Source: an uncultured Bacilli bacterium
GTDB taxonomy: Bacteria > Bacillota_I > Bacilli_A > RF39 > UBA660
Length of the DNA: 64,000 nucleotides
Reading direction: 5' to 3'
NCBI GenBank assembly: GCA_947629255.1
Contig: CANRDF010000001.1
Coordinates: 758-64,757 of the forward strand
Shown: piece after piece, positions 1 through 64,000 of the stretch
Numbering within the stretch: position 1 is the first letter of the stretch
How the letters are laid out: each line of letters opens with the position of its first letter
Notes under the pieces: generated by a model
Seen by the model: the letters and a program-made list of their open reading frames with translations, nothing else
What the model was told of the DNA's origin: nothing
Database searches by the model: none
Made by a program: the position numbers and the translations under genes

Positions 1-109
1 AACCCCCATACCTCCTGCCATACCAATTCCAAGGCCAATCATCATATTTTTCATTCTTTTCACCTCATTTATAGTATGTTCAAAACTACTCTCTTTATCT
101 TTCCAATCC

Positions 110-2302
110 TTACCAAATCTCTTGCAAACGGTTTAATAAACTTGTTTTTCGATCATTTGAATAATTATTATAAATAGACATTAAGAAAGCTTCTTTCTCC
201 CCAATTAAAATTAAACATTTCTTGGCTCTGGATACTCCTGTATAAATAAGCTTATTATATAGCATCATATTATAATTTTTAGTAAGTGGAAGAATCACAA
301 TTGGAAATTCACTTCCTTGACTTTTATGAATGGTAATTGCATAAGCATGTTTAATACTTGCTAAATCAGATGTTTGATAAATGACTTTATTTCCATCAAA
401 ATCAATGACAATCTCTGTATGTTTTTTAGGTAAAATGACTTCTTTAATGGATTCAATATACCCAATATCACCGTTATAAACATTGGCATCTGGGTTATTC
501 ACGAGTTGTAACACTTTATCTTTTTCACGATAGATAGTATCGAAGTAAGCAACTTCTTTTTTATCTTCACTTTTCGGATTAAAAATTTCTTGTAATAAAA
601 TATTTAGATTATCAATTCCATTTTCTCCCTTATACATTGGAGCAAGAACTTGAATTTCTTCCACTTTAAGTCCTTTTTCTACACTTCTTTCCACAACTTC
701 TTTAAGCATTTTCTTTAAGTTTCGACTACTACAATTTAAGAAATTATAATCGTCTTTTTTTTCTAAATAAGCATCACTTAATTTTTGTTCTTTAATTTCT
801 TTGGCTAATATTGGAATATAAGAATTTTCACTTTGGCGATAGATAGTTTCTAAAGATGTATAAGGAAAAAGTTTAGAATTTACTAAATCATTCAATATGA
901 GCCCTGCTCCCACACTAGGAAGTTGGAATGTATCTCCGACTAATATCACTTGAGCTGTATCATCAATTCCTTTTAATAAAGAAGAAAATAAATGCGTATC
1001 AATCATACTTGTTTCATCGACAATAATAAGTTTATGATGATTTTTATTGTATTCATTCACCCCAAAATCATTGGTTTCTTTATTCCACTTTAAATAACGG
1101 TGAATGGTCATCGAAGGTAAATTCGTACTCATCGCAAGTTTCTTCGCGGCCCTTCCTGTCGGGGCAATTAAGGCAATAGAATTTAACGTATCAATCGGTG
1201 ATAATTTATAAATATCAATATAAAGCTTTGTAATCGCATTTACTATCGTTGTTTTTCCTGTTCCTGGTCCTCCGGAAATAATTGAAACTGGATTTTTTAA
1301 AGATGTTTCAATCGCTCTTACTTGGTCTACATTATAATTCACTCCCAAAAATTCTTGTAGGTCGTCCATTTTATCACTTAAATTTTTTAATTCTTTTGTA
1401 GGATGTCCCATCATTTTCTTAAGAATATGCGCGATATCCACTTCCATCTCATAGTATTTTGTTAAGTAAATCTGATCCCCATTTAAAACCACATCACCTA
1501 CTTCTTCTAATTCTTTTAAAGTATCAACTAAAGCACTTTCTTCTAAACAAATCTGAAATTGAGTTTTTAAGGCACTTAATAAAGTATCTTTATCATAATA
1601 AATATCTCCACTTGTGGAACTAATGACTTCCATCGCTTCTTTCATGCATTCCCTTATTCTTACTTTATCATAGGAATCATGCTTACTTAAAAAGATTTTA
1701 TCCAGTTTACTAAAAGGAACATAGTCCTTCATTTTATAAATATTTTCTTCAATGATTACTAAAGTTTTATCTTGATAAATTTTCACGAGTTTTGTAGCTT
1801 CTGCCATGCTAAATCCTAAATTTTTTAATGTAATTAAGGTATCATCCACTTGAGAATATGAAAGAACACTTAAATAAATATTCGTTGCTTTCTTCTCTGT
1901 CATGTTAGGAACGGTAAATAAATTATTTTTGTTTTCTTTAATTAATTTTAAAGCATCTTCCCCTAAAGTATCAACAATTGCTTTCGCTGTCTTATACCCG
2001 CACCCTTTAATTAAAGGACTGGATAAAAACTCTATGATTGCATCTTTTCCTTCAGGCATCTTTTTTTCATAACTTTGAAACTTAAATTGATATCCGTAAC
2101 GTTCATTTTTACCATATTCGCCATGTAATATATAAGTGTCTTCTTCATTTGCATCGGCAATTAACCCTGTAATGGTAATCGTTTTATGAATTAAATCTTC
2201 TAATTCACTTTCTTTGGCATCTTTCACTTTAAAAACACCCACAAAAAAACCAGATTCACTTGCATAGATTTTGTTACGAATTTTACCTTCAATTGTTTGC
2301 AT
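110..2302 (-). CDS. recD2: RecD2-like ATP-dependent DNA helicase (RecD/TraA family)
   Basis: 730 aa. Walker A GGPGTGKTT and Walker B IIVDETSM. Size and architecture fit RecD2. Confidence 0.85.
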   Translation of the reverse strand: MQTIEGKIRNKIYASESGFFVGVFKVKDAKESELEDLIHKTITITGLIADANEEDTYILHGEYGKNERYGYQFKFQSYEKKMPEGKDAIIEFLSSPLIKGCGYKTAKAIVDTLGEDALKLIKENKNNLFTVPNMTEKKATNIYLSVLSYSQVDDTLITLKNLGFSMAEATKLVKIYQDKTLVIIEENIYKMKDYVPFSKLDKIFLSKHDSYDKVRIRECMKEAMEVISSTSGDIYYDKDTLLSALKTQFQICLEESALVDTLKELEEVGDVVLNGDQIYLTKYYEMEVDIAHILKKMMGHPTKELKNLSDKMDDLQEFLGVNYNVDQVRAIETSLKNPVSIISGGPGTGKTTIVNAITKLYIDIYKLSPIDTLNSIALIAPTGRAAKKLAMSTNLPSMTIHRYLKWNKETNDFGVNEYNKNHHKLIIVDETSMIDTHLFSSLLKGIDDTAQVILVGDTFQLPSVGAGLILNDLVNSKLFPYTSLETIYRQSENSYIPILAKEIKEQKLSDAYLEKKDDYNFLNCSSRNLKKMLKEVVERSVEKGLKVEEIQVLAPMYKGENGIDNLNILLQEIFNPKSEDKKEVAYFDTIYREKDKVLQLVNNPDANVYNGDIGYIESIKEVILPKKHTEIVIDFDGNKVIYQTSDLASIKHAYAITIHKSQGSEFPIVILPLTKNYNMMLYNKLIYTGVSRAKKCLILIGEKEAFLMSIYNNYSNDRKTSLLNRLQEIW

Positions 2303-2345
2303 TTTACAACACCTACTTTATTGTATCACAAAAGAAAAAAGATTA

Positions 2346-2738
2346 TCAACTGTGATAACCTAATAAGTAAAGTCGGTAGACAATATCATCATAATAGGTA
2401 CTAATATTCACGTCTCCTCTCATCTTGGCTTCGTTTACTCTTGCCCATAACTGATAAAGGGTATTATATTCCTCTATTCTTGCATTCCGAACTTCTGCTT
2501 TTTTATCTTCATTAATTTTACTATAGTAATCATTTAAACATTTCATGATATATTGGTCCAAAAGAGCATAATTTACTCTTCCAATAGATACAACTTCTCT
2601 TCCCTGATTTCTTTCAGCAGGTCTTTTCGTAGGAATTTTAAAATCATGATTCAAATTAACGGAAATAATCCCTTTTGTTACTCCATTATCAAGCCATTCT
2701 AATGATTTATTTGTCGCATTTTGAAACATTTCCATCAC
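2346..2738 (-). CDS. hypothetical protein
   Basis: 130-aa ORF with good coding periodicity. No recognisable motif. Confidence 0.4.
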   Translation of the reverse strand: MMEMFQNATNKSLEWLDNGVTKGIISVNLNHDFKIPTKRPAERNQGREVVSIGRVNYALLDQYIMKCLNDYYSKINEDKKAEVRNARIEEYNTLYQLWARVNEAKMRGDVNISTYYDDIVYRLYLLGYHS

Positions 2739-2784
2739 CCTATTTTATCTCTAAAGATATTGTATCAAACTTCTTCCAAAAAAT

Positions 2785-4077
2785 CTATCCTAAACTCATC
2801 TTTTCTAGAACCTCACCTTTTAACTGTTTCCCATCATTCTCAGTAATATGCACTTTTACCATCGTATTATTTGGAATTTCTTCTTTTACAGAAACTCTTA
2901 AATAGTTGCTTGTAAGGCCTGTACTGACTTCCCCACTTTTTTCAATCAACACTTCTAAATCTTGACCAATAAATTTTTTAGCATAAGATACTTCTAGTTC
3001 TTCGGATAACTCGCATAAAACATGAGAACGTCTTTTTTTCTCTGTGTCACTTACTTGAACTTCTTCTGGAGCTTTGGCAGACACCGTTCCATCTCGTTTC
3101 GAAAATGGAAAAACATGAATCTTACTAAAAGCAAACTTTTTCGAATTTTCTACTGTTTCTTCAAATAACTCATCGGTCTCATAAGGATGACCTACTATAA
3201 TATCGGTTGTAATGGAAACATCCGGACGAATCTCCCGAATTTCTTTTAATTTATCTTCAAAATATTTTAAATCATATTTACGATTCATTTTCTTTAAAAC
3301 TTCATCACTGCCTGCTTGTAAAGGAATATGAAAATGATTACAAATCTTTGGATTATGACGAAGTTCTTCCATAAATTTTTCATTGAGTTCAGTCACTTCA
3401 ATCGAAGAAATACGAATTCGTTTTAAATTTTCTAATTTACTTGCTTCATGAATTAAATCGGTTAAATCATAAGGAGTTCCAAGTCCATAAGACCCCGTAT
3501 GAATCCCTGTTAAAACAATTTCTTGATGACCATTGTTCACAAGACTTTCCATTTCTTTTAAAGCTACATGAAAGTCTTTACTTCTTGGTACTCCTCTTAC
3601 AAAAGGAATAATACAATAACTACAGAAATTATTACATCCATCTTGAATTTTCACAAAAGCTCTAGTATGAGTTGTAAACTTATAAACTTCCATATCTTCA
3701 AAAGGAAGTTCCCTCGTTTCATTAAAAATAGTAATTGGTTGATGATTTTTTTGATAATCTTCTATAAGTTCTACAATTTGACTTTTATCTTTATTCCCTA
3801 GTAAAATATCGATTCCCATTGTTTGATAAAGAGTATTTTGATTTTCTGAAGAACACCCACATACAACGAGAATAGCACCCTTATGACGATTACGAAAACG
3901 TTCGACCATCTCTTTTGATTTATGGTCAGCTACATTCGTCACCGTACAAGTATTGACAATAATAATATCTGGACTTTCTTTATCATAAACATATCCATGT
4001 TTCAAAAGTTTTTCTTGCATCATTTCTGATTCATAAGTATTTACTTTACAACCAAGAGTATAAATATAAAAGGTCAT
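2785..4077 (-). CDS. radical SAM tRNA methylthiotransferase, MiaB/RimO/MtaB family (MtaB-like by size)
   Basis: N-terminal MTTase domain (YTLGCKVN). Radical SAM CxxxCxxC motif (CNNFCSYC) and a C-terminal TRAM-like region. Start moved to ATG 4077 (MTFYIY), which has an AGGTGAGG RBS; the ORF-track start is a GTG. Confidence 0.8.
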   Translation of the reverse strand: MTFYIYTLGCKVNTYESEMMQEKLLKHGYVYDKESPDIIIVNTCTVTNVADHKSKEMVERFRNRHKGAILVVCGCSSENQNTLYQTMGIDILLGNKDKSQIVELIEDYQKNHQPITIFNETRELPFEDMEVYKFTTHTRAFVKIQDGCNNFCSYCIIPFVRGVPRSKDFHVALKEMESLVNNGHQEIVLTGIHTGSYGLGTPYDLTDLIHEASKLENLKRIRISSIEVTELNEKFMEELRHNPKICNHFHIPLQAGSDEVLKKMNRKYDLKYFEDKLKEIREIRPDVSITTDIIVGHPYETDELFEETVENSKKFAFSKIHVFPFSKRDGTVSAKAPEEVQVSDTEKKRRSHVLCELSEELEVSYAKKFIGQDLEVLIEKSGEVSTGLTSNYLRVSVKEEIPNNTMVKVHITENDGKQLKGEVLEKMSLG

Positions 4078-4129
4078 ACCCCTCACCTCGTTTCCTTATT
4101 ATACAAAAATTTTATGTAAAAGAAAAGAG

Positions 4130-4699
4130 CTATAAAGCCCCATCATTCAGTAATTCATTTAACTTTTGTAAAGTTTTTAAAAATTCTTCTTCTTTTTCAT
4201 AAGTAAACAGACTTACCGGTTGCTCACTTTCCATTTCCACTTCTACCTTAGGTTCTTTTGGAATGAGTTCTACTGGTAATTTTTCAGATGGTTGTATGGA
4301 TATTTTTTTCACAGGAATTAAATCATCTACCATCATTTCTTTATCATAGTTAATCACATTTTGACTTGATTTGATTAATTCATCATAACTAATAATCGCT
4401 CTTTTTTCTTGTTCTTCTTCATAGGTTGTCATATCAGCCAAAGGTTCTGGATTTTCATCAATGGTATTTACAATACTTTGTAAATCAAGTTCATCGTTCA
4501 CTGGTTCTTTCACAATATCTTGTGACTCTTCTAATTCTTGTTCTTCTAACTTTTCAAACTCTTCTTCTCTCATTACATAGATTAAAGATACAATAAGCAT
4601 AATTAAAGTAATGACAGCAAAATATAAGATATAATCAACCAAGGAGAGACTGGTAACTAAACTCCATATATCAACTAAAAAATTTAACATTCTAATCAC
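4130..4699 (-). CDS. hypothetical membrane-anchored acidic protein
   Basis: One N-terminal TM segment followed by a Glu/Asp-rich region. Confidence 0.45.
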   Translation of the reverse strand: MIRMLNFLVDIWSLVTSLSLVDYILYFAVITLIMLIVSLIYVMREEEFEKLEEQELEESQDIVKEPVNDELDLQSIVNTIDENPEPLADMTTYEEEQEKRAIISYDELIKSSQNVINYDKEMMVDDLIPVKKISIQPSEKLPVELIPKEPKVEVEMESEQPVSLFTYEKEEEFLKTLQKLNELLNDGAL

Positions 4700-4784
4700 C
4701 TGCTACCTATAGTTTACCAAAAACTAAAAAAAATAGTCAAGGAAATTGACTACTTTACAAAGCAATATACACAAATTTAACAGA

Positions 4785-5999
4785 TTATTTACTTTCAATC
4801 ACATAAGGATTATCCATCGTTCCAAGTCCTGTAACCTTTACTTTCTTGGCTAATGTAATGACAGGTCTTACAAACAAACCACTTGATTCTGAAATGTCTC
4901 TTGTTAAAGATCCATCAGGTGAAACCGCAATATAAGAGATGTTATTGTTTTCTTTTTTATTTGGAGTCATGGTCCACCAAGATGCCTGAAGGGAATCTTT
5001 ATACAAATAGTAATCTTTGTTTTCTATTGTATCTCCTCCAGCAAACATCACTTCATCGGCAGTAAGTAAGGCCACTTTTTCGGATAACGTTGTTCCTCCA
5101 CAAGCATTTGTTGGCATTTTCTCATCAAAGATTCGGATATTTGATAAATATTCAATACGATTATTTTCATCTGTTAACATACTATCATCATAACAATACA
5201 AAGTACTTACAATTTGCGAGTCCACACTTCCTAAGTAATTTTCATACCAAGTATTTAAATACTCTTTCACAAGGGAGTCATTAAAAGCATAAGGAGTTTC
5301 ATTGTTTTCTTCTTTCATCTTCACTAATTCTTCCGAAGTATTATTTAACACTAATTTGACAGTTTTATCTTCATTAATTTTAACAATTCGCCATAGAAGC
5401 CCTGCGAATGATACATAGTTATTTTCTACATTTCCATGAAAGTAATACATCGTTCCATATTGTTCTAATTTTTCAATTAAACCTATGGCACTAGCATCTT
5501 CGGTCGTTTCTTGACTAGCCAAAATCGTACTTGCAAATGTCTCATCCATTTCATCAATATCTGTTTCAATCTCAAATTTTAAATCAGAATTAAGAGGATT
5601 ATTCACACTTAGATAATAACGATGTGTTTCCATTGGTTTTAACTCATAACGACTCACAATCACAGTTCGTGATAAATTACTTTCAATTGTTTCAAAATCT
5701 TCATTTGTTGAGGTTACTTTGTAAGTCACTCCATCGGTACTTCCAGAAATATTTGTTAAATGAACATAATAAAACATGGGATCACTAGACTGATTGGTAA
5801 TTGAAAACTCTAATATATTTTTACCTAACTGATAACTTTTCCCAGATAGATAATTCACTGATAAATCATCATTGACATAGGTATAGCCTAAAGAATCTTC
5901 TTGTCTTCCTAAATATGCTTGATATTGTAACAAGATAAAGACACATAAAACCATTCCACAAATAATAAACATTAATGATACTCGATATTTTTTACGCAT
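4785..5999 (-). CDS. secreted/membrane-anchored protein, paralog of the SipW-type signal peptide family (C-terminal NPY motif)
   Basis: N-terminal KK + TM. WRI(V/I) core motif and C-terminal MDNPYVIESK shared with the 860- and 461-aa paralogs. Own TTGACA-17-TATACT promoter at 6023-6051 (minus strand). Confidence 0.55.
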   Translation of the reverse strand: MRKKYRVSLMFIICGMVLCVFILLQYQAYLGRQEDSLGYTYVNDDLSVNYLSGKSYQLGKNILEFSITNQSSDPMFYYVHLTNISGSTDGVTYKVTSTNEDFETIESNLSRTVIVSRYELKPMETHRYYLSVNNPLNSDLKFEIETDIDEMDETFASTILASQETTEDASAIGLIEKLEQYGTMYYFHGNVENNYVSFAGLLWRIVKINEDKTVKLVLNNTSEELVKMKEENNETPYAFNDSLVKEYLNTWYENYLGSVDSQIVSTLYCYDDSMLTDENNRIEYLSNIRIFDEKMPTNACGGTTLSEKVALLTADEVMFAGGDTIENKDYYLYKDSLQASWWTMTPNKKENNNISYIAVSPDGSLTRDISESSGLFVRPVITLAKKVKVTGLGTMDNPYVIESK

Positions 6000-6098
6000 T
6001 TTATTCGTCGCCCCTATCCTAATTACAGTATACGAGCAAATTTTATGCTTGTCAATTTAAGAAATGCTTATTCTACAAAGATTTAACAAAAAAAAGCA

Positions 6099-7310
6099 TT
6101 ATTTTGTTTTGACAACTAAATAATACTTCTTTTTTCCACGGCGAATGATATTATATTTTTTGCTCTTTAAAACCATATTTTCATCTTGGACAATTTCTCC
6201 ATTCACACTGATGGCACGACCACCAAGGAACTCTCTTGCTTCTCGTTTGGAAGAGGCAATGTTATGATTGACTAAAAAATCAATTAACGGAGCACTTTCA
6301 TATTCTACCTGAGGAACTCCTTTAAAAACAGTCTCAATTTCTTCTTCGGTTAAATTTTTCACATTCCCTGTAAACAAACTATTTGATACTTCTTCAGCAT
6401 GAAGGTATTCTTGCTCTCCATGTAAATCGGTAATGATTTCTTTTGCAAGTGTTTTTTGAGCAAGTCTTTGTTCAGGTGATTCTTTTTGAATTTTTTCAAT
6501 ATCTTCGATTTCTTCTTTCGATAAGAAAGTTAATTTCTTTAAATAATCAATCACAAGTTCATCATCGGTATTAATTAAATATTGATATAATTCATAAGAA
6601 GATGTTTTATTTTTATCAAGCCATAAAGCATTTCCTTCGCTTTTCCCAAATTTATTTCCATCTTTATCTAAGACAAGAGGCATGACAAGTCCGTAGACTT
6701 CTTCCCCAGTTTTCTTTTTGACTAAGTCAACACCTGCTGTAATATTTCCCCATTGGTCACTTCCCGCAACTTGTAAAGTACAACCTTCCGTTTCATATAA
6801 ATGAAGAAAATCTAGGGCTTGCATAATCATATAAGAAAATTCGGTATAAGTAATTCCTGTTTCTAATCTTCTTCTTATAATATCTTTATCTAACATATAA
6901 TTCACATTAAAGTATTTTCCATAATCTCTTAAAAAATCAATAAAATTAATTTCTTTACTCCAATCCCAGTTATTCACAATTTCAAATCCAAAAATATCTT
7001 TTGCTTGACGAGATAATCCTTCCACATTTTTTTCAATTTCTTCAACAGATTTCATTTCTCTTTCGGCACTTGGTTTAGGATCCCCAATTCTTCCTGTCGC
7101 ACCACCAATCAAAAGTAATGGACGATGCCCAGCTTTGGCTAATCTCTTACAAATCAAAAATGAAGAATAATGCCCAATATGCATAGAATCTGCCGTGGGG
7201 TCTGTTCCAATATAAAAAGTAAGTCCTCCTTTATTTAACTTCTCAATAAGTTCTGGAGAAGTAATGTCTTTCACAAGTCCTCTCCACTGTAAATCTTCAT
7301 ATACTGTCAT
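6099..7310 (-). CDS. tyrS: tyrosine--tRNA ligase
   Basis: HIGH motif (MHIGHYSSF) and KMSKS-like KFGKS. C-terminal S4 domain. Start set at MTVYEDLQWRGL (ATG 7310). Confidence 0.92.
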   Translation of the reverse strand: MTVYEDLQWRGLVKDITSPELIEKLNKGGLTFYIGTDPTADSMHIGHYSSFLICKRLAKAGHRPLLLIGGATGRIGDPKPSAEREMKSVEEIEKNVEGLSRQAKDIFGFEIVNNWDWSKEINFIDFLRDYGKYFNVNYMLDKDIIRRRLETGITYTEFSYMIMQALDFLHLYETEGCTLQVAGSDQWGNITAGVDLVKKKTGEEVYGLVMPLVLDKDGNKFGKSEGNALWLDKNKTSSYELYQYLINTDDELVIDYLKKLTFLSKEEIEDIEKIQKESPEQRLAQKTLAKEIITDLHGEQEYLHAEEVSNSLFTGNVKNLTEEEIETVFKGVPQVEYESAPLIDFLVNHNIASSKREAREFLGGRAISVNGEIVQDENMVLKSKKYNIIRRGKKKYYLVVKTK

Positions 7311-7335
7311 ATGTAATTTTCCTCCCATAATAAAT

Positions 7336-7393
7336 AAAAAAATTCTATGTCTAGGGACGAATCAAATCCGTGGTACCACCCTAATTCATAGAA
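7336..7393 (-). terminator. T-box terminator/antiterminator helix of the tyrS leader
   Basis: Stem TTCTATG...CATAGAA flanks the T-box sequence and is followed by a U-run on the minus strand. Confidence 0.75.
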
Positions 7394-7470
7394 CGCATTC
7401 TATCTTTATTTTGCTTAACGCGCATAAACGATTTGATTTCCGTTGGTTGTAAGGCAACATCATCAATCAA
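7336..7470 (-). promoter_or_regulatory. T-box riboswitch leader for tyrS (Tyr specifier UAC)
   Basis: Conserved T-box AATTAGGGTGGTACCACGG lies on the minus strand at 7368-7386. Candidate specifier loop ccUUACAacc is at 7449-7452. Sits upstream of tyrS, the canonical arrangement in Firmicutes. Confidence 0.8.
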
Positions 7471-7477
7471 CAAATTC

Positions 7478-7506
7478 ATTTTAACAAAAGTTCTTACCCA
7501 TGTCAA
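7478..7506 (-). promoter_or_regulatory. sigmaA-type promoter of the tyrS leader
   Basis: Minus strand reads TTGACA (7501-7506), a 17-nt spacer, then TAAAAT (7478-7483). Confidence 0.5.
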
Positions 7507-7569
7507 ACTCTTTCTATTAAAACAGCAAAAAAGAGTAAATTTGAAAAAAATTTCTTCGCAAAGCAAATT

Positions 7570-9110
7570 TGATATAATACTACCATAAGAAGGTAGGTTT
7601 TCTAAGAGTATGTGTGAAGAGTTAAAAAAAGAAATAGAAGAAAGTCAAAATTTAGGAAGAAGAGAAAGAAAAATAAAAGAAAGACAATTGCAAAAGAAAT
7701 ATAAGGATAAAACAATAAGAATCAAGTTTGGAAAAAAATTTACTAAATCTCCTGGCTTAAGTAGAGAACAACAAAGAGAATTATTAAAAGATAAAAACTT
7801 ATTAAATGAATTAAGAAAAATTATCAAAAAATATTTTCCTGATTTAATGTCTTTATTTTCTAAACTTACGGATAAAAGACACAAAAGTTATGTTACTTAT
7901 AAAATGAGAACAATTATTATGACTAAATTGTTTGCTTTACTATGTGGTATTACAACTATGACAGGCATTAATGATGAATTTCATACAGAAGAAGCAATTG
8001 AAAATTTATCTAAAATTTGTAATCAAGAATTAAAAGAAATACCTGATTGGCAAACAATACAGGATGTGATAGAACAATTAGATTATAATGAGATTGATGA
8101 TATTAGAAAATATATGTTTAAAGCTTTACTTAGAAGTAAAATGTTTGATCGATTTCGTTATAATGGTTGTATTCAATTAATTGTAGATGCTACAGGTCTT
8201 ACTGCTTTAGACTATAACTTAAATGGCAATTGTTTAACGAGAACAAGAGATGGGAAAACAAAATATTATAAATATGTTTTAGAAGCCAAAGTAGTATTCG
8301 GCAACATGCTTATTAGTATTGATTCGGAATGGATTGAAAATAACAATTTCAATAATGAAAAAGATAAACAAGATTGTGAAACAAAGGCTTTTAAAAGAAT
8401 GGCACCTAGAATCAAAAAGAATTATCCTAAATTAAAGTTTATTATTACAGGAGATGCCTTATATGCAACTACTCCTATGATTAATCTTTGCCAAGATAAT
8501 AACTGGCATTATATTTTTAATCTTAAGAAAGATCGATTAAAAAATATTTATGAAGAATTTGAAGATAACATCAATTATGAAAATGAAGTTTCTAAAGAAA
8601 ATTATTTTTTATCTTCTAATATTTTATTTAAAGATAATAAGATTAATGCTCTTCGATACATAGAAGTAAAAGAAGATAAAACAACCGTTTTCAATTATAT
8701 TACTGATTTATCCGTAGATACTTATAACATTGAAGAGATTGTTAAGATGGGTAGACGTCGTTGGAAAATTGAAAACGAAGGTTTTAATGAGCAAAAGAAT
8801 GGAACTTATAAAATAAGTCATTTATGTAGCAGATTTGAAAATGCATTAAAGATTCATTATCTATTTATACAAATTGCTCATACCATTAGACAATTACTAG
8901 AATTGGGTTCTTTGGTTGTTAAATCCATAAAAAGATATGTGAAGAAAAAAGAAATAAGCAAAGATATCACCCACACGCTTATTTCTTCCAAAATCACAAA
9001 TCTAGAAAGTTTAGATTTAAACTTTCAATTAAGATTTGATGATTAGATTATACTACTAAATTTGACCTTTGAAAACTAGTGTGGGTGATATTTTTATAAT
9101 TTTGATTTTT
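7570..9110 (+). mobile_element. IS element carrying an IS4-superfamily DDE transposase (boundaries approximate)
   Basis: Single transposase ORF with an extended -10 (TGaTATAAT, 7570-7578). Terminal repeats not confidently identified. atactac occurs at 7577 and 9055. Confidence 0.45.
7610..9046 (+). CDS. DDE transposase (IS4/IS1634-like)
   Basis: 478 aa. C-terminal RRRWKIENEGFNEQK resembles the IS4-family R-x3-E-x6-K signature. Lys/Glu-rich N-terminus. Confidence 0.7.
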   Translation: MCEELKKEIEESQNLGRRERKIKERQLQKKYKDKTIRIKFGKKFTKSPGLSREQQRELLKDKNLLNELRKIIKKYFPDLMSLFSKLTDKRHKSYVTYKMRTIIMTKLFALLCGITTMTGINDEFHTEEAIENLSKICNQELKEIPDWQTIQDVIEQLDYNEIDDIRKYMFKALLRSKMFDRFRYNGCIQLIVDATGLTALDYNLNGNCLTRTRDGKTKYYKYVLEAKVVFGNMLISIDSEWIENNNFNNEKDKQDCETKAFKRMAPRIKKNYPKLKFIITGDALYATTPMINLCQDNNWHYIFNLKKDRLKNIYEEFEDNINYENEVSKENYFLSSNILFKDNKINALRYIEVKEDKTTVFNYITDLSVDTYNIEEIVKMGRRRWKIENEGFNEQKNGTYKISHLCSRFENALKIHYLFIQIAHTIRQLLELGSLVVKSIKRYVKKKEISKDITHTLISSKITNLESLDLNFQLRFDD

Positions 9111-9118
9111 TGCATGCC

Positions 9119-9208
9119 TTAATTTATGCGAAAAAAAACTTTATGATCTTTTTTATCTTTAATTTTCATAAAGTTTTCTTTTTTAAACTAATTTACTCTT
9201 TTTTTCTG
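9119..9208. repeat. ~90-bp direct repeat copy 1 (contains a bidirectional terminator hairpin)
   Basis: About 95% identical to 14756-14843. Contains the inverted repeat AAAACTTTATGA-N18-TCATAAAGTTTT flanked by A8/T-runs. Confidence 0.8.
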
Positions 9209-9221
9209 TATTAAAAAATGA

Positions 9222-9246
9222 GATAGTTGATAAACGTCAACTATCT
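9222..9246 (-). terminator. rho-independent terminator of the 9308-9769 gene
   Basis: GATAGTTGA-taaacg-TCAACTATC, followed by a T-run on the minus strand. Confidence 0.55.
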
Positions 9247-9307
9247 ATGTGATCGACATGAATCTAGACTATTTTTTCATGTATAGGTTATAAAGTGAAC
9301 AAAGATA

Positions 9308-9769
9308 TTAATTCATTTTCTTAGATAAAATTAAATTTTCTTGAGATAAATCTTGATATTCTTGAAGCGTTTCTTCCCAAGACTTTCCAAAGTGTTGATC
9401 TTTATATTCCGTAATTGTTCTTTCAGTCACTTCTTCTCTAGAAAAAATACTATTTTCAGAAATATTTAATTTATTTTGACAAATATAGAAGAGAAATAAT
9501 GAAGCATCTTGCATTCCTTCTAAAGTATAAGAATATTTACGATCCATCAAAAGAACATTCATTCGAAGTAATGGAAGTTTCATACCAGTAACAATTTCAG
9601 TTACATATTTTTTATGAAAAAATTTTTCATTCACAATAAGATTGTCGACAACTTCTATCGCATCTTGTTGAAAAATTCCATGACAGCAATGATAATAATT
9701 ATCGTTTTCCCGTGCTTCTTCCAAATTTTTGGGTCTACACAATTTCATTTTATATAACATCTTTTTCAC
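9308..9769 (-). CDS. hypothetical protein (bacteriocin-cassette associated)
   Basis: 153-aa ORF inside the repeat-bounded cassette. Confidence 0.4.
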   Translation of the reverse strand: MKKMLYKMKLCRPKNLEEARENDNYYHCCHGIFQQDAIEVVDNLIVNEKFFHKKYVTEIVTGMKLPLLRMNVLLMDRKYSYTLEGMQDASLFLFYICQNKLNISENSIFSREEVTERTITEYKDQHFGKSWEETLQEYQDLSQENLILSKKMN

Positions 9770-9822
9770 CCGAGAATTACAGTATCACAAAAAAAATAAA
9801 AAATCAATCAAATTTAAATGCA

Positions 9823-10758
9823 TTATGATCTATTATTGTTTTTTTGCTCCACTTTCTGAATTACTGTTAGTATAATTAAAAAGATTGTCGCGAGAATAAG
9901 TAAAAACCATATATTTTTGCTTAACGCATTCATGAAATAATTAATAAATGTATTAGCGCTCTCCCATTGATTCATTAAAAAGTCTTTTCCAATAGTTCCA
10001 ATCATAATTTCAACAAAAACAAAAAGGAAAATATAAACTAAAATAGTATTTTTTAAATAAAGAATATATTTTTTAGAATGAAAATGAAGACATACCAAAC
10101 AAAACGCACTTATAAGGAGAACGCTTAAAGCAACACAAATATAAGTTGTACTCATAAACATTTTTAACAAACCTGTCACATCTTTTAAAGTAATATTTTG
10201 ATATACAATAATATTTCCTTCTTCCATCTTTTTTAAGAATACATTCGCAGTCGGGAAAAAATTCATGACTTCTCCTGCATACTCATGAATAAAATTCACA
10301 ATCTTTTGTTTATCTTTCTCTGAAAAAGATTTATGATTCTCTTGTAATTTGGCATCAATCACATAAAAATTATCAGTGGCCAATTGAATCAAATCATCTT
10401 TTGTAATACTTGCTTTATCTTCTTGATAAATGATATAGTTTAAAACATCATAAGTATATTTACCAATAAAGTTCTTGGTCGCTTTACTGTTTAACACAGA
10501 ATCAATTGTATCAGAAGGAATAGATAAAAATTCTAAGAATTCTCGCATTTCCTCAATAAAAACAGGTTCTTTCCCGTAACGATCCTGTAGCAAAAAAGAT
10601 AAATCATTATTTTCAATATTAGATACAATTTCGCTTTCTCGTAAATTCCACTTTAAAAGAAAAGAAATAGTTAAAAAAATACTAGCACTTAATATGATAA
10701 TAGATAAAAAAACAGATACGATTTTCTTTCCCATTTCCATCACCTTCTTGTTCTTCAT
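9823..10758 (-). CDS. polytopic membrane protein (candidate immunity/accessory protein)
   Basis: 311 aa with an N-terminal TM and a C-terminal TM cluster. Sits in the bacteriocin cassette. Confidence 0.45.
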   Translation of the reverse strand: MKNKKVMEMGKKIVSVFLSIIILSASIFLTISFLLKWNLRESEIVSNIENNDLSFLLQDRYGKEPVFIEEMREFLEFLSIPSDTIDSVLNSKATKNFIGKYTYDVLNYIIYQEDKASITKDDLIQLATDNFYVIDAKLQENHKSFSEKDKQKIVNFIHEYAGEVMNFFPTANVFLKKMEEGNIIVYQNITLKDVTGLLKMFMSTTYICVALSVLLISAFCLVCLHFHSKKYILYLKNTILVYIFLFVFVEIMIGTIGKDFLMNQWESANTFINYFMNALSKNIWFLLILATIFLIILTVIQKVEQKNNNRS

Positions 10759-10861
10759 TCATTTTATCACAAGTTTTTTTGTTTGTCATTCTATATCGTA
10801 TTTATGGGACGAAAGCCGAATAAAATACATCAAAATGAGAAAATTACTACTAGGTGATAGT

Positions 10862-11299
10862 ATGAATTTTGAAAGGATTCGTTTTGTAAGAGAAATGCTA
10901 GATCTTTCTGGGAGACAACTTGCTAAAAAGCTAAACTTAACAAAATCAACTGTCTCAAGATGGGAAACTGGAGAAAAAGTAATTCCTTTAAAACATCTCA
11001 TTACTTTATGTAATGAAACGATGATCAGCCTCGATTTTGCTTTAGGATTATCTAATGATCGATCCAAAATCACAGAAAAAAGAGAATTAGATCCAATATG
11101 GATTGGGAAACATTTAAAAATTCTAAGAGAACAGAAGAAAATTACTCAATCAGAATTAGCCAAACTTTTAAACACATCTCAATCAACAATATCATCTTAT
11201 GAAAGTGGGAAAACGACAATACTGACTGCATTTCTTTATTCCATTTGCAAGCGTTATAAAGTATCTGCAGATTGGATTTGTGATAATAATGAATCTTGA
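10862..11299 (+). CDS. tandem-HTH XRE-family transcriptional regulator
   Basis: Two Cro/C1-type HTH units (LAKKLNLTKSTVSRWE and LAKLLNTSQSTISSYE). Start at MNFERIRF with RBS AGGTGA. Paralog of 46515-46952. Confidence 0.75.
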   Translation: MNFERIRFVREMLDLSGRQLAKKLNLTKSTVSRWETGEKVIPLKHLITLCNETMISLDFALGLSNDRSKITEKRELDPIWIGKHLKILREQKKITQSELAKLLNTSQSTISSYESGKTTILTAFLYSICKRYKVSADWICDNNES

Positions 11300-11349
11300 A
11301 ACTGCCGTTCTCCTGGTATCATTGTAACACACATCACAATAATATACAA

Positions 11350-11378
11350 GAAAAAACTAGAAAAATTCTAGTTTTTTT
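11350..11378. terminator. bidirectional terminator between the convergent regulator and bacteriocin operon
   Basis: CTAGAA-aaa-TTCTAG flanked by A6 and T7. Confidence 0.5.
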
Positions 11379-11535
11379 AGCAAAAATTTTTTTTCACAAA
11401 GCGACTTATGGCAGACCCAAAAGCACGACCAAGTTCAAAAATTTTTTGAAATCCATCAACAATTGCATTTACCATACTTGCTGTGATGGATGCGCCTCCC
11501 TCAATTTGAAGAAGTTCCTGAGAGTTTAATTTCAT
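11377..11535 (-). CDS. double-glycine-leader bacteriocin precursor peptide 2
   Basis: Manual translation gives (MEN)MKLNSQELLQIEGG|ASITASMVNAIVDGFQKIFELGRAFGSAISRFVKKNFC. The leader fits the LSxxELxxIxGG consensus. RBS AAAGGA. Alternative start ATG at 11544. Confidence 0.75.
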   Translation of the reverse strand: MKLNSQELLQIEGGASITASMVNAIVDGFQKIFELGRAFGSAISRFVKKNFC

Positions 11536-11550
11536 ATTTTCCATTCCTTT

Positions 11551-11691
11551 CTATTTGTTGCATTTGAGTGGTCTTGTGATTCCATCTAAGAAACCACCAA
11601 GAAATGAAATGACGCCTGCGATCACTCCACCAATTACGAGCCAGCTTACTCCACCACCATAAGTGGCTAAGAGTTCCTCTTTTTCCATCAT
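11551..11691 (-). CDS. double-glycine-leader bacteriocin precursor peptide 1 (GxxxG-rich)
   Basis: Manual translation gives MMEKEELLATYGG|GVSWLVIGGVIAGVISFLGGFLDGITRPLKCNK. Strong RBS AAAGGAGGTGA. ATGA overlap with the upstream ORF. Confidence 0.75.
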   Translation of the reverse strand: MMEKEELLATYGGGVSWLVIGGVIAGVISFLGGFLDGITRPLKCNK

Positions 11692-12158
11692 GGGTCTTCA
11701 CCTCCTTTCAAGGTTTTGATAAGAATTTCCATAAGGCTTTTCTTATCTTCAATTAAAGTAACATCAATCGTTTCTTTATCGTAAAACTCAAGTTTAGGAA
11801 TTTCTAAAGAAACGGTTTCATAAGCGACATTTTGGATCACTTCTATACTTCCAAATTCTTTGACTTTCAAAGAATATTTTTTTGATTTGATCCATAATTC
11901 ATTACTTTCTTTTAAATTTTTTGCATGAGAATATGGCATCAAAACTTTTAAAGTACAATCATTCTTCTTACATTCATATAAACCTTGCAAAGGAATTGTT
12001 TCTTCAATTTTGTAGAAGAACAAAAGACTAATACAAAAAAGAAATAAAAGTAAGAAAAAAATTAAAAATTTTAACTTTGTTTTTTGATGTAACAAGGCAT
12101 ATATGTTATACTGTGGATTTTTTGTTTGCAAATGTAATCTTCCTTTCAAATAAATCAC
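11688..12158 (-). CDS. membrane-anchored small protein of the bacteriocin operon (possible accessory/immunity)
   Basis: 156 aa with one N-terminal TM. Overlaps the transporter 3-prime end and peptide 1 start (translational coupling). Confidence 0.45.
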   Translation of the reverse strand: MIYLKGRLHLQTKNPQYNIYALLHQKTKLKFLIFFLLLFLFCISLLFFYKIEETIPLQGLYECKKNDCTLKVLMPYSHAKNLKESNELWIKSKKYSLKVKEFGSIEVIQNVAYETVSLEIPKLEFYDKETIDVTLIEDKKSLMEILIKTLKGGEDP

Positions 12159-14145
12159 TATGATCTTTATGACTAATATAAATAACGGTTTTCCCCTTTA
12201 ACAATTTTCGAATTCCCCCAATAATCTTCACTTCCATCGAATCTTCCACTTCACTTAAAACTTCATCGAGTAAATAAACACTTCCCTCTTTCATTAGAGC
12301 CCGAGCAAGTAATATTCTTTGTCTTTCTCCACCAGACAAGGAAGAATCATTAATGAATGATGCATAACGAAGAGGCTTTTTACTTACAATCGATTCAATC
12401 TCACAAGCCCGACAAACCTCATCAAAATGTTTACCTTTTTCACTACCCATTAAAATATTATCTTCAATAGTTCCCGCGACAAAAGACTCGTTTTGACTTA
12501 AGTAAATGACGGAAGAACGAATCTCAGACAAAGTATAATCTTCTAAATCTTTTTCTAAAAAAGTAATTTTTCCCATATAATCCGTAAGTTCTCGATGCAA
12601 AATTTTACACAAAGTACTTTTTCCACATCCACTCGGTCCATCTAAGAAGACATGTTCTTTCGCTTTCACTTTAAAACTAAAATCAACAATACTTTCTTTG
12701 ACATCATTATAAGAATAACTAATATGTTTTCCTTCAATACTTGGAACAGGAATCACTGATGTAGTCTTCACTTCTTCTTCCTTAAGTTCCATCGTTTCAC
12801 TTAATTTTGAAAGAATCCCTTTCATATAGTAAAATCTTGGCAATAAATCTGTAAGTTCTTTTAAAGGATTTATAAAATACAAATATAAACTTTGAAATAA
12901 AAGAAAATCATAAATAGTTAAAATGTTATCTTTCACTAAAATCATTCCATATGTCATTAAAAGAAAGAACAAGATTTCTAAAAAGTTTTCCCTGATAAAA
13001 TCAATCACAAAAGCATGACTTTTTTCTTTCGTATTTAAAATCACGGTTTCACAAAGACGTTCTTCCATGGTTTGAATCGAGTATTCTGTTAAATTTAAGT
13101 TTTTCATACTCGGATAAAGTTTGATTTTTTCCATAATAAATTCATTCCATTTAGTATTATTTTCCATTAAATGTTTTATAATTTTATAGTAATACCTTGA
13201 AGTAAGAGAACTAATGACACAGTAAAGAAACATACCAAGAACGACAACCAGAGTGAGATGATAATCTAAGAAAAACAAAAGAACTAACGAAGAAATACCA
13301 AGAATTCCTTCAAGAAAAAATGTTATACAAATCTGAATAAATAAGTCTTTTACATTTTTTGCTTCTTCAATTCTTGTAATGATATCTCCTTCATGAAAGC
13401 TTTGAAATTTTGGCATGGGAAGTTTTAATAAATGAGAAACAAATGAATAAAGATAAGTTACTTCTACATTTCGATTTAGTTTCAATTCCATTTTTCCTTT
13501 TCCATAAGTAAAAATACATTTGAGAATTGTAAATCCTAAAAAGATTCCAACAAAAAGCCAAAACTGTTGATTCGAAAACAAAGGAGTATATTCCATTCCA
13601 ATTTTTAAATAAAAACTCGAAAGAATCGAAAGAACAGAAATCATAAGACTTAAGAAAACAATGACAAAAATATTTTTCTTTTCTCTTTTAACAATCTCCA
13701 TCACATGTTTTAAAACACTTTTCTCTTTTGGAATTCTAGGAATATAAGTTCTTGGAATGGCCACTAAAACTATGCCATCCCATATGGTTTGTAATTCTTT
13801 CTTTAAAACTTCTCTTTTTCCAGAAGACGGATCCATAATCGTTACACTTTTTTCACTAATTTTAGTTAAAACAACAAAGTGCTGCATTCCATTTGGTAAT
13901 ACAAAATGAAGAATGGCTGGAAGCGGAATTTCTTTTAAATGATTCATATCACTTTTTTCGCCAAAAGAATCAAATTGATATTTCTTTAACGTTTCCACTA
14001 AATGATAAGCAGTCGTTCCATTCTGATCAGTATAAGTATCTTCTTTTAATTTTTCAATAGGCACATATCCATGATAAAACTCTATAATATAGAGAAGACA
14101 TGTTACTCCACAATCTCTAAAATCTCGTTGTACAATCGACTTCAT
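12106..14145 (-). CDS. bacteriocin ABC exporter with N-terminal C39 peptidase domain
   Basis: C39 catalytic Cys (RDCGVTC) and His (HFVVL). Six-TM region, Walker A GPSGCGKST, LSGGERQR signature, LLDE Walker B. Confidence 0.88.
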   Translation of the reverse strand: MKSIVQRDFRDCGVTCLLYIIEFYHGYVPIEKLKEDTYTDQNGTTAYHLVETLKKYQFDSFGEKSDMNHLKEIPLPAILHFVLPNGMQHFVVLTKISEKSVTIMDPSSGKREVLKKELQTIWDGIVLVAIPRTYIPRIPKEKSVLKHVMEIVKREKKNIFVIVFLSLMISVLSILSSFYLKIGMEYTPLFSNQQFWLFVGIFLGFTILKCIFTYGKGKMELKLNRNVEVTYLYSFVSHLLKLPMPKFQSFHEGDIITRIEEAKNVKDLFIQICITFFLEGILGISSLVLLFFLDYHLTLVVVLGMFLYCVISSLTSRYYYKIIKHLMENNTKWNEFIMEKIKLYPSMKNLNLTEYSIQTMEERLCETVILNTKEKSHAFVIDFIRENFLEILFFLLMTYGMILVKDNILTIYDFLLFQSLYLYFINPLKELTDLLPRFYYMKGILSKLSETMELKEEEVKTTSVIPVPSIEGKHISYSYNDVKESIVDFSFKVKAKEHVFLDGPSGCGKSTLCKILHRELTDYMGKITFLEKDLEDYTLSEIRSSVIYLSQNESFVAGTIEDNILMGSEKGKHFDEVCRACEIESIVSKKPLRYASFINDSSLSGGERQRILLARALMKEGSVYLLDEVLSEVEDSMEVKIIGGIRKLLKGKTVIYISHKDHSDLFERKITFANKKSTV

Positions 14146-14264
14146 AAAAATATCCTCCTATATATATATTCAAGAAAAAGTGCCAATTTCCTTTTTTTTT
14201 ATGCAAATTTCTTCAAAAAAGTTAAAAATTTTACATTCTGTTTACGTTTTTGATTATTTTTATC

Positions 14265-14340
14265 ATTCTTCTTTACATTTTGCATACGCTACATAAAAGT
14301 GTAAAGAAAAAGTAAAGAAATTGTTCTTTACTCATCTATA
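14265..14340. promoter_or_regulatory. repeat-rich putative operator/promoter region upstream of the bacteriocin operon
   Basis: Four copies of TTCTTTAC/GTAAAGAA in alternating orientation, including the palindrome CTTTACATTTTG..CAAAAGTGTAAAG. A T9 tract sits at 14195-14203. Confidence 0.4.
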
Positions 14341-14348
14341 TTTTTTTA

Positions 14349-14657
14349 CTATTTTTCTTTTAACTCTTCAATTGTCTCTACGGATAAACCTGTAATTCTA
14401 GAAATTTTTTCTATTCCTAGCTCATGAATTTCTTCTAACATATTCTTAGCTATCTCCCTACGTCCAGCGTCAAGTCCTTCTCCATAAAAAACATTTTTAA
14501 GATTCTCTTCCCAATTGTAGATTTTACGTAACTCTTTGTCTTGTCTTAAATCAATTGGACTTGTTGCTATCGTCATTAAGTCATCATCTCCTCTTGCAAT
14601 TTGCTTTCTTTTCTTCTCTGATGTTTCTTGCATTAACCATAAGTGTCTTAGTAGCAA
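14349..14657 (-). pseudogene. remnant of an Rpn-family (PD-(D/E)XK) putative transposase, C-terminal fragment only
   Basis: C-terminus EGLDAGRREIAKNMLEE..ISRITGLSVETIEELK matches the conserved Rpn/YhgA tail. The ~220-aa N-terminal nuclease domain is absent. Confidence 0.45.
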
Positions 14658-14755
14658 ATCGTAATTTATAACATTATAATAATATACTTTAGTAACTTGT
14701 CAAGTCTTAGAATAAAGATTTCTATATCTTTAGAAAAAATTCTTTTTTGTTTTTT

Positions 14756-14843
14756 TAATTTATGCGAAAAAAAACTTTATGATCTTTTTATCTCTAATTT
14801 TCATAAAGTTTTCTTTTTTAAACTAATTTACTCTTTTTTTCTG
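14756..14843. repeat. ~90-bp direct repeat copy 2 (bidirectional terminator hairpin)
   Basis: About 95% identical to 9119-9208. Lies immediately downstream of the 860-aa gene. Confidence 0.8.
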
Positions 14844-14890
14844 GATTTATGGCTGAGTAGTAACGGGCTTTTTCGCATCATATTCATCTT

Positions 14891-17473
14891 TCATTCCACT
14901 AATTCTAACTCATATGGGTTTTCATAACTTCCATCTTTACCATTATCTTTTATTTGAACATTTTGTTTCAAATATAAGGTAGGTCGAATCGCATTGGAAT
15001 GATTTGGGCCATATCCTTTATAACTGGGGTAGGAACAATGAACAAATCCAGTATTGGTCATTTGAAAAACATATGCATTCCCCGAGAAGAAATATGAAAC
15101 CGACAACATCCACACATTATCAGAGATATCAGTCGAATATAGCCAATCATGTTCCTCACAACTCGTATTATAATCACTTAAATCAGTTTCTAAGCAAGAA
15201 TCTCTAACTGCTCCCCCTGCCGCATAACCATAGTCACTTGGATACATGACGGCAATGCTATGGAATAAATTTTGGTCTAATTCACCATTCGCATCCTTGG
15301 TATTTTCTCTAGTCCAATAAGAAGTCGAAGCTTTGTTGGGTATAATGTTGCTTCTCTCCCATTTATAAAAGGTAGGAGTATTATCATATCCATAACCCAT
15401 GATAGCACCTGTGTCCCAAATAATTTCTTCGTCTATCATGTTTGTATCACTTAAAGTTGAATAATACGTTTCATTTAAATACCGCATCAAATCTGAATCA
15501 GTCCAGTCAGTGTGAGAGGAATCAGAATCCCATTGCCGATTTCCTATACTATCATTGCTAATTATTTTGAACCTTTTTTCAGTGGTTCCAGTTGATGTTT
15601 GGACATTCACAAGTCCTATAATTCTCCATAATTCATTGTTAAATGTTAAATAATTATGAACATAATCTGTACTACTGTCTGTGTAGTTATCTCCTGCATA
15701 ACGGCATTCATTCTTTTTCCAAAATTCTATGCTAATATCTGAATGTTCTACCATATATAAGCCATTTCCTTCTGTTACAATAGGAACATTTTTAATTGGA
15801 GATACCAAGATTGTTTTGGATGTTTCATTTGCATTTCCAGATTCATCTGTTACTTTTACAGTGATGGTGTAATTCTCACATGGTATAACTGAAAATTTAT
15901 GACTATTTTCTCCATTTTCCCAGTTTCCTTCATCTATTTTATATTCATATGATTGAATTCTTGTCTCTTGATCTGCACTTTTACTTGCATCTGCTAGGAT
16001 TGTGTTTCCATTGGAACTTAATTGTAAATCGACTGTTGGTGGAGTTACATCTATATAAGATATTTGAATAGAACTGTGAGTTACATTGTTATATGCATCT
16101 TTGGCATAAACATAATAAGTTCCATTTTCTGTTACTGGGTAATCTGCATTATAACTTTTTGGATTGCCGTCTATTGTTATCCATGTTTCTGGGTCTTTTG
16201 CTTCTGTCATCACTTGATATCCAAATAATCCTGCTTTTTCATCACTTAAATTGATATGGATTTTATCACTTTCTCCCCAAGCAGTTAAATCATTTGTAAG
16301 AGTAATTGTTGGTGGTTTTTTATCAATAATATCTGTACTATATTTCATTGAACTTGTGTGTCCCAAAGCATCTTGAGCAAATATATAATATATTCCATTA
16401 TCTTCTATTGTTTGATTTACTATATAATCATTTTGAGTTTTCTCTACACTTTCCCATTCACTTGGTGGAGCTGGGGTACTTTCTGATAACAACATAATTG
16501 GTGTTAAATCTTCTTTGGTGATTTGATATTTTACTAAGCCACTTTGAGAATCTTTTAGGGTTATTGTTAATTCTACTGATGTATGATTGTCTTTTTGTTC
16601 ATATTTAATATCTGGTCCTACTGTATCAATCTTTGTCACTTCAAATTCTTTTTCTTTTATATTTCCCATTTCATCTTTTACCGAAAAATAATATTTTCCT
16701 AATTTTGTAAAATCTTCTGTAATTTCAAATGTTGTATTTTTATCACTAATTGGTTTCCAATTTTGAGTTTCTTGCATTTGACTTATTTTATATTCTATTA
16801 ATTTATACTTTTCACTAACTGCTTTTAAAGTGATACTCTCACTTTTTTCATTATATTCTGCTGTATTTGAGTTAGCACTTAATATAATATTATTTTCTAA
16901 TTGCTCTGTTGTTTTATATGTTGCTACGACTGTAATCTTACTTTTAAAGTAAGCATTCATAACTTCTTCGATGGGTGGTGTTTCCTCATCTAACCATAAT
17001 CTTAAATGGTAAGTTACACTTTGATTTTGCCCATCTAATATTCCTGTTGTTAATCTATGAGACTTAGTTGCATTTTCTAATGTTTCTTTGACGCTTTCAT
17101 AATCACTTAACACTAATGGCGTTCTATCGTCAAGTTGAACTTTTAGATATTTTTCTGGTAAAAGTTTTTGTTCTTCTTCTAATTGTAATGTTTCCAGATT
17201 TACTTGATAGGTTAAAGAAGTAGGACATATATTGGTAATGGTAAATTCGTATGGAGTTAATTCTTCTCCTTCTTCATCTGAAATCGGAAATGCTTTTTGT
17301 AATGAAATAGGATTTTTCTCATCTGTTAAAGTGACTTTAAAACAACTAGATGCAAGCGTATCATTATCCATTTGAGAAAGTCTAAGTTCCCAGAACGCAT
17401 AAGTCACTCCTACTACACTTAATAATAATATACTTAATCCTAAAATAAATAAACTTGTTTTCTTTCTTTCCAT
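14891..17473 (-). CDS. large secreted surface protein with SipW-cognate-type signal peptide and Ig-like repeats
   Basis: N-terminus KKTSLFILGLSILLLSVVGVTYAFWE resembles the TasA/camelysin signal. Repeated TVGPD/PPTITL/TPPTVDL modules. C-terminal WRIIGLVNV...NPYELELVE homology with the 461-aa paralog. Confidence 0.6.
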   Translation of the reverse strand: MERKKTSLFILGLSILLLSVVGVTYAFWELRLSQMDNDTLASSCFKVTLTDEKNPISLQKAFPISDEEGEELTPYEFTITNICPTSLTYQVNLETLQLEEEQKLLPEKYLKVQLDDRTPLVLSDYESVKETLENATKSHRLTTGILDGQNQSVTYHLRLWLDEETPPIEEVMNAYFKSKITVVATYKTTEQLENNIILSANSNTAEYNEKSESITLKAVSEKYKLIEYKISQMQETQNWKPISDKNTTFEITEDFTKLGKYYFSVKDEMGNIKEKEFEVTKIDTVGPDIKYEQKDNHTSVELTITLKDSQSGLVKYQITKEDLTPIMLLSESTPAPPSEWESVEKTQNDYIVNQTIEDNGIYYIFAQDALGHTSSMKYSTDIIDKKPPTITLTNDLTAWGESDKIHINLSDEKAGLFGYQVMTEAKDPETWITIDGNPKSYNADYPVTENGTYYVYAKDAYNNVTHSSIQISYIDVTPPTVDLQLSSNGNTILADASKSADQETRIQSYEYKIDEGNWENGENSHKFSVIPCENYTITVKVTDESGNANETSKTILVSPIKNVPIVTEGNGLYMVEHSDISIEFWKKNECRYAGDNYTDSSTDYVHNYLTFNNELWRIIGLVNVQTSTGTTEKRFKIISNDSIGNRQWDSDSSHTDWTDSDLMRYLNETYYSTLSDTNMIDEEIIWDTGAIMGYGYDNTPTFYKWERSNIIPNKASTSYWTRENTKDANGELDQNLFHSIAVMYPSDYGYAAGGAVRDSCLETDLSDYNTSCEEHDWLYSTDISDNVWMLSVSYFFSGNAYVFQMTNTGFVHCSYPSYKGYGPNHSNAIRPTLYLKQNVQIKDNGKDGSYENPYELELVE

Positions 17474-17520
17474 ATAAAAATGAACCTACTTTCTATCATA
17501 AGTTCATCATATAACATATA

Positions 17521-17531
17521 CCCCCCCCCCC
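17521..17531. repeat. C11 (G11 on coding strand) homopolymer in the promoter of the 860-aa surface-protein gene
   Basis: Eleven consecutive C, 48-58 nt upstream of the ATG. On the minus strand it sits between TTGACT and a TATAT-like -10. Confidence 0.85.
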
Positions 17532-17574
17532 ACAAGTCAATACTTTTTTATATTTTTTTGCGTTTTGTGGTGTA

Positions 17575-18714
17575 TTATTCTTCATTTTTTTTCATGAAAC
17601 TTAATTTTTCATATACCATTTTAAAATAAAGTAAAAATTTATTTATTTCATCTGTTGTTGTTAAATGAGAAAAACTAATTCTTAATGTACTAGAAGCTCT
17701 TTTTAAATCATTATACATTGCCATAACCGAAGTTGATATCTCTCCACTTGCACATGCCGTATTCGTACTTACATAAACTTCATGTTCTTCTAAGGCATGC
17801 AAGAACGTTTCAGCTTTCATATCCATTAAAGAAATATTTAAAATATGCGGAATACAAATATTAGAGTGATTAATTAAAACTCCATCATATTTTTTTAAAT
17901 CTTCTACAACTTTATCATTTAATCTTTTGATAAAATTTTCTCTTTTATCTAAATCTGTTGTTGCAAGACGAATCGCTTTCGCGAATGCTACAATTAACGG
18001 TACTGGTGGTGTTCCAGGATTTAATGTGTTGGTATGTCCACTTCCATATAATAAAGGTGTTAATGGCACACGACTATTTTTATATAATAAACCAATCCCT
18101 TTTGGTCCATAGATTTTATGAGCTGAAACACTTGCTAAATCCACATCATGAAAATTCACAGGAACTTTTCCTAAAGCCTGCGTCATATCACTGTGAAAGA
18201 AAGTTTGATTATTTTCTTTTTTAATCACTTGCCGAATCATTTTTAAAGGTTGTCTTATTCCAGTTTCACTATTGACAGCACAGATGCTTACTAGAATCGT
18301 ATCTGGTCTCATTTTCTTTTTTAAATCTTCAAAATCAATTAAACCATCTTCTTTATTATCAACATAACTAATCTCAAAACCAATACTTTCTAGATATTTA
18401 CAAATTTCATAAATAGAAGGATGCTCTAGTTTCGATACTATAATGTGATTTCCCATTCGCATATTGGCTAAACTGGTTCCAATAAGTGCTAGATTATTGG
18501 ACATCGTCGCTCCACTCGTAAAAGTAATTTCACTTTCTAAGACATTAAAGGTATCACTAATTTGTTTTATTGCACTGTGAACTAAAGCTTTGGACTTCAC
18601 ACCTAAACTATGAATGGAATTTGGATTTCCTGAAAAATCTCTTGTACTTCTAATATAAGACTCCAAAACATCATAATTCACTGGTGTTGTTGCACTGTAA
18701 TCAAGATAAATCAT
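17575..18714 (-). CDS. cysteine desulfurase (NifS/IscS/NifZ family, class V aminotransferase)
   Basis: PLP-lysine motif SAHKIYGPKG. 379 aa. Adjacent to ezrA, as nifZ is in B. subtilis. Confidence 0.85.
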   Translation of the reverse strand: MIYLDYSATTPVNYDVLESYIRSTRDFSGNPNSIHSLGVKSKALVHSAIKQISDTFNVLESEITFTSGATMSNNLALIGTSLANMRMGNHIIVSKLEHPSIYEICKYLESIGFEISYVDNKEDGLIDFEDLKKKMRPDTILVSICAVNSETGIRQPLKMIRQVIKKENNQTFFHSDMTQALGKVPVNFHDVDLASVSAHKIYGPKGIGLLYKNSRVPLTPLLYGSGHTNTLNPGTPPVPLIVAFAKAIRLATTDLDKRENFIKRLNDKVVEDLKKYDGVLINHSNICIPHILNISLMDMKAETFLHALEEHEVYVSTNTACASGEISTSVMAMYNDLKRASSTLRISFSHLTTTDEINKFLLYFKMVYEKLSFMKKNEE

Positions 18715-19339
18715 TTTGATTCCCTCCTAACAATATATCACGAATTTGTAACCAACTGACAACTCTTCTTACACCACGTTCTTCGAGTTCTTCTCTTGTA
18801 AACTCACGATTATGTAGATGGTCTAATAAGAGTTTTGTTTCTCCATAACCTTTTAAATTTCCAAACTTATCATCAATTTTAATATCACACATAATCAAAT
18901 CTTTACTTCCTGTTAAAATGATTTTCTTAGGGTCAATAAAAGGTAAGTTCTTTCTAATCCATTCATATTTATATTTTGCCATGATGCTACTTTCATCTAT
19001 TCTTCTTTTATCAACAAAAGCTGAAACAATATAGATATCATACACTTCATTTAATTCTTGAATGACGGAGATGGCATCAGGCAAGGCCTTAGCATGTTCA
19101 TAAACATTAACATTTTGATAAAAATAATCTAAAAACTTTTCACGTTTCTCTTCAGGAATGATATCTTCTACAAAATAGGTTTCGATATCTTCATACTGAT
19201 AATTCGTTCCCATGAATTTATTTACTTCTTCTAAATAACTGGGAGAACATATGGTTTCATCTAAATCAATCATCAACTTCTTCTTCATGTTAAGCTCCCT
19301 GATACTCATCCAATAATTTTTTATAGATACCTGGTTCAA
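18701..19339 (-). CDS. HAD-superfamily 5-prime(3-prime)-deoxyribonucleotidase-like hydrolase
   Basis: DxD motif LMIDLDETI at the N-terminus. Confidence 0.5.
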   Translation of the reverse strand: MNQVSIKNYWMSIRELNMKKKLMIDLDETICSPSYLEEVNKFMGTNYQYEDIETYFVEDIIPEEKREKFLDYFYQNVNVYEHAKALPDAISVIQELNEVYDIYIVSAFVDKRRIDESSIMAKYKYEWIRKNLPFIDPKKIILTGSKDLIMCDIKIDDKFGNLKGYGETKLLLDHLHNREFTREELEERGVRRVVSWLQIRDILLGGNQNDLS

Positions 19340-21020
19340 TCACATTAATCGCATGAATGGCTTGTTCTAAAGAATTTTTAAAATCGCCATGATAAAAAGA
19401 CACTTCTGCTTTAGATAGTCCAATATCCACTTCTTTATTGACTGGTCTATAACGATTTCCATAAACAATTGCTGTCTCAGCCATTTTGGCGGTTTTTACA
19501 ATTTCTTTGGTTGTATTATAAACTTTTAAAACTAAGTCTCTTGCCGTATCCACTCTTGTATTTAATACCTTAATTGAAATTGGTGTTTTCTCTAGTTCAG
19601 CAACCATATTTTGAATGGCTTCCGTAGCTTCACCAAGTTCCACAAAGTAATGCTCAGGAACGACTGGTAATTTGAAAGACTTAATTCCCATTTTAGCTTT
19701 TCCTAAAATATCTTTCATTTCAGTAAGTTGTTCTCTTGCTCTAATCTCATCTTCTTTTAAACTGCCAAGTGTTCTTAAAGCGACATCTAATTTTTCTTCT
19801 GTTCTTCCCACTTTAATATTCAAAAGTTCCATTTCTTTTCCTAAATGAGAATAAGAATTTTTCTTTGTTCTTCCATCTTCCACAATGTCATCATATTCCC
19901 CATGTTCACTAGCAAGTTCTTCTTTAATTTGGAAAACGACTTCCACATCTTCATCATTTAAGTCATAACTATATTTGATATCTTTCAGTTTCTTTAATAA
20001 AGCATTGTTGATTTTTGTAAGTTTTGTAATCTTAATTAAAATACTTCTTGTATAATCTCCATAAATCTTACGGGCAATTTTTTCTTTATCAAAATCATTA
20101 TAAATAGAATCAAAATAATCTAACATCGTTTTGAGTTCAAAGATGGAGTCTTCAATATTTAAAACATTTAATCGTTGGAAAATCTCGGTAATCTTTTTAC
20201 TAGACTCGGTAACATTATAAGGAATATTTAGATAATCTAAGTTGTATCCTTCCCCTTCCATTTTCTTAGAAATCGCGGTGATGTCAGCGATTCTTTTAGG
20301 AATGACATTTTTTCCTAACATAATAATGGTTGGAGCTTCTTCAATCACGAGTTTTAAATTGCCTATTAAATCATCAATGGCTTTCACAATCTTACTCACT
20401 TCTTGATATGACTTCTTCTCCATTAAAGTTTCAAAAGTTCCAAATAGTTTATCAACGTTTTCAAATTGAAGTTCTAAAGGTCCACTTACTAAAGTGTATT
20501 CTGTTTTCTTACTTTGATATTTTTGCAAAATCTCTCTGTAATTTGCTTTTAACTTCGTAATGGTATCCCGATTCTTTTCTTCACTTAATGTAATCTCTTT
20601 AATTTCATCAAGTAAATAATTGGCTTTCGTTTTGACATAGTAAAGCTCAAGTTCTATTGCCGATAGTTTTTCTTTTAATTCTTTATAGTTTTGTCCAGCA
20701 TATAAGTCTTCTGCTTCTAAAAGTTCATCAGTCACTTTTGGAACATCTACTTCTTTAATGGATTTAAACTTATCTTGCCATACTTTTAAAGAATCTTTCA
20801 TATCACTATCTTGTACAAGAGGCTCCACTTTATTTAATTCAGCAATTAAATTCGCTGATACCACTAAATTTTTATCTCTTTCTAATTCATCAATTTCTTT
20901 TCGATAATTCTTTTTATTTTTATGATTTAACAATACTAAAACACCAATGATACTTGCAATCGTTATCACATAATATAAAATTCCTAGAATGATAAGCAAT
21001 TCTTTACTCATCATAACCAC
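19290..21020 (-). CDS. ezrA: septation ring formation regulator EzrA
   Basis: 576 aa with an N-terminal TM anchor and a long coiled-coil remainder. Synteny with the cysteine desulfurase. Confidence 0.7.
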   Translation of the reverse strand: MVMMSKELLIILGILYYVITIASIIGVLVLLNHKNKKNYRKEIDELERDKNLVVSANLIAELNKVEPLVQDSDMKDSLKVWQDKFKSIKEVDVPKVTDELLEAEDLYAGQNYKELKEKLSAIELELYYVKTKANYLLDEIKEITLSEEKNRDTITKLKANYREILQKYQSKKTEYTLVSGPLELQFENVDKLFGTFETLMEKKSYQEVSKIVKAIDDLIGNLKLVIEEAPTIIMLGKNVIPKRIADITAISKKMEGEGYNLDYLNIPYNVTESSKKITEIFQRLNVLNIEDSIFELKTMLDYFDSIYNDFDKEKIARKIYGDYTRSILIKITKLTKINNALLKKLKDIKYSYDLNDEDVEVVFQIKEELASEHGEYDDIVEDGRTKKNSYSHLGKEMELLNIKVGRTEEKLDVALRTLGSLKEDEIRAREQLTEMKDILGKAKMGIKSFKLPVVPEHYFVELGEATEAIQNMVAELEKTPISIKVLNTRVDTARDLVLKVYNTTKEIVKTAKMAETAIVYGNRYRPVNKEVDIGLSKAEVSFYHGDFKNSLEQAIHAINVIEPGIYKKLLDEYQGA

Positions 21021-21108
21021 CTTATCCTCATAAAACTATTTTATCATATTTTATGAATTAAAAAAGACTTTTTTCGACAAAATACGTGATTTCCTAGAAA
21101 TATATTTT

Positions 21109-24100
21109 TTAAGATTTGACACTTTTACTTTTCTTATGCATCCATTTATCGAAGAATGCGAGTAGCTCTGGAAGTAGTAAAACCGTAAGAATCGTAGAGC
21201 ATATTGTTCCTTCGGATATAGTAATACAAATTTTAGAAGTCACTGCAGAGCCAATAAAACCAACAACTAAAGTGACAAGCGTGAGTATCGAAGAACTTGT
21301 AAGAATGGTGTGAATTGATTTTTGATATGCTTCGATAAGAGAGTCTTTGACAGAATACTCCTTTCTTGCTTCTAAATAATAGGAAGAATAAAGAATCGCA
21401 TAGTCAATGGTCGCACCCATCAAAATACTTTGGACAATGAGTAAGGAAATAAAGTACACACTTCCACTGAATGATAAAATTCCCATTGTCATATAAACCG
21501 CAGTTTGAATTAATAAAACAAGTAGAATTGGTAAAAAGAATTTTTTAAATGTAAATAGAACAACCACAAAAATAAATAAAATGGTTAAAATCGTGATAAA
21601 GTTTAATTCAGCTGGAAAGCTTTCATTCATTTCATAAGCCATAGAAGAGTCGCCAATCACATAAACTTCTTTGTCCTTCCAATCCGTCTTTAGTTGTTTT
21701 ATCCAATCAAAAGTTTCTGTTGTTTCTAATGGATAATGAGTATTTAAAACAACTCTTGAGTATTTATCTCCAACTAAAAGGTCTCTTGCATCTTGAATGG
21801 TATCTTTAGAATCTAAGATATCTTGTTTTCTTTCCTCATTTATAAAATCTTTGAAACGAGAGTCTGCTAAAATTTCTTCATTTAAGTAACGAACAAATTC
21901 CTCTAAGGTAAGTGTATAAGATTCATTATAAGTTTTATCACTTCCATAATAAATGTAGAGTAAGTCAATAAAATCTTTTGTCACATCTTGAGATAATACA
22001 GAAACTTTCTCATAAAGTTCATCTTTCGTGTAAGCGGTTTTTGTCTTTGCATCATTTATAAGGCTTTTCACAATATTTAATTTTTGTCTTTTTTCATTTG
22101 TAATCTCACTTGAATCCACATCATTTAATAAAAATGTTACAAAGTTCTGATAAGAAATTTGGACACTCGTTTTTCTTACATCAATATCATATTTAGATAC
22201 CAAAGCCTTCATTTGGGATACAGGCACAGAAAAAAGATTTGAGAGCTCACTTACTGTATAACTTTTATTTTCTAAAACACCATTCACAACTTCATTTAAT
22301 AAACGAATCGATGACTTTTGAGTTTCGTTCATCTCATTTTTTAATGTTTCCCCATCAAGGTTAGTGGATAAAAAGTTTAAAAACTCTTTAAGTGAAGTTT
22401 TAACACTTCCCTCATTTAACAAATAAAGAGCATAAATGTTTTTAGTCATTCCTTCATCCATTTGAAAAATGTTCGCTATCTCTTGATAAGAATAAGAAGT
22501 TTTAGAAAGAGTACTAGACATCATGAAATAAACTTTTTGAAGCATTTCATTTGGACTCACTTCATTCAAGTAACTCACAAGTTCATAAGGAGATACAGTC
22601 CAATTCTTCGATTCCCCACTTGCTTCTTCCATCAAAGTGTATAAAGTAAGTACGTCATTTCCATCTCTTTGTAAGAAACTTTGTATTTCCCTAGCTTGAT
22701 ATTTTGTTTCATCTTGAAGAAGTTCTGGATGAGCTTCAAATAAGTTCTTCCATTCTGTAAATGTTGAGTCATCAACATACCCTGCTTGCTCTAAAGTTTG
22801 CACTCCCATATAAATTTCTTTCCAAGAATAGGCTTTTCCATGGTCATGACTTAAAAAGTAACCTAGATAAGCCTGATGAATTTCTTCTTTATTTTGATGC
22901 AAGTATAAAGCCATTTCATCTTCTTTGATAGGTTTCTGTATTTTTTCCACTTCCGAATATTCTTTTAAGAGAATGATATTCTGTTTTTCCTCTTCACTTA
23001 AAGAGGAAGCATAATTTTCATTTGTTAAAATATTATCGGTTAAAAACGTCATAAAATCTGGTAAAAGAATTTTTTCTTCTCGTTCTGTTTGAGTCAAATA
23101 ATAAAGATATAAAGAATGCATGCTACTCTCATCTATTCCTAAATTTTTTGATAGTTCTTGTTCTGCCTTTTTTTCTGTAAGTAATGTTTTATCTAAATAT
23201 TTTGTTAGTGGTTCAAGCTCTTTCGAGTAATCTTTTGCATAAGACAAGAACTCTTGTAATGTCACTTTTGGTAAAGTTTGTTTCGAATGATATAAAGTGA
23301 ATAAATCTTTTACTGTTTCTCCATTTAATTCAAACATGTTTGCTATCTCATTTACGGAACGTAACTTCGTATTTTGAGTAATAAGTGCCTCTAGTCGATC
23401 AATATTTGCTTTCATGGCTGGTGTCACATGAGAATCCATGGATTCATTAGAATAAACTCTCTCTTTAATAAATTGAATAAAATCTTCTACAGGTATTTTG
23501 TTTTGTTCCTCCTTATTATAATAGTGATAATAAACAATTTTTAAAAGATATTCTTCCACAATTTTATCATCTAATTCTTTTAGTTTATCTTGCATAACAA
23601 GGACTGTGTAAGGATGATTTAACATGGATCCATAGCATAACACATCTTGAATTCTTTCATTTTCTTCTAAAAAATTACAATAAGCACTCATTTCATTTTC
23701 TAAATCATTAGAATAAAGAAGTGCAATTTGGTTGTTGACTGGAAAAACTTGTTCCACTGCATTGGTATCTGAATCTGTATATAAAATCTGTAAATTTCCT
23801 TTTAAAAGAAAACTACCCACAAAAATAAGAAGAAATAAACAGACTCCAATCACACGATGACGATAGGCAAAAGCCCCTAACTTTTCTAAATGAAAGACAG
23901 GACTTTTTTTCTTAGTTTTAGTAATCCATGTATCAAAAGTAAGAAGTAAAAAGGGAAGACATGTAAAAATGGCAATTAAACTAAACAAAACACCTTTAGC
24001 AAGAACGAGTCCTAAATCTTTTCCAATGGTAAAACTCATGAAGACTAAAGCAAGTAAACCAACAATCGTTGTAATAGAACTACTGGAAATCGTTAAAAAG

Positions 24101-24873
24101 GAATCTTTTAAAGCATTTTTCATCGCGGTTACTTTATCACTTGTTTTTTCCTTTTCTTCTTTATAACGGTTCATAAGCATAATCGAATAGTCCATGGAAA
24201 GAGCAAGTTGTAAAATCGCTACGATAGAATTGGTAATACTAGAAATCGATGGAAAGAAAATATTCGTTCCTTTATTTAATAACACAGCCATTAAAATAGC
24301 AATTAAAAATAGAATTGGTTCTAAATAAGAATCACATAGTAAAATGAGAATGATTAATGCGCAGAAAATGGCTAAAGCGACAATCCAAGTGGGTAAAACC
24401 ACTTTGTATTCTTCATAAACATCGCCACTCATCGCAATATCATATTCTTTATAAGTTTGACTGACTTCTTCAAAAACACTTTTCGATACAGAAGAGTCCT
24501 TTGGTTCATCAATGGTGAGTGTAAATAATGTATATCCGTCTTTGTTGTAATCTTCAGTAGTATCATACTCTACTGTCACATGTTCTATTTCTTCTAAATG
24601 ACTCATAATCTCTGTTTTTTCTGTATCCGTTAACTCATGAAACATGACATTTAAAGTACTACTATCACTTGGAAATTCTTGATCCATCAAATCCTTTCCT
24701 ATATGTGTCTCTGAAGTCTCAGGTAAATACTTCATAATGTCACGATTGATATTCACTTTACTCGATAAAAAGGCACAGAAAAGACAAAGCAAGACAAAGA
24801 AAGAAAATACATACCCTCTTTTCTCGACAATAAAATCAGTTATTTTTTTCATAAGCCTCTTCCTTTCAAACAA
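21109..24873 (-). CDS. MMPL/RND-superfamily membrane exporter
   Basis: 1254 aa with two TM clusters (~150-330 and ~1060-1230) around large extracytoplasmic domains. Divergent from a TetR regulator. Confidence 0.65.
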   Translation of the reverse strand: MFERKRLMKKITDFIVEKRGYVFSFFVLLCLFCAFLSSKVNINRDIMKYLPETSETHIGKDLMDQEFPSDSSTLNVMFHELTDTEKTEIMSHLEEIEHVTVEYDTTEDYNKDGYTLFTLTIDEPKDSSVSKSVFEEVSQTYKEYDIAMSGDVYEEYKVVLPTWIVALAIFCALIILILLCDSYLEPILFLIAILMAVLLNKGTNIFFPSISSITNSIVAILQLALSMDYSIMLMNRYKEEKEKTSDKVTAMKNALKDSFLTISSSSITTIVGLLALVFMSFTIGKDLGLVLAKGVLFSLIAIFTCLPFLLLTFDTWITKTKKKSPVFHLEKLGAFAYRHRVIGVCLFLLIFVGSFLLKGNLQILYTDSDTNAVEQVFPVNNQIALLYSNDLENEMSAYCNFLEENERIQDVLCYGSMLNHPYTVLVMQDKLKELDDKIVEEYLLKIVYYHYYNKEEQNKIPVEDFIQFIKERVYSNESMDSHVTPAMKANIDRLEALITQNTKLRSVNEIANMFELNGETVKDLFTLYHSKQTLPKVTLQEFLSYAKDYSKELEPLTKYLDKTLLTEKKAEQELSKNLGIDESSMHSLYLYYLTQTEREEKILLPDFMTFLTDNILTNENYASSLSEEEKQNIILLKEYSEVEKIQKPIKEDEMALYLHQNKEEIHQAYLGYFLSHDHGKAYSWKEIYMGVQTLEQAGYVDDSTFTEWKNLFEAHPELLQDETKYQAREIQSFLQRDGNDVLTLYTLMEEASGESKNWTVSPYELVSYLNEVSPNEMLQKVYFMMSSTLSKTSYSYQEIANIFQMDEGMTKNIYALYLLNEGSVKTSLKEFLNFLSTNLDGETLKNEMNETQKSSIRLLNEVVNGVLENKSYTVSELSNLFSVPVSQMKALVSKYDIDVRKTSVQISYQNFVTFLLNDVDSSEITNEKRQKLNIVKSLINDAKTKTAYTKDELYEKVSVLSQDVTKDFIDLLYIYYGSDKTYNESYTLTLEEFVRYLNEEILADSRFKDFINEERKQDILDSKDTIQDARDLLVGDKYSRVVLNTHYPLETTETFDWIKQLKTDWKDKEVYVIGDSSMAYEMNESFPAELNFITILTILFIFVVVLFTFKKFFLPILLVLLIQTAVYMTMGILSFSGSVYFISLLIVQSILMGATIDYAILYSSYYLEARKEYSVKDSLIEAYQKSIHTILTSSSILTLVTLVVGFIGSAVTSKICITISEGTICSTILTVLLLPELLAFFDKWMHKKSKSVKS

Positions 24874-24998
24874 AAATCTAATTTATTTTACGAGAATCTA
24901 TAGAAAAAAGACACGACAAATAAGAGTACATTGTATAAATTTAGACAATGTTTATTTTTTTGTTAAAATATGTTATGATAATTCCCGGAAGTGAGATT

Positions 24999-25538
24999 AT
25001 GAAATTACAAGGAACCAATCGTTCTTCGAAAAAAACAATCGAACTGATTAAAAAAACTTTTGCCGAACTCATTGAAGAGAAAAAAGAAATTCATTCTATC
25101 ACCGTTACGGAACTTACGAAACGAGCGGATATTACAAGAGGAACTTTCTACTCTCATTTTGATAGTATCTATGAAGTTGCATCAGAATTAGAAAGTGAAA
25201 TCTCAGAGCAAATTTTCCATTCGATGACTACCATTCAAAACATGGAAGATATGAAAGAATACATTTGTAATATTTTTAAGTATATTAAAGAAAATGAAAA
25301 TATGTATTTCAAACTTTTAAATGCCGAGAACTCTATGCATTTTACCAACCGTTTATCTAAAAAAATTGTGAGTGTTTTAAAACAGAATTTTACTTCTTCT
25401 CCAACCCTCAACATTTATTTTTTTACAGATGGCACTTTAGAACTCATTATTCGTTATTTTAAAAAAGAAATTACAGAAGATTTAGATACGATTGAAGCTT
25501 ATGTCATCAAAATGGCCAAATATTTTTTCTTTAAGTAA
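24999..25538 (+). CDS. TetR/AcrR-family transcriptional regulator
   Basis: N-terminal HTH ITVTELTKRADITRGTFYSHF. Start set at MKLQGT with RBS GGAAGTGAG. Confidence 0.8.
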   Translation: MKLQGTNRSSKKTIELIKKTFAELIEEKKEIHSITVTELTKRADITRGTFYSHFDSIYEVASELESEISEQIFHSMTTIQNMEDMKEYICNIFKYIKENENMYFKLLNAENSMHFTNRLSKKIVSVLKQNFTSSPTLNIYFFTDGTLELIIRYFKKEITEDLDTIEAYVIKMAKYFFFK

Positions 25539-25543
25539 TTTCT

Positions 25544-25999
25544 TTATAAATCTAAGTCTTTTTCTATTTGTTTGATATCTTCTAAAGTTAAAACTTCAGG
25601 ATTATAAAAAATATCAATGAAAACATCTCTGTCATCTTTTTGAGGGTCATAGTTCCCTTCAGCTTTTTCTATTCCTTTTTTCTCAAAAAGCGTGTCGATA
25701 CCTGACATATAACAATATTCACAACACAAATTTTTAATTTCTAATCGGTCACATGCTAGCTTTCCCTCAAAGTGTTTATCAAATGCAAGCAAGACTGATG
25801 GTCCTTTGATATGATTTAAAAACAAATAAATTTCCAACCGAATTCTATATGCACTGATAAGGGATGGTTCATAAGTAACCTCTATTTTTATCGTTTCATT
25901 GTTTTCAATAGACACTTCTTGAATTCCTTCCAAAGATAATAAGTAACTTTGAAGTTCTTGATGTCCCCAACTATGCAATACAAATGTGACTTTTGCCAT
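25544..25999 (-). CDS. hypothetical protein
   Basis: 151-aa ORF with a CCEYC motif. No family recognised. Confidence 0.35.
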   Translation of the reverse strand: MAKVTFVLHSWGHQELQSYLLSLEGIQEVSIENNETIKIEVTYEPSLISAYRIRLEIYLFLNHIKGPSVLLAFDKHFEGKLACDRLEIKNLCCEYCYMSGIDTLFEKKGIEKAEGNYDPQKDDRDVFIDIFYNPEVLTLEDIKQIEKDLDL

Positions 26000-26289
26000 A
26001 TAGAATCACTCCTTCCCTTCTTTATAAAAGGTGAATTAAAGATATGGTGGTTTATACTTATCATATTGAATAGAATAAATATCTCTTTTTCTTCAAAATA
26101 TTCATCAGTCCTATTATATCACTTATTTTCTTAAGAATCTTTATTTTTCATAAATTGTTCATATTTTAAATTTTCACGTTTTAAATTTTGAAATTTTCAA
26201 AATTTTCAAAATTTGACTTTTTTTTAGGGTCATATTATACAATAGTATTATGTTTTTGTGATAATTTTAATTGATAAGGAAGTGAAAAA

Positions 26290-26969
26290 ATGAAAAATGA
26301 ACAGATTATATATATTTCTTTAGATGATAGTGGAAAACTTAATAATAATGAAAAATATTTAGTTTATGCAGGTTTGGTTTTTACTAATAAACAAGAATTA
26401 GAAAAATTTAAAGCCACTTATAAAGAAATCAGAAACCAAATTGCTTCAAAAAAAATATATAAAAATATTAGTGAACTTAAAGGATTTATAGATTAAGATT
26501 TTTAAGATTTATTTATAAATATGATACTGTAGGATTAATTGTAGATAATTCTCAAATAACGAAACAAGATATTTTATTTAGTAAAGATGCCAGAGGAAGA
26601 TATAAAGATTATATTATAAAATCATTAATAAAAGAAATTGTTGTTCATTTAATAAATGATAAAAAAATCAATCCATATCAACCAGTTGTTTTAATTATAA
26701 ATATGGACCAAGAAAGTGCAAAAACAAATGGAAGATACAAATTGGACGAAGGAATATATGAAGAATTAGTAAAAGGAATTGTAAATTTCAACTATGGTAC
26801 TAAAACAACTCCTATATTATTTAGCTCTTTGGTAGTTAAAATCTATACTCAAAACTCAAAAGATAGTATTATAATTCAAGCATCAGATATTATCGCAAAT
26901 AATATTTGGAGAACCATGATGAGAAATAACAAAGTAGCAGGAATTAATATAATAAAATATTTTCCATAA
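26290..26969 (+). pseudogene. DUF3800-like gene disrupted by a frameshift
   Basis: N-terminus IYISLDDSGKL is DUF3800-like. The frame-1 ORF ends at 26496; frame 0 is open from 26481 to 26969. That is a single-nucleotide indel signature in 26481-26496. Confidence 0.45.
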
Positions 26970-27162
26970 AAAAAGTGGATTGCTCCACTTCCCAGTTTAT
27001 GTGGTGTATATACATACACTTAGTCCACAGACCAACATAAATCTGTCCACCTTGACAAAGCACAAAGTGCTCTCGGTACAAACAATATATCAAAAAATAT
27101 ATTATTTGTCAAATATAGCATATGCAAAAATTTGTATAATATGTATTATTTATTAAAATAAA

Positions 27163-27190
27163 ACAAACCCTTGTAAATAAAGGTTTGTGA
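27163..27190 (-). terminator. terminator downstream of tRNA-Met
   Basis: CAAACCTTTATTTACAAGGGTTTG followed by a U-run on the minus strand. Confidence 0.6.
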
Positions 27191-27198
27191 ATTATCAC

Positions 27199-27275
27199 TG
27201 GTAGCGAGGGTGAGGATCGAACTCACGACCCCACGGGTATGAACCGTGTGCTCTAGCCAGCTGAGCTATCTCGCC
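27199..27275 (-). tRNA. tRNA-Met (anticodon CAU), elongator-like
   Basis: Cloverleaf folded by hand. Anticodon arm ACGG-UUCAUAC-CCGU identical to the Bacillus elongator tRNA-Met. Encoded CCA. Confidence 0.8.
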
Positions 27276-27335
27276 ATAAGCAAAGCTATTGTATCAAATT
27301 CTTTTTGTTTTGACAACACTTTTTTGCAAAAAAAC

Positions 27336-27701
27336 TTAAATCCAACGTGCAATTCTTATTTTTCTTGTTGAATTTTCTAAATAATTATCAAAAATATGAA
27401 TAATACTTTCCACAATGGCTCTTAATATATCTGTACATGTCTTTTTAACTTTGACATGAACAATCTCAGTTCTTAGTTCTCTACGAAAAGCATAATCATC
27501 CATATAACGACCTATGACATAATCTAAATCACGAATACATTTGACTTCATCACTATTCTGGATATTCGCTTTAAAAATATAATCTTTATAAACTCGAATG
27601 AGTTGTAAACTAATTTTATCATCTTTTGCATATTCAAAATTAACAATACGATTGAAATTTGGGCAATAATTTAAAACTTCTCTATTGTTTTCTACTACCA
27701 T
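27336..27701 (-). CDS. hypothetical protein
   Basis: 121-aa ORF. The perfect palindrome GTATCCTAATATAAGGATAC (27711-27730) lies just upstream. Confidence 0.4.
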   Translation of the reverse strand: MVVENNREVLNYCPNFNRIVNFEYAKDDKISLQLIRVYKDYIFKANIQNSDEVKCIRDLDYVIGRYMDDYAFRRELRTEIVHVKVKKTCTDILRAIVESIIHIFDNYLENSTRKIRIARWI

Positions 27702-27821
27702 ACTGCTTCCCTACCTTCTGTATCCTAATATAAGGATACATCAATTTTCACAAAAAGGCAAGAAAAAATCGGAAAAAAATGGAAAACGTGCTATAATAAA
27801 TTTAGAAAGATTGGGGTTCAT

Positions 27822-28787
27822 ATGAAAAAGAAAAAATTGAAACTTAAAAAGCAAGCTTATTATATTTTTGCAGGAATTGTTGTTATTATTGTTGGAATTG
27901 TTTTGGGAATCAACTATTATAATGATGCAAAATATAAAGAAACGATGGAATATAAACTGATGGAAAAAGGTTATACTCTAGAACAAACTAAGACTTTGCA
28001 AGAAAAATTATCTGAGACAGAATTAACAACCATTTTAGAAAAAGAAAAAAATGATCAAATTTTAGATTTTCTAAATCAAAAATATTTCTTGTTTAAGAAC
28101 TTAGATACTTATATGGAATATGCGGAAGAAGAAGAGGAAGAAGATTTAGCTAAAGTTGTTGCAATCGTAAATGTTCATGCAAATTTAAAATGGTACGAAG
28201 AAGAATATGAGTCGGATACTTCTTTAAATGAACAAATGATAGTAAATAAGTTTTATGCTTTAAAAGAAGATTACACTCCAGAAAATATTTCAGTGATTCC
28301 TCTTACCTATTCTTATGGAGAAGAAGGAGACAATCTTTTAATTGATTATGCCTATGATGAATTTTTAAATTTATGGCAAGCTGCTAAAGAAAAAGGATAT
28401 TATTTAATGGTGACTTCAAGCTACCGAGATTATGCTTCTCAAAAAGAAATCTATGATGACTTAAAAAAATCACAGGGTGAAAAAGCAGCTGAGAGTATCG
28501 CGGCAAGACCAGGACATTCGGAACATCAAACCGGACTTGTAGTAGATATGACAAGTACCACTGCTCCATCAGGAACCGAATTTAAAGACAGCGAAGAATA
28601 TAAATGGTTAAAAGAAAATGCTCATAAATATGGCTTTATTGAAAGATATCCAGAAGGAAAAACATATCTTACAGGTTATGAACCAGAATCATGGCACTGG
28701 CGATATGTAGGAAAAGAAGCCGCGACGACTTGTTATGAAGAACAAATCACTTATGATGAATACTATGCTTATTACATAGAAAAATAG
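27822..28787 (+). CDS. D-alanyl-D-alanine carboxypeptidase, VanY/M15B family, membrane anchored
   Basis: N-terminal TM. Motifs SYRDYASQ and ARPGHSEHQTGLVVD (SxHxxGxAxD). Confidence 0.8.
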   Translation: MKKKKLKLKKQAYYIFAGIVVIIVGIVLGINYYNDAKYKETMEYKLMEKGYTLEQTKTLQEKLSETELTTILEKEKNDQILDFLNQKYFLFKNLDTYMEYAEEEEEEDLAKVVAIVNVHANLKWYEEEYESDTSLNEQMIVNKFYALKEDYTPENISVIPLTYSYGEEGDNLLIDYAYDEFLNLWQAAKEKGYYLMVTSSYRDYASQKEIYDDLKKSQGEKAAESIAARPGHSEHQTGLVVDMTSTTAPSGTEFKDSEEYKWLKENAHKYGFIERYPEGKTYLTGYEPESWHWRYVGKEAATTCYEEQITYDEYYAYYIEK

Positions 28788-28813
28788 AGATTCACAACTA
28801 ATCTCTATTTTAT

Positions 28814-29299
28814 TTATTCAAAAAAACTACTAATGTGCACGGTAGAAAAATTAGAATTCTCCATCACATGATTTAACACACGAACTGTATCATCAATCAT
28901 TACAAAGTATTTGGATTCTAAATCAGGATATTTCTTTTGTATTTTTTTCATCACGTCCAACTTTTCATCATCATGATGAACTAAAAATACATGATTATTT
29001 AAGATTCCATAGTTTTTAGAACAAAAATGAATCTTTTGCTGCAATTCTACATCATTACATCCTTTGGTCACTACATAAACTTTTGACATATCTTTGGTTT
29101 TTAAAAATCTTTGAATAGTTTTGTTTGGTCTCATTTGATCATAGAAATCTGTGGTTTGTAACATTTCATTCCATTTTTCATCATCATAGTAATAATGATT
29201 GTATTCGCCAAGTTCTAAAGGAGCAAGAACTCCATCGACATCAAAGAAATAAATGGTTTGATCACTTTCCCATAGTTCTTTGATTTTACTTTCTACCAT
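28814..29299 (-). CDS. HAD-superfamily 5-prime(3-prime)-deoxyribonucleotidase-like protein
   Basis: YFFDVDGVLA DxDGV motif. Confidence 0.55.
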   Translation of the reverse strand: MVESKIKELWESDQTIYFFDVDGVLAPLELGEYNHYYYDDEKWNEMLQTTDFYDQMRPNKTIQRFLKTKDMSKVYVVTKGCNDVELQQKIHFCSKNYGILNNHVFLVHHDDEKLDVMKKIQKKYPDLESKYFVMIDDTVRVLNHVMENSNFSTVHISSFFE

Positions 29300-29780
29300 A
29301 ATCGTCTCCTACCCTCTGTAATTTCAATACTTCATGATCTTCCTTAGCCATCACTTCTTGTAAATATTCTTTAATATAAGAAAGTCTTTCTACTTGAATA
29401 ATTCTATCAGATTCTGTTTTCACTTCTGGAACCCAAGTATTTAGTAAAAGTTCAAACCAAGAGGCAACTATATGACGATGGCAAAACTTATCTGGTTGTT
29501 CATAACAAAGTAGTACAGAACCATCTAGTTCTTCATAAACTTCTTGAGGATTTAATTTGGATAAAACTTGTTTATAATATTCTTCAATATAATAATGGTT
29601 GTTCTCTTCTTCAGAAATCACTCCAATATTTTCATGCCAAATTTTCCATAAGCCTAATTTAGGTGCTAACTTAGGATAGCACTCTCCTATGTAATTCGCA
29701 TCTTTTCCACGATTTCCAGAAATAGCAACCGGTTTATATTTATTCGAATTCCAATTTTCATGACAACTCGTTAAAATCAT
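29286..29780 (-). CDS. hypothetical protein (DUF488/YeaO-like pattern)
   Basis: Pattern LAPKLGLW...LLCYEQPDKFCHRHIVASW resembles DUF488 proteins. Confidence 0.35.
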   Translation of the reverse strand: MILTSCHENWNSNKYKPVAISGNRGKDANYIGECYPKLAPKLGLWKIWHENIGVISEEENNHYYIEEYYKQVLSKLNPQEVYEELDGSVLLCYEQPDKFCHRHIVASWFELLLNTWVPEVKTESDRIIQVERLSYIKEYLQEVMAKEDHEVLKLQRVGDDYGRK

Positions 29781-29851
29781 TTTTCATCATTCCTTTACTA
29801 CTTCTATTATAACGCGAGAATAATAAAAAAGATTATTTTTTTAAATTTAAT

Positions 29852-31174
29852 TTACAAAGATAATGTATATGGTTTTTCTTGACTACCATCCTGTCCATTA
29901 TCTACAATTTTAATACTTTGTTTTAAATACAAAGAAGGATATGTTTGTAAAGCATGATATGTACCATTACTTGTATAAATAGATAAATTAGGATCTATTC
30001 CATAAGCGTATATATTCCCATCATTTCTAGATGTAATCGTCCATATGTATTTAGAATTTGGCTTTATCCAACTGCTATTATAGCATTCTAAACTATACGT
30101 ATCATTCGATTGTATATTAAACAATATTTTGGATAAGCATGCATCTCGTCCTTCCTCTCCTCCATCTGTTGTATATCCATAATCACTAGGGTAAATAAGC
30201 CCTACCCCATGAAAAATTGCAAAATTACTATTTTCTTTATTCCAAACAATTGCTTGACCATTATAACTATTACTGCCACGTTCTTTTTCATATAAATCAT
30301 TTACATAACTATTTACTCGCATTCCATATCCTGTATTCCAAGAAATATCTTCATCAATCATATCATGTGATAAAGAATTTAACCCTTTTATTTTTTCACT
30401 ACCATCAAAATTACATACACTTTCAGTCTTATCACTAGTATTCCAACATTCTCCACTTTCACTATTATAATAAATTCCATTTAACATTTCCATAAGACTC
30501 GATTTTGTCCAATCATTATTGTCATCTTTATCCCAAGCAAAAGATCCAATACTTTCATTTCTAACAATTTTTACTCTTTGTTCTATTGTATTATCTTCAT
30601 CTATCATGACATTCACAAGTCCTATGATGCGCCAATCTTCATCATTAAATTTAATATAATTATTTGGATTTGTCCCCGCATAACGCCATTCGGTTTGCTT
30701 AAATCCCTCATCTAATGAACTATCTTCATGTTTGACTTCATAAAGTCCATCTCCACTGGTCACGGCTTTCACTGGTTTTCCTAAAATAAAAGCACCTTTC
30801 ACAAAATATAAATTACATTTCGTTCTTGACGTAGTCATTCCACTTACATGTACTGTATAATCTTCGGTTAAAGATACATGAATCTTTTCATCATCCTGTC
30901 CATTTATTCCACAGTAACTTGCATCTTCATCTAATATATATCCGCTATGAATTTGAGGCATTTCTTTTTGAATATTGTTATCCACATAAAAAGCAAAGTA
31001 AATGTTTCCTGGATCTTCCAATGTTCCATTAATCACATTTTGATTTGTTTTCACTTCAAAAATAGCAAATGTTCGATATAAAACAACTCCACTTACTAGC
31101 AAAATACAGATAATCGTAAATACTATAATTCCAAATTGTTTATGATTTCTTTCTTTAAATTTTTCTAGCCTCAT
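29852..31174 (-). CDS. secreted protein with SipW/TasA-like signal peptide (paralog family; C-terminal EKPYTLSL)
   Basis: Start at MRLEKFKERNHKQFGIIVFTI...LYRTFAIFEV...NGTLED. WRIIGLVNV block shared with the 860-aa protein. Own promoter TTGACA-17-TATACT. Confidence 0.6.
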   Translation of the reverse strand: MRLEKFKERNHKQFGIIVFTIICILLVSGVVLYRTFAIFEVKTNQNVINGTLEDPGNIYFAFYVDNNIQKEMPQIHSGYILDEDASYCGINGQDDEKIHVSLTEDYTVHVSGMTTSRTKCNLYFVKGAFILGKPVKAVTSGDGLYEVKHEDSSLDEGFKQTEWRYAGTNPNNYIKFNDEDWRIIGLVNVMIDEDNTIEQRVKIVRNESIGSFAWDKDDNNDWTKSSLMEMLNGIYYNSESGECWNTSDKTESVCNFDGSEKIKGLNSLSHDMIDEDISWNTGYGMRVNSYVNDLYEKERGSNSYNGQAIVWNKENSNFAIFHGVGLIYPSDYGYTTDGGEEGRDACLSKILFNIQSNDTYSLECYNSSWIKPNSKYIWTITSRNDGNIYAYGIDPNLSIYTSNGTYHALQTYPSLYLKQSIKIVDNGQDGSQEKPYTLSL

Positions 31175-31280
31175 ATCCTCACCTACTATTTCAAGTATAT
31201 TATTTTTAAAGGTATCTGTCAAGTACCATATTATCATTTTAAAGGTATTTTCGTAGTACCCTTATGTTAGGTGAAAGAAA

Positions 31281-31496
31281 ATGAAAGTGACATCAGAACA
31301 TTATAAACCAGAAGAAATGTTTAAAATTTTACGAGAATGGTCAGGACTTACTCAAGAAGAGTTTGGAAATTTAATTGGGAAAAATGGTCGTTCTTGGGCA
31401 AAAGGAATTGAAAGAGGCATCAATCGTTTCTATTTTTCTGATATCTATGACATTGCCAAAAAGTTAAATATTACTATTACATTCGAAAAGAAATGA
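31281..31496 (+). CDS. small XRE-type HTH protein divergent from the SipW-signal paralog
   Basis: 71 aa with LTQEEFGNLIGKNGRSWAKGIERG. RBS AGGTGA. Paralog of 36368-36586. Confidence 0.6.
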   Translation: MKVTSEHYKPEEMFKILREWSGLTQEEFGNLIGKNGRSWAKGIERGINRFYFSDIYDIAKKLNITITFEKK

Positions 31497-31862
31497 TTCT
31501 ATACTATTATTTCGAAACAAGCAAAAATATTACATATTGACACACGTCTAATGTTTCGTTATAATAAATTTGTTACAAGTAGTAATTGACTGCATTGTGA
31601 AGAGATACTCGAGGAACATATGAGTCAGTCTAAATTATATGTCATGAATAGCATTGTGAAGAACTTTGTTTTGAGGAACATATAAGTCTATTCGTTAATT
31701 TTTAAAGATGGCATTCCGCTTAGATAACTTTTACAAGAGTAGAAATACTTTTTACGGTATTGTTTCAATACAATATTATGACAAGTGCTGTTAGGCATTC
31801 TACTAAGGTTAGTCATTGACTATCCTTTTTGTTTATAAAAATTCCTTTTTTTGCATTTTAAA

Positions 31863-31885
31863 AAGCCTTACTCCAAGGCTTTACA
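31863..31885 (-). terminator. terminator downstream of tRNA-Arg
   Basis: AAGCCTT-ggagt-AAGGCTT followed by UUUU on the minus strand. Confidence 0.6.
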
Positions 31886-31892
31886 TTCAATC

Positions 31893-31969
31893 TGGTGTCT
31901 TGGATGAGATTCGAACTCATGACCTTTAGCTTCGGAGGCTAACGCTCTATCCAACTGAGCTACCAAGAC
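31893..31969 (-). tRNA. tRNA-Arg (anticodon CCG)
   Basis: Cloverleaf folded by hand. Acceptor GUCUUGG/CCAAGAC, anticodon loop CUCCGAA, encoded CCA. Confidence 0.8.
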
Positions 31970-32039
31970 ACAAACACATTATAACAAAATTTTGTACTTT
32001 TGACTACATTTGGTGATAAAATAGTAATGGTGATATCAT

Positions 32040-32579
32040 ATGAAAGTTATATTTTTAGATAAAGACGGTGTTTTAAATAGTAAGAATTATTTAATGAAAG
32101 AACAACAAATAAGAAATGCATTTAGTAAAATTTTAAGAACAGAAGAAGATAAAATACGTTATGAAATGTTTTCCATGAATCCAAAATGTCTTCATTGTTT
32201 AAAAGAAATTATTTTAGAAACAGGATCTTTCGTAGTTCTTACAAATACAGATCGTTTTAATGAATACTTTCAAAGATTTTTAGAAATGTGTAAAATTCCT
32301 ATTTATGGAGTAACTCCTTATCTAGGAAACAAAAGAAATTTAGAAATTGACGCTTATTTAAAAGAACATCAAGAAATTACAGATTATATTATTCTAGATG
32401 ATGAAGAAAAAACTTTTTCGGAAGAACAAAAACTTCATTTAATTCAAACCGATTCTTATTTAAAAGGAAATGGTTTAAAGGATCAAAATGTAGAAGAAGC
32501 CATTTCTTATCTTAATGGAATACAAAGAAAAAAAGAGCTTTCGCCCTTTAGAATAACCTCAAAATATCCTGAATGGTAA
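32040..32579 (+). CDS. HAD-superfamily phosphatase (subfamily IIIA-like)
   Basis: N-terminal FLDKDGVLN motif. Confidence 0.55.
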   Translation: MKVIFLDKDGVLNSKNYLMKEQQIRNAFSKILRTEEDKIRYEMFSMNPKCLHCLKEIILETGSFVVLTNTDRFNEYFQRFLEMCKIPIYGVTPYLGNKRNLEIDAYLKEHQEITDYIILDDEEKTFSEEQKLHLIQTDSYLKGNGLKDQNVEEAISYLNGIQRKKELSPFRITSKYPEW

Positions 32580-33591
32580 TCACGACCATGAGAAGCATGA
32601 GCAATGCAAAACCAATCATTGTACAAACATTTTCAAACTTTGCATTAATTTTGCTTCCTTTTATTTTCTCTATAATCATAAAGAACACATGTCCACCATC
32701 AAAAGCTGGGAACGGTAAAATATTAATAAATCCAACATTGATAGATAAGAATGCCGTGATATAGATAAGTTGTTGAATTCCATATTGGACACTTTGGTCA
32801 ACGACTTGATAAATTCCAACAGGTCCAGATAAATTACTTACAGAAACTTGTCCACTGATAAGTCCCCAAACAGTAACAGCCATGGAACAAATGACATCCC
32901 AGAATTTCCGGAAAACGAATCCAATGCTTTGTAAGAAGCCTTTTGGAGCCGTATTATCCATTTGAATTCCAAAAACTTTTCTCTCTTCCCCATCTTCTTC
33001 TACTGTTTTTGGTGTAATTTCAAAAGTCTTGGTCTCCCCATTTCTTTCAATTTCAAATTCATAAACCCCATCGGCATCTTTATAATATAAATAAATTTGT
33101 CCGACATCCCATGAATCAAAATGATGTCCATTAATCGCTGTAATTTTATCGCCATCTTGTAACCCTACTTCCATCGCAGCTGAACCCTCTTGTACATCTA
33201 ATATGGTAGGATTAGAAGACGTTGGTCCCCAAATAAGTGCCATAACGAAAAGTAATACTAAAGCAAGAATAAAGTTGTTCATAACACCAGCCACAAGAAT
33301 GACTAAACGTTGATACCATGGACGATTACATAAAAATTTTTCTTTTTTGATTTCAGAATCATCCTCGTAAATCTCTCCAGCCATTTGCACAAATCCACCA
33401 ATCGGAAATGCACGAATATTATAATAAATTCCATCTTTTCCTTTGTGTGAGAAAATAACTGGTCCCATTCCGATGGAAAACTCATAAATATATACTCCAC
33501 AAGTCTTTGCCCAAATGAAATGTCCAAATTCATGAACTAAAATAATTATTCCTAAAATTAAGATAAATAATAATAAACTAAGAATCCACAT
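32548..33591 (-). CDS. rseP: site-2 protease RseP/RasP (M50 zinc metalloprotease)
   Basis: HEFGH zinc motif in the first TM, a PDZ-like middle region and a C-terminal TM. Downstream of cdsA as in Firmicutes. Confidence 0.85.
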   Translation of the reverse strand: MWILSLLLFILILGIIILVHEFGHFIWAKTCGVYIYEFSIGMGPVIFSHKGKDGIYYNIRAFPIGGFVQMAGEIYEDDSEIKKEKFLCNRPWYQRLVILVAGVMNNFILALVLLFVMALIWGPTSSNPTILDVQEGSAAMEVGLQDGDKITAINGHHFDSWDVGQIYLYYKDADGVYEFEIERNGETKTFEITPKTVEEDGEERKVFGIQMDNTAPKGFLQSIGFVFRKFWDVICSMAVTVWGLISGQVSVSNLSGPVGIYQVVDQSVQYGIQQLIYITAFLSINVGFINILPFPAFDGGHVFFMIIEKIKGSKINAKFENVCTMIGFALLMLLMVVITIQDILRLF

Positions 33592-33600
33592 TTTTATCGC

Positions 33601-34395
33601 CTAAAACCCTTTCCATATCATAAATGCGAGAATTACAAATAAGAAACTATCAAACCGATCTAATATTCCACCATGTCCTGATATTAAATTAGAAAAATCT
33701 TTAATGTCATTTTCTCTTTTAATTTTACTGAATAACAAATCTCCAAATTGACTTATGACAGATAATACGAAACTCTGTAAAAGTATTCCTACTATATTTT
33801 GGTTACTAATGAGAAAATAATACAAAACAGTTGGTCCGATTGTTCCAAATATTGCTCCCCAGATACAACCCGCATAAGTTTTGTTTGGACTAATCACTGG
33901 TGTAATTTTTTTATGGCCAAACCATTTTCCCATCAGCATAGCAAAGATATCCGTAAATATTGGTATTGATAAAATATAACAAAGTAAATATAAATTTTCA
34001 TTTCTAAGAACGAGAACCGAGTGAAATGAGATTCCCAAAAAGACCAATACACCCATTAAATAAAAAGCATCTTTCGTTTCATAATCTCCCTTTTTATATG
34101 GAAACAATGTTGGAAGTAAAAAGACAAAACTGAGTATAGCAAGAACCACCCCTGGAATTCCATTAATCGTATCAAAATTATAAATGACTAAAAAGAATAA
34201 AGCACACATAGCAACTAAAACAATACCATTAGGAATCTTAGAATGACTTTGTTTTAAATCAATGATTTCTTTCAGTGCAAGCAAAGATAGAATACCGATA
34301 GCTATTGTAAATGCTCTTCCACCAGCAATAAATAATGGGATCAAAATAAGAGCTAGAACAATTGCACTAATGACTCTTTTTAACATAAGCACCAC
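33601..34395 (-). CDS. cdsA: phosphatidate cytidylyltransferase
   Basis: 264-aa polytopic protein. C-terminal signature SxxKRxxxxKDxxxxxPGHGGxxDRxD-like (KIKRENDIKDFSNLISGHGGILDRFDS). Confidence 0.85.
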   Translation of the reverse strand: MVLMLKRVISAIVLALILIPLFIAGGRAFTIAIGILSLLALKEIIDLKQSHSKIPNGIVLVAMCALFFLVIYNFDTINGIPGVVLAILSFVFLLPTLFPYKKGDYETKDAFYLMGVLVFLGISFHSVLVLRNENLYLLCYILSIPIFTDIFAMLMGKWFGHKKITPVISPNKTYAGCIWGAIFGTIGPTVLYYFLISNQNIVGILLQSFVLSVISQFGDLLFSKIKRENDIKDFSNLISGHGGILDRFDSFLFVILAFMIWKGF

Positions 34396-34471
34396 CTATT
34401 AAAAGTATACTATGATTCCCCAGTTTATTCAACTATTGACATAAAAACTTTACAAAATTTACTTTTTGCAA

Positions 34472-36271
34472 TTATGGAGTAAGGATAAGTCGAAAAGTAT
34501 TTCCTATACCTGCTATACCACGAGCACCCATAAATGTGCTAATTCCCGATTCACTTCCATGACTCATACTTCCATTTCGAAGAAACCACGGAAAATCTGA
34601 ATAAATAAAGTATGCCATATCAGCAAAATAACTACTTATGGATTGTGTAAGATTTTGACCATAACTATACTGAATGGTATAAAAAGGACCAGTCTCTTTT
34701 GTAGCATCCCCTAAATGTCCTAAGAAATAATTTTTCTCAGTGGTACCAAATTCGTATAAATCATAATATTTACTTTGAGGCATAAGTAATCCATCTTCTT
34801 TTTCTCCATCCATTTTAGAATAGGGACCATTAAATCCAGAATTTGTAGTAGAATTAATTCCCGTAGTAGGTGTTCTATTAGTAAGAGAAGATTGCATAAC
34901 CCCCATAACAAATTCTCCTGCTCCTCCAGACATATCATAAATTCCTGAATAATTTCCTGTTGTGCTTGATTCCATGCTTAACGGATTATAATAATTATAA
35001 CTATAGTTCCCATCCTGATTGATTTTCACATTTTCGTATTTATTACATTCTTCATTTGATGCTGTATATCCACAAGTTGCATCTTTACTTGCAGAATATC
35101 CTGTTATATAATTACCATTATTATTTAATCTTACTTCTTTACATTCTGTTTCACTGCATCTACCATATTTGGAATAAGTCAAATAGAAAACTGCACCCCA
35201 TTCTGTGTTTTTCATCATATGACTATCTAAATCCCGTAAATAATTATAAGAATTATAAAATGCATGAGAAATATCGATAGATCTCCAACTATAAGTATTA
35301 GGTTTTATTTGAATAGCGGAACTATTTAACACATTATAATTTTCAATGAGTGTTGTTCCAGTTTCAAATTTGCCGACCCACATTCCATTTGCATGAAAAG
35401 AGACAAAAGCAGGATGAGTCAGCCAATCATTTTGTTGAGTACCAGTCGATAAACCAGAATCTACAGTTTCATAGACTATTTTATATGGATTTTTTAAGCC
35501 TAAATTTGGAACACTATCGTTGTTTGAATGTACGCCTAAAGAAGTTCTGTCAGAATAATTATTATATGTACTTTCACTTTCTTTTAATTGATATCTATAC
35601 CTTGGAATCCACACAAAATAACTTTCAATATCACTTTCGGGTATTTCTTGTCCAGATGCATAATTATCTGACACACCATCTTTAAGTATCACGGCATTTG
35701 CCCATTGTTTATTGGCATAATTATACCATTCATCCGTAATATCTGCTTTTATGACTTTTCCACCATAATTTTGCAAAGCATTTATGTATTCTACATCACT
35801 TGGCTTAGCATTATTCATAATTTGAACTGGGACAAGTCGTCCATTTCCAAGATCTGGTATAGCACCGTTTAATTCTGAATCCTTATAAATTTGTTTGAAA
35901 TAAAGATAGCATTTTGTTTTCGTAGTAGAAACATTTTTAATTTCTATACTCCAATTTTCATAATCCCAATTAACATTACTTACCTGTTTGTCATTTAATA
36001 AATCTACACAATAACTAGAACTTGTATCTAATGAATAACCTTCTCCTTTTTTAGGAGCTTCTTTTACTATGCCATCATCTTTATAAAAAACAAACTCTAA
36101 ATCTCCCATGTCCCCTACTTTTCCTTTAATCACATTTTGATTTGTTCTTACTTCAAATATCGCAAATGTTCTATAAAGTATTACTCCACTAACTAGTAAA
36201 ATACATGTTATTGTAAACACTATGATCCCTATTCTTTTGTTATCTCTTTCTTTAAATTTTTTTAATTTCAT
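34472..36271 (-). CDS. secreted protein with SipW/TasA-like signal peptide (paralog family, divergent C-terminus)
   Basis: N-terminal 100 aa nearly identical to the 461-aa paralog (MKLKKFKERDNKRIGIIVFTI...LYRTFAIFEV). Promoter TTGACA-17-TATAAT. Confidence 0.6.
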   Translation of the reverse strand: MKLKKFKERDNKRIGIIVFTITCILLVSGVILYRTFAIFEVRTNQNVIKGKVGDMGDLEFVFYKDDGIVKEAPKKGEGYSLDTSSSYCVDLLNDKQVSNVNWDYENWSIEIKNVSTTKTKCYLYFKQIYKDSELNGAIPDLGNGRLVPVQIMNNAKPSDVEYINALQNYGGKVIKADITDEWYNYANKQWANAVILKDGVSDNYASGQEIPESDIESYFVWIPRYRYQLKESESTYNNYSDRTSLGVHSNNDSVPNLGLKNPYKIVYETVDSGLSTGTQQNDWLTHPAFVSFHANGMWVGKFETGTTLIENYNVLNSSAIQIKPNTYSWRSIDISHAFYNSYNYLRDLDSHMMKNTEWGAVFYLTYSKYGRCSETECKEVRLNNNGNYITGYSASKDATCGYTASNEECNKYENVKINQDGNYSYNYYNPLSMESSTTGNYSGIYDMSGGAGEFVMGVMQSSLTNRTPTTGINSTTNSGFNGPYSKMDGEKEDGLLMPQSKYYDLYEFGTTEKNYFLGHLGDATKETGPFYTIQYSYGQNLTQSISSYFADMAYFIYSDFPWFLRNGSMSHGSESGISTFMGARGIAGIGNTFRLILTP

Positions 36272-36367
36272 GTGAATCACCTATATATTCCCATTCGTTC
36301 TGTATGGATTATAATCAAATTATACATTCATATTGTATGCTTGTCAAGAAAGGATGAAAGTATAAAT

Positions 36368-36586
36368 ATGAAATTTATTGCAAATGATTACTCAGAAAAA
36401 GATGTCATGAAATTTTTAAGGGAAGGAACCGGACTCATTCAAGAAGAGTTTGGAAAAAGTATTGGTCTTAGTGGGATGACCATTCAAGGATATGAAAGAG
36501 GAATTAGAAATTATACCTTTAAAACATTTATGAAAATCATAAAAAAACATGGTTATACAGTAACCATTGAAAAAAAGAAGAATTAA
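36368..36586 (+). CDS. small XRE-type HTH protein divergent from the SipW-signal paralog
   Basis: 72 aa from MKFIANDY, with LIQEEFGKSIGLSGMTIQGYERG. Aligns with 31281-31496. Confidence 0.55.
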   Translation: MKFIANDYSEKDVMKFLREGTGLIQEEFGKSIGLSGMTIQGYERGIRNYTFKTFMKIIKKHGYTVTIEKKKN

Positions 36587-36614
36587 GTTAAACTGGCTCA
36601 AAAGCTTCTTTTTT

Positions 36615-39248
36615 TTATTTTTTAATAAGTTTTCTTACTTGAACTTCCTCTTTATCTAAAATAATTGCATTCGTTAAATCAAATTTTTCATTAACTCTAG
36701 GATCATCACTTAATATGACACGGCAACCTGATAAATTGCCTTTTGTCTTTATTAATTCTAATTTAGGATGCTTAATTTTATTTAAATCAATAAACGCATA
36801 AGTTTTTCTTAAATTGGCCCCATTTATATTAACATCTGTAAAATCTTTACCACTTAAGTCTAAACCTTCCAAATTACAACTTCTTAAACTACGAAAACTG
36901 ATTTTTTGAGGGTCAATATGAGCATTCGTTCCTTTTAAATTAGCGCCCTCTAGGTAAAAGTGTCCAAAATCTATTTTACTTAAATCTAAATTTTCAAAAT
37001 TGGTATATGATAAATCCCAATCACAACTCTCCTCTATAGTTAGTATATTTATATGAGCACTTGTATTTTTTAAATTGGCCCCGGTAATACAAACATCTTT
37101 AAAATCTGCTTTAGATAAATCAAGTCCTTCTAAATTAGTACCTTCTAAACTTTTTTCACACACTTTTTGAGGATTAATATGAGCATTCGTTCCTGATAAG
37201 TTTGCACATTTTATCTCACAGCCCGAAAAATTTTTGGAAGCCATAGGAACATTCCTCAGATTTACATCTATTAAACATTTTTTAAAAACACACTGTGGAT
37301 CTATATTTACAAGTGTATTTACAAAACTTGCACCTTTTATCATCGTATGATTAAAATTTGCTTTTTGAAGATTACAACCTTCTAAATTACAGTTTTCTAC
37401 TGAATTTTTTGCAAGCGTTTGAGGATTGATAGGAGCATGAGTATTTTTTAAATTCGTATTTTTTAAAATGGCTCTTGAAAAATCAGATTTTGATAAATCA
37501 AGTCCTTCAAAGTTACAATCTGTAAAATTTTTATAACGCATCTCTTTTGGATCAATATGAGCATTTGTTCCTTTTAATTTTGTTTTATATAGTTTTATTT
37601 TTGAAAAATCCACATTCGATAAATCTATATCTGTAAAATCAACTTCCGAAAAATCTTGTTGAAGAGCTTTTTCCATCCCAATTTTTTGAATAATGATTTC
37701 TTTTTTATCAGCATAACTTGCAAAAAGTAAATTAGGACAAGTTGGAGTTAAAATACATTTTCCGTCACAAAAAACAAAAAAATCTTCTGTATAAGGATTT
37801 TGCATGATAAAACAATTTTCTATATTGCTTTTTACATCATGATTGATAAATACTTCTCCTGGCACTATGTAAGCAAACGTATCTTTTAAATTTGTTTCTT
37901 CTAAATATACCCCTGCAAAGGACACATGGGATAAGTCTAAGCCTTCTAAATTGCATCTTCCTAAACTTTTATTAAGAATTTTTTGAGGATCAATATGTGC
38001 ATTTGTTCCTTTTAAGTTTGCACCTCTTATTTGTACATCTGTAAAATCAGCTTCTGATAAATCAAGGCCTTCTAAATTGCAGTCTTTTAAACTTTGTCCT
38101 ACCACTTTTTGTGGATCTATATGAGATCCAGTTCCTTTTAGATTAGATCCTTCTATATCACAACCTGTGAAATCTTTACCACTTAAGTCTAAGCCTTCAA
38201 GATTAGCATAAGATAGTCTTTTATTTTCAATCGTTTGAGGATCAATGTGTGCACCCGTGTCTTTTAAATTTGCCATTTCTATTTCACAACCAGTGAAATC
38301 TTGCCCACTTAAGTCTAAGCCTTCAAGTTTTGCCAAAGCTAGACTTTTTCCTGCAATCGTTTGAGTATTAATATGTGCCCCTGTATTTCTTAAATTAGCT
38401 CCTACGATCCCAACATCTGTAAAATCTACAGTAGATAAATCTATACCGCTTAAATCTGTATATTCAAAATTTTTGCTGTTAGCTTTTTCTATTCCAATTC
38501 TTTGAATGACTTCTTCTTTCGCTTTTCCTAAATAAGAAAGTGGTCTTAGTCGAAGCTGAATTTGTTTTACTTTCTTCCAAATTGATGTATAAAAAATACT
38601 TTTCTCTTCGATTACTTCCACTTTTGTTTCTTTTTCTTCGATAGAAATTATATCTTGTTTGGTAGAAAAAAGATAATCTTCTAAAATAGTCTCTAATGTA
38701 TAATTTTCTAAATGTGCTGGTAAAGAAAGAAGACTTGATTTTCCATAACTTTGAATACTTTCTATTAAATATGGAAATTTTTTTAAATCTTGATAATAAT
38801 TTATATATTCTTCCTTGTCTTCTTGATAATCTTTCATAATTTTTTTAAGAAGCAAATTGTGAAAACGCATATAAATATCTTTTTGAAGATTCATATTTCC
38901 AAAAGTTAAGACTATTTTTTCTAATTTGCTTTCGATAATATCAAATTTTTCTAAATTCACATCTAAATTCCAATCTTCAGTTAAATGAATAAGTTCTAAA
39001 AATAAAATATAAATTTCTAAATCCATTTCTAGTTTCATGAGTTCTACAGATAGCTCTGTTTCTGGATTTCCATAGTGATTTAGAACTAAACTTCCTTCTT
39101 TTTGTTCTTGTTCTTTTTTTAATTTATAACTCGAAATCAACAAATCTAATTTCTTACTTTCTTTTTCAAGCGAAACAGAGTATGTTTTTAATTCTTCTAT
39201 CACTGTTTTTAAATACTCGATTTTATTGATATTTTCCATTTGTAACAT
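36615..39248 (-). CDS. pentapeptide-repeat protein with N-terminal coiled-coil domain (paralog 1)
   Basis: Start MLQMENINKIEY with RBS GGGAGG. More than 15 copies of the 40-aa unit CNLEGLDLSxxDFTxxxIxGANLKGTNAHIDPQK. Conserved C-terminus GCRVILSDDPRVNEKFDLTNAIILD. Confidence 0.7.
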   Translation of the reverse strand: MLQMENINKIEYLKTVIEELKTYSVSLEKESKKLDLLISSYKLKKEQEQKEGSLVLNHYGNPETELSVELMKLEMDLEIYILFLELIHLTEDWNLDVNLEKFDIIESKLEKIVLTFGNMNLQKDIYMRFHNLLLKKIMKDYQEDKEEYINYYQDLKKFPYLIESIQSYGKSSLLSLPAHLENYTLETILEDYLFSTKQDIISIEEKETKVEVIEEKSIFYTSIWKKVKQIQLRLRPLSYLGKAKEEVIQRIGIEKANSKNFEYTDLSGIDLSTVDFTDVGIVGANLRNTGAHINTQTIAGKSLALAKLEGLDLSGQDFTGCEIEMANLKDTGAHIDPQTIENKRLSYANLEGLDLSGKDFTGCDIEGSNLKGTGSHIDPQKVVGQSLKDCNLEGLDLSEADFTDVQIRGANLKGTNAHIDPQKILNKSLGRCNLEGLDLSHVSFAGVYLEETNLKDTFAYIVPGEVFINHDVKSNIENCFIMQNPYTEDFFVFCDGKCILTPTCPNLLFASYADKKEIIIQKIGMEKALQQDFSEVDFTDIDLSNVDFSKIKLYKTKLKGTNAHIDPKEMRYKNFTDCNFEGLDLSKSDFSRAILKNTNLKNTHAPINPQTLAKNSVENCNLEGCNLQKANFNHTMIKGASFVNTLVNIDPQCVFKKCLIDVNLRNVPMASKNFSGCEIKCANLSGTNAHINPQKVCEKSLEGTNLEGLDLSKADFKDVCITGANLKNTSAHINILTIEESCDWDLSYTNFENLDLSKIDFGHFYLEGANLKGTNAHIDPQKISFRSLRSCNLEGLDLSGKDFTDVNINGANLRKTYAFIDLNKIKHPKLELIKTKGNLSGCRVILSDDPRVNEKFDLTNAIILDKEEVQVRKLIKK

Positions 39249-39299
39249 AAGAAGACCTCCCTGCAAGCTTATTATAACAAAGTACCATAAATTTTCAAT

Positions 39300-39323
39300 A
39301 AAAAACGAATCTTTGATGACTCG
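39300..39323 (-). terminator. conserved terminator (copy 1 of 4) after the PHP gene
   Basis: CGAGTC-loop-GATTCG with a G-U wobble, then a U-run. The TTGAAA-N16-TATAAT promoter of paralog 1 follows. Confidence 0.6.
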
Positions 39324-39348
39324 CTGTTTATATTTCGTAGAATAAAAT

Positions 39349-40236
39349 TTATATCTTTTGTACTTTATTAATCCAGTCTTGAATAAAACTAGCAGGAATA
39401 TTTAAATTCTTGTCTTTTCCTGTTCCCATTTCTATATCTGGTTTTGTTTTTGCGTGATAATCCGAACCACCAGAAATATATTTATGATATTTATGAGCTA
39501 AATTTTTAATCAACTCACGTTCTTCTAAAGAAAATAAAGGATATTCTGCTTCAACACCATCTACATTAGTTGTTGCTAAAATAGTTTCTATTGTTTGTTG
39601 TTTATTATCAAAAGGATATAAAAATGGATGGGCTAAAAATGCTAATCCTCCCGCGTCATGAATTCTATCCACAACTTCTTTGATAGTTAAGAAATGAACC
39701 GTTTCATCATAATAGAAAACGCTATGCCTATTACTCGCGTGCATTCTAAAAAAACCAGTAGCCGTGAAATTTCCATATTGTTTAATTAATTCCTCATTGT
39801 CTTTATAACTTAGAATTTCATTTGCTATGACAAAAGATGCCCATTGTTTGGTTGGATCATTCCGATCAATATATAAATTCTCTTTGTTAAATTTAAATCC
39901 CAATTCTTCAATTTTCTTTGTGAATGCTTTTAATGCTTCATTTTGTAATGTTTCTTGATCAATTTGATGAATTTTTAATTTTTTATAATCTATTCCATAT
40001 GCGAGTATTTCTATTGGAACATGTTCATAAACTGCTTTCAGTTCCGATCCTGGTATAATCATACCAGAAAATTTTTCTCTTAAACTTGGATTTTCCTCAA
40101 GTTCTTGATAAGCCGCAACTTGATCATGATCCGTAATGGAAATGATCTCAAGTTTTTGATTTTCTGCATTACTTAAAAGTTCTGCTAAACTATCTGTTCC
40201 ATCTGAATAATTTGTATGCATATGCAAGTCGATCAT
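39349..40236 (-). CDS. PHP-domain metal-dependent phosphoesterase
   Basis: N-terminus MIDLHMHTNYSDGTDS. Only 28 bp after the paralog 2 stop, with its own RBS. No terminator in between. Confidence 0.75.
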   Translation of the reverse strand: MIDLHMHTNYSDGTDSLAELLSNAENQKLEIISITDHDQVAAYQELEENPSLREKFSGMIIPGSELKAVYEHVPIEILAYGIDYKKLKIHQIDQETLQNEALKAFTKKIEELGFKFNKENLYIDRNDPTKQWASFVIANEILSYKDNEELIKQYGNFTATGFFRMHASNRHSVFYYDETVHFLTIKEVVDRIHDAGGLAFLAHPFLYPFDNKQQTIETILATTNVDGVEAEYPLFSLEERELIKNLAHKYHKYISGGSDYHAKTKPDIEMGTGKDKNLNIPASFIQDWINKVQKI

Positions 40237-40264
40237 TTTATTTACCTCTTTCTTTTCATTTCTC

Positions 40265-42196
40265 TTATTTAATCATTTTTTCAATTGAGCTTTCATTTAA
40301 AATCGTTGCATTTGTTAAATCAAATTTTTCATTGATTAAAGGATTATCATTTAATATGATACGGCATCCCGACAAATCTCCTTTTTTCGTTAAATATTTT
40401 AATGTTTCATAACAATAACGAATTTTATTTAAGTCAATGAAAGCATTTGTTTCTCTTAAATTAGCTCCGTATATAGAACAATATGTAAAATCTGCACTAG
40501 ACAAATCAAGGCCTTCTAAATTACAATAATCTAAAATTTTTCCTTGAACTTTTTGAGGGTCAATATGAGCATTGGTTCCTTTTAAATTGGCTCCACCTAT
40601 ATAACATTTTGTAAAATCTTGACTACTTAAGTCAAACCCTTCAAAATTGACACCAGATAGATTTTTCTCCTTAATGGTTTGAAGATCAATATGAGCATTT
40701 GTACCTTTTAGATTGGCTCCTGATATATCACAATCCGTAAAATCGGCATTTGACAAATCAAGTCCTTCTAAGTTACAATTTCTTAAACTTTTCTCTTCCA
40801 CTTTTTGAGGATCAATATGTGCATTGGTTCCTTTTAGATTAGCTGCTCGTATAGTACAGTCGGTAAAATCTTGACTATTTAAATCTAAGTTTTCGAGATC
40901 GGTATGGTATAAATTTTTTCGTTTCACAGTTTGCGGATTAATATGTGCTCCGGTATTTTTTAAATTAGCTTTTGAGATGTCAACATCTGTAAAATCCGCA
41001 CTCGACAAATCAAGCCCTTCTAAGTTACAACCTTCTAAACATTTCCATTTTGCTTTTTGTGGATCTATATGAGCATTTGTACCTTTTAAATTTGCTCCCA
41101 TAATCTCACAACCCGTAAAATCCTGATGGCTTAGCTCTAATCCTTCAAAATTGACTTCAATTAATCTTTTCAGAGCAATAGTTTGAGGATCAATAAAAAC
41201 TTTGGCATTTTTTAAATTAACTCCTTCTATATAAACACCTGTAAAATCCGCATTAGAGAGATCTAAACCTTCTAAATTGCATCTTCTTAAATCTTTATTA
41301 TAAATTTTTTGAGGATTAATACGCGCAGATGTATTACTTAAATCACAACGAAAAATCCATGCATCAGTAAAGTCTACAGTAGATAAATCAATACCACTTA
41401 AATCTGCATCTCTAAAATGTTTTGATTTTGCTCTTTCTACTCCAACTCTTTCAATAACTGCTTCTTTTGCTTTTCTTAAATAAGCAAGTGGAATCATTTC
41501 AGATTGAATTCTTTTTAATGTGCTCCTAAACGAAGTATGAGTAGAACTCTTTTCTTCTTTCACTTCGACTTTCGTCTCTTTTTCTTCAATAGAGATGATT
41601 TCTTGCTTAGTAGAACAAAGATAGTCTTCTAATATAGTCTCTAATGTATAATTTTCTAAATGTTCTGGTAAAGAAAGAAAATTTGCTTTTCCATAACTTT
41701 GAATACTCTCTATTAAGTATGGAAATTTTTTTAAATCTTGATAGTAATTTATATATTCTTCTTTTTCTTCTTGATAATCTTGAATGATTTTTTTAAGAAG
41801 CAAATTATGATAACGTTTATAAATCTCTTTTTGAAGATCCATATCCCCAAAAGTTAAAACAAGCTTTTCTAGTTTGTTTTCAATAATATCAAATTTTTCT
41901 AAATTCACATCTAAATTCCAATCTTCTGTTAAATGAATCAGTTCTAAAAATAAAATATAAATTTCTAAATCCATTTCTATTTTCATGAGTTCTACAGATA
42001 ACTCTGTTTCTGGATTTGCATAAGAACTTAAAACCAAACTTCCTTCTTTTTGTTCTTGTTCTTTTTTTAATTTGTAATTTGAAATTAATAAATCTAATTT
42101 TTGACTTTCCTTTTCGAGTGAAATAGAATATGCTTTTAATTCTTCTATCACTTTTTTTAAATATTCTATTTTATTTATATTTTCCATTTGTAACAT
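40265..42196 (-). CDS. pentapeptide-repeat protein with N-terminal coiled-coil domain (paralog 2)
   Basis: N-terminal ~230 aa nearly identical to paralog 1. Same 40-aa super-repeats and C-terminus. Confidence 0.7.
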   Translation of the reverse strand: MLQMENINKIEYLKKVIEELKAYSISLEKESQKLDLLISNYKLKKEQEQKEGSLVLSSYANPETELSVELMKIEMDLEIYILFLELIHLTEDWNLDVNLEKFDIIENKLEKLVLTFGDMDLQKEIYKRYHNLLLKKIIQDYQEEKEEYINYYQDLKKFPYLIESIQSYGKANFLSLPEHLENYTLETILEDYLCSTKQEIISIEEKETKVEVKEEKSSTHTSFRSTLKRIQSEMIPLAYLRKAKEAVIERVGVERAKSKHFRDADLSGIDLSTVDFTDAWIFRCDLSNTSARINPQKIYNKDLRRCNLEGLDLSNADFTGVYIEGVNLKNAKVFIDPQTIALKRLIEVNFEGLELSHQDFTGCEIMGANLKGTNAHIDPQKAKWKCLEGCNLEGLDLSSADFTDVDISKANLKNTGAHINPQTVKRKNLYHTDLENLDLNSQDFTDCTIRAANLKGTNAHIDPQKVEEKSLRNCNLEGLDLSNADFTDCDISGANLKGTNAHIDLQTIKEKNLSGVNFEGFDLSSQDFTKCYIGGANLKGTNAHIDPQKVQGKILDYCNLEGLDLSSADFTYCSIYGANLRETNAFIDLNKIRYCYETLKYLTKKGDLSGCRIILNDNPLINEKFDLTNATILNESSIEKMIK

Positions 42197-42247
42197 ATAA
42201 TCACCTTATCTATCTCTATTATAGCAAAGAACAGTATATTTTCAAAT

Positions 42248-42273
42248 AAAAAAAACGAATCTTTTATGACTCG
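42248..42273 (-). terminator. conserved terminator (copy 2 of 4)
   Basis: Same element as 39300-39323. Confidence 0.6.
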
Positions 42274-42303
42274 TTATATTGAATAAATTTTTTTCTTAGT
42301 TAT

Positions 42304-43335
42304 TTATTTAACAAGTTTTCTTGTTTGTACTTCTTCTCTATCTAAAATAATCGCATTTGTTAAATCAAATTGTTCATTAACTCTAGGATCATCACTTAAT
42401 ATAACACGACACCCTGATAAATTACCTTTTTTTATTCTTCCTAATTCTAATTCTGTATTGAATTCATAATAATATCGTTTGATTTTATTTAAATCAATAA
42501 ATGCATCAGTTTGTTCTAAATTAGCTCCATATATATTAACATCTGTAAAATCTGCATCCGATAAATTCAAGCCTTTCAAATTACAATTTCTTAAACTTTG
42601 ATATTCGATATTTTGAGGATCTATATGAGCATTGGTATCTCTTAAATCGGTGTCATAAATAGACACACCTGTAAAATCCGCACTCGACAAATCAATTCCT
42701 TCTAAATTACAACAGAATAAACTTTTCCTTTGAACTTTTTGAGGATTAATATGAGCATTCGTTCCCCTTAGATTAGCTCCATCTATGTCACAATCTGTAA
42801 AATCCGCACTCGACAAATCAAGTCCTTCTAAATTACAATATCTTAAACATTTTTCTCTCACTTTCTGAGGATCAATATGCGCATTCGTTCCTTTTAAATT
42901 AGTATTAAAAATGAGTACATCTGTAAAATCTTGAGTGCTTAGGTCTAATCCTTCAAGATTGGCATCATATAGAGTTTTCAAAAAAACAGTTTGAGGATTA
43001 ATAAAAGCTTTTGTATTTTTTAAATTAGCTCCTACTATTCTAACATTGTTAAAGGAAGCTTTAGAAAGATCTATTCCTTCTAAATTACAATCTCCTAAAT
43101 CTTTTTCATACACTTTTTGAGGGTCAATATGCGCATTGGTGTTTTTTAAGTTACACTCTACTACATTTACCCTTGTAAAATCTACAGTAGACAAATCAAT
43201 GCCACTTAAATTCTGCCTGAAAAAAAATCTGATTTTCGCATCGTCCAATCCAATTTTTTGAATAACTGCCATCTTAGCTTTTCCTAAATAAGGCAAAAAC
43301 GTTAATAGATACTGAAGCTTTTTAATATTTTCCAT
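42304..43335 (-). CDS. pentapeptide-repeat protein, short form lacking the N-terminal domain (paralog 3)
   Basis: 343 aa. Starts MENIKKLQY..LGKAKMAVIQKIGLD, then the same repeats and C-terminus. Confidence 0.7.
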   Translation of the reverse strand: MENIKKLQYLLTFLPYLGKAKMAVIQKIGLDDAKIRFFFRQNLSGIDLSTVDFTRVNVVECNLKNTNAHIDPQKVYEKDLGDCNLEGIDLSKASFNNVRIVGANLKNTKAFINPQTVFLKTLYDANLEGLDLSTQDFTDVLIFNTNLKGTNAHIDPQKVREKCLRYCNLEGLDLSSADFTDCDIDGANLRGTNAHINPQKVQRKSLFCCNLEGIDLSSADFTGVSIYDTDLRDTNAHIDPQNIEYQSLRNCNLKGLNLSDADFTDVNIYGANLEQTDAFIDLNKIKRYYYEFNTELELGRIKKGNLSGCRVILSDDPRVNEQFDLTNAIILDREEVQTRKLVK

Positions 43336-43390
43336 AAGATAACCTCCCTATGAGTCTTATTATAGCAAATAATCATGAATTTTCAACTAC

Positions 43391-43415
43391 AAAAAAACGA
43401 ATCTTTTATGACTCG
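43391..43415 (-). terminator. conserved terminator (copy 3 of 4)
   Basis: Same element as the other copies. Confidence 0.6.
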
Positions 43416-43443
43416 TTATATTGAATAAATTTTTTGTTAGCAT

Positions 43444-44364
43444 TTATTTAACCAGTTTTCTTACTTGTACTTCCTCTCTATCTAAAAGAATCGCATTTGT
43501 TAAATCAAATTGTACATTAAATTGAGGATCATCACTTAATATGACACGGCAACCCGATAAATTGCCTCTATTTATAAATGATAATCCTAACTGAACTCCT
43601 ACTCGGAATCCAACTTCTTCGTCATCGTCTCGTTTTATTTTATTTAAATCAATAAGCGCATCGGTTTCTTCTAAATTAGCTCCGTATATAGAACAACCTG
43701 TAAAATCTGCATTCGATAAATTCAAGCCTTTTAAATTACAATGATTTAAACTTTTTGCTCTCACTTTTTGAGGTTCAATATGAGCATTGGTTCCTTTTAA
43801 ATCTGTGAAATCAATCCACACATCTGTAAAATCTGCATTCGATAAATCTAAGCCTCTTAAATTAGTTTTTCTTAAATTTTTACCATATATCTCTTGAGGA
43901 TTAATATGCGCACTCGTTCCTTTTAAATTAACCCCTTCTATAGAACAATCTGTAAAATTTGCATCCGATAAATCTAAACCTTCTAAATTACAATATCTTA
44001 AACTTTTTACTCTTACTTTTTGAGGATCAATATGCGCATTAGTTCCTTTCAAATTAGTATCAAAAAAGAGTACATCTGTAAAATCTTGAGTGCTTAGGTC
44101 TAATCCTTCAAGATTGACACAAAACAAGGTTTTACCAAAAACAGTTTGAGGATCAATATGAGCAAAAGTATCCCTTAAATCACATTCAGAAATCCATACA
44201 TTTGTAAAATCTACAGTTGACAAATCAATACCCCTTAAATTCTTACTGTGAAAATCTCTGCTTTTCGCATTATCTAATCCAATTTTTGAAATCACTTCCA
44301 TCTTAGCTTTTCCTAAATAAGGCAAAAACGTTAATTGATACTGAAGCTTTTTAATATTTTCCAT
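43444..44364 (-). CDS. pentapeptide-repeat protein, short form (paralog 4)
   Basis: Start MENIKKLQYQLTF with RBS GGGAGG. Same repeats and C-terminus. Confidence 0.7.
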   Translation of the reverse strand: MENIKKLQYQLTFLPYLGKAKMEVISKIGLDNAKSRDFHSKNLRGIDLSTVDFTNVWISECDLRDTFAHIDPQTVFGKTLFCVNLEGLDLSTQDFTDVLFFDTNLKGTNAHIDPQKVRVKSLRYCNLEGLDLSDANFTDCSIEGVNLKGTSAHINPQEIYGKNLRKTNLRGLDLSNADFTDVWIDFTDLKGTNAHIEPQKVRAKSLNHCNLKGLNLSNADFTGCSIYGANLEETDALIDLNKIKRDDDEEVGFRVGVQLGLSFINRGNLSGCRVILSDDPQFNVQFDLTNAILLDREEVQVRKLVK

Positions 44365-44422
44365 AATCAAAAACCTCCCTATGGGTCTTATTATAAACAA
44401 AGAACCATATATTTTCAACCAT

Positions 44423-44450
44423 AAAAAAACGAATCCTTTTATGAGACTCG
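44423..44450 (-). terminator. conserved terminator (copy 4 of 4), serving hbs
   Basis: Same element, immediately downstream of hbs. Confidence 0.6.
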
Positions 44451-44462
44451 CTTTTCTTATTC

Positions 44463-44735
44463 TTATTGAACAGAATCTTTTAATTTCTTTCCAACTTTGA
44501 AACTAACAACTTTCTTTGCTGGAATTTTCATAGTTTCGCCAGTAGCTGGATTACGTCCTTCTCTTGCATCACGTTTTTTAACAGAGAATTTACCAAAACC
44601 TACGAAAGTAATATCTTTTCCTTTCTTAAGTCCTTCCTCTACTGTAGCGAAGAATGCATCTAATGCACGTCCTGCTTGAGCTTTGCTCATTTCTGCTTTT
44701 TCAGCAACTGCGTCAATAACGTCTTGTCTTGACAT
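44463..44735 (-). CDS. hup: DNA-binding protein HU
   Basis: 90 aa. GFGKFSVKKRDAREGRNPATGETMKIPAKKVVSFK is the canonical HU arm. Confidence 0.92.
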   Translation of the reverse strand: MSRQDVIDAVAEKAEMSKAQAGRALDAFFATVEEGLKKGKDITFVGFGKFSVKKRDAREGRNPATGETMKIPAKKVVSFKVGKKLKDSVQ

Positions 44736-44796
44736 TTTTTATACCTCCCTTTCAAATTTCATAAGGCCGTATTACCTTACACATTAAAAGTAACAG

Positions 44797-44823
44797 AAAA
44801 TAGAAAGAAATGCAAGAAAAAAT
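44797..44823 (-). terminator. terminator downstream of spoIVA
   Basis: AAATGTGC-loop-GCACATTT followed by a U-run. Confidence 0.55.
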
Positions 44824-44847
44824 GTGCATTTTTCGCACATTTTTACA

Positions 44848-46326
44848 TTAAATGACAAATGCAATCAAGTTACTTGACCCTTTGTTTACAATTTTTGTCA
44901 CGGTTTGAGACAATTTATAACGAGTATTTTCAGGCATAATGGAAAGTTTGGCTTGAATTCCTTCTTTTACAATCACATCTAAACTACGTCCAAAGATTTC
45001 ACTTTTCCAAATACTAGATGGATCTGTTTGATAGTCTTTCATTAAATAGTTAATAAGTTCTTTACTTTGAAGTTCAGAACCAATAATAGGTTCAAAGGTA
45101 CTTTCGACATCGACACGCATTAAATGAATACTACTAGCAACCGCTTTTAACTTCACACCATAACGATTTCCTTGTTTAATAATTTCTGGAGTCGATAACT
45201 TCATATCTTTTAAGGTTGGAAAAACAATACCATATCCTGTTGTTTTGGCAGATCTTAATGCTTCTTTTAGGCCATCTAGTTCTTCTTTTCCTTCGGCATA
45301 AGTCGTGAATACTTTTAGGAGTCCCGCTTTACTTGTCGCAGCGTCTCCCACTAAACTCTTTAAAACACTTTGATAAAGAGCATCTTCACTTTCCAAACGA
45401 ATCGATACAATTCCATTTGCAGTATCTAAGTTACTAATATAAGCTTTAGAAATGATTTCGGAATCGGTAAAATGACTGATGATGTTTTCCACATCTCTTA
45501 CTTTAGAGACACTTCCAACACTTTCTTTAATTTTTTCTAAATAATGCTTTTTAATCTCATGAGTATTGGATAACACATGAACCCATTCAGGAATATCAAT
45601 TGCAATATCCATGACAGGAAATTCATATAAAGCTTCTTTTAAAATATTTAGTATTTCTGGTTCTTCCATCTCTTCGACATTTATAGGTAGAACTGGAACA
45701 TTATAAGTATTACTTAAGTTGTCTTTTAAAGCTCTTGTACTATCGGCATTTGGCTTACTACTATTTAAAACAATAATAAAAGGTTTGCCAATTGCCATTA
45801 ACTCACTGATGACTTTTTCCTCGGCATCTAGATAATCTTCTCTTTTGAGCTCGCCAAAAGAACCATCAGTTGTTACTACAATTCCAATCGTAGAATGATC
45901 TTTAATCACTTTTTCTGTTCCAATCTCAGCTGCTTCTACAAAAGGTACGGAATCATTGAACCACGGTGTTTTAATCATTCTTGGGTTCCCATCTTGGTCT
46001 TCATATCCAACTGAATTTGGAATGACAAATCCTACACAATCAACAAGCTTAATATCAGCTTCAAAATCATCCACTTTAATTTTAGCACCAGAAGATGGAA
46101 CAAACTTAGGCTCTGTTGTCATAATGGTTTTACCTTGAGCACTTTGAGGAATTTCATCTAAACAACGCTTCTTTTCATATTCATCTGTAATATTCGGAAC
46201 CACTAAGTTTTCAATAAAACGTTTAATAAAGGTACTTTTTCCTGTTCGAACGGCTCCGACAACTCCTAAATAAATTTCTCCATTTCCACGTTTGGCTATG
46301 GATGACAATAATTCTTTCTTATCCAT
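44848..46326 (-). CDS. spoIVA: stage IV sporulation protein A
   Basis: 492 aa. N-terminus GEIYLGVVGAVRTGKSTFIKRFIENLVVPNI matches the SpoIVA Walker A region. spoIVA-hbs synteny as in Bacillus. Confidence 0.88.
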   Translation of the reverse strand: MDKKELLSSIAKRGNGEIYLGVVGAVRTGKSTFIKRFIENLVVPNITDEYEKKRCLDEIPQSAQGKTIMTTEPKFVPSSGAKIKVDDFEADIKLVDCVGFVIPNSVGYEDQDGNPRMIKTPWFNDSVPFVEAAEIGTEKVIKDHSTIGIVVTTDGSFGELKREDYLDAEEKVISELMAIGKPFIIVLNSSKPNADSTRALKDNLSNTYNVPVLPINVEEMEEPEILNILKEALYEFPVMDIAIDIPEWVHVLSNTHEIKKHYLEKIKESVGSVSKVRDVENIISHFTDSEIISKAYISNLDTANGIVSIRLESEDALYQSVLKSLVGDAATSKAGLLKVFTTYAEGKEELDGLKEALRSAKTTGYGIVFPTLKDMKLSTPEIIKQGNRYGVKLKAVASSIHLMRVDVESTFEPIIGSELQSKELINYLMKDYQTDPSSIWKSEIFGRSLDVIVKEGIQAKLSIMPENTRYKLSQTVTKIVNKGSSNLIAFVI

Positions 46327-46514
46327 TCATAATCACCTATTTCCATATTATGATAGAAAAATAAAACTATTCCTCTGTTCAAAAACAAAATTTTGTATTA
46401 TAATAATGTTGTAAACGCGAGAAAAAGTGAAAAATTATCATTTTTTAATCATATACAACCACTACTACTCGATTATTTCACTTTCTTTTGCGAAAATAGA
46501 TGTAGGTGATAAAA

Positions 46515-46952
46515 ATGAATTTTGAAAGGTTAAGACAATTAAGGAACCTAGAAGGAATTACTCAACAAAATATTGCTGATGTACTTCACGTTCAACGTGC
46601 AACTTATGCAGGTTGGGAAACTGGAAAGGATATCATGCCACTTCGACAATTAAATAAGATTGCCAATAATTATAAGGTAAGCTTAGACTATGTCACTGGA
46701 TTATCAAATGATAATCGTAAGATGAAAAGTAAAATTGGCGATGTGATTGATGTTAATTTAGTTTCTGAAAACTTAAAGAAAACGAGAAAATCTAAAGCCT
46801 TAACTCAAAAAGCAGTTGCAGATGCTCTTCAAACAACTCAGTCTAATATTCATAAATATGAAACTGGAAAATGTTTGATTACAACTGTTTATGCTTTAGA
46901 GTTTGCAAAACACTTCTCATGTTCCTTAGATGACTTATTAGGAAGAAAATAA
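46515..46952 (+). CDS. tandem-HTH XRE-family transcriptional regulator (paralog of 10862-11299)
   Basis: Two HTH units. MNFERLRQL start with the same RBS context (TAGGTGATA...ATGAATTTTGAAAGG). Confidence 0.7.
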   Translation: MNFERLRQLRNLEGITQQNIADVLHVQRATYAGWETGKDIMPLRQLNKIANNYKVSLDYVTGLSNDNRKMKSKIGDVIDVNLVSENLKKTRKSKALTQKAVADALQTTQSNIHKYETGKCLITTVYALEFAKHFSCSLDDLLGRK

Positions 46953-46979
46953 GTAGAGACTTCAAAATCTCTACTTTTT

Positions 46980-47222
46980 TTAAAACATTTTTTCGACTCC
47001 TTTAGGAACTTTATCTTGGGTAATCGTTTCAATAATCTTATCTTCTTTTTCTTTAGAAACAGTTTTCCCAGTCATTTTACTTAATGTCGCGATCACTTCT
47101 CTTAATGTTGCTTCATCTTTCATGTTCCCGTTTTGAAGTTTCTCGGCCAAAGATAGAATGGTATTCTTATCGACTTTGGTCTTTTTTTCAACTTTTTCAA
47201 AAAAATGGTCTCCGAATTCCAT
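46980..47222 (-). CDS. SpoVIF-like small sporulation protein
   Basis: 80 aa, MEFGDHFFEKVEKKTKVDKNTILSLAEKLQNGNMKDEATLREVI... RBS AGGTAGGTG. The 116-aa ORF-track start is rejected. Confidence 0.5.
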   Translation of the reverse strand: MEFGDHFFEKVEKKTKVDKNTILSLAEKLQNGNMKDEATLREVIATLSKMTGKTVSKEKEDKIIETITQDKVPKGVEKMF

Positions 47223-47464
47223 AAAACACCTACCTAATGATATTTTATGAAAGGGAAACCATTTTGTGTTAGTCCATTTTTTGTTCTGATTCATTTTGGA
47301 TTTTGAAAGGAGTGTCCGCCTCAATAACATTCAAGTTTGGACTAACAGTCGCTTTTTCTAAGTGACTGCAACCTATTTTAACGGTCTTAAATCCTTTTTT
47401 CAAGAGAAGATTTTGACAAGTTTTGTATTCTATTATCGAGTATTGTCGAAGATTGTCGAAAATG

Positions 47465-48766
47465 TTATTCTTCTTTATTTTTAAATTTTAAAATAATAGG
47501 TGTACCCGTTAAATCAATGTTTTCTCTAAGTTTATTTTCTAAATATCTTTCATAACTAAAATGTACGAGTCCTTTGTCATTTACAGAAAACGTAAACTTT
47601 GGAGGTTCACTTCCCTCTTGACTTACAAAATAAATTTTTAATCTTCTTCCTCTGTAAGAAGGAGCTTCATGTAAGTTTGTGGCATCTTCAATAATACTAT
47701 TTAAAGTCGATGTTGGAATTTGTTTTTGATGATTTTCATAAGCAGAGATGATTTCAGGCATTAATGTCGAAATTCTTTTTTTGGTTTTGGCCGATAAAAA
47801 GACGACTTTAGCATAAGTTGCAAACTGAAACTCATATTTTAATTTTTCTTTCCAAGTTTTTAAGGCATTTTCATCTTCTACAGTATCCCACTTATTCACA
47901 CAGATGACTAAGGCTTTTCCAGATTCAATCGCCATACCTGCGATATGCTTATCATGTTCAATGATTCCTTCCTCGGCATCAATCACAAGAACACAAACGT
48001 CACTTCGTTCAATCGCTTTTAAACTTCTTAGTAAACTATATTTTTCAATCGATTCATAAATTCGTCCTTTTTTACGCATCCCAGCCGTATCAATCATGAT
48101 GTAATCTTCCCCGTGATACTTAAATCTTGTGTCTGTGGCATCCCTGGTCGTTCCTGCAATATCACTGACAATCGCTCGTTCTTTATTTAAAATCGCATTA
48201 ACTAAACTGCTTTTTCCAACATTTGGTCTACCAATGAAACAAAACTTACAAATTTGTTCTTCTTCCTCTGTATCTTCAGCTAAGTCTTCTGTGATTTTGT
48301 CAAGTAAGACATTCACACCTATTTTATGCGCGGCAGATACAGGTATAACATGTTCAAAGCCAAGTTCATAAAAACGATAGATTTCTTCTTCCCTTTTTTC
48401 GTTATCGATTTTATTGACTACGACAATCACTTCTTTGTTTGTTTTATGAAGTAAATCACGAATTTGATAATCACTTTGATTAAGTTCTGTCTTCCCATCG
48501 ACTACGAATAAAATTAAATCGGCCTCATCAATCGCAAATGTTGCTTGAGCCAAAATATCTTTTTGAAAATTATCTTCCCCAAACTCTAACCCACCTGTAT
48601 CAATGATATGAAATGTTTTATTTTTATAAGTCACAGTCCCATAAATACGGTCTCTCGTAATTCCAGGCATATCTAAAATAATCGATTTATCTTCACCAAC
48701 AAATCGATTAAACAAACTCGATTTTCCAGTATTTGGTCTTCCTATCAAACACACTGTTTTCATCAC
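47465..48766 (-). CDS. der: ribosome-biogenesis GTPase Der (EngA)
   Basis: Two tandem GTPase domains (GRPNTGKSSLFN and GRPNVGKSSLVN) plus a KH-like C-terminus. Confidence 0.92.
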   Translation of the reverse strand: MMKTVCLIGRPNTGKSSLFNRFVGEDKSIILDMPGITRDRIYGTVTYKNKTFHIIDTGGLEFGEDNFQKDILAQATFAIDEADLILFVVDGKTELNQSDYQIRDLLHKTNKEVIVVVNKIDNEKREEEIYRFYELGFEHVIPVSAAHKIGVNVLLDKITEDLAEDTEEEEQICKFCFIGRPNVGKSSLVNAILNKERAIVSDIAGTTRDATDTRFKYHGEDYIMIDTAGMRKKGRIYESIEKYSLLRSLKAIERSDVCVLVIDAEEGIIEHDKHIAGMAIESGKALVICVNKWDTVEDENALKTWKEKLKYEFQFATYAKVVFLSAKTKKRISTLMPEIISAYENHQKQIPTSTLNSIIEDATNLHEAPSYRGRRLKIYFVSQEGSEPPKFTFSVNDKGLVHFSYERYLENKLRENIDLTGTPIILKFKNKEE

Positions 48767-48819
48767 ACGTCACCTCGAATAAGTTCTTATTTTATCAAAA
48801 AGTAACTGAATTGTAAACT

Positions 48820-49296
48820 TTAACATGCTCTTTCAGGTCTTTGAACACACACGATTTGTCCATTTTGTCTTGGACTTTCCCCACTGTTACAAACTCTAAC
48901 TTCTTCATCACAGGCATCTTTTAATGTTGTATTCGTTTCAATAAAGAAAGCATATGCACGATTATTGTTTAAATAAATTCCAACTACATTATCATCCATA
49001 CCGTCTCCTGTAAAAGGATTTTCTATATAAAAATCGTCATGATCTTCTTTACTTGTAATTCCTTGAGTTACCAAATCTTTCACAGTTAAAGCTTTATAAC
49101 AACTTGTTGACAATTGACTTAAATGTCCATCTCCCCAACGTTTGGCATCAGATATAATCATATCTACTTTTTCACAATACATATTTTTTTTAATACTATT
49201 TGATATTCCAATGGCACTTGGAACTGCAATGGTTGCAAGTAAACCAAGTATTACAATGACTGCTAGAAGTTCCACTAAAGTAAATCCTTTATTCAT
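48820..49296 (-). CDS. prepilin-type N-terminal cleavage/methylation domain protein (type IV pilin/pseudopilin-like)
   Basis: MNKG|FTLVELLAVIVILGLLATIAV class III signal. C-terminal Cys pair (CNSGESPRQNGQIVC). RBS AAGGTGAG. Confidence 0.75.
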   Translation of the reverse strand: MNKGFTLVELLAVIVILGLLATIAVPSAIGISNSIKKNMYCEKVDMIISDAKRWGDGHLSQLSTSCYKALTVKDLVTQGITSKEDHDDFYIENPFTGDGMDDNVVGIYLNNNRAYAFFIETNTTLKDACDEEVRVCNSGESPRQNGQIVCVQRPERAC

Positions 49297-49368
49297 TATT
49301 CTCACCTTAGTTTAATATTAACATGAAAAGAAAAAAAAGTAAACCTACGCAGTTCTAACTTCGTAAAT

Positions 49369-50664
49369 TTACATTTTATTTTTGTTTAAACGCATTTTAA
49401 CACGATTTGCTTCTACTACCTCTTCTTTAAAACCCAATTTTTTATAGAAAGAAATTGCATAGTGATTTTCGCATCTTACCCATAAGTAAATAGAAGTATT
49501 GGGATGATGTTCCATAATACTCTTTAAAATACGAGTCCCTATTCCACAGTAACGGAAACGTTTTTCAATAAATATTTCTTCTAAATAAAGCTCATCTTTT
49601 ACCATATAATATCCAATAGTTCCAATCACATCTTTATCGTGTAAAATCATTTGATAATCTTTTAAATGTTTTGGAGTTTCATTACTAACAAAGGCTTCTT
49701 TTTTTTCTTTGTCTTCTTTACTGAAAGAATCATCTAAAACAGATTTCAATCGATATTCTTCTATTTTTTCTAAATCTTCCTTACTTGCTTTTCTAAGAGA
49801 ATAAGACTCATCCGGATTCACATGAATTTGAATATACCAAATCCGATCATCAAAAACTCTTAACCGATTCTCTGCTTCATGAATATGTCGATGACTTTTT
49901 AAAAGAGACATATTTGGATCCATACTCACTTCTGCATCCAATTTATAATACGTTCCAAATTTTAATACTTTCAATTTATCAACCCGACGAATTTCCGGAC
50001 TTTCTAAAAGAATGTCTTTGATTTGATTTAAATATTCTTCATCACTTTCTTGTTCATCTAAAATAGAACTTACATTTTCTTTTAAAAGTTCAAACCCAAT
50101 TTTTAAAATAAGTAACCCGACAAGTAACATAGCTACAACATCGGCATACTTAAATATTTCAATTTTTTTGGCAATTTGCATAAATAAAATAGAGACAAAA
50201 ACAACCACAGAACTAAACACATCTGTACGACTTTCATAACCACTTGCAAGTAAAATACTATTTTTCTCTTTCTTCCCTACCCGAATAATATAAGAAGATA
50301 AAAGATATTTCATAAAAATCGTAATAAAACTGACAATCGCGACTAATATACTAGGAATTTGTATCTCTTTGGTAACGGCATGAATAATCACGGTAATACC
50401 TAATATTAAAATTACAACGGATATAACGATACTAGTCATATATTCAATTTTACCATGTCCATAAGGATGCCCATCATCCGCGGGTTTCTTTGATAGTTTA
50501 TGTCCTATCATCGCGACTAAATCGGTAGAAAGATCACTGAAAGAATGGATACCATCGGCGATTAAGGCTCCACACTCCCCAATCACTCCAGTCATCACTT
50601 TAAAAATGGATAGAAAAAGATTGGTAAAAAAACTAATAAACATTGTTTTAGATACTACACTCAT
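49369..50664 (-). CDS. cation diffusion facilitator (CDF) transporter fused to a C-terminal GNAT acetyltransferase domain
   Basis: N-terminal CDF TM domain (HSFSDLSTDL, HPYGHGKIEY). The C-terminal ~130 aa carry the GNAT motif RYCGIGTRILKSIMEH. Confidence 0.65.
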   Translation of the reverse strand: MSVVSKTMFISFFTNLFLSIFKVMTGVIGECGALIADGIHSFSDLSTDLVAMIGHKLSKKPADDGHPYGHGKIEYMTSIVISVVILILGITVIIHAVTKEIQIPSILVAIVSFITIFMKYLLSSYIIRVGKKEKNSILLASGYESRTDVFSSVVVFVSILFMQIAKKIEIFKYADVVAMLLVGLLILKIGFELLKENVSSILDEQESDEEYLNQIKDILLESPEIRRVDKLKVLKFGTYYKLDAEVSMDPNMSLLKSHRHIHEAENRLRVFDDRIWYIQIHVNPDESYSLRKASKEDLEKIEEYRLKSVLDDSFSKEDKEKKEAFVSNETPKHLKDYQMILHDKDVIGTIGYYMVKDELYLEEIFIEKRFRYCGIGTRILKSIMEHHPNTSIYLWVRCENHYAISFYKKLGFKEEVVEANRVKMRLNKNKM

Positions 50665-51124
50665 TTTGATTCACTCCATTTTCAGTGTATTCCATTTTTT
50701 CTCTTTTGTCTATAGAATTTATCCTATATTTGTTTTTAATTTCTTCTAAACCATGCAAATGCCCTACTCCATAAGTTAGCATTGCTTCATGATAACGAAT
50801 GAGTAAGTTTTTATCTACTAAATAAAGAAAATATATTTTTTTACATATCCGAGCATAATCTTGAAACATCTCATAAAGTTCTTTTCTTTCATTCTTACTT
50901 GCCCACTCACTTATCTTTGTTGCATTTTCAAAACCATATTTTTGACAAGTTCGAACTTGTTCATATTTTTCTCCATCTACACTTAGGAAGGTCTCGTTTT
51001 CTATCGTTCCAATCACAACTGAAACAGGAACAAAGTCATAGATGTCATCACTTGCCATTGTTTTTAAATAAATCGTAGCAAAGTAAAGTTTATCCATAAC
51101 ATCACCATCTAATAAATACCACAA
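50648..51124 (-). CDS. hypothetical protein
   Basis: 158-aa ORF. Start ambiguous. Confidence 0.35.
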   Translation of the reverse strand: MWYLLDGDVMDKLYFATIYLKTMASDDIYDFVPVSVVIGTIENETFLSVDGEKYEQVRTCQKYGFENATKISEWASKNERKELYEMFQDYARICKKIYFLYLVDKNLLIRYHEAMLTYGVGHLHGLEEIKNKYRINSIDKREKMEYTENGVNQNECSI

Positions 51125-51216
51125 AAAGAAACAAATAACTAGTCTTGTATTTTACAATAAAATATGTTACCCCCAAAAAAGAGAGTAACATTTATAAACG
51201 AATGAGACAAACTTGC

Positions 51217-52650
51217 TTAATCTTTGGTATTTTTCGAAATAGAATAAGTAATATCTTTTTTACTAGGTCCCTTTAACCAAGTTCCATCGATAGAAAAACG
51301 AGATGCATGACATGGACAATCCCATGTTTTTTCAATTTCATTATAAATTAAAGTACATCCCATATGTGGACAAGTTGTTAAGACCGTATACTCTTTTCCA
51401 TCTTCGGAAACGGTAGCTAAACTTTTTCCATTCTCTCGAAAGAACTTTATATTTTTAGGATACCATTTTTTTCTTTTGAAAATTTTATTTTGAACCATTC
51501 CTATAGTATTCGATAAAACATTGATTGGATATTGTCCAAGTGTAGCCAAGTTCATTTTTCGATAAGGGTCAAAAGTACTAGCATATTTGTTTTCTTTATC
51601 ATTTAATAAATCTTTTAAAATGATACTTGCAAGAACACTGTTTGTCATTCCCCAAGTATTATATCCTGTTGCTAAGTAAAGTTGGTCTTTAATTTTTCCA
51701 ATAAACGGCAAAGAATCTGCAGTCATAATATCTTCATTTGACCAAAGATATTTTGGTTTAGAATCTCCTACTACATTTTCAAAATTCTTTTTATCATTTA
51801 ATTTCACACAGATGTTATGAGATTCACTAAGAATCAGTTCGTAGACTTCTTTCTTATTATCATAGTATCTTTTGGATACAACAGGATGCCCAGTTGTAAT
51901 AAAAGTTTCTTTTTTATTTAAGTCAATTAAATTGCCCATAATATAAGATTTTTCAATATAAGTTCGAATAGGAAGAAAAAATGGGAACAATTCAAAAGGA
52001 TAATGACACGCAAGAATGACCTGTTTTGCTTTTATCGTAACATCTCCTTTACAAAGATAGACTCCATCTTTTTCTTCAATCTCAGTAATTTTGGTATGTT
52101 CATAAATTATTTTTGTTTTACTTGCAATACTCGCGACAGTTTGAAGATATTTTAAAGGATGAAAAACATAAGTATCACTTACTTGAATCCAATTTTTTTC
52201 TTTTGTGACAGGAATATTCTGACTTTTCAAAAATTCATATTCTTCTTCTAATTCTTTATCTTGCGAATACACCTTAGAAGTCACATTTTCAAAATCACAA
52301 TCAATCTTCTCTTTTTTAATAATATCTTTGATTGTGTGTATGGCAAGACGTTGTGACTCTAAATAATCGATTGCTGCTTTTTCACCCACTAATTTTTTAA
52401 TTTTTGAATACATAATTCCTTGTAAATAATTAATTTTCGCGGTTGATCTAGACGTTACTCCATGTCCAATTTGATTTCTTTCTACTAAAACAACTTTCTT
52501 TTTTGAATCTTTTAATTCATAAAGTAAAGAAATGCCTGTCATTCCTCCACCTATAATAAGTATATCAGTATCGATATTTTCTTTTAATGTTTTATACTTG
52601 GTTTCTTCGATATCTTTGAACCAAATACTTTTTGTTTCCATATTAATCAC
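51217..52650 (-). CDS. FAD-dependent oxidoreductase with C-terminal Rieske [2Fe-2S] domain (YhfW-like)
   Basis: N-terminal GGGMTG dinucleotide-binding motif. C-terminal CPHMGC...CPCHASRF Rieske motifs. Confidence 0.75.
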   Translation of the reverse strand: MINMETKSIWFKDIEETKYKTLKENIDTDILIIGGGMTGISLLYELKDSKKKVVLVERNQIGHGVTSRSTAKINYLQGIMYSKIKKLVGEKAAIDYLESQRLAIHTIKDIIKKEKIDCDFENVTSKVYSQDKELEEEYEFLKSQNIPVTKEKNWIQVSDTYVFHPLKYLQTVASIASKTKIIYEHTKITEIEEKDGVYLCKGDVTIKAKQVILACHYPFELFPFFLPIRTYIEKSYIMGNLIDLNKKETFITTGHPVVSKRYYDNKKEVYELILSESHNICVKLNDKKNFENVVGDSKPKYLWSNEDIMTADSLPFIGKIKDQLYLATGYNTWGMTNSVLASIILKDLLNDKENKYASTFDPYRKMNLATLGQYPINVLSNTIGMVQNKIFKRKKWYPKNIKFFRENGKSLATVSEDGKEYTVLTTCPHMGCTLIYNEIEKTWDCPCHASRFSIDGTWLKGPSKKDITYSISKNTKD

Positions 52651-52819
52651 CTTTACTAATATGCTGCTATTTTCTTTTTTTAAACTTTATATTATTTTTT
52701 TACTTATTTTGGTAACACCTCCTAAGCACATAAATTTTCATTTTTGGGGCAAAAAAATGTCCCCCTTAAACTATAATTTATACTAACAAAAAAGTATTAG
52801 AAAAGCAAGAAAAAAGATC

Positions 52820-54199
52820 TTATTTTTCAGATAAATCTTTTTCTAAATTTTGAGCAAGTTCTTTAAAATGCATATCTCTACTTGCTTTGACTAAAATTGT
52901 ATCTTCACTTTCTACATAATCTATTAAATGACTTCTTAATTTCTCAGTGGTATCAAAATGAAAAATCTTATTTTGATCATAGCCATTTTGAATTGCTGAA
53001 TCCATAATATATTTCGTGGAATCTCCGCATAAATAGATGGCGTCCATGGATAAAAGAGTTTCTAAAGAGCCAATTTTTCGGTGAATTTCTTTTTTAAAAT
53101 CTTTCATTTCTAAAATATCACCAAGAACGGCAATTTTTCTTTTACCTTTGTAATCTTTTAAAATTTGTAAAGCACTTGTCACAGCTTCTAAATTAGAATT
53201 ATAACTATCATCCATTAAAGTAATCCCATTTTTTAAAGAAACAATTCGCATACGGTTTCCTGATAACTCAATTTTTTTTAAACGATTTTGAATATCCACA
53301 TTTGATACTCCTAAAAGAGTTCCTACTGCTACAGCAAGTAAGCTATTTAAGACAAATACTTTTCCCATCACGGGAACAGTTACTTCATAAGTTTCATTTT
53401 CATGATCAACTTCATAGGTACTTGAACCGACTTCTAATTTCACATTTTTAGCTAAAAAGTCACTTTCTGTATCAATTCCACATGTAACAATGTTATAACT
53501 TTCTAAATCTAACTTTGATAATAAATCATTATCGTTGTTAATCACTAAAGTACTTCCTTTATCCATTCCTTCTAAAATTTCTAATTTAGCTTTTAAAATA
53601 TTTTCTCTAGAACCAAGAATTCCGATATGAGCTGTTCCAATATTAGTGAATACTGCCATGGTAGGTCTTGCAATATGAGTTAAAACACTCATTTGACCAA
53701 AATCATTCATTCCCATTTCTATGACAACAACATCCTCGTTTCGATAAGATAAAAGAGTAAGAGGTAAACCAATTTGACCATTTAAGTTCCCAATGGATTG
53801 TAAAACTTTATATTTCGATTTTAAGATCTCAGCAATCATATCTTTGGTACTTGTTTTGCCTGCACTTCCTGTCACTGCTATTACAGGAACATCTATAACA
53901 CTTCTTACATATTTAGCGAGGTCTTGAAGAGCTATTACACTATCTTTCACTAAAATAATGGGAACACTTTCTTGTACAGTTTCATTATAAGAATCTAAAA
54001 TACAAGCACACGCACCCTTTTCTATCGCTTCTTTAAAAAATTTATTTCCATCAAAGACTTCCCCTCGAATTCCTACATAACAATCTCCTTTTTGAATCGT
54101 TCTTGTATCCTTAGAGTAATTTTCAATTTCTAAATTTTCATCACCCGATAGTAAAGTTCCATGACAAATTTGAACAATTTTTTTTAGTGTTAATTTCAT
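52820..54199 (-). CDS. murF: UDP-N-acetylmuramoyl-tripeptide--D-alanyl-D-alanine ligase
   Basis: Mur ligase P-loop TGSAGKTSTKDM. Size and domain order fit MurF. Start at ATG 54199 with AGGAG RBS. Confidence 0.8.
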   Translation of the reverse strand: MKLTLKKIVQICHGTLLSGDENLEIENYSKDTRTIQKGDCYVGIRGEVFDGNKFFKEAIEKGACACILDSYNETVQESVPIILVKDSVIALQDLAKYVRSVIDVPVIAVTGSAGKTSTKDMIAEILKSKYKVLQSIGNLNGQIGLPLTLLSYRNEDVVVIEMGMNDFGQMSVLTHIARPTMAVFTNIGTAHIGILGSRENILKAKLEILEGMDKGSTLVINNDNDLLSKLDLESYNIVTCGIDTESDFLAKNVKLEVGSSTYEVDHENETYEVTVPVMGKVFVLNSLLAVAVGTLLGVSNVDIQNRLKKIELSGNRMRIVSLKNGITLMDDSYNSNLEAVTSALQILKDYKGKRKIAVLGDILEMKDFKKEIHRKIGSLETLLSMDAIYLCGDSTKYIMDSAIQNGYDQNKIFHFDTTEKLRSHLIDYVESEDTILVKASRDMHFKELAQNLEKDLSEK

Positions 54200-54298
54200 A
54201 CATATCAACTCCTACTAAAATATTACACATTATTTTTTATAATATTTCTGGTTTTTTACTCAAAAGTTTGATATATTATACTTTGTCGAGGTGAATAT

Positions 54299-54739
54299 AT
54301 GATAGAAAGTAAAGAAAGCATATGTGAGTTCATAATTTTAATGTATGAAAGATTTTTAGACTTATATAACGAAAAAATTGTTTATACAGATATAAATCAA
54401 GAAAATAATTTCATATTAGAATCTTATGAAATATACATTGCTAAAGTAATTCAAAAATTAGTTCCATCTTTAGTTGTAGTTATGTTTCAAAATGGACATT
54501 ATGGATACTTAATTAAAAATGTTGTTTTAGATTTTTATGTAAATCCTACTTATGATCAAAAATACACTATAATTACAGATATGGAATTTGAATTTCTTCA
54601 AGGTAATTCACTAGGAAAATGTGATCCTCTAAGAAATAAGGTTTGGAATACCTTAGAAAGTGATTTACTAAAAGATGGTACCATTCTTATTGAAACTGTA
54701 AAACATCGTTTTTTCAAGAGAACAAGAATTTTAAAATAA
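54299..54739 (+). CDS. hypothetical protein
   Basis: 146-aa ORF. Confidence 0.35.
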   Translation: MIESKESICEFIILMYERFLDLYNEKIVYTDINQENNFILESYEIYIAKVIQKLVPSLVVVMFQNGHYGYLIKNVVLDFYVNPTYDQKYTIITDMEFEFLQGNSLGKCDPLRNKVWNTLESDLLKDGTILIETVKHRFFKRTRILK

Positions 54740-54767
54740 CATGAAAAACAATCATGTTATTTTTAAT

Positions 54768-56654
54768 CTATAAAGGTAAATAATTTGTCATTTTTAAACT
54801 TATATTTCGAGTAAAAGGATAATTATAACTACTAATATCAGTAATATATGGAGCCACGACAACCATACTATATTTAGGATTCTCTCTTGGATAGTAAAAA
54901 ACAACGGTGGAATTAATAACAGGAGTATCTACAACTCCATCTTGATCACTATCATAGAATGTTTCACTGGTTCCTGTTTTACCAACCGCATTTAAGGCAG
55001 CACTCACATAACTAGAAGCTGTTCCTCCATGAAATACTTGATAAAGCCCTTCGGTAATTCGATCATAGTAACTAGCATCCATTTGAATTTGATTTAAAAA
55101 CACATTGGATTCCTCTTTTTTGATTCTTAAAGCATATCGATTTCCATAATTAGCAATTGTATTAATATATTGAAGTAAACTTATCGGAGTATAGGTGTCA
55201 TATTGACCGATCGCAAAGTTTAAAAGAAGGTCTCCAGCAATTGTCGTTCCTTTCATACCTGTTTGTTCATTTGGATAATCAATTTCCGTTAAATTTCCAA
55301 GTCCATAACTAGAGAATATATCACGGTAACGTGCAAAGTCTTTTTCAGTCACATCAAATTTCATATTGTAAGAATAGTTTTGACCAGTAGATTGAATTGC
55401 CGTTAAAAATTGAAAGTAATTCGAACTGGTTCGCAACGCGGTAATATCATCGACATATCCTAGTGAAGTATAAGAGCATTTGGAAGGTTCACTGTAAAGC
55501 TTCACACAAGAATCTAATACTCTTTTGCCAACCGTAATTCCCCCACTTAAGTACCCAACTGTACTACTCGCTCCCTTTACCACACTTCCCATCGCATATG
55601 AAGAAGTAAGAGCCGTGATCGTGATATCTTGATATTCGCCATTATCCATTCTCCTTAGTCCCGTCATAGCAACAATACCACCAGTCATCGGGTTTCCAAT
55701 AAAAGCATAAGCTTCTTTAAAGTATTTAGCACTTGGTTTTTCATGAGCAAGTTCCATCTCTTCTTTCATCGCTTTTTCAAGTTCCAACTGAACATCAATA
55801 TCTATATTTAAAGTAATGTCTTTGCCAGGAATTTCTTCCTCTAATAAAGTAAGCGTGTTATCAGAATTTAAAAAATATTTAGCTTTTTTGCCACTTAACT
55901 CTTTTTCATAAACTCTTTCAAGACCACTTACTCCCACGGTATCACTGATAAAATAGCCATTCTCTAAAAACTCACTTAATCTTTCTTCTGGTATACTTCC
56001 AATACTTCCAAAGATACTTTTTAGGGTATCTCCATAAGGATAACTTCTTTTCGATGTCACTTTTACTGACAGACTTGGAATTTCAAGTTCTAAAATTTCC
56101 GCGACAAAATCATCACTTACATTCTGAAATAAAAATTTATCTTGATAACTGTATCCTTCTTGCATTTTGATATATAAAAAAATAATTTTTTGTTCTTCAG
56201 GTGAGTAAGTGATCAAATCTTCAGTGATTCTTTCCCATTTCAACTTATTAATATCTTCATTGGTTAGTTTTCTTTCATCCCAAAGACGCCACTCCTCTTC
56301 GGTAATTAAATTTTTTCCGTTTGAATTGGTAGCTAAATAATAATTTTTTAAATCTTTTTCACTTAAATCCACTTCTTCTACAAAACTAGATAGGCATCCT
56401 GCTATTTTAAGCTCTTCTTCGGTTGTCACACCTACATCCTTATGATAAACAATGTTTAAAATACCTTCGTTATCTACTAGAACTTTTCCATTTCGATCTA
56501 AAATTCTTCCTCTTGGTGTTGAATCTCCTAAAATAATATTTTCGGTTTTCTCTTTTAAAAGATTTGTATAATAATCTTTATGATTTAAATTTAGATTTAA
56601 TAAAACACCAGAAAATGTGAGAAATAAGCATGTTAAGAATAATTTGAATTTCAT
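54768..56654 (-). CDS. class B penicillin-binding protein (transpeptidase)
   Basis: N-terminal TM. SxxK (GSVVK) and KTG (GKTGTSE) motifs. Confidence 0.8.
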   Translation of the reverse strand: MKFKLFLTCLFLTFSGVLLNLNLNHKDYYTNLLKEKTENIILGDSTPRGRILDRNGKVLVDNEGILNIVYHKDVGVTTEEELKIAGCLSSFVEEVDLSEKDLKNYYLATNSNGKNLITEEEWRLWDERKLTNEDINKLKWERITEDLITYSPEEQKIIFLYIKMQEGYSYQDKFLFQNVSDDFVAEILELEIPSLSVKVTSKRSYPYGDTLKSIFGSIGSIPEERLSEFLENGYFISDTVGVSGLERVYEKELSGKKAKYFLNSDNTLTLLEEEIPGKDITLNIDIDVQLELEKAMKEEMELAHEKPSAKYFKEAYAFIGNPMTGGIVAMTGLRRMDNGEYQDITITALTSSYAMGSVVKGASSTVGYLSGGITVGKRVLDSCVKLYSEPSKCSYTSLGYVDDITALRTSSNYFQFLTAIQSTGQNYSYNMKFDVTEKDFARYRDIFSSYGLGNLTEIDYPNEQTGMKGTTIAGDLLLNFAIGQYDTYTPISLLQYINTIANYGNRYALRIKKEESNVFLNQIQMDASYYDRITEGLYQVFHGGTASSYVSAALNAVGKTGTSETFYDSDQDGVVDTPVINSTVVFYYPRENPKYSMVVVAPYITDISSYNYPFTRNISLKMTNYLPL

Positions 56655-56720
56655 AAGGATTCACCCTAAAATTAGTATTTCTTTTTTTTCTTTTTTCATA
56701 CACTAGTTATAGGTGGTATT

Positions 56721-56981
56721 ATGTATAATTTAGTTAAAAGATACATGGATAATTTAACCATAGACCAAGTTCGTGATTTTGCAATCAAGAATAATGTGGA
56801 ACTTAGCGAAGAGGAACTCACTTTTACGTATGATTTTGTGAAAAAAAATTGGGAACTTATTTTCAGAAATCCCAATTTATTTAATTTAGAACGTTATAAA
56901 GATCGTTTTAGTGAAGCAAACTATCAAAAAATTCAAAAACTTATTCAATTCTATTATCAAAAATATGGTTATTTATTATAA
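56721..56981 (+). CDS. small conserved protein (DUF2624-like)
   Basis: 86 aa. Pattern similarity only. Confidence 0.35.
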   Translation: MYNLVKRYMDNLTIDQVRDFAIKNNVELSEEELTFTYDFVKKNWELIFRNPNLFNLERYKDRFSEANYQKIQKLIQFYYQKYGYLL

Positions 56982-57027
56982 GTATCCTGTTTTATTTAAA
57001 AATGTTTCTATTCTAGGAAGCATTTTT

Positions 57028-57936
57028 TTATGACTTATCATATATATCTAAAATATCTTCTAATAATTTTTCATTCCATTTTTTTTCGCGTATCATTTTA
57101 ATTTCAAAAAAATATGGTGGAAATAATCTTTCTTTATCTTCCCAAGTATGTCCCACATAAGGTGTTTCTAATATTTTAGGAACATCTTTTAATTTTTCTT
57201 CATAAATGACATTTAATAAAGCATCAAAGCCAATAGTTCCATATCCAATATTGGCATGTCGATCTTTATGAGAACCTAACTCATTCTTACTATCATTAAT
57301 ATGAATGCAACCTATCTTTTCAAGACCAATTTCTTTATCAAATAAATCTAGATATTCTTTAAAATTTACAATGGATACTCCTGAATCATTCAAGTGACAG
57401 GTATCTAGACAAACACCAATATCATGTTGAACATTTTGAATGATAAATTTGATTTCTTCTAAGGTACAACCACATTCAGTTCCCTTACCTGCCATTGTTT
57501 CTAAAAGAATTTTACATTGAACACTCTTTTCTAACACTAAATTTAAAGCATCTGCGATATTTTGTAAAGCTGTGTCTCTAGGCATTCCTACCGCACTTCC
57601 TGGATGGAGTACTAAATAATGTATTCCTAGAGCATCACATCTACTTAATTCTTGCTTTAAAAAATTAATACTAAACTGCCATTTTGAATCATCAGTACGA
57701 TTGGCAAGATTAATAATATAAGGTGCATGGCAAATGACATTTTGAATATCAATTCCATTTTCTTCCATATATTTTTTTGCTTCAGTAAGTAAATTCAAAT
57801 CAATTTCTTTTCGCATTGTATTTTGAGGAGCACCTGTATAAAACATAAATGTGTTTGCTCCATAAGAAACCGCTTCTTTTGCACTTCCAAGTAATTGATC
57901 ACTTTCAAAAGATACATGACTACCAATAATTAACAT
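57028..57936 (-). CDS. nfo: endonuclease IV (AP endonuclease family 2)
   Basis: TIM-barrel motifs HAPYIINLA, LVLHPG, HLNDS. Confidence 0.85.
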   Translation of the reverse strand: MLIIGSHVSFESDQLLGSAKEAVSYGANTFMFYTGAPQNTMRKEIDLNLLTEAKKYMEENGIDIQNVICHAPYIINLANRTDDSKWQFSINFLKQELSRCDALGIHYLVLHPGSAVGMPRDTALQNIADALNLVLEKSVQCKILLETMAGKGTECGCTLEEIKFIIQNVQHDIGVCLDTCHLNDSGVSIVNFKEYLDLFDKEIGLEKIGCIHINDSKNELGSHKDRHANIGYGTIGFDALLNVIYEEKLKDVPKILETPYVGHTWEDKERLFPPYFFEIKMIREKKWNEKLLEDILDIYDKS

Positions 57937-58017
57937 GACTACACCAACTTTCTTAAATATTATAAATCATAAATAAGAAAATTCCAATTATAATAATTAG
58001 ATTATTAGTGTAAATTA

Positions 58018-58920
58018 TTATAGTGATTTCTTATAAGCGACATCTAATATGTTTTCTTTACGATACTGAATTGATTTTTTTAAATATTCTTTCTTCTTAT
58101 CAGACAAAATAGACATTTCATCAATTAATTTAAATATTGTCTCTAAATGAATTTTAGGTACAATTCGAAGCACAGCTTGATTTAATTCTTCTATATTTTT
58201 CTGATAAAACTGTTTGTACGTTAGTTTTTCTCCTTTATATTTATAAATAGGATGAATATTATAAGCAACATCTTTAAAAAAAGGTTCTTCCTCTAATGCT
58301 CTTTCAATATCACTTTCACTTAATAAAGGATTTAAAGAAGATCCACAGTCATAGACAGGGGCAAAAGAAAGATTATTCTCTTTTAAAAGAAATCCCCAGT
58401 TAGAAAGATGGCGATCTGTATTGCCAATTAATGTATCGACCACAAACATATTCCAAAAACTATCCTTGATTTGAGAGATATTCACTTGAAAGGAACTTGA
58501 TAAACTTTTTAATACATCATAAATATCATTTATATCTGTGGTAAAGTGCCTATCCATATTCGTGATGCTATTTGATAAAGAAGAAAATTCAATTAATTTT
58601 GTTTTTTCATCTGTAAAGTCTTTACAAGCAACCACGTTCTTTTCTTTCCATAAAGATTTAGAATCCATTGGTTCTATATATTTTCCTAGTAAAACCTCTT
58701 GAACATCTATTCCAATTTCTTTAAATATTTTGCATCCTAAGTACTCAGAATCAATATTATTCACATAAGATAAACTTACGTTTTTTTCACGAACAGGGTC
58801 TGGAAATTTTAATAAATAGACTTCTCCCTTATAAAAGATTTTCTTCTTTTTCTCTGAACCACCATAATCACAAAACAATTCTTTAGAATTAGTAAAATCT
58901 ATCATACAATTAACCCCCAA
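58018..58920 (-). CDS. HipA-like serine/threonine kinase domain protein (short, HipT-like size)
   Basis: Catalytic-loop-like NTDRHLSNWGFLL and APVYDCGSS match HipA C-terminal motifs. 300 aa. Confidence 0.55.
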   Translation of the reverse strand: MGVNCMIDFTNSKELFCDYGGSEKKKKIFYKGEVYLLKFPDPVREKNVSLSYVNNIDSEYLGCKIFKEIGIDVQEVLLGKYIEPMDSKSLWKEKNVVACKDFTDEKTKLIEFSSLSNSITNMDRHFTTDINDIYDVLKSLSSSFQVNISQIKDSFWNMFVVDTLIGNTDRHLSNWGFLLKENNLSFAPVYDCGSSLNPLLSESDIERALEEEPFFKDVAYNIHPIYKYKGEKLTYKQFYQKNIEELNQAVLRIVPKIHLETIFKLIDEMSILSDKKKEYLKKSIQYRKENILDVAYKKSL

Positions 58921-59192
58921 AAGAAATTTTTTAATTCTTCATTTTTTGCTGAGGATAGCTCCCCTGTTACTACTTCGGCTTTCATTGAAATACATAAATC
59001 ATAAATGGCTTGTTTCAATTGATAATACAATGCACTATCTTCTTCATTTAATTTATAATCTCTATTTTTTCTTTTTACATTTTCTATATCTTGTTTAATC
59101 CATTTGGAAAGATTGGAATTTAAATATTCTTCTATTTGTTTTTCTTCTTTTTCTAAGCGCATTTTACTCACTTCCTTGCTTGCATTATACAA
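58902..59192 (-). CDS. small protein overlapping the HipA-like gene (candidate partner/antitoxin)
   Basis: 96 aa, charged. 19-nt overlap with the kinase start. Confidence 0.35.
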   Translation of the reverse strand: MYNASKEVSKMRLEKEEKQIEEYLNSNLSKWIKQDIENVKRKNRDYKLNEEDSALYYQLKQAIYDLCISMKAEVVTGELSSAKNEELKNFFWGLIV

Positions 59193-59251
59193 TAGTTTTT
59201 GTTGTCTTACAAGTTTTAAATAAATAATGATCTATCAATCACATTTTCATT

Positions 59252-59881
59252 TTATATTTTTAAATGTCGTTTCATCACTATATTTCGTCCTAATTCAGGA
59301 TTAGTTATATATTCCTTCATTTCATCTTTTTCTATTTCTTCAAAAATATAACTTCCATATTTTACTATGTCCTTTATATCGTGATAGTATCCTGTATGTA
59401 CATAACATTTTTTTACATGCTCAAGTTGATTCATTAAAATTGTTTCAAAGGAAAGTGTAGTAAAATAAACATCATAAGCAAATTTCGTTACATCTCTTTG
59501 TTCATAAAAGAAAGCAAAGAATGGACAATAAGTCATGACTCGATTTCTTATATCAAATTGACCTAAAATTCTTTTTTCTGGGTCACTCATTTTTTTCCCA
59601 CCATCTACGATATCTTTTTCTAAAAATTCTTCTCTTAGGTTACATCCACCCATCCCTTTTATAGGAGTTCTATAAAAAGGCAAATTTCTAAATTCTTTTA
59701 AAGAAGCAGGATCATCAAAATTGTATTTTTTTAAATCCTCTGGAGAAATATACTTTAAAAAGAATCTTTCTTCATCTATTTGATTTTTTCTTAATTTTAA
59801 AATACTTGTAAAAATATCTTTTTTTAAAGAAAGTTCATATTTTTCAACAGATACTATATCATCTCTAAATAAATTGGGCAT
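59252..59881 (-). CDS. hypothetical protein
   Basis: 209-aa ORF. Confidence 0.35.
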   Translation of the reverse strand: MPNLFRDDIVSVEKYELSLKKDIFTSILKLRKNQIDEERFFLKYISPEDLKKYNFDDPASLKEFRNLPFYRTPIKGMGGCNLREEFLEKDIVDGGKKMSDPEKRILGQFDIRNRVMTYCPFFAFFYEQRDVTKFAYDVYFTTLSFETILMNQLEHVKKCYVHTGYYHDIKDIVKYGSYIFEEIEKDEMKEYITNPELGRNIVMKRHLKI

Positions 59882-59951
59882 ATTTTACACCTCTTTCTTC
59901 TTATTTATTTAAGTTACTACTTTTTTCATTTTTTTTCAACTATTAGTTGTC

Positions 59952-60614
59952 TTACTTACATCTTTTTAAAATGTTTTTTTCTTGATTATCTTTGATCATT
60001 AAGAAATCAAAACAGTTAGGATACATATTTTCAACAATCGTTTCATAAGAAAAAGTACAATCTATTTGACGATCTCCCAATTTATTTGGATTTGCTACAT
60101 AAAATTCATGGTTTTTGAGATTTACGCTTGTAATCCCAATATAATGTCCTCCATTTGAAAATGTTTTCAGATACGTTTCTTTCCAAGGACCCACACAAAC
60201 CATAGCCATATATTCATTTTTTATCATATCAAAAACCAGTTCTTTTTTTAATTCTGGATGCTCATAGCTTAGTTTAATTAATTTATAACTTACATTACAT
60301 ATTTGTTCTTCATTCAAACGTTGTAACAGATAAATAAAAGCAATATCTCTTGTTCCCAATCGATTCATTGTTCTATCATTATAAAAATCCATTGGATATC
60401 CATATTCATCTAAAAGCATTTTTTTTGCAATATCCTCAGGTGTTAAATTATAGCCTAAACTTGATAAAATGGTAGCCATAGTTGTCGGTCCACATCCATG
60501 AGAATCGATTCGCCAATCTTTTATATTTTCTAATCCTCCATATGTATATTGTTTATATCGTATTGTTTCTTTTCTACCAAATTCATTTTTTGATATCACA
60601 TCATAATGTGTCAT
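59952..60614 (-). CDS. C39-like (Peptidase_C39_2) cysteine peptidase domain protein
   Basis: HGCGPTTMATILSSLGY motif. Start MTHYDV with RBS AAAGGGTGAG. ATGA overlap with the upstream NlpC/P60 stop. Confidence 0.6.
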   Translation of the reverse strand: MTHYDVISKNEFGRKETIRYKQYTYGGLENIKDWRIDSHGCGPTTMATILSSLGYNLTPEDIAKKMLLDEYGYPMDFYNDRTMNRLGTRDIAFIYLLQRLNEEQICNVSYKLIKLSYEHPELKKELVFDMIKNEYMAMVCVGPWKETYLKTFSNGGHYIGITSVNLKNHEFYVANPNKLGDRQIDCTFSYETIVENMYPNCFDFLMIKDNQEKNILKRCK

Positions 60615-61124
60615 TTTCTCACCCTTTCTAAAATATAAGAATCGGCAAAAATATCTTTGTAACCGACAAGTACTTTTTGCCAATATTCATTTTTATTAAA
60701 ATCACTCACCACAACTTTCCCTTTTACTCTTGAACTATGAATAAATACAGAATTTTCTAAATAAATGCCACAGTGTCCAGGATATTTGTTATCTTCTTTG
60801 GGTGCAAAGTCATTTAAAGATTGACGATGAAAAAATAAAATATCGCCTTTTTGAATATGTTCTATTTCTTTTAAAGAACTTGCTTCATCAAATAAAATGT
60901 TTTTTCCAATGGAACTTGTCATAATTTTGGTGGTCGTTGAAAGCCCATATCCATTTTCATAAATATTTATATTTAAGACTTCATGATAAACATACCAAAT
61001 GAGACCTGCGCAGTCAAAAGTATCTGCACCATGCTTGTTATGCTCATATTGTTTATAATGTTGTAATAAAGCAAGCTTTACTATTTGATTTCTTAATTCT
61101 ATTTCTAAATTATCTGTTTTTCAT
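60611..61124 (-). pseudogene. NlpC/P60 (C40) peptidase gene with a frameshift in the A5 tract after the start codon
   Basis: Catalytic DCAGLIWYVY and HCGIYLENSVFIHS are in one frame with no start codon. ATG AAA AAC AGA TAA is offset by 1 nt. Confidence 0.55.
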
Positions 61125-61325
61125 CACTCCTACTCTTTTTTATTTTTAATAAAAACAATGAAATTTTAATTTATGATAGAAGACAAGAATACACTTTTTC
61201 ATGGGAATCACCTTCTAAAACTATTACAGATACTTTATCACATTATTTTTGAAAGTCAATGATTTCTATTTGGAGTTACTACATGTCATGCTGTTTAATA
61301 TTTTTATTGTGTATATTACGTTAAA

Positions 61326-61362
61326 AATTAAAAAAGACTGACGCACCATAGTGCTTGTCAGT
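61326..61362 (-). terminator. terminator downstream of the AAA+ ATPase gene
   Basis: ACTGAC-N14-GTCAGT followed by a U-run on the minus strand. Confidence 0.5.
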
Positions 61363-61475
61363 TCTGAACTTCAATAACATTTTATCCTATTTATTATGTT
61401 TTGACAAATATTTTTAGACCACATATTTTAAATCGTCATATTTTTTCATATATTTGAATATTATTTTTTATCAGA

Positions 61476-63347
61476 TTATTTCTTCTCTAATACTCTTTTT
61501 CTTTCTGCAAGTCTTGCTTCTGCGATTAATTCTAATCTTGATTCGTCATCACGAGTCCATAATGTATCAAATATGGCTACAAACTCTGCACCTAGTTTTT
61601 CTATAAAGCTTCTTACTTTCTCCATATTTTCTTCATCAACTTGAGATAGTCCCGTTGTGGTTGCATATCTTGAAGCTGTATTTAGAGATTGGACATATTT
61701 CTCGTTATAGTTTCCACTTAGGACATCTTCTAATGTGATCACTTCTTGATTACAAAACTCTACAAACTCTTTTGTAATATCTTCTCCTACTAAGGCTCTT
61801 AACATTTCTGGATTTTTTGTTTGATATAACATTTTTGATGCCATTTCCCATTTCCTTGGATCTGCATTTGGTTTTTCTCCATCATATTTACTTCTTAAGG
61901 TTTCTCCTTTTTTATAAGCAATGTAAGCATATATCGCTGGATGTATATGATGTTCACTTGCCCATTTTAACCAATTTTCTGTTGTTGTTTTGATATATAC
62001 ATGGGCAAACCGATTAAATAATGGTTCTGCTAATTGATTTGCTGATAAGGAATCTTTCATCTCATTTCCTGCGGCTACAATTCTTGCATTTTCTGGTAAT
62101 TTCCATATCCCATTCACTTCTTTATCTAATATGATATTAAAAGCTATTCCTTGAATACTTGGTAAAGCATTTGTAAGTTCATCAAAGAAAACAATATGGA
62201 GTTTATCGGGTTCTGCTTCACATTTTGCTTCTAATTTTTTTAACCATGTTGGTTTTACATCAATCATTTCTCCTTTTTCAGAATTATAAACACTTTTTCC
62301 ATTTAAGCTGTCTGGTGTTGCATTTCTTAAATAAATAATTGTACTATCAGGATCTATTTGTTTTACTCTTGCACTTTTTCCTTCGCTAGATGGTCCATGT
62401 AAAAATACAGCTACTCCACTTTCAATAGCTCCTTTTATAATATCTTCTTCACTCACTTGTTTAAAATTTAATCCATAAGGATTTCTTCTTTTTTCAATTT
62501 TTATTTGTTCCTCTTTTAAAGACACATTTTGAAATAAATCTTTTACCATATATTTATTTAAATATGTATACATTTCTGTTTTTTTAAAATCACCATTATA
62601 TTTTTTATCAGGTGTATGAAATCTGATTCCACCCAAAATTCCTCTTTTGCATATTAAAGTTTTTGATTTATCATCAATTAACCATCTAACAGGAGAAACT
62701 TCTACCCAAACATGATCTCCATTTTTATATTCTTCCCCGTTTGATAATAGGAAATCAGTTCCCTTATAACTAGTATAATTAGATCTTGCTTGAACTCTAA
62801 TAAATTTGTGTCCTCTGTATTCGTATTCATCATAAATAACAGATTGAAAAGATTGGTGACCATCATCATAATCTGCTGAATCAAAAGTATAATTTCTACC
62901 TGTTTTTTGTATATTGTTATTTTGATATTCTTGTTCTAATAATTTTTGTACTTTAGCCATTGGAACACATTGAGGATATTCTCCAAATTCAACTTCTTCA
63001 CATCCATTATAACCCTTCACTCTGTTTTCAAAAATTGAGTCAAAGATTACAGAGTTTTTTATAACTGGACGAATACAATTAATACGTGACTCTCGAGACA
63101 CAGCGTATCTTTTTCCATTGCTACCCACGCCATAAACATCACCTTCATTATCGGAAGACCGTGTATAATACCGACAAGTACGACATCTATAAGTATCAGT
63201 ATCATTCCAAGCGCCACCCGTTAAAATTACTAAATCTGTGATGAGTGACATAGTTCCATATTTTTTTAAAACATCTAATTGTTTGTCTCCCCAAATTTCT
63301 TCTTCAGAAAGTAAAGTTAATTCTACATCAGAATTCATACAACCCAC
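61476..63347 (-). CDS. AAA+ ATPase (AAA_5/MoxR-like core) with a large N-terminal Cys-rich domain
   Basis: Walker A GPSSEGKS and Walker B HIVFFDELTNA. N-terminal 300 aa contain CRTCRYY. Confidence 0.6.
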   Translation of the reverse strand: MGCMNSDVELTLLSEEEIWGDKQLDVLKKYGTMSLITDLVILTGGAWNDTDTYRCRTCRYYTRSSDNEGDVYGVGSNGKRYAVSRESRINCIRPVIKNSVIFDSIFENRVKGYNGCEEVEFGEYPQCVPMAKVQKLLEQEYQNNNIQKTGRNYTFDSADYDDGHQSFQSVIYDEYEYRGHKFIRVQARSNYTSYKGTDFLLSNGEEYKNGDHVWVEVSPVRWLIDDKSKTLICKRGILGGIRFHTPDKKYNGDFKKTEMYTYLNKYMVKDLFQNVSLKEEQIKIEKRRNPYGLNFKQVSEEDIIKGAIESGVAVFLHGPSSEGKSARVKQIDPDSTIIYLRNATPDSLNGKSVYNSEKGEMIDVKPTWLKKLEAKCEAEPDKLHIVFFDELTNALPSIQGIAFNIILDKEVNGIWKLPENARIVAAGNEMKDSLSANQLAEPLFNRFAHVYIKTTTENWLKWASEHHIHPAIYAYIAYKKGETLRSKYDGEKPNADPRKWEMASKMLYQTKNPEMLRALVGEDITKEFVEFCNQEVITLEDVLSGNYNEKYVQSLNTASRYATTTGLSQVDEENMEKVRSFIEKLGAEFVAIFDTLWTRDDESRLELIAEARLAERKRVLEKK

Positions 63348-63365
63348 CCTTCTATTTTTTTATCA

Positions 63366-64000
63366 TTATTTTTTTCTTTGATATAACATATCATGATTAA
63401 GAGAATATAATTTATCTAATTGTTCTTTATTTATTTGTATTACTTTTCCACCTTTAGGATGAATTTTCCTTACTCCAAAAACAATCCAAATCACATCCAT
63501 AGGAATATCAGGCATATTTGCCCATCCATCGGTAAATATGATCTTATTTTCTACTCTTCTAGTAAATGCTCGAACTGCTACATTAAAGTCAGTTCCTCCT
63601 CCACCTTCAAATTTCATATTTTCAATATCTTCTTCCGTTCTTATTTCATGAAATCCATAAAACTCTGTATCAAAACAACCAACTTTTACTTTTGAATGTT
63701 GTAAGATATTTTTACATTCTCTTAAAAAATTCTTAAGTAATAATTCATCTATTGATCCACTTGTATCTAAGACAATTTCTGTTTCTGGTCTAGGTTGTTC
63801 TTCTAAGTTCGCACTTACAACACCATCTTCAATATACGCATTTTTGTAAGACCAATCAACATCAAATTGAATTGCTTCTCTTAAAACATATCTCCAATCA
63901 ATAATTGGTTTAGATTTTCCTATATCATTTATGATTCTTTGTTCTCTATTCGTAGATGTTCCAGCTTCCATTACTTGCTCTATTAAAACTTGTTTTAATG
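63366..64000 (-). CDS. von Willebrand factor A (vWA) domain protein, N-terminus beyond window
   Basis: MIDAS DTSGS...GGGTD motif. The ORF runs open to the window edge. Confidence 0.6.
   Translation of the reverse strand, partial: LKQVLIEQVMEAGTSTNREQRIINDIGKSKPIIDWRYVLREAIQFDVDWSYKNAYIEDGVVSANLEEQPRPETEIVLDTSGSIDELLLKNFLRECKNILQHSKVKVGCFDTEFYGFHEIRTEEDIENMKFEGGGGTDFNVAVRAFTRRVENKIIFTDGWANMPDIPMDVIWIVFGVRKIHPKGGKVIQINKEQLDKLYSLNHDMLYQRKK

Follow-up and report, generated by a model that had tools for sequence, protein, structure and literature searches.

A probable modular family of exported lectin-like surface proteins in gut Bacilli, with poly-G promoter tracts or divergent XRE-HTH genes

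In vlp of Mycoplasma hyorhinis (poly-A) and in opc/porA of Neisseria meningitidis (poly-C/poly-G), which are phase-variable genes for surface proteins, a homopolymer occupies the promoter spacer. DUF6273 (Pfam PF19789; gathering score 23.5 bits), an expanded C-type-lectin-like domain, is the Pfam annotation of the N-terminal domain in the IgA protease of Thomasclavelia ramosa (IgAse/ThomasA; PDB 9qa6), and in phage proteins targeted by DGRs it likewise forms the variable domain that binds receptors (PMC10743442). Here we analysed a 64-kb stretch of DNA from an uncultured Bacilli bacterium (hereafter, the window), which contains four surface-protein genes designated A404, B860, C461, and D602 (Table 1). 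We think it probable that the four genes belong to a huge, modular, multi-copy family of exported lectin-like surface proteins, the copies of which would be switched either by a poly-G tract or by an XRE-type repressor. The host of the family is an uncultured, low-GC, spore-forming, gut-associated Bacilli lineage, and the system looks like surface variation rather than a TasA/SipW secretion cassette.

Table 1. Coordinates of the four genes, their modules, promoters, and neighbouring regulatory features in the window
Feature	Position	Strand	Description
A404	4785..5999	-	Signal-anchor N-terminus, then small β-sandwich region, then DUF6273 lectin-like head
A404 head	~4851-5309		DUF6273; residues ~231-383
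A404 promoter	6027..6055	-	TTGACA-17-TATACT
B860	14891..17473	-	
B860 N-terminal module	16880-17473		Type-2 leader and putative TasA/AbpA-like β-sandwich; residues 1-198
B860 middle			PKD/Ig-like repeats
B860 head	14900-15793		DUF6273-type, lectin-like; residues 561-858
B860 poly-G tract	17521..17531	-	G11 on coding strand (C11 on + strand); proposed slipped-strand phase-variation switch
B860 -35 hexamer	17535..17540	-	TTGACT
C461	29852..31174	-	440 aa counted from ATG at 31174
C461 leader module	30785-31174		Type 1; residues 1-130
C461 head			DUF6273-type, expanded C-type-lectin-like; residues ~133-440
C461 promoter	31194..31222	-	TTGACA-17-TATACT
C461 candidate operator	within 31204..31248	-	ATACCTTTAAAA, two exact copies 33 bp apart: 31204-31215 in promoter spacer, 31237-31248 upstream
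HTH gene, 71 aa	31281..31496	+	XRE-type; divergent from C461; putative local repressor
D602	34472..36271	-	599 aa counted from ATG at 36271
D602 leader module	35891-36271		Type 1; residues 1-127
D602 head	34475-35890		Distinct from the other three; weakly FGE-sulfatase/C-type-lectin-fold-like
D602 candidate operator	within 36292..36339	.	Two 15-nt imperfect dyads of CATnCAnnnnTGnATG type, 33 bp apart: 36325-36339 in promoter spacer, 36292-36306 just downstream of -10
D602 promoter	36319..36347	-	TTGACA-17-TATAAT
HTH gene, 72 aa	36368..36586	+	ATG at 36368 (mechanical ORF start 36272); XRE-type; divergent from D602; putative repressor

The four surface-protein ORFs and both small HTH ORFs are present where the initial annotation placed them, and the start codons of C461 and D602 are backed by homologue alignment, ribosome-binding sites, and promoter position. 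The proposed paralogy of the four genes is real, but mosaic rather than uniform. Specifically, BLASTP among the members aligns the C-terminus of B860 with the C-terminus of C461 (34% identity over 381 aa, E 9e-50) and the N-terminus of C461 with the N-terminus of D602 (54% identity over 125 aa, E 2e-37). A404 matches C461 over 81 aa only (33% identity, E 3e-5) and B860 with E 3e-4; neither A404 nor B860 matches D602. The first ~100 aa of C461 and D602, which had been called near-identical, are 80% identical over residues 1-50 and 38% identical over the next 50, and the GVTYAFWE motif occurs in B860 only, the "GVTY" of A404 being located at residue ~90, outside any leader. A404, B860, and C461 do contain the WRIxxLxNV block and, at the C-terminus, the NPY/KPY motif, both signatures of the DUF6273-type head. 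A404, a conserved and distantly related superfamily member, has full-length orthologues in two related loci (L038, E 5e-91; L052, E 2e-81). The description of the four proteins as exported-type paralogues holds.

By sequence, A404 is the sole one of the four to exceed the PF19789 gathering score (29.2 bits, E 1e-6); B860 falls under it (20.3 bits), and C461 and D602 have no Pfam match. PF19789 is precomputed on some C461 homologues, and an HMM of the C461-family head matches A404 (E 1e-8). The DUF6273-type head is equivalent in fold to the solved DUF6273 domain, namely the N-terminal domain of the IgA protease. The head of D602 has no significant Pfam match, is not matched by the HMM of the DUF6273-type head, and shows no relationship to that head in hhalign, while the leader of D602 is matched by the leader HMM (E 7e-50). 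Weak FGE-sulfatase matches are found in 9 of 35 D602-head members (best E 7.5e-4), and a PDB profile search with the D602 family gives PvdO and TaqVP motif matches, all of them sub-threshold. These matches weakly suggest an FGE-sulfatase-like domain. The heads of the family presumably bind ligands.

The family is large and its modules are exchanged. C461 has 1702 homologues and the D602 head at least 5479. The 564 family loci in genome representatives all belong to gut Bacilli/"Tenericutes" MAGs; the best 80 loci alone already include 7-8 per MAG. On the fetched loci, HMMs of the C461 leader and head match 65 ORFs carrying both modules, 9 carrying just the leader, and 40 carrying just the head. 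The leader-only proteins bear other heads (D602-type, LamG-like, or β-helix-like), and the D602-type head is found behind leaders of types 1, 2, and 3. The type-1 leader always spans residues 1-130, across 223 clusters at 50% identity. Each protein would thus be composed of a conserved N-terminal leader/stalk and an exchangeable C-terminal ligand-binding head. The window is chromosomal, as indicated by RecD2, TyrRS, EzrA, RseP, CdsA, MurE-like, PBP, SpoIVA, and SpoVIF, and family copies are dispersed among housekeeping genes. Two other neighbours of HTH genes are not members: a 311-aa ORF beside the double-HTH gene at 10694 encodes a membrane protein that is unrelated, and the 492-aa gene beside the HTH gene at 46506 is SpoIVA.

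The initial annotation assigned a consensus promoter to each gene. Such a promoter is exact in A404, C461, and D602 (TTGACW-N16-18-TATAMT; 4 sites in the whole window against 0.49 expected), but B860 has TTGACT-tgt-G11 instead, with an ambiguous -10 element. A404 has the consensus promoter only. The tract of B860 lies 3 nt downstream of the -35 hexamer and 48 bp upstream of the start codon, and is the only G/C run of at least 8 in the window (0.11 expected). It was not mentioned in the initial annotation. Of three other assemblies with the B860 locus, two stop inside the tract; its length is G11 in both spanning assemblies.

We surveyed G runs of at least 8 in non-duplicate related loci and the window (795 kb fetched in all). 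All 51 runs mark the 5' end of a family-type gene, with the Gs on its coding strand, and none is found elsewhere. In 39 of them a TTGAC-type -35 element precedes the tract by 0-4 nt and an extended -10 element follows it, while ~9 are intragenic, in the leader-coding region. Ten is the usual length (G8, 1; G9, 4; G10, 39; G11, 6; G12, 1). At one locus two samples have G11 and G10, respectively, in sequence that is otherwise identical over 171 nt, and paralogous promoters of one genome have G9, G10, or G11 between identical flanks. Tract length was compared between samples at three loci, of which this one varies; the P0048 locus has G10 in both samples. Two metagenome scans for length variants, with the B860 promoter and with the family promoter pattern, gave nothing or chance matches, and extra look-ups for the cross-sample comparison gave XRE-type loci, single contigs, or nothing. 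The tracts of B860 and its relatives are placed where a change of length would alter expression, namely in the promoter spacer or the 5' coding region. In the first of two control designs that we propose, a hypermutable poly-G tract between the TTGAC -35 and the extended -10 elements, or within the leader-coding region in some relatives, would gain or lose G by strand slippage. The change in promoter spacing or reading frame would turn the copy on or off, and B860 would be of this design.

Alternatively, the tract may be no switch, but an artefact of assembly or sequencing, or else an invariant part of the promoter (for example, a rigid spacer or a site bound by a protein) in a conventionally regulated set of surface lectins. 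The predominance of G10, which gives a 20-bp promoter spacer, means that the tract could be a fixed structural element, and two of the three loci compared between samples do not differ in length. Poly-G is prone to errors in Illumina two-colour chemistry, and such errors could likewise account for the breaks of several contigs within tracts. Origin as an assembly artefact is nevertheless rejected, because the tracts are contig-internal, have conserved flanks on both sides, and are specific to one family in assemblies obtained independently from rabbit, chicken, mouse, and other sources. Confinement to the same promoter/leader position of one gene family, unequal lengths between identical flanks, the single-G difference between samples, and intragenic tracts, where a change of length must shift the reading frame, argue against the non-switch reading as well. 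We consider the non-switch explanation unlikely and prefer poly-G as the probable switch. Because the tracts fragment assemblies, the family is probably under-counted in MAGs.

In the leader, or "stalk", module, a basic N-region is followed by a hydrophobic helix with [ST]-[YF]-A at its end and then by a small β-sandwich. All four proteins had been credited with one TasA/camelysin-like N-terminus carrying a SipW-type signal. Three leaders do end in [ST]-[YF]-A-x-[FW] and resemble TasA/camelysin by eye, but the motif is missing from A404, and the leaders fall into three or more types. In type-3 leaders the motif is followed by "...N..V.AGTLEF", which is also TasA/camelysin-like by eye. The type-3 leader is homologous to the type-2 leader (E 1e-13 to 5e-9); hhalign places type 1 and type 2 in register, with weak similarity (P 0.005).

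The leader endings would suit SipW-processed matrix or fibre proteins of the TasA/camelysin type, with the XRE proteins as dedicated SinR-like regulators and sipW elsewhere in the genome. SinR, the repressor of tapA-sipW-tasA, is itself an XRE-type HTH protein. TasA and AbpA are the top structural matches of the B860 N-domain, with modest similarity. The post-helix segment is of low confidence in both AF2 models, as would suit a donor strand (PMC9674648; PMC9245690). However, the NCBIfam model of the SipW-dependent signal, TIGR04088 (cut-off 19 bits), matches no leader of A404, B860, C461, or D602 and no type-3 or poly-G-encoded leader of the relatives at E ≤ 10, although the TasA control scores 38.0 bits at full length and 41.6 bits with the N-terminal 60 aa. 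With full proteins and isolated leaders, TIGR04088 and TasA models likewise give no match at E ≤ 10. Pfam, NCBIfam, and PDB sequence searches give no match to TasA or Peptidase_M73, and PDB sequence-profile searches with the C461 family and the B860 leader family give nothing significant. In agreement with the initial annotation, the window has no sipW: an S26-type signal peptidase is absent among essentially all window ORFs of at least 100 aa, the S[GSN]SM.P motif (searched by regex) from every window ORF, and the SGSM.P-type S26 motif from all ORFs of the related loci (~730 kb). Moreover, the type-1 β-sandwich of C461 and D602 has only ~75 residues, and most of the length of each protein is taken up by a lectin-like head rather than by a TasA/camelysin domain. 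Processing by SipW into a TasA-type matrix is therefore improbable. As members of the preferred surface-variation family, the proteins would be exported and their leaders cleaved; the leader could also be an uncleaved membrane anchor.

A bolder version of the preferred reading, which we regard as highly doubtful, is that the leader modules are TasA/AbpA-like donor-strand-exchange units and that the products co-polymerise into fibres showing exchangeable lectin-like heads, each gene being independently switched by poly-G or XRE. If true, uncultured gut Bacilli would have an adhesive fibre that varies combinatorially.

The two small HTH genes are paralogous, as claimed (44% identity, E 2e-16, BLASTP), and divergent from C461 and D602, with start codons 106 and 96 bp apart, respectively. 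The gene at 36368 scores above the 23-bit cut-off of Pfam HTH_3 (PF01381; 28.7 bits, E 1.4e-6), and the gene at 31281 just under it (21.8 bits), with an additional match to HTH_31. The candidate operator ATACCTTTAAAA has 3 copies in the window against 0.05 expected. In the second proposed design, to which C461 and D602 would belong, the product of the divergent XRE-HTH gene would bind repeated 12-15-nt sites over the consensus promoter. The HTH proteins would presumably repress the adjacent C461 and D602 promoters.

Homologues of the 31281 gene occupy the same divergent position in related loci L003 and L011, and at least four unrelated XRE subtypes are found in that position beside family genes, as would be expected if regulators had been recruited repeatedly. 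XRE genes abound in these genomes, and the window holds two more that do not adjoin family genes. Of the family genes, 94 could be assessed: a poly-G tract is present in 41 and a divergent XRE gene in 17, none has both, and 36 have neither (hypergeometric P = 1.5e-5 for mutual exclusion), poly-G being the commoner design. The divergent pairing noted in the initial annotation does recur in other genomes, in these 17 genes and at further loci. The regulator-plus-secreted-protein cassette is not a self-contained novel system, but one of two control designs in a huge multigene family.

That the pairs are mobile-element, prophage, or toxin-antitoxin-like remnants instead of regulator-target pairs is very improbable: the HTH proteins weakly match antitoxin/phage-repressor models (HipB, MqsA, RstR), in L003 the same HTH type accompanies a family gene amid other chromosomal neighbours, and DUF6273 is present in phage receptor-binding proteins (PMC10743442), but megablast of 23 kb of the region against plasmid and phage collections gives no relevant match, only a tRNA, integrase, phage structural genes, and direct-repeat boundaries are absent between housekeeping flanks, the partner combines a leader peptide with a lectin-like head and has no toxin fold, and the unrelated XRE subtypes point to recruitment. 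Rfam finds two tRNAs and nothing else.

These gut Bacilli, which have reduced genomes, are often found in animal guts and known almost solely from MAGs, and the family may bear on how this lineage interacts with host, mucus, phage, and other microbes. The outcome of the two designs would be a variable adhesin- or lectin-like surface repertoire for attachment and for host or phage evasion. If so, it would be a "phasome" comparable to those of Mycoplasma, Campylobacter, and Neisseria in a lineage without any described, with dozens of poly-G copies per genome at a stereotyped promoter position in a mix-and-match lectin-headed family. The DUF6273 of clinically interesting gut IgA proteases would gain a wider biological context, and exclusive alternation of a stochastic switch (poly-G) and a repressor (XRE) in one family would be a testable design principle.

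Compared with the T. ramosa IgA protease, the family has neither the M64 catalytic domain nor a sortase motif, and its DUF6273-type domain is C-terminal and forms the main body of the protein. The use of a CLec/FGE-type fold as a variable ligand-binding surface is shared with DGR-diversified phage "tentaclins" (DUF6273), Treponema TvpA, and Thermus TaqVP (PMC10743442). Unlike DGR systems, the window has no reverse transcriptase or template repeat, and diversity would come from paralogues, module shuffling, and putative expression switching, not from mutagenic retrohoming. Several traits recall the TasA/CalY/BsaA biofilm fibre proteins and the archaeal bundling pilin AbpA, which carry SipW-type signals: the leader terminates in small-aromatic-Ala with another aromatic residue next, TasA and AbpA are the top structural matches of the B860 N-domain, and an XRE-type repressor may exert control (cf. 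SinR). Here, however, TIGR04088 is unmatched, sipW is not nearby, structural similarity is modest, and leader domains of smaller size are joined to large lectin-like heads. With vlp, opc, and porA the family shares a mononucleotide tract between the -35 and -10 elements of exported surface-protein genes, multiple copies, and a tract length that varies among paralogues and, at one locus, between samples. It differs from them in being another, uncharacterised protein family in an uncultured spore-forming gut Bacilli lineage, in having poly-G in a 30% GC genome, in that we infer the switching, and in having a second, mutually exclusive, XRE-controlled design.

Four genes for exported-type proteins (A404, B860, C461 and D602) and two for small HTH proteins were proposed in the initial annotation, and all six are present in the window. 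The four had been described as one paralogous family. All-against-all BLASTP indicates that they are related, but as a mosaic rather than a uniform family. Specifically, B860 and C461 have their C-terminal ~380 residues in common (34% identity, E 9e-50), and C461 and D602 match over the N-terminal ~125 residues only (54%, E 2e-37). A404 is distantly similar to C461 (E 3e-5) and B860 (E 3e-4) only, and D602 shows no similarity to A404 or B860. The first ~100 residues of C461 and D602, taken to be near-identical, are 80% identical over residues 1–50 and 38% over the next 50. GVTYAFWE, proposed as a common N-terminal motif, is found among the four in B860 alone. A404, B860 and C461 do have both the WRI block and the terminal NPY/KPY motif, as features of a DUF6273-type, lectin-like head.

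C461 has 1702 homologues in the database, none of them named; most are full-length matches with 36–58% identity. The first ~60 residues of this family, within the type 1 leader, are extraordinarily conserved (MKLxKFKEKxxKxxGIIxFTIxCILLxSGVxLY[RK]TFA[IS]FEVxxxxNVINGxVxDPGDIYFAFY). Across 223 clusters at 50% identity, the type 1 leader invariably occupies the very N-terminus. HMMs of the C461 leader and head, applied to the window and the fetched relative loci, detect both modules in 65 ORFs, the leader alone in 9 and the head alone in 40. In leader-only proteins, the C-terminus is D602-type, LamG-like or beta-helix-like. In head-only proteins, the leader is one of two further types, either type 2, as in B860 (G[VI][ST]YA.W...Q...N.....C, with two conserved cysteines in A3, the alignment of the B860 leader family), or type 3 (GISYALFFEVKGN..N..V.AGTLEF), which has detectable homology to type 2. 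Types 1 and 2 match weakly, in register, by hhalign (P 0.005). A404 has its own conserved orthologues and no leader motif. The D602-type head is found behind all three leader types and has at least 5479 homologues. It has no relationship to the DUF6273-type head by hhalign, indicating a separate domain, and no significant Pfam match. Considering sub-threshold FGE-sulfatase matches in 9 of 35 members (best E 7.5e-4) and local motif matches to PvdO and the DGR variable protein TaqVP, we read it as a putative divergent FGE/C-lectin-fold domain. In the relative locus L055, four nearly identical genes with a type 3 leader and a DUF6273-type head lie in tandem, and after them comes a gene that has a poly-G promoter and encodes a D602-type head; this suggests local amplification of family members.

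The leaders had been interpreted as SipW signals of TasA-type proteins. The curated SipW-signal model TIGR04088 matches no leader even at E ≤ 10 (the TasA control scores 38–42 bits), and TasA/camelysin sequence models and PDB sequences give no match to family proteins. The [ST]-[YF]-A closing the hydrophobic helix would fit an ordinary −3/−1 signal-peptidase I site equally well. No S26 signal peptidase was found in the window, in agreement with the stated absence of sipW. Instead of forming a private family of four with a SipW signal, the genes are the window's members of a huge, modular repertoire of exported-type, lectin-headed proteins that is restricted to the lineage.

A strong TTGACA-17-TATA(A/C)T promoter, attributed to each gene, is present at A404, C461 and D602, but not at B860, where TTGACT is followed by three bases and eleven Gs. 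The whole window contains four exact TTGACW-N16–18-TATAMT sites (0.49 expected). The fourth is the only perfect promoter besides those of the three genes; it closely follows the 71-aa HTH gene and points towards a tRNA-Arg/HAD region. The B860 tract, absent from the initial annotation, is the sole G/C run of ≥8 in the 64 kb (0.11 expected), and prompted a scan for such runs in all fetched DNA (795 kb). Each of the 51 non-redundant runs marks the 5' end of a family-type gene and lies on its coding strand. In 39, the tract lies 0–4 nt after a TTGAC-type −35 hexamer and before an extended −10 (TGnTAnAAT), which is followed by a ribosome-binding site (typically GGTGA) and ATG. About nine are inside leader- or N-domain-coding sequence, where any change in tract length has to alter the frame, and the remaining ones are promoter-type tracts cut by contig ends. 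Intragenic tracts often encode 'GGG' before the leader motif; those tabulated encode Gly-Gly-Gly there or are internal to the N-domain. The assemblies split several such genes into two ORFs, which is what frame-shift 'off' states would produce.

Tract lengths are G8 (one), G9 (four), G10 (39), G11 (six) and G12 (one). The modal −35/−10 spacer is 20 bp, three above the sigma-A optimum, so the commonest assembled promoter state may be weak or off. In one genome, paralogous promoters with identical flanks carry G9, G10 or G11. The gene downstream of protein P0023 has G11 in one sample and G10 in another, with the rest of 171 nt identical; a third locus compared between samples, that of protein P0048, shows no tract-length difference. 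Of three other assemblies of the B860 locus, two break off within the tract; the remaining one carries G11, as does the window. The family gene upstream of P0048 is called at 459 aa in one assembly and at 428 aa in the second, yet the DNA shown is the same in both; a frame or start difference may lie further upstream.

C461 and D602 are divergently paired with paralogous XRE-HTH genes, as annotated, their start codons lying 106 and 96 bp apart, respectively. The two HTH genes are of HTH_3 type and 44% identical to each other. The two cassettes (HTH gene plus divergent surface-protein gene) are old duplicates: 144 nt of their leader-coding DNA is ~80% identical, a 64-nt stretch of the HTH genes is 78% identical, and the intergenic regions do not align to each other. 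At each of the two promoters, a 12–15-nt repeat occurs twice at a distance of 33 bp, once within the promoter spacer; these repeats are plausible candidate operators. The 12-mer of the C461 cassette has a third exact copy within the coding sequence of the D602-cassette HTH gene (0.05 copies expected in the window).

A small divergent XRE-HTH gene directly upstream recurs at family genes elsewhere, in several unrelated subtypes: the 71-aa type of the window (L003, L011), 67–80-aa single-HTH, 145–160-aa double-HTH and one further type. XRE genes are common in the genome of this bacterium and two double-HTH genes adjoin unrelated genes, so the pairing is enriched, not exclusive. One of the two, divergent from an unrelated membrane-protein gene, is of the subtype upstream of family genes in L015, L017, L039, L057 and L074. 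Among 94 family genes with assessable upstream regions, 41 have poly-G, 17 a divergent XRE gene, 36 neither and none both (hypergeometric P = 1.5e-5). The window contains both designs, and each gene would have its own switch, namely a poly-G promoter tract at B860 and an XRE repressor at C461 and D602, with neither at A404. Rather than a novel regulator cassette, XRE pairing is one of two proposed alternative controls within the large repertoire.

The window (GC 30%) is chromosomal, not a mobile element. It encodes RecD2, a MiaB-like radical-SAM enzyme, TyrRS, cysteine desulfurase, EzrA and an MMPL transporter, together with VanY, RseP, CdsA, Der GTPase, a Mur ligase, a PBP, SpoIVA, SpoVIF and two tRNAs. 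This content and the GC indicate a low-GC Firmicute that has a cell wall and forms spores. Proteins identical to C461 and B860 are found only in ENA gut-metagenome assemblies. MAGs of relatives, from guts of rabbit, chicken, mouse and others, are labelled uncultured Bacilli, 'Tenericutes', 'Mycoplasma sp.' or Candidatus Ventrenecus; despite the 'Tenericutes' and 'Mycoplasma sp.' labels, the organism is probably a spore-former. A double-HTH XRE gene lies between SpoIVA and SpoVIF, and a transposase gene between TyrRS and the membrane-protein/XRE pair. Immediately downstream of B860, an exporter gene and small ORFs form what looks like a double-glycine-leader (bacteriocin-type) export locus; this neighbourhood is also present in L083 and L084. 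Directly downstream of the D602 cassette is the second paralogous cluster of the window, a run of pentapeptide-repeat genes broken by a PHP-domain gene. A pilin or pseudopilin gene stands alone amid housekeeping genes.

Coordinates of features in the window and in relative loci
Sequence	Position	Strand	Feature
Window	4785-5999	-	A404
Window	7610-9046	+	IS4-like DDE transposase
Window	9823-10758	-	multi-pass membrane protein
Window	within 10694-11299	+	double-HTH XRE
Window	11688-14657	-	export locus
Window	11688-12158	-	small ORF
Window	12106-14145	-	C39-peptidase/ABC exporter
Window	14349-14657	-	small ORF
Window	14891-17473	-	B860
Window	29852-31174	-	C461
Window	31281-31496	+	71-aa HTH
Window	31537-31565	+	TTGACA-17-TATAAT
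Window	34472-36271	-	D602
Window	36368-36586	+	72-aa HTH
Window	36513-36524	+	third copy of ATACCTTTAAAA
Window	36615-44418	-	four pentapeptide-repeat proteins (883, 643, 343, 324 aa)
Window	39349-40236		PHP-domain gene
Window	44848-46326		SpoIVA
Window	46506-46952		148-aa double-HTH XRE
Window	46980-47330		SpoVIF
Window	48820-49305	-	161-aa protein, prepilin-type N-terminal methylation motif
Window	58018-60922	-	group of the next three
Window	58018-58920	-	HipA_C-like kinase domain protein
Window	59952-60683	-	Peptidase_C39_2-like protein
Window	60611-60922	-	NlpC/P60 fragment
Window	61476-63347		623-aa protein without Pfam match, adjoining this group
L045	11889-11898		intragenic tract
L050	4610-4619		intragenic tract
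L060	7393-7400		intragenic tract
L064	113-121		intragenic tract
L076	5993-6002		intragenic tract
L058	30-40		intragenic tract
L058	2390-2400		intragenic tract
L055	586-8564		tandem array
L096, L097	1-291		gene upstream of P0048

Overall, the observation in the initial annotation is confirmed in part, and its interpretation has partial support. The most likely putative role of the repertoire at the cell surface is adhesion or binding of ligands, in variable form. The literature that could be searched does not seem to describe the protein family, the lineage or the way in which two control designs alternate exclusively. As classes of mechanism, simple-sequence phase variation and local repressor control are already known. 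The tracts are laid out as in classic promoter-spacer contingency loci, among them vlp of M. hyorhinis and opc and porA of N. meningitidis; switching of the family genes is putative.

Follow-up and report, generated by a model that had tools for sequence, protein, structure and literature searches.

The two 90-bp direct repeats that bracket a putative bacteriocin cassette in the 64-kb window (the whole stretch of DNA that was analysed) are very probably two right ends of one insertion sequence (IS) family, and the bracket that they form is mobile-element debris. Two IS events, separate from each other, account for the pattern; the lineage is an IS-rich one of uncultured, Mollicutes-like Bacilli from the rabbit gut. 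It had been proposed that recombination between the repeats had brought in or rearranged the cassette as a module; this was not supported, as repeat 1 ends an intact IS that has its own target-site duplication (TSD) and an empty site in sister strains, and repeat 2 is an orphan end. The broader idea that mobile-element activity had reshaped the locus, with an IS and an Rpn remnant at its edges, was correct. The features of the locus are listed in Table 1.

Table 1. Features of the repeat-bracketed locus (positions in the window)
Feature	Position	Strand	Evidence or remark
tyrS with T-box leader and promoter	6099-7515	-	tyrS 6099-7328; T-box 7350-7515
tyrS promoter, TTGACA/TAAAAT	7506-7478	-	-35 element has the IS 9 bp upstream
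TSD, left copy, 8 bp, TATTAAAA	7515-7522	.	Same 8-mer directly outside both IS ends
Intact IS, 1,686 bp, IS4-superfamily DDE, unclassified	7523-9208	+	TSD, terminal inverted repeats, empty site
Left terminal inverted repeat, CAGCAAAAAAGAGTAAATT	7523-7541	+	18/19 match to the right end
Transposase, 478 aa	7610-9046	+	Pfam DDE domains above cut-off
Repeat copy 1, last 90 bp of the IS	9119-9208	+	Subterminal hairpin and right inverted repeat (9190-9208)
Hairpin arms, copy 1	9135-9146/9166-9177		
TSD, right copy, TATTAAAA	9209-9216	.	
Intrinsic terminator of the 153-aa gene, 10-bp stem, 6-nt loop, T-run	9221-9246	-	Terminator scan; dG -11.3 kcal/mol
153-aa protein, no family match	9308-9769	-	Homologues in sister strains and L034
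311-aa predicted membrane protein, no family match	9823-10758	-	
XRE-family regulator, two HTH_3 domains	10862-11299	+	Pfam HTH_3, 5e-27, two stretches; ORF extendable to 10694
55-aa peptide, double-glycine leader (MENMKLNSQELLQIEGG)	11377-11544	-	Read from sequence
46-aa peptide, GG(G) leader, GxxxG-rich core	11551-11691	-	Read from sequence
MAG1140-family protein, 156 aa	11688-12158	-	NF045999, 31.1 bits (cut-off 35), E 2e-7; overlaps the end of the ABC gene
Peptidase-C39 ABC exporter, 679 aa	12106-14145	-	Pfam Peptidase_C39, ABC_membrane, ABC_tran
Rpn-family pseudogene, codons 159-284 only, frameshift near 14687-14699	14349-14734	-	Alignment to P0279
Orphan IS right end (includes repeat copy 2, 14755-14843)	14739-14843	+	Same orientation as the intact IS; terminal repeat 14825-14843
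Hairpin arms, copy 2	14771-14782/14801-14812		
PKD/DUF6273 surface-type protein, 860 aa	14891-17473	-	47 bp separate its stop codon from the outer tip of the orphan end

The direct repeats and their hairpin

The original prediction of two near-identical elements of about 90 bp was confirmed, with the start of the second moved from 14756 to 14755. The elements are direct repeats, identical at 88 of 90 positions (98%), and are the only two copies in 64 kb; two probes of 30-38 nt taken from them each matched just both repeats in the window, where shuffled sequences are expected to give 0 matches. The two differences, a 1-nt change in a T-run and a T>C substitution, both lie inside the loop of a hairpin. 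The perfect, A/T-rich 12-bp stem claimed for this hairpin (AAAACTTTATGA/TCATAAAGTTTT) was found in both repeats, and on the minus strand it reaches 16 bp, with a loop of 18-19 nt. The predicted folding energy is -11 to -12.7 kcal/mol (z about -3.7), and none of 200 shuffled sequences was equally stable. An A-run and a T-run border the hairpin, which makes it symmetric, with U-tracts on both strands. Its stem has a single G-C pair and its loop spans 14-19 nt. Intrinsic terminators do not typically look like this, and the hairpin was not called by a simple terminator scan. At the gathering threshold, Rfam gave no match at the repeats and matched only two tRNAs in the window. No match to the hairpin was found in the viral contigs. 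In the metagenome contigs, three matches (L011-L013) were rejected as chance hairpins, and two others (L014 and L015) were set aside as distant look-alikes with no transposase close by.

Repeat 1 is the right end of an intact insertion sequence

An IS4-like transposase was indeed present at repeat 1, but it does not lie just outside the repeat as had been stated; the repeat is inside the IS, as its right end. The inverted repeats of the element, CAGCAAAAAAGAGTAAATT and CAGAAAAAAAGAGTAAATT, agree at 18 of 19 positions, and the terminal 19-mer (CAGNAAAAAAGAGTAAATT) occurs at exactly three sites in the window, 7523(+), 9208(-) and 14843(-), against an expectation of 0.02. The transposase matches the Pfam domains DDE_Tnp_1_assoc (PF13808, 45.4 bits, cut-off 32.3), DDE_Tnp_1_4 (PF13701, 40.6 bits, cut-off 34.7) and DDE_Tnp_1 (PF01609, 34.3 bits, cut-off 23), all above cut-off. 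It falls far below every cut-off of the NCBIfam models for the IS families IS4, IS1380, IS701 and IS1634; its best scores overall were 35 bits (IS4, cut-off 115), 34 (IS1380, cut-off 180), 22 and 15 (cut-offs 250 and 100), and there was no NCBIfam match for ISAs1. By these Pfam and NCBIfam models the IS is placed in the IS4 superfamily of DDE elements and is unclassified as to named family. A blastn search of plasmids with the IS gave no match, and tblastn returned only genes about 25% identical, annotated as 'ISNCY' or hypothetical. A permissive Rfam scan of 7200-9300 found the tyrS T-box alone.

When the IS and one copy of the TSD are taken out, the window is collinear with the sister-strain contigs L016 and L017 (alignment A1), whose TyrRS is 97% identical to that of the window. 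The presence of the IS is polymorphic among strains, with an exact empty site in this alignment, and the insertion is recent because the sister strains have the site unoccupied. The perfect TSD that belongs to the IS itself shows that the IS came by itself and later than the cassette. It entered by ordinary DDE transposition, which duplicated 8 bp of the target, in the gap that separates the tyrS promoter from the terminator of the 153-aa gene. As that gene has its own terminator, the cassette needs no IS hairpin for termination at this point. In sister strain L016, 4 nt beside its IS differ from the other strains, and the contigs of sister strain Lapin-004_bin27 are broken off at its IS.

Repeat 2 is an orphan right end abutting an Rpn pseudogene

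Repeat 2 is part of a 105-bp fragment that reaches 16 nt further into IS-specific sequence than the 90-bp repeat. The fragment is 98% identical to the resident IS over 90 nt; aligned with nt 1573-1686 of L024, an IS copy found elsewhere, it is 92% identical (114 positions). Judged by these alignments, it is the end of another copy of the same IS family, nearer to the L024 variant than to the resident IS. A search of 14340-14860 found no TSD for it, no left-end-like sequence and no remnant of transposase coding sequence.

The truncated Rpn-family remnant noticed just inside this repeat was borne out and extended to codons 159-284. A full-length relative of 284 aa (P0279) aligns to it at residues 159-174 and 171-284, in two frames; the full-length relatives are 274-285 aa long, and their C-terminal 126 codons are homologous to the pseudogene. 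One of them (P0285) scores 56.8 against TIGR01784 (cut-off 52.1), and the remnant by itself scores 15.2 bits. The ORF of 102 aa first reported here (14349-14657) falls within the pseudogene; alone it had no match in Pfam, PDB or plasmids, and its identity came from the search of all proteins. The N-terminal nuclease part (codons 1-158) is absent. The rpn homology starts at 14734, with codon 159, and the orphan IS end lies 4 nt away.

This junction looks like a deletion scar. The orphan end is the last 105 bp of a second IS copy, a slightly different variant in the same orientation as the resident IS, and its outer tip lies 47 bp beyond the 860-aa gene, on the downstream side. The stretch that would have been deleted measures at least about 2 kb and runs from within this second IS (at about nt 1572) into the adjacent Rpn-family gene (codon 158/159). 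Its loss would have removed the left end of the IS, its transposase and the first 158 codons of rpn, and fused the orphan end to the rpn stump. We infer a single deletion as the origin of the orphan end from the junction itself; no state with a full IS next to a full rpn gene was seen. The deletion is not an adjacent deletion of the type made by a transposase, because the inner break point falls inside the IS. A continuing role for the orphan end seems unlikely to us: either the resident transposase would move a latent 7.3-kb compound element and spread the cassette among these uncultured gut bacteria, or the orphan end would persist because its hairpin acts as a terminator of the 860-aa gene and an insulator of the cassette.

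The genes between the repeats

The gene content of the bracket is as described in the original prediction, with a regulator, peptides, accessory genes and a transporter flanked by the repeats. The exporter matches PF03412 (1e-30), PF00664 and PF00005; its best NCBIfam match is to the Mbov_0121 family, at 308 bits and under the cut-off of 500. The leaders of the two small peptides end in ...LLQIEGG and ...LLATYGGG. The 55-aa peptide had weak class IIb matches (E about 0.03), and the 46-aa peptide had lactococcin G-beta/class IIb matches (E 0.01-0.02), all below cut-off. Against TIGR03949 and NF038034 the peptides scored 12.6-15.7 bits (cut-offs 21.5 and 37), and neither had an above-threshold match among the curated bacteriocin families. 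The locus pairs a C39-ABC exporter with double-glycine-leader peptides, the combination by which class II bacteriocin export is recognised, and is predicted on this ground to encode such a system. None of the genes between the repeats has an integrase or recombinase domain. The GC content of the cassette is 25-32%, that of the window is 29.6%, and there is no compositional anomaly.

The 153-aa protein is possibly an immunity or accessory protein. Its orthologue, 80% identical, adjoins tyrS in the sister strains, and a homologue that is 31% identical closes the cassette in L034, from a more distant species. The 311-aa protein is 82% identical in the sister strain L032 and absent from L034.

The cassette in other strains

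In the collections searched, the cassette was found only here (same strain), in L032 and, rearranged, in L034. L032 has the same cassette and no orphan end at that junction; in L034 the cassette has other genes around it, and its transporter side is free of any IS piece. The strain differences do not coincide with the limits of the repeats, and the searches gave no contig with an excision or deletion product between them. The cassette is shown to be older than both IS events and merely caught between them, and the repeats do not mark its edges.

That the repeats are recombination sites, att-like or homologous, for acquiring, excising or reshuffling the 5.7-kb bacteriocin module is therefore very improbable. 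They are direct and 98% identical and they bracket the module, 90 bp would in principle be enough for homologous recombination to delete the cassette, and the region is clearly polymorphic between strains. However, repeat 1 is part of an IS with a TSD of its own and an empty site in sister strains, where the 153-aa gene adjoins tyrS with no repeat between them; L032 carries the cassette without the orphan end, and L034 has no repeat on the transporter side; no integrase or recombinase gene lies between the repeats; and the element occurs at many unrelated junctions. The recombination-site reading is largely refuted by these observations.

Copies of the insertion sequence elsewhere

The assignment of both repeats to an IS right end agrees with the distribution of the element in other genomes. 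We found 2,347 homologues of the transposase, mostly on contigs of 1.6-2.0 kb, which is about the size of the IS. Independent IS copies of 1,659-1,694 bp share the same ends, and each is followed by unrelated flanking DNA. The right end is shared by L024 and L025 (transposase 99% identical), L028-30 (85%), L031, L036-44 and L045 (77-78%). An 8-bp TSD is present at the window copy, L028, L031 and L045, and at four pairs across the P0206 unitigs; the perfect duplications of the other copies read TGTGATTT, TTAATAAA and ATGTAAAT, and those matched across unitigs read AATTATGT, TAATAGTG, TACAAAAA and AAAAAGAA. In GCA_947586205.1 the IS lies upstream of a 150-aa gene, and GCATTTGA is the duplication expected for that IS, given in IS orientation. 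Matching TSDs are absent from L024 and L025, each of which may be a recombinant of two ISs or a metagenome contig of chimeric origin.

Related genomes and metagenomes showed the 90-bp element at about 15 junctions, all different. It is the end of a multi-copy IS, and this is in essence the outcome that the original prediction had named as counting against it, a ubiquitous terminator repeat unrelated to the cassette edges. Contigs L008-L010 and L034, from metagenome-assembled genomes (MAGs), all end 76-78 nt into the element, as expected because assemblies break at a multi-copy repeat. One solo element was seen in 64 kb; the MAG contigs are broken 77 nt in, where solo and full copies look alike.

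The hairpin is conserved as a component of the right end of the IS, and diverged copies keep it by replacement of the whole stem. One subgroup has a stem of the CTTTATGA type and another a stem of the ATAGATAGAA type; between the two, about 8 of 12 positions are altered on both arms, and a 12-bp hairpin still stands at the same place. This conservation was judged by independent folds, as in the MAFFT alignment (A2) the stem types are offset from each other by one column. The hairpin would most likely act as a terminator of the transposase gene and as a two-way transcriptional insulator at the edge of the IS.

We also considered that the 90-bp element is an autonomous, REP- or MITE-like intergenic terminator repeat that the IS targets or has captured. 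Several IS families target REP-like palindromes. In at least 7 independent insertions, however, the element is enclosed by the TSDs together with the transposase, and no TSD separates the two. The final 19 nt of the element repeat the left end of the IS in inverted form, and element and transposase have diverged together, with each transposase subgroup having its own stem type. The element does stand alone at 14755-14843, but this solo copy has no second inverted repeat or TSD and runs 16 nt into IS-specific sequence. The human-gut contig L015, in which a hairpin element of 73% similarity lies between convergent genes with no transposase in the 9-kb locus, would also fit an autonomous repeat. 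Taken with the evidence from the insertions, there is only a slight chance that the element is autonomous.

Also very improbable is a compound transposon in which the left end at 7523 paired with the orphan right end at 14843 and a 7.3-kb unit delivered the bacteriocin genes: the ends are correctly oriented, left to right, the orphan retains the full terminal repeat and the subterminal hairpin, and the resident transposase gene is intact, but the 8-mers beside the unit differ (TATTAAAA left of 7523, GATTTATG right of 14843), the IS arrived alone with its own perfect TSD after the cassette, L032 has the cassette in place although it lacks the orphan end there, and no second locus with the unit was found in the collections searched.

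Implications

The main value of this analysis is a correction, in that an apparent cassette boundary consists of one intact IS and one decayed copy. A very abundant IS of uncultured Mollicutes-like Bacilli from rabbit, human and other guts is now defined by its ends, its 8-bp duplication and its hairpin; this IS, which passes no curated IS-family model, fragments metagenome assemblies of these Bacilli. The locus is an example of the erosion of accessory loci by IS insertion and deletion, in which an Rpn gene was lost as well, and a peptide-export (bacteriocin-type) cassette of the Mbov_0121/MAG1140 kind is flagged in the lineage. The findings do not alter the understanding of IS biology.

Comparison with known systems

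The element resembles other IS4-superfamily DDE ISs (IS4/ISAs1-like, with the nearest annotated relatives labelled ISNCY) in its single DDE_Tnp_1-type transposase with an N-terminal DDE_Tnp_1_assoc domain, its imperfect inverted repeats of about 19 bp that begin with 5'-CAG, its fixed 8-bp duplication and its multiple copies at polymorphic sites. It is unlike them in scoring below the NCBIfam cut-offs, in being about 25% identical to the annotated plasmid-borne transposases and in its subterminal hairpin of 12 bp, which is conserved and lies about 30 nt in from the right end. Like other orphan (solo) IS ends, 14739-14843 retains the inverted repeat without transposase, other end or TSD and is fused to a truncated gene; its inner break lies inside the IS, and there is nothing unusual about it.

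As in composite transposons (Tn5/Tn10) and in ISEcp1-type mobilisation, where a single IS uses a surrogate end, the passenger genes have a left end on one side and, on the other, a distal right end from the same IS family in the correct orientation. In contrast to those systems, only one IS here is complete and has its own duplication, there is none around the unit, and a relative has the passenger without the distal end. REP/BIME, RUP, BOX and Correia-type repeats are similar in length (about 90 bp), in their palindromic core, in their intergenic position near gene ends and in breaking short-read assemblies, whereas the element of the window is the end of a 1.7-kb IS and has no inverted repeats or duplication of its own.

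The cassette is comparable to class II two-peptide-like loci and to the Mbov_0121/MAG1140 pair of Mollicutes, with which it shares a C39-ABC exporter, an overlapping small partner, two GG-leader peptides, a divergent XRE regulator and candidate immunity proteins (membrane or small). It differs in that all family-specific models stay below cut-off. Finally, the Rpn remnant is homologous in its C-terminal 126 codons to the Rpn (YhgA-like) recombination-promoting nucleases of TIGR01784, but as a frameshifted pseudogene without codons 1-158 it is not a functional member of that family.

The repeats are termini of insertion sequences

The direct repeats at 9119-9208 (copy 1) and 14755-14843 (copy 2) of the window, whose G+C content is 29.6%, are identical at 88 of 90 positions, both mismatches lying inside a hairpin loop. 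Two probes derived from the element matched only these two copies in the 64 kb, where no match was expected by chance. Each copy carries a perfect 12-bp A/T-rich stem (AAAACTTTATGA/TCATAAAGTTTT); the stem reaches 16 bp on the minus strand. The loop of the hairpin spans 18-19 nt, and the structure has an A-run before it and a T-run after it. Its folding energy was -11 to -12.7 kcal/mol, a stability that 0 of 200 shuffled sequences reached. The original prediction had described the repeats, their hairpins, the genes between them and the nearby transposase accurately, and had interpreted the whole as a bacteriocin-type module acquired or reshuffled by recombination between the repeats.

The tail of the element (9181-9214) has an inverted match at 7517-7550, across the transposase gene. 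Exactly three copies of the 19-mer CAGNAAAAAAGAGTAAATT are present in the window, at 7523(+), 9208(-) and 14843(-), and an identical 8-mer, TATTAAAA, abuts positions 7523 and 9208 on the outside. In sister-strain contigs, including those of the rabbit-gut MAG GCA_947586205.1 ('uncultured Bacilli bacterium'; TyrRS 97% identical to that of the window), a 150-aa gene lies immediately ahead of the tyrS promoter and T-box, and the window minus 7523-9208 and one TATTAAAA is collinear with these contigs. Given the inverted ends, the 8-mer duplication and the empty site in the sister strain, 7523-9208 is a 1,686-bp insertion sequence (IS) and copy 1 is its right end.

Near the left end (7568-7596, +), an extended -10-like sequence, TTTGATATAAT, and a hairpin, CTACCATAAGAAGGTAG, lie just upstream of the transposase start and may control transposase translation; they are conserved in the 99% identical IS copies and variable in the 78-85% copies. 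The adjacent tyrS T-box leader (7350-7515, -) scored 58 bits (E 1.5e-11) over the full model length. Since the Rfam gathering score is 93, it is missed by a default scan, and T-boxes may be under-called in this lineage.

Features of the locus
Feature	Position	Strand	Remarks
DDE transposase	7610-9046		left of copy 1
153-aa protein			between repeat copies
311-aa membrane protein			between repeat copies
XRE regulator	10862-11299	divergent	between repeat copies; two HTH domains
Double-glycine-leader peptides (two)	11551-11691 and 11377-11544		between repeat copies
MAG1140-family gene	11688-12158		between repeat copies; overlaps exporter gene
C39-peptidase ABC exporter	12106-14145		between repeat copies
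Rpn-family pseudogene	14349-14734	-	codons 159-284 only; frameshift near 14687-14699

Copies of the IS in other genomes

The 2,347 transposase homologues lie mostly on contigs of 1.6-2.0 kb, a pattern typical of a multi-copy IS assembled from short reads. The IS copies fetched from related genomes or metagenomes had transposase identities of 99% (L024, L025), 85% (L028-30) and 77-78% (L031, L036-44, L045). All start with CAG(C/A)AAAAAGAG... and close with the same element, ...TTTACTCTTTTT..(C/T)TG, followed by unrelated DNA. Perfect 8-bp duplications surround L028 (TGTGATTT), L031 (TTAATAAA) and L045 (ATGTAAAT), and four further duplication pairs were matched across unitigs of the P0206 copy. 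In a single scan of genome contigs, two rabbit-gut MAGs yielded the element on three contigs, each time with a different gene context; these contigs, and likewise L034 from a more distant MAG, terminate 76-78 nt inside the element, as is usual for assemblies at repeats.

Distant look-alikes of the right end, 73-81% identical and with the same stem sequence, were seen at 6969-7045 of a human-gut contig (L015) and at 468-529 of L014. Convergent genes flank the former, and the 9-kb locus fetched for it contains no transposase homologue; both look-alikes may be old orphan ends retained as terminators. Mobile-element-like genes also adjoin IS right ends, namely a UPF0236 (PF06782) protein (L024, 2164-3621) and a 385-aa ORF whose N-terminus is HTH-like (L009, 84-1241), which suggests that mobile elements are clustered in these genomes.

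The hairpin stem is of the CTTTATGA type in the window, L024, L025, L028 and L034, and of the ATAGATAGAA type in L031, L036 and L045. About 8 of 12 positions differ between the types, with complementary changes on the opposite arm, at a constant distance from the IS terminus. Such compensated replacement at a fixed position is good evidence, from sequence comparison, that the fold as such is important for the IS. As the hairpin lies ~90 nt after the transposase stop codon and has U-tracts on both strands, its likeliest role would be to end the transposase transcript and to keep transcription from crossing the IS edge either way. For a terminator, its long loop and single G-C pair would be atypical, and a consensus terminator scan makes no call there; less probably, it could be a site for transposase or host-factor binding.

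Copy 2 is an orphan IS end

The segment 14739-14843 aligned to nucleotides 1573-1686 of L024 with 92% identity over 114 positions. This match is 16 nt longer than that of copy 2 to the resident IS, which indicates that copy 2 derives from another IS variant and was not duplicated from its neighbour. The segment lacks a left end, a transposase remnant and a target duplication. A gap of 4 nt (AAAA) separates its inner edge from codon 159 of the Rpn-family pseudogene. The pseudogene extends beyond the 102-aa ORF: from codon 159 (14734) onwards, across the frameshift, it is homologous to the 284-aa relative P0279. Full-length relatives have 274-285 aa, and one, P0285, passes TIGR01784. In the simplest history, a second IS would have lain in the same orientation between the 860-aa gene (14891-17473, -) and an intact rpn gene, and a single deletion of ~2 kb or more, with breaks inside the IS and inside rpn, would have eliminated the body of the IS together with rpn codons 1-158. 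The best promoter-like site of the region lies inside the rpn-derived sequence (TTGACA 14703 ... TATTAT 14676, 11/12).

The cassette is independent of the repeats

In a sister strain (L032, exporter 96% identical), the locus is collinear with the window from 14703 to 9866 and then passes directly to the 153-aa gene. Upstream of its rpn stump, cut ~10 codons further in than in the window, a different repeat replaces the orphan IS end. In the more distant MAG (L034, exporter 64% identical), the exporter, its partner, two peptides, the XRE gene and a 153-aa-like gene lie downstream of a different surface-protein gene, another member of the PKD/DUF6273 family. This flank lacks both an rpn stump and any IS piece; the last gene overlaps at its end with a separate IS right end. 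The base composition of the cassette is unremarkable, domain and family searches found no recombinase encoded in it, and its 153-aa gene has a good terminator of its own (9221-9246). The larger unit 7523-14843 has a different 8-mer on each flank and so was not transposed in one piece.

The repeat that replaces the orphan IS end in L032 is G+C-richer (GTGGGGTGAGTTTACTCACGAAATGTGCTTTTAGCACCT...) and was seen at two contig ends (L032, 1-87; L008, 1-39). In a sister strain (Lapin-004_bin27), the 150-aa gene is preceded by an IS left end (L016, 1-92, and the starts of L017, L018 and L020); the adjacent four nucleotides are TCAA, versus GAAC in L032 and CATA in the window, and several contigs end exactly there. 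This junction could reflect an insertion polymorphism or IS-associated cassette loss. PKD/DUF6273 surface-type proteins with conserved 5' regions are encoded at 4785-5999, 14891-17473, 29852-31237 and 34472-36280 and in L008, L010 and L034; the same-strain contigs L001 and L003 end 48 nt upstream of the 860-aa gene. The exporter gene end and the MAG1140-family ORF overlap by 53 nt (12106-12158). The longest XRE ORF, starting at 10694, runs into the start of the divergent 311-aa gene (10694-10758), which makes the shorter start at 10862 more likely.

Comparison with known systems

Two separate events gave rise to the repeats, each of which is an IS terminus. Mobile DNA did reshape the locus, as originally predicted, but the repeats are not the seams of a recombined module, nor are they specific to the cassette: the element is essentially a widely repeated one unrelated to it. 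The host is an uncultured, Mollicutes-like member of Bacilli (TyrRS 78% identical to that of Candidatus Ventrenecus). The resident IS shows classical DDE IS behaviour and shares with the IS4 superfamily the DDE_Tnp_1 and DDE_Tnp_1_assoc domains, 5'-CAG termini and the 8-bp duplication. Its transposase scores below the cut-offs of all curated NCBIfam IS families, and the closest relatives with an annotation, ~25% identical, carry the label ISNCY; we place the IS as an IS4-superfamily DDE type in no named family. As for the orphan end, it is an IS remnant of an ordinary kind. In function, the cassette is probably similar to class II bacteriocin export loci, and it resembles the Mollicutes Mbov_0121/MAG1140 pair, with every specific model scoring below its cut-off for the cassette proteins.

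Follow-up and report, generated by a model that had tools for sequence, protein, structure and literature searches.

Do two short genes downstream of a peptidase-containing exporter, in an uncultured Bacilli bacterium of the rabbit gut, encode the two halves of an antibacterial peptide? The DNA analysed, called the window below, is a stretch of 64,000 nucleotides. A sequence-only reading of it had proposed two genes for double-glycine-leader peptides at 11377-11691, whose products would form a class IIb bacteriocin. Both reading frames were found at that place on the minus strand, with lengths of 46 and 52 aa, and we call them pep1 and pep2. Our analysis suggests, at a probability of roughly 0.7, that the locus is an operon for a class IIb-type two-peptide bacteriocin from a previously uncharacterised sequence family. 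The term class IIb stands here for an inferred function and not for homology, because the curated bacteriocin families are not matched above threshold. The features of the region are as follows.

12106-14145, minus strand: PCAT-type ABC exporter of 679 aa, the first gene of the operon, with an AGGAGG ribosome-binding site.
11688-12131 or 11688-12158, minus strand: accessory protein, 147 aa if begun at the TTG of 12131 and 156 aa if begun at the GTG of 12158.
11551-11691, minus strand: pep1, a 46-aa prepeptide with a double-glycine leader.
11377-11535, minus strand: pep2, a 52-aa prepeptide, or one of 55 aa if translation begins at 11544.
11345-11377, minus strand: intrinsic terminator hairpin, a 12-bp stem between an A tract and a U tract.
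14146-14348, minus strand: intergenic region ahead of the operon, where a promoter-like site and repeats of an (A)TGTAAA box are found.
10862-11299, plus strand: XRE-family regulator with a double HTH (Pfam HTH_3 twice), ~145 aa when counted from MNFERIR.
9823-10758, minus strand: membrane protein of ~303-311 aa with four predicted transmembrane segments.

Judged from its sequence, the locus at 11377-14145 is a four-gene minus-strand operon, predicted to run from the C39-peptidase ABC exporter through the accessory gene and pep1 to pep2 and to be closed by the terminator. The genes overlap or are tightly spaced, with a gap of 15 nt between pep1 and pep2, and a strong ribosome-binding site lies ahead of the exporter. 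The peptide genes had been described as lying directly downstream of the exporter, which they do not, since the accessory reading frame of 147-156 aa intervenes. The ATGA overlap noticed at the same time is present, but it joins the stop of the accessory gene, and not that of the exporter, to the start of pep1. The two genes had also been taken as unannotated. The reading frames are indeed real, but gene callers list both as nameless hypothetical proteins on sibling contigs.

The full translation of pep1 (11551-11691) is MMEKEELLATYGGGVSWLVIGGVIAGVISFLGGFLDGITRPLKCNK, which would be split after the double glycine into the leader MMEKEELLATYGG and the mature peptide GVSWLVIGGVIAGVISFLGGFLDGITRPLKCNK. 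An AGGAGG ribosome-binding site is located 9 nt 5' of its start. With the predicted cleavage, the leader has 13 aa and the hydrophobic mature part has 33 aa, a charge of +2 and a GRAVY of 1.0; its sequence properties indicate a hydrophobic stretch able to span a membrane. The mature part carries two GxxxG motifs, G9xxxG13 and G20xxxG24, and ends in the conserved C-terminal tail RPLKC.

For pep2 the reading frame at 11377-11544 translates to MENMKLNSQELLQIEGGASITASMVNAIVDGFQKIFELGRAFGSAISRFVKKNFC, i.e. 55 aa from MENMKLN. The start is likely to be MKLNS at 11535, giving 52 aa, because AGGA precedes it by 9 nt and MKL is also where the orthologues P0006 and P0007 begin; the MENM start leaves no spacing to the AGGA site. 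A 14-aa leader and a predicted mature peptide of 38 aa, ASITASMVNAIVDGFQKIFELGRAFGSAISRFVKKNFC, result from the expected cleavage, the latter being amphipathic and cationic with a charge of +3 and a hydrophobic moment of 0.69 over 18 residues. It has one GxxxG motif, G22xxxG26 (GRAFG), and a C-terminal Cys. The GxxxG motifs noted earlier for pep1 thus number two, and pep2 adds one. Both leaders also fit the register of the LSxxELxxIxGG consensus that had been proposed for them, with L-12, E-8, L-7, I-4 and GG in pep2 and M-12, E-8, L-7, T-4 and GG in pep1.

The exporter combines an N-terminal C39 peptidase, a six-helix membrane domain and an ATPase, the architecture that defines a PCAT, and Pfam finds Peptidase_C39 (1e-30), ABC_membrane and ABC_tran in one chain. 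Its alignments to PCAT1 (4RY2, 2e-71) and ComA span the whole chain. In the alignment to PCAT1 the oxyanion Gln6, the catalytic Cys12, His89 and Asp105, the Walker A and B motifs and the signature motif are all conserved. Against NCBIfam it scores 308.3 bits with the Mbov_0121 family (cut-off 500) and 297 bits with TIGR01193 (cut-off 524), so that it falls formally outside both families. The accessory protein is predicted to cross the membrane once, by a helix at its N-terminus, and to have a beta-rich domain outside the cytoplasm, and it matches the MAG1140 family, an NCBIfam family defined in Mycoplasma, weakly at 31.1 bits (cut-off 35).

The terminator hairpin folds at -10.4 kcal/mol with z = -3.9, and 0 of 200 shuffled sequences fold as well. 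A consensus terminator scanner missed it because the stem holds <3 G-C pairs. The hairpin could act in both directions, since the convergent HTH gene ends at 11299. On the upstream side, a promoter scan gave the promoter-like site TTTACA-17-CAAAAT at 14305-14277, and the (A)TGTAAA boxes lie at 14272-14278 and 14230-14236. The 7-mer ATGTAAA is not enriched across the window. The boxes are kept in three sister species in a four-species alignment, and it is this conservation that makes them possible operator sites.

The XRE regulator converges on the peptide operon, points away from the next gene and is syntenic in all rabbit-MAG loci. Its start was taken from orthologues of 143-154 aa, while the mechanical reading frame begins at 10694. 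Pfam finds two bare HTH domains and no ligand-binding or TPR domain in it, and whether the regulator is part of the peptide system is uncertain. A DDE transposase (7610-9046) and an Rpn-like remnant (14349-14657) are encoded in the flanks, along with the housekeeping genes tyrS, ezrA, an aminotransferase and an MMPL transporter. An 860-aa neighbour protein has PKD/Ig-like domains only. The GC content is ~30% throughout, and an Rfam scan of the window returned two tRNAs only and no matches at the peptide locus.

We searched for relatives of both peptides by several routes. A word-indexed search of 5.8 billion proteins found four clusters of pep1 homologues, in addition to a diverged copy in the related locus L011, and three clusters of close pep2 homologues. 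The close homologues of both peptides come from rabbit-gut MAGs only. Across the homologous clusters pep1 has 22 invariant residues, among them the GG, the GFLDG motif and Cys44. In the close homologues of both peptides the GG, the GxxxG motifs and the Cys never vary. Among four species-level variants the pN/pS values are 0.04-0.35 for pep1 and 0.10-0.56 for pep2. Both genes are hence under purifying selection, since pN/pS stays at 0.04-0.56 while pS reaches 0.6-0.8, near saturation. The contigs with close homologues, all of them from metagenomes or MAGs, keep the order exporter, accessory gene, pep1, pep2, convergent HTH regulator and membrane protein. The hosts found in the genome scan were MAGs named 'uncultured Bacilli bacterium' from rabbit ('Lapin') samples and one rumen MAG. 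In this rumen relative (L019) a conserved Trp of the exporter is encoded by an in-frame TGA, and L019 therefore uses genetic code 4. Three other matches of the genome scan (L020-L022) are MATE-type transporters that share the string LSFLGGFLDG, and were rejected as false positives.

The family around pep2 is much wider than these close homologues. When the pep2 alignment was used for an exhaustive profile search, it gave 217 representative clusters at E<=1e-3, nearly all of 49-57 aa, with roughly the consensus leader-GG-A.IS..L.NAI.RG......LGRSLGSAIRR......C. Among the 117 listed matches of <=60 aa, a GG leader is present in 113 and a single Cys in 102. Peptides of the pep1 type begin with a GG leader, continue with a hydrophobic segment rich in Gly and end in F(L/I)IG(V/L/I)(I/V)DG(Y/F)xRPLxC, and pep1 of the window scores 97.8 bits against the pep1 HMM built here.

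None of the curated models that we tried covers these peptides. Pfam and NCBIfam have no model covering the pep2 family, a minority of whose members match generic bacteriocin models weakly via the leader. Against the lactococcin G/enterocin 1071 models (NF038034, NF038035) pep1 of the window scores 15.7 bits, with lactGbeta_entB as its best model, and pep2 12.6 bits (cut-off 37), and the matches of the relatives are at leader level only. The lactobin A/cerein 7B model (TIGR03949) gives 14.5 and 14.2 bits (cut-off 21.5) for the window peptides, and is matched by 16 of 120 relatives at E<=0.01. Neither window peptide matches Bacteriocin_IIc (PF10439) at E<=0.01, and 14 of 120 relatives do so weakly. 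The sole source name found for the pep2 family is 'hypothetical protein', from a chicken-gut Candidatus species. We found no description of the pep1/pep2 family in the literature, the precursors of PMC12648112 lying outside this comparison.

The pairing of the two peptides can be followed across metagenomes. A metagenome scan that used an alignment of six sequences gave 47 loci, 11 of them in assemblies named as human-gut, and these loci were scanned with HMMs built here. An intact pep1-type gene lies immediately 5' of the pep2-type gene in 29 of the 31 distinct informative loci, at a spacing of -13 to +65 nt. With ATG starts alone the number of paired loci would be 25 of 31. It rises to 29 because four of the six apparent exceptions hold intact pep1 genes with TTG or GTG starts. 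The two unpaired loci, L023 and L070, are both visibly disrupted. In L070 pep2 is cut at its 5' end, and in L023 pep1 is reduced to its last codons (GYVRPLKC) beside a prophage-like gene block. The same pep1 remnant is found in L031 beside a large serine recombinase, and L029, with an intact pep1, has exactly the same pep2 as L031. In both L023 and L031 a mobile element appears to have inserted into pep1, since the remnant adjoins mobile genes and L029 with the identical pep2 keeps its pep1.

The surroundings of the pair recur as well. A C39 ABC exporter, 27-32% identical to that of the window, is encoded directly upstream in most loci that are long enough, and a single-pass protein of 116-150 aa usually sits between the exporter and pep1. 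Of 48 informative loci of the wider family, 29 have the operon at one site ahead of rpsU-yqeY. The loci L060-L068 have a third double-glycine peptide. The purifying selection, the independent homologues and the recurrence of the pair in dozens of unrelated metagenome loci argue that the peptide genes are more than chance reading frames.

GxxxG is retained in all 36 pep1 sequences and in 113 of 120 pep2 sequences, and a Cys follows it at a fixed distance, which is exactly 7 residues for 35 of 36 pep1 and exactly 12 for 96 of 113 pep2. The canonical Cys is present in both partners of all 29 intact pairs. Among three Cys-less pep2 relatives, the pep1 partner also lacks the canonical Cys in two and keeps it in one. 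If phylogeny is ignored, the two Cys-less pep1 would both be partnered with one of the three Cys-less pep2 by chance with a probability of 3/496, or ~0.006. These three cases are suggestive of a coupling between the cysteines of a pair, perhaps through an intermolecular disulfide. We saw no thiol-disulfide oxidoreductase gene in the related loci. Structure predictions gave nothing informative on the pair: AF2 on P0136, a natural pep1-pep2 read-through fusion, returned two helices with no usable packing (pLDDT 57, pTM 0.30).

The operon in the window has no recognisable immunity gene, with zero reading frames between pep2 and the terminator. Many loci of the wider family have a third gene of 45-59 aa that overlaps the pep2 stop. 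Its product is leaderless, with a basic N-terminus and one transmembrane helix, and hhalign matches its C-terminal part to the final 28 residues of the pep2 family (probability 92%, E = 8e-7). It is plausible that this third gene encodes a membrane-anchored decoy or immunity protein, because the product has no leader, is predicted to be anchored in the membrane and ends in a pep2-like sequence. The relatives have a single immunity-like gene of this type per peptide pair, and neither the whole window nor the rabbit-MAG clade contains it. The membrane protein at 9823-10758 has an external domain of ~180 aa and no Pfam or NCBIfam match. Only the loci L016-L018 have a syntenic copy, at 39-82% identity, and the wider-family loci lack it. 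Of the membrane proteins nearby it alone could be an immunity factor, and besides it the rabbit-MAG clade offers just the accessory protein; both assignments are speculative.

The class IIb proposal is supported by the adjacent double-glycine-leader genes, the C39 exporter, the GxxxG motifs and the conserved pairing, with the in-operon immunity gene as the one genomic feature of class IIb, of those that can be read from sequence, that is missing. The most serious alternative is a pheromone or another non-antagonistic role, in which the two products would be a secreted pair serving signalling, membrane physiology or host interaction, handled by a lineage-typical, housekeeping-like PCAT system. 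The conserved rpsU site resembles vertical inheritance and not the strain-variable islands typical of bacteriocins, which speaks against the bacteriocin reading. The use of this one site in 29 of 48 informative loci would fit a non-antagonistic role, as would the closeness of the exporter and accessory protein to the Mycoplasma-defined families Mbov_0121 and MAG1140, the TGA=Trp code of the rumen relative and the missing immunity gene of the window. We nevertheless consider such a role improbable. The objection that the peptides might be competence-type pheromones, raised already in the sequence-only reading, finds no histidine kinase or response regulator within ~10 kb (Pfam, reading frames from 110 to 25999) or in the related loci, and no RRNPP-type receptor within ~10 kb of the operon or in the related loci. 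Mature peptides of this length (33-38 aa), with GxxxG in a membrane-spanning segment and with helices that are amphipathic and cationic, are typical of pore formers and not of pheromones, and the third gene of the relatives resembles an immunity mimic. Further, the pep1-pep2 pair seems dispensable, because in some lineages the host has persisted although mobile elements apparently hit its pep1.

It is common for one operon to encode several unrelated bacteriocins with double-glycine leaders, and pep1 and pep2 might likewise be two independent one-peptide (class IId) bacteriocins that share one exporter, as the third double-glycine peptide of L060-L068 could suggest. There is a slim chance of this, since the pairing is near-universal and the order fixed: both are kept in 29 of 31 loci despite very divergent sequences, with a mean identity of 39% within pep2. 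The GxxxG motifs and fixed-spacing Cys are conserved in both peptides, the canonical Cys is lost jointly from both partners in two of the three Cys-less cases, and the relatives have one immunity-like gene per pair; all of these count against independence. Each peptide contains Ser/Thr and one Cys, and class II lanthipeptides likewise use GG/GA leaders and C39 ABC exporters, so a post-translationally modified two-component peptide, e.g. a two-peptide lanthipeptide with a Ser/Thr-Cys thioether, has to be weighed too. We regard it as highly improbable because no LanM, radical-SAM maturase or other modifying enzyme was found in the operon, the flanks or ~50 related loci; the sole radical-SAM gene (2785-4086), 7 kb away, is of the MiaB/RimO type (UPF0004 and Radical_SAM domains).

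Under the preferred reading, that of a two-peptide bacteriocin, the system could work as follows. The two prepeptides would be made in approximately equal amounts, with pep1 translationally coupled to the accessory gene and pep2 starting 15 nt past pep1. The C39 domain of the exporter would bind the double-glycine leaders, cut after the GG and export the mature peptides, perhaps with the aid of the single-pass accessory protein. The mature peptides would then pack helix to helix via GxxxG in the membrane of related bacteria, leading to permeabilisation, and the C-terminal Cys of each may additionally join the pair. In this scheme the gene structure, the leaders, the intact catalytic residues of the peptidase, the conservation, the pairing and the spacing of motif and Cys are shown by the sequences, and we infer the cleavage site, the export, the synergy, the membrane target, the disulfide link and the provider of immunity. 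A bolder form would be a widespread unrecognised two-peptide toxin of uncultured gut Bacilli and Mollicutes-like bacteria that acts as a Cys-Cys covalent heterodimer and against which a leaderless pep2-like decoy protects most lineages; this is conceivable though unlikely. A less specific version would be that the deeply conserved rpsU-adjacent operon has a non-antagonistic function.

If the peptides are active, they would give a first handle on interbacterial antagonism in poorly known, small-genome uncultured gut Bacilli, which are found in rabbit, rumen, chicken and human gut samples. They would also define a peptide family unnamed in domain databases, with 217 clusters for pep2 alone. The single Cys per partner and the anchored pep2-like third gene are leads on assembly and on producer self-protection, both only partly understood in class IIb. 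The mature peptides are short (33 and 38 aa) and predicted to be unmodified, and are hence open to synthesis. Our interest in the locus is moderate, since genome mining yields new double-glycine peptides routinely; mining of the human gut alone is reported to have given 4,186 unique precursors (PMC12648112). How broad the family is, which hosts carry it and what leads the Cys and the decoy offer raise it above a routine find.

How does the locus compare with known systems? The Mycoplasma families Mbov_0121 and MAG1140 (NF045998, NF045999) are the top-scoring curated families for the exporter and the accessory protein, and the Mollicutes-like TGA=Trp relative has the same peptide pair as the window. 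The window proteins, however, are below both cut-offs, and so are related to these families and not members of them. PCAT1 of Clostridium thermocellum (4RY2) and ComA of Streptococcus (8HF4) align with the window exporter over the full length, with the C39 catalytic residues and ATPase motifs conserved, and these pumps adjoin the genes of double-glycine-leader substrates, as the window exporter does with its inferred substrates. The differences are the moderate identity to the window exporter (244 and 216 bits, respectively) and the small MAG1140-like accessory protein with which the window pump is paired. The ComC/BlpC pheromones have in common with our peptides the double-glycine leader and C39 ABC export, which is predicted here. 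They differ in that the window has no cognate kinase or response regulator, and its mature peptides are longer and form a conserved pair, one member of which is hydrophobic and membrane-spanning.

The characterised two-peptide bacteriocins are encoded by adjacent genes in one operon, with an immunity gene in the same operon (PMC2850506). They are made with double-glycine leaders of 15-30 aa that are cut off by a dedicated ABC transporter, and their GxxxG motifs are thought to mediate the helix-helix pairing (PMC2850506). Three departures set our locus apart from class IIb: its accessory protein is small and MAG1140-like, each peptide has one invariant Cys, and the operon lacks an immunity gene. 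The leaders are also shorter, with 13-14 aa vs 15-30 aa, and the invariant C-terminal Cys stands at a fixed distance from GxxxG. The usual class IIb accessory proteins are much longer than the one-helix protein of ~150 aa found here. Beyond the leader the window peptides have no detectable sequence homology to those of class IIb, and the family is hosted by uncultured Bacilli of the gut and by Mollicutes-like organisms, not by lactic acid bacteria. What the locus shares with lactococcin G, enterocin 1071 and plantaricin EF/JK is the set of adjacent double-glycine-leader genes, a C39 exporter and an accessory protein. The mature peptides are likewise cationic, in the range of 30-40 aa and predicted to be helical, with GxxxG in both, and the distribution of two motifs in one peptide and one in the other is that of lactococcin G.

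The peptide operon of the wider family could be inherited vertically rather than moved about, as its position upstream of rpsU suggests by its conservation. The rpsU gene, encoding ribosomal protein S21, lies less than 2 kb downstream of the operon in 29 of the 48 informative related loci, and is followed by yqeY in most of those with ORFs listed. S21 gene starts in these loci include:

L023, 8270
L032, 6261
L035, 6437
L039, about 6394, within ORF 6334-6588
L048, 6305
L071, 4999

Both rpsU and yqeY are absent from the window, where the operon instead has transposase remnants at its flanks. The features around it are as follows:

4785-5999, minus strand, DUF6273 protein
7610-9046, plus strand, DDE transposase gene
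9308-9769, minus strand, 153-aa soluble protein (two-gene unit)
9823-10758, minus strand, four-transmembrane protein (two-gene unit)
14230-14236 and 14272-14278, repeated (A)TGTAAA boxes within 14146-14348, upstream of the exporter gene
14349-14657, minus strand, C-terminal remnant of an Rpn-family recombination nuclease/transposase
14891-17473, minus strand, DUF6273 protein

The operon and its neighbours are suggested to lie in a mobile or rearranged segment, because the DDE transposase gene and the Rpn-family remnant bracket the region 9308-14657. The first peptide gene, pep1, itself seems to serve mobile elements as an integration site. It is cut down to its final 8-10 codons (GYVRPLKC) in L031 (4288-6000), where a large serine recombinase gene adjoins it, and in L023 (7800-8000), where the neighbour is a prophage-like gene block.

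One DUF6273 protein flanks the bacteriocin region on each side, the 860-aa one also having PKD/Ig-like domains. The two-gene unit at 9308-10758, whose products match no family, points away from the double-HTH regulator and keeps its synteny in the rabbit MAGs only; it may be a separate, unrelated module controlled by the double-HTH repressor. In one rabbit-MAG species (L011, 3668-4213; also L012-L015 and L018) pep2 and the HTH regulator are separated by an additional gene, for a soluble protein of 181 aa that falls in no known family; the window lacks it. The (A)TGTAAA boxes are followed by a conserved block reaching the ribosome-binding site, an arrangement common to four species, and are possible operator sites judging from their conservation, their 7-mer showing no enrichment across the window.

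The rumen relative L019 (MAG RUG630, labelled 'uncultured Clostridiales') has its C39 ABC exporter at 7982-9985, with an in-frame TGA where the peptidase domain has its conserved Trp. Judged by this codon, the organism translates with genetic code 4, and it is probably Mollicutes-like; the peptide leaders of L019 end in AG, not GG.

In many related loci the stop codon of pep2 is overlapped by a third small gene of 45-59 aa, not found in the window:

L027, 2608-2775
L029, 393-542
L035, 6153-6317
L039, 6144-6293
L044, 3019-3186
L071, 4657-4827
L075, 786-962

Its leaderless product, which has a basic N-terminus and a transmembrane helix, shares homology at the C-terminal end with the final 28 residues of pep2 (92% probability in hhalign) and is a candidate membrane-anchored immunity decoy. 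One human-gut lineage (L060-L068) has, at the position of this anchored gene and replacing it, a third double-glycine-leader peptide after pep2, e.g. at 6169-6306 in L060, with MSNEELMSVHGG before and RLSITISYSYNSVMGYLYTLGRRIGTYFNRLFH after the predicted cleavage point; it resembles pep2 but has no Cys.

Follow-up and report, generated by a model that had tools for sequence, protein, structure and literature searches.

SSR tracts situated in promoters or in open reading frames are an established basis of phase switching (PMC5953494, PMC11868660), and SSR phase variation has been reviewed (PMC11868660). Both the general principle by which the length of a promoter tract controls expression and the increase of mutability with repeat number have been described (PMC5953494). 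The locus analysed here resembles porA, opc and fetA of Neisseria meningitidis, in that a G/C homopolymer is located within the promoter of a surface-protein gene. In the Neisseria genes, a poly-G or poly-C of about 9-14 nt lies in or beside the spacer between the -35 and the -10, and its length governs the geometry of the promoter and with it the ON, intermediate or OFF state; intragenic tracts are also in use in related organisms. There are, however, differences between both cases. Neisseria is a Gram-negative pathogen, whereas the present host is a low-GC, apparently spore-forming gut Firmicute. Furthermore, the tract described here lies within a duplicated cassette (TTGAC, Gn, TAnnAT, a hairpin with a Shine-Dalgarno (SD) sequence, a T-run and the ATG) that is common to several paralogues. 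It should be noted that length-dependent expression was demonstrated in Neisseria, whereas for the present locus we only infer it.

As in the family described here, the vlp genes of Mycoplasma hyorhinis constitute a surface-protein multigene family, in which each copy has its own promoter-spacer homopolymer. This species is found within the low-GC Firmicute/Mollicute radiation, and the vlp copies, each with a poly-A tract between the -35 and the -10 of its promoter, switch independently and combinatorially. The Vlp proteins are lipoproteins with size variation of their tandem repeats. In the present case, by contrast, the genome is AT-rich, the tracts consist of G and they belong to genes for membrane-anchored proteins with Ig repeats, in which repeats of variable size were not seen. 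The Vlp system is cited in PMC11868660 (refs 20-21).

In Campylobacter jejuni and Helicobacter, as here, the genome is AT-rich and G/C tracts reach 8 nt or more almost exclusively in surface-structure genes. The tracts of these bacteria are mostly intragenic and near the 5' end, as are those of four distant homologues of the protein studied here (in contigs L009, L022, L025 and L027), and a poly-G/C contingency example has been reported in Helicobacter canadensis (PMC2823697). For the most part, the tracts of these bacteria are translational switches of glycosylation, flagellar and capsule genes of Epsilonproteobacteria, whereas the tract in the window (the whole 64-kb stretch of DNA that was analysed) would be transcriptional, and it belongs to one Ig-repeat family. 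The invertons of gut Bacteroidales and cwpV of Clostridioides difficile also produce stochastic ON/OFF expression of gut surface proteins, as is proposed here, but they act by site-specific inversion between inverted repeats, and no such repeats flank the window promoter. An invertible promoter was therefore rejected as a candidate: within 400 nt there are only AT-rich, low-complexity, imperfect inverted repeats. No recombinase was found next to the tract in the window.

The G11 tract and its candidate promoter

The tract appears as C11 on the plus strand, which is G11 on the coding strand of a gene for an 860-aa protein (Table 1). It is located in the intergenic region between this ORF and a nifS-like cysteine desulfurase gene (17575-18714). 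On the minus strand the order is AAAAAAGTA TTGACT TGT GGGGGGGGGGG TATATGTTATATGATGAACTTATGATAGAAAGTAGGTTCATTTTTAT ATG, with the tract directly after TGT. An earlier note on this DNA had placed a G11 tract about 50 nt upstream of a surface-protein gene; the tract is indeed present, and the gap to the ATG (at 17473) is 47 nt. With this position, 5' of the ATG and outside the reading frame, it does not qualify as an intragenic SSR.

No other G/C homopolymer longer than 5 nt occurs in the window, whose GC content is 29.6%. By iid arithmetic from the window base frequencies, a run of this length is expected roughly 2e-4 times, and the composite TTGAC-N4-G8 was observed once, against 0.01 expected from dinucleotide-preserving shuffles. 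The length of the tract is far beyond chance. A homopolymer of about 8 nt or more was regarded as long enough to be hypermutable, and G11 exceeds this length. An assembly retrieved by exact protein sequence (L005) spans the tract and presents G11 with identical flanks; in another one (L001) the contig stops at G11+T, in a context matching that of the window. Since the same G11 was present in the same context in two independent assemblies, the window tract is not a read-end poly-G artefact.

Table 1. Features of the window locus and of the homologous loci (positions refer to the window or to the contig named; spacings are from TTGAC(N) to the conserved hexamer)
Feature	Location	Position	Strand	Description
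860-aa gene, presumably controlled by the tract	window	14891..17473	-	product membrane-anchored or secreted; tandem beta-sandwich (Ig/FN3/PKD-like) modules; C-terminal DUF6273-like domain
Leader hairpin	window	17479..17508	-	11 pairs including 3 G-U; RNA fold -11.9 kcal/mol, z = -3.1
TATGAT, family-conserved -10-like hexamer	window	17506..17511	-	TAnnAT unchanged across the six promoters aligned; spacing to TTGACT 23 nt with G11
TATGTT, candidate -10	window	17513..17518	-	consensus scan; spacer 16 nt at G11, 17 nt at G12
G11 homopolymer, putative hypermutable tract	window	17521..17531	-	sole G/C run >5 nt; L005 and L001 agree
TTGACT, -35-like hexamer	window	17535..17540	-	consensus scan; 3 nt upstream of the tract
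Promoter tract of P0003, other locus, sampled together with the window strain	L006			TTGACT-TGTGT-G10
Promoter tracts of two adjacent genes	L007/L008			TTGACG-CC-G8 and TTGACA-CC-G10
Promoter tract, Candidatus Ventrenecus avicola	L018			TTGAC-G10
Promoter tract of P0039	L093-L096			G8, without TTGAC (L093)
Promoter tract of P0051	L112			TTGACG-A-G10
Coding tract	L009	3973-3982		G10, out of frame; in frame at G9 or G12
Coding tract	L025	3925-3934		G10, out of frame; in frame at G9 or G12
Coding tract	L022	4165-4174		G10, out of frame from the SD-preceded ATG; shorter frame from a nearby ATG without SD
Coding tract	L027	2549-2557		G9, in frame
Interrupted tract	L014	about 3830-3850		GGGGTGGGTGG, position homologous to pure tracts
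Interrupted tract	L012	about 3810-3830		GGGGAGGGGA, position homologous to pure tracts
Interrupted tract of P0038	L117	1016-1027		GGGAGAGGGG, in frame, 64x coverage
Spacing	L007b			18 nt
Spacing	L018, L012			19 nt
Spacing	L006, L007a, L112			20 nt
Spacing	window, L014			23 nt

Across the tract, the consensus scan called a single minus-strand promoter, TTGACT-16-TATGTT (17540..17513), with 9/12 consensus matches. The tract had been described as lying between TTGACT and a TATAT-type -10. The first of these elements stands, whereas the -10 named, TATATG right after the tract (17520-17515), would leave a spacer of only 14 nt, and TATGTT (16 nt) or TATGAT (23 nt) are better candidates. At the consensus level, the tract is within the -35/-10 interval for both of them.

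When six homologous promoters were aligned, one hexamer was invariant at T1, A2, A5 and T6; in this alignment TATGAT of the window corresponds to TAGAAT, TATAAT, TAAAAT, TAAAAT and TAAGAT. The Gram-positive extended -10 motif, TRTGn, precedes the conserved hexamer in L006, L007b, L093, L112 and L014, and is absent before TATGAT in the window. Compared with its closest promoter relatives, the window presents the change TGTGATAAAAT -> TGTTATATGAT, by which the extended TG was lost and the T at position 6 of TATGTT was gained together. This T is specific to the window, and the paralogues read TATGTG or TTTGTG there. From the consensus scan and this window-specific change, it follows that the -10 used in the window could be either TATGTT or TATGAT. 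If it is TATGTT, tracts of G11-G13 would give spacers of 16-18 nt, which suggests that the gene is now ON; if it is the family-conserved TATGAT, the 23-nt spacer suggests that the gene is now OFF.

Another aspect of the locus is the predicted leader hairpin, whose 5' arm abuts the conserved -10 hexamer and whose 3' arm bears the Shine-Dalgarno-like AAAGTAGGT (17492-17484). The hairpin is followed by a run of five T, of which the last four (17479-17476) are located beyond the stem on its 3' side. Of six homologous promoters, five have a corresponding hairpin made of other arm sequences, with folding energies from -11.8 to -18.3 kcal/mol. The leader had no Rfam match at E<=1, and the hairpin was left uncalled by the intrinsic-terminator scan, as its G-C pairs are too few for the rule of the scan. 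The hairpin and the T-run may act as a terminator and shield the gene against nifS read-through: transcripts begun about 7 nt past the conserved -10 would lack the 5' arm of the hairpin and so would escape termination, and read-through transcripts from nifS would include the whole hairpin and the T-run. Because the terminator scan gave no call, the arguments for such an insulator are the folding energies and the conservation only. The hairpin may alternatively be part of a leader that sequesters the RBS or stabilises the transcript.

The putative surface protein and its family

In the AlphaFold (AF2) model of the 860-aa protein, an N-terminal hydrophobic helix (residues 2-26) is followed by repeated beta-sandwich modules (residues 45-560, pLDDT mostly 80-90), and the C-terminal 300 residues are poorly modelled. 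The search of the PDB with Foldseek retrieved Ig/FN3 domain strings as well as the SiiE BIg adhesin, and the lowest E was 1e-9. At the sequence level, the Pfam scores for PKD_4 (25.9 bits) and Big_3_3 (24.3 bits) were both just under the 27-bit cut-off, the matches to collagenase PKD domains in the PDB had an E of about 0.007, and a DUF6273-like segment gave a weak match. The Ig-like repeats proposed in the earlier note are thus backed by the structure model and the Foldseek matches. Judging from the N-terminal helix and these repeats, the product looks surface-exposed. As for the SipW-type signal that the same note had assigned to the protein, the prediction yields an N-terminal hydrophobic helix only, and the SipW-cognate signal model of NCBIfam gave no match at E<=1, either with the whole protein or with its first 60 residues. 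Since HMMER filters can lose short signal-peptide models, this result is an absence of support and not a disproof; the motif GVTYAFW after the hydrophobic core bears a loose resemblance to a SipW-dependent (TasA/camelysin-type) signal.

The protein family is rare and was found only in gut MAGs (rabbit, Hadza human and chicken) that carry the titles uncultured Bacilli, Tenericutes or Mollicutes. The closest full-length homologue of the 860-aa protein, P0002 (55% identity), could be placed on no contig. Tracts in promoters were found at seven loci, with lengths of G8, G8, G10, G10, G10, G10 and, in the window, G11, and TTGAC(N) lies immediately 5' of the tract in 6/7 of them. In distant homologues (L009, L022, L025, L027) a G9 or G10 tract is present after the start codon and before the signal-peptide core (Table 1); those genes in which the coding tract is out of frame will be missed or shortened by gene callers. 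The interrupted tracts of three further loci, which include both the promoter and the coding kind, look like "locked" alleles, and no tract was found in the paralogues P0042 and P0040.

In about 527 kb of non-redundant, related low-GC sequence, the G/C tracts of at least 8 nt are without exception (11/11) at the 5' ends of family genes, and in every case the G's are on the coding strand. Seven of these tracts lie in promoters (G8-G11) and four are the coding tracts (G9/G10) of distant homologues. It should be noted that the loci of this set were chosen for containing family genes, although the 5' ends account for no more than about 1% of the sequence. Among metagenome contigs, the pattern TTGAC-N0-6-G7-N12-40-GAAAGTAGG gave 23 matches, all by chance, in contigs of 40-66% GC and none of them related; among viral contigs, the pattern G8...TAnnAT...GAAAGTAGG gave one unrelated match, also by chance.

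Two observations concern the surroundings of the paralogues. At the P0039 locus, some 55 nt separate the end of a large serine recombinase gene (L093 897-2891) from the G8 tract downstream of it; this is the sole promoter-type locus without TTGAC, and the insertion of a mobile element may have replaced its -35 region. Downstream of P0040, there are genes for bAvd and a reverse transcriptase (RVT_1) (L110 3773-4849; L111 3261-4324). This pair is the signature of a diversity-generating retroelement, which may diversify the C-terminal domain of the family proteins.

Proposed slippage in the tract and alternative readings

We consider that G11 is probably a simple-sequence contingency element in the promoter of the surface-protein gene. 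Slipped-strand mispairing in replication would lead to the gain or loss of G's in the homopolymer, the new G count would alter the distance and the helical phase between the TTGACT -35 and the -10, and with this change of promoter geometry the cells of the population would switch or grade the 860-aa Ig-repeat protein in a stochastic, reversible manner. From the sequences compared, we infer both that the length of the tract changes at a useful rate in this organism and that expression depends on it. Taken across the family, the differing tract lengths, the frame-shifting tracts in relatives and the locked alleles are, at the level of sequence comparison, the signature of contingency loci.

The proposal that a slippage-prone tract switches or tunes the surface gene was already contained in the earlier note. 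It is strongly supported by the lengths of G8-G11 in relatives, the frame-dependent coding tracts, the interrupted tracts and the confinement to 5' ends, but not by the window locus itself, where no length difference was observed among three assemblies (the window, L005 and L001, all G11). Likewise, no difference was observed among four assemblies of the P0039 locus, all of them G8. This same-locus test is weak, since it compares consensus sequences, at a coverage of about 5x, of seemingly one sample series. The sister strains (L100-L109) offer no orthologous tract for comparison, because their DNA, with nifS genes 94-99.6% identical, is unrelated from the nifS stop codon (window 17575) onward. 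Beyond nifS, one of them contains an ICE-like block (lysozyme/M23 peptidase, TraG/VirD4) and another one a parB-like ORF, and the end of nifS seems to be a hot spot of insertion or rearrangement.

In low-coverage SPAdes and Logan assemblies, the contigs are repeatedly interrupted at these poly-G tracts or within them, and therefore the promoters of the family tend toward contig ends. At the window tract, L001 and L002 end and L004 starts; at the P0051 tract, L113-L115 start. We rejected these breaks as a sign of length heterogeneity, given that Illumina poly-G failure fits equally (about 5x coverage, 3-nt junction overlaps).

The constancy of the tract within each locus would be explained if the tract belonged, as a fixed and practically stable part, to a duplicated promoter cassette and the gene were not switched on ecological time scales; the tract could then be what is left of earlier slippage, or a spacer with a structural role, such as a rigid, A-form-like run of G.C pairs. 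We regard this reading as unlikely, although it has points in its favour. Besides the single length per locus in every assembly (G11 three times, G8 four times), three loci have an exact 20-nt total in spite of their different flanks (5+10+5, 2+10+8 and 1+10+9), which looks like selection for one geometry and not like random drift. Against the contingency reading itself, the distances from TTGAC to TAnnAT are all at least 17 nt, with three independent loci at exactly 20, which a simple fluctuation around 17 nt would not predict; the lack of a tract in P0042 and P0040 also speaks against it. However, the tract lengths of the paralogues range from 8 to 11, with interrupted tracts at homologous positions, and orthologous coding tracts of different MAGs are one G apart, with opposite reading-frame states. 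In addition, such tracts are missing elsewhere in these AT-rich genomes, which argues for their retention for a purpose, and G/C runs as long as 10-11 nt have proved intrinsically unstable in the bacteria where this was measured.

Another reading, which we hold to be improbable, is that the tract acts by a way other than the -35/-10 spacing, so that the effect of its length would be graded or nil. It may then be the binding site of a regulator or belong to a promoter of an alternative sigma factor, or transcription may start from an extended -10 with the G-run modulating the UP/-35 contacts. The TRTGn motif at the conserved -10 of five homologues is consistent with this, as are the presence of a tract without TTGAC in L093 and the spacers of 18-23 nt, which are outside the classical optimum. 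Yet TTGAC(N) stands directly before the tract in six of the seven promoter-type loci, the tract length is unconserved, unlike a protein-binding motif, and the coding-region tracts of the same family are in a place where only frame-shifting can act.

Finally, it is hardly credible that the run is a sequencing or assembly artefact (two-colour Illumina poly-G or a chimeric join): several low-coverage contigs do end or start at these tracts, but artefactual poly-G is typically long and terminal, whereas the window tract is internal, both of its unique flanks are identical in the window and in the independent assembly L005, and the same architecture is present at seven loci from different MAGs and studies.

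Host, neighbourhood and significance

The window organism encodes EzrA and SpoIVA, and is therefore a walled, probably spore-forming Firmicute. The region downstream of the surface gene (11688-14657) contains a small ORF and the gene of an ABC exporter with a C39 peptidase (bacteriocin double-glycine-leader type), after which further short ORFs are found, one of them with a weak match to the Mycoplasma MAG1140 family. Next to the gene of SpoIVA (44848-46326), four consecutive genes at 36615-44418 code for pentapeptide-repeat proteins (883, 643, 343 and 324 aa); their series is broken by a PHP-domain gene. In addition, the variable region between tyrS and nifS encodes another protein with a DUF6273 domain (404 aa, 4785-5999), which has no poly-G upstream, and a DDE transposase of the IS type (7610-9046).

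The mechanism of a promoter-spacer homopolymer contingency locus is classical, and apparently it is undescribed in this lineage: in the literature covered by full-text searches, no account of homopolymer phase variation in these gut lineages came up. The known phase variation of gut commensals is dominated by invertible promoters, and to our knowledge SSR phase variation is scarcely documented in commensal, spore-forming Firmicutes. The points of note are the host lineage, the use of tracts throughout the family and a cassette that may be insulated by a terminator. In practical terms, since the tracts break low-coverage assemblies and put MAG genes out of frame, annotation pipelines will miss or shorten members of the family.

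As a wider and more tentative proposal, which we hold to be possible rather than probable, the uncultured gut Bacilli could have a lineage-wide "phasome", in which one Ig-repeat surface family would be varied on several levels at once. These levels would be a portable promoter cassette with poly-G, frame-shift switches made by poly-G at the 5' end of the coding region, locked alleles with interrupted tracts and, for at least one paralogue, an adjacent diversity-generating retroelement. In the portable cassette, the -10 abuts a terminator-like hairpin, so only the transcripts of the switchable promoter would escape termination. If this proposal is true, a surface variation of the Mycoplasma or Campylobacter style would exist in commensal spore-forming Firmicutes. 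Should the tract switch, the large surface proteins of this family would be varied stochastically by an uncultured commensal Firmicute of the gut, with a bearing on the evasion of immunity (IgA) and of phages and on the persistence of strains in the gut, and the view of phase variation in gut commensals would extend beyond invertible promoters to switching by SSRs.
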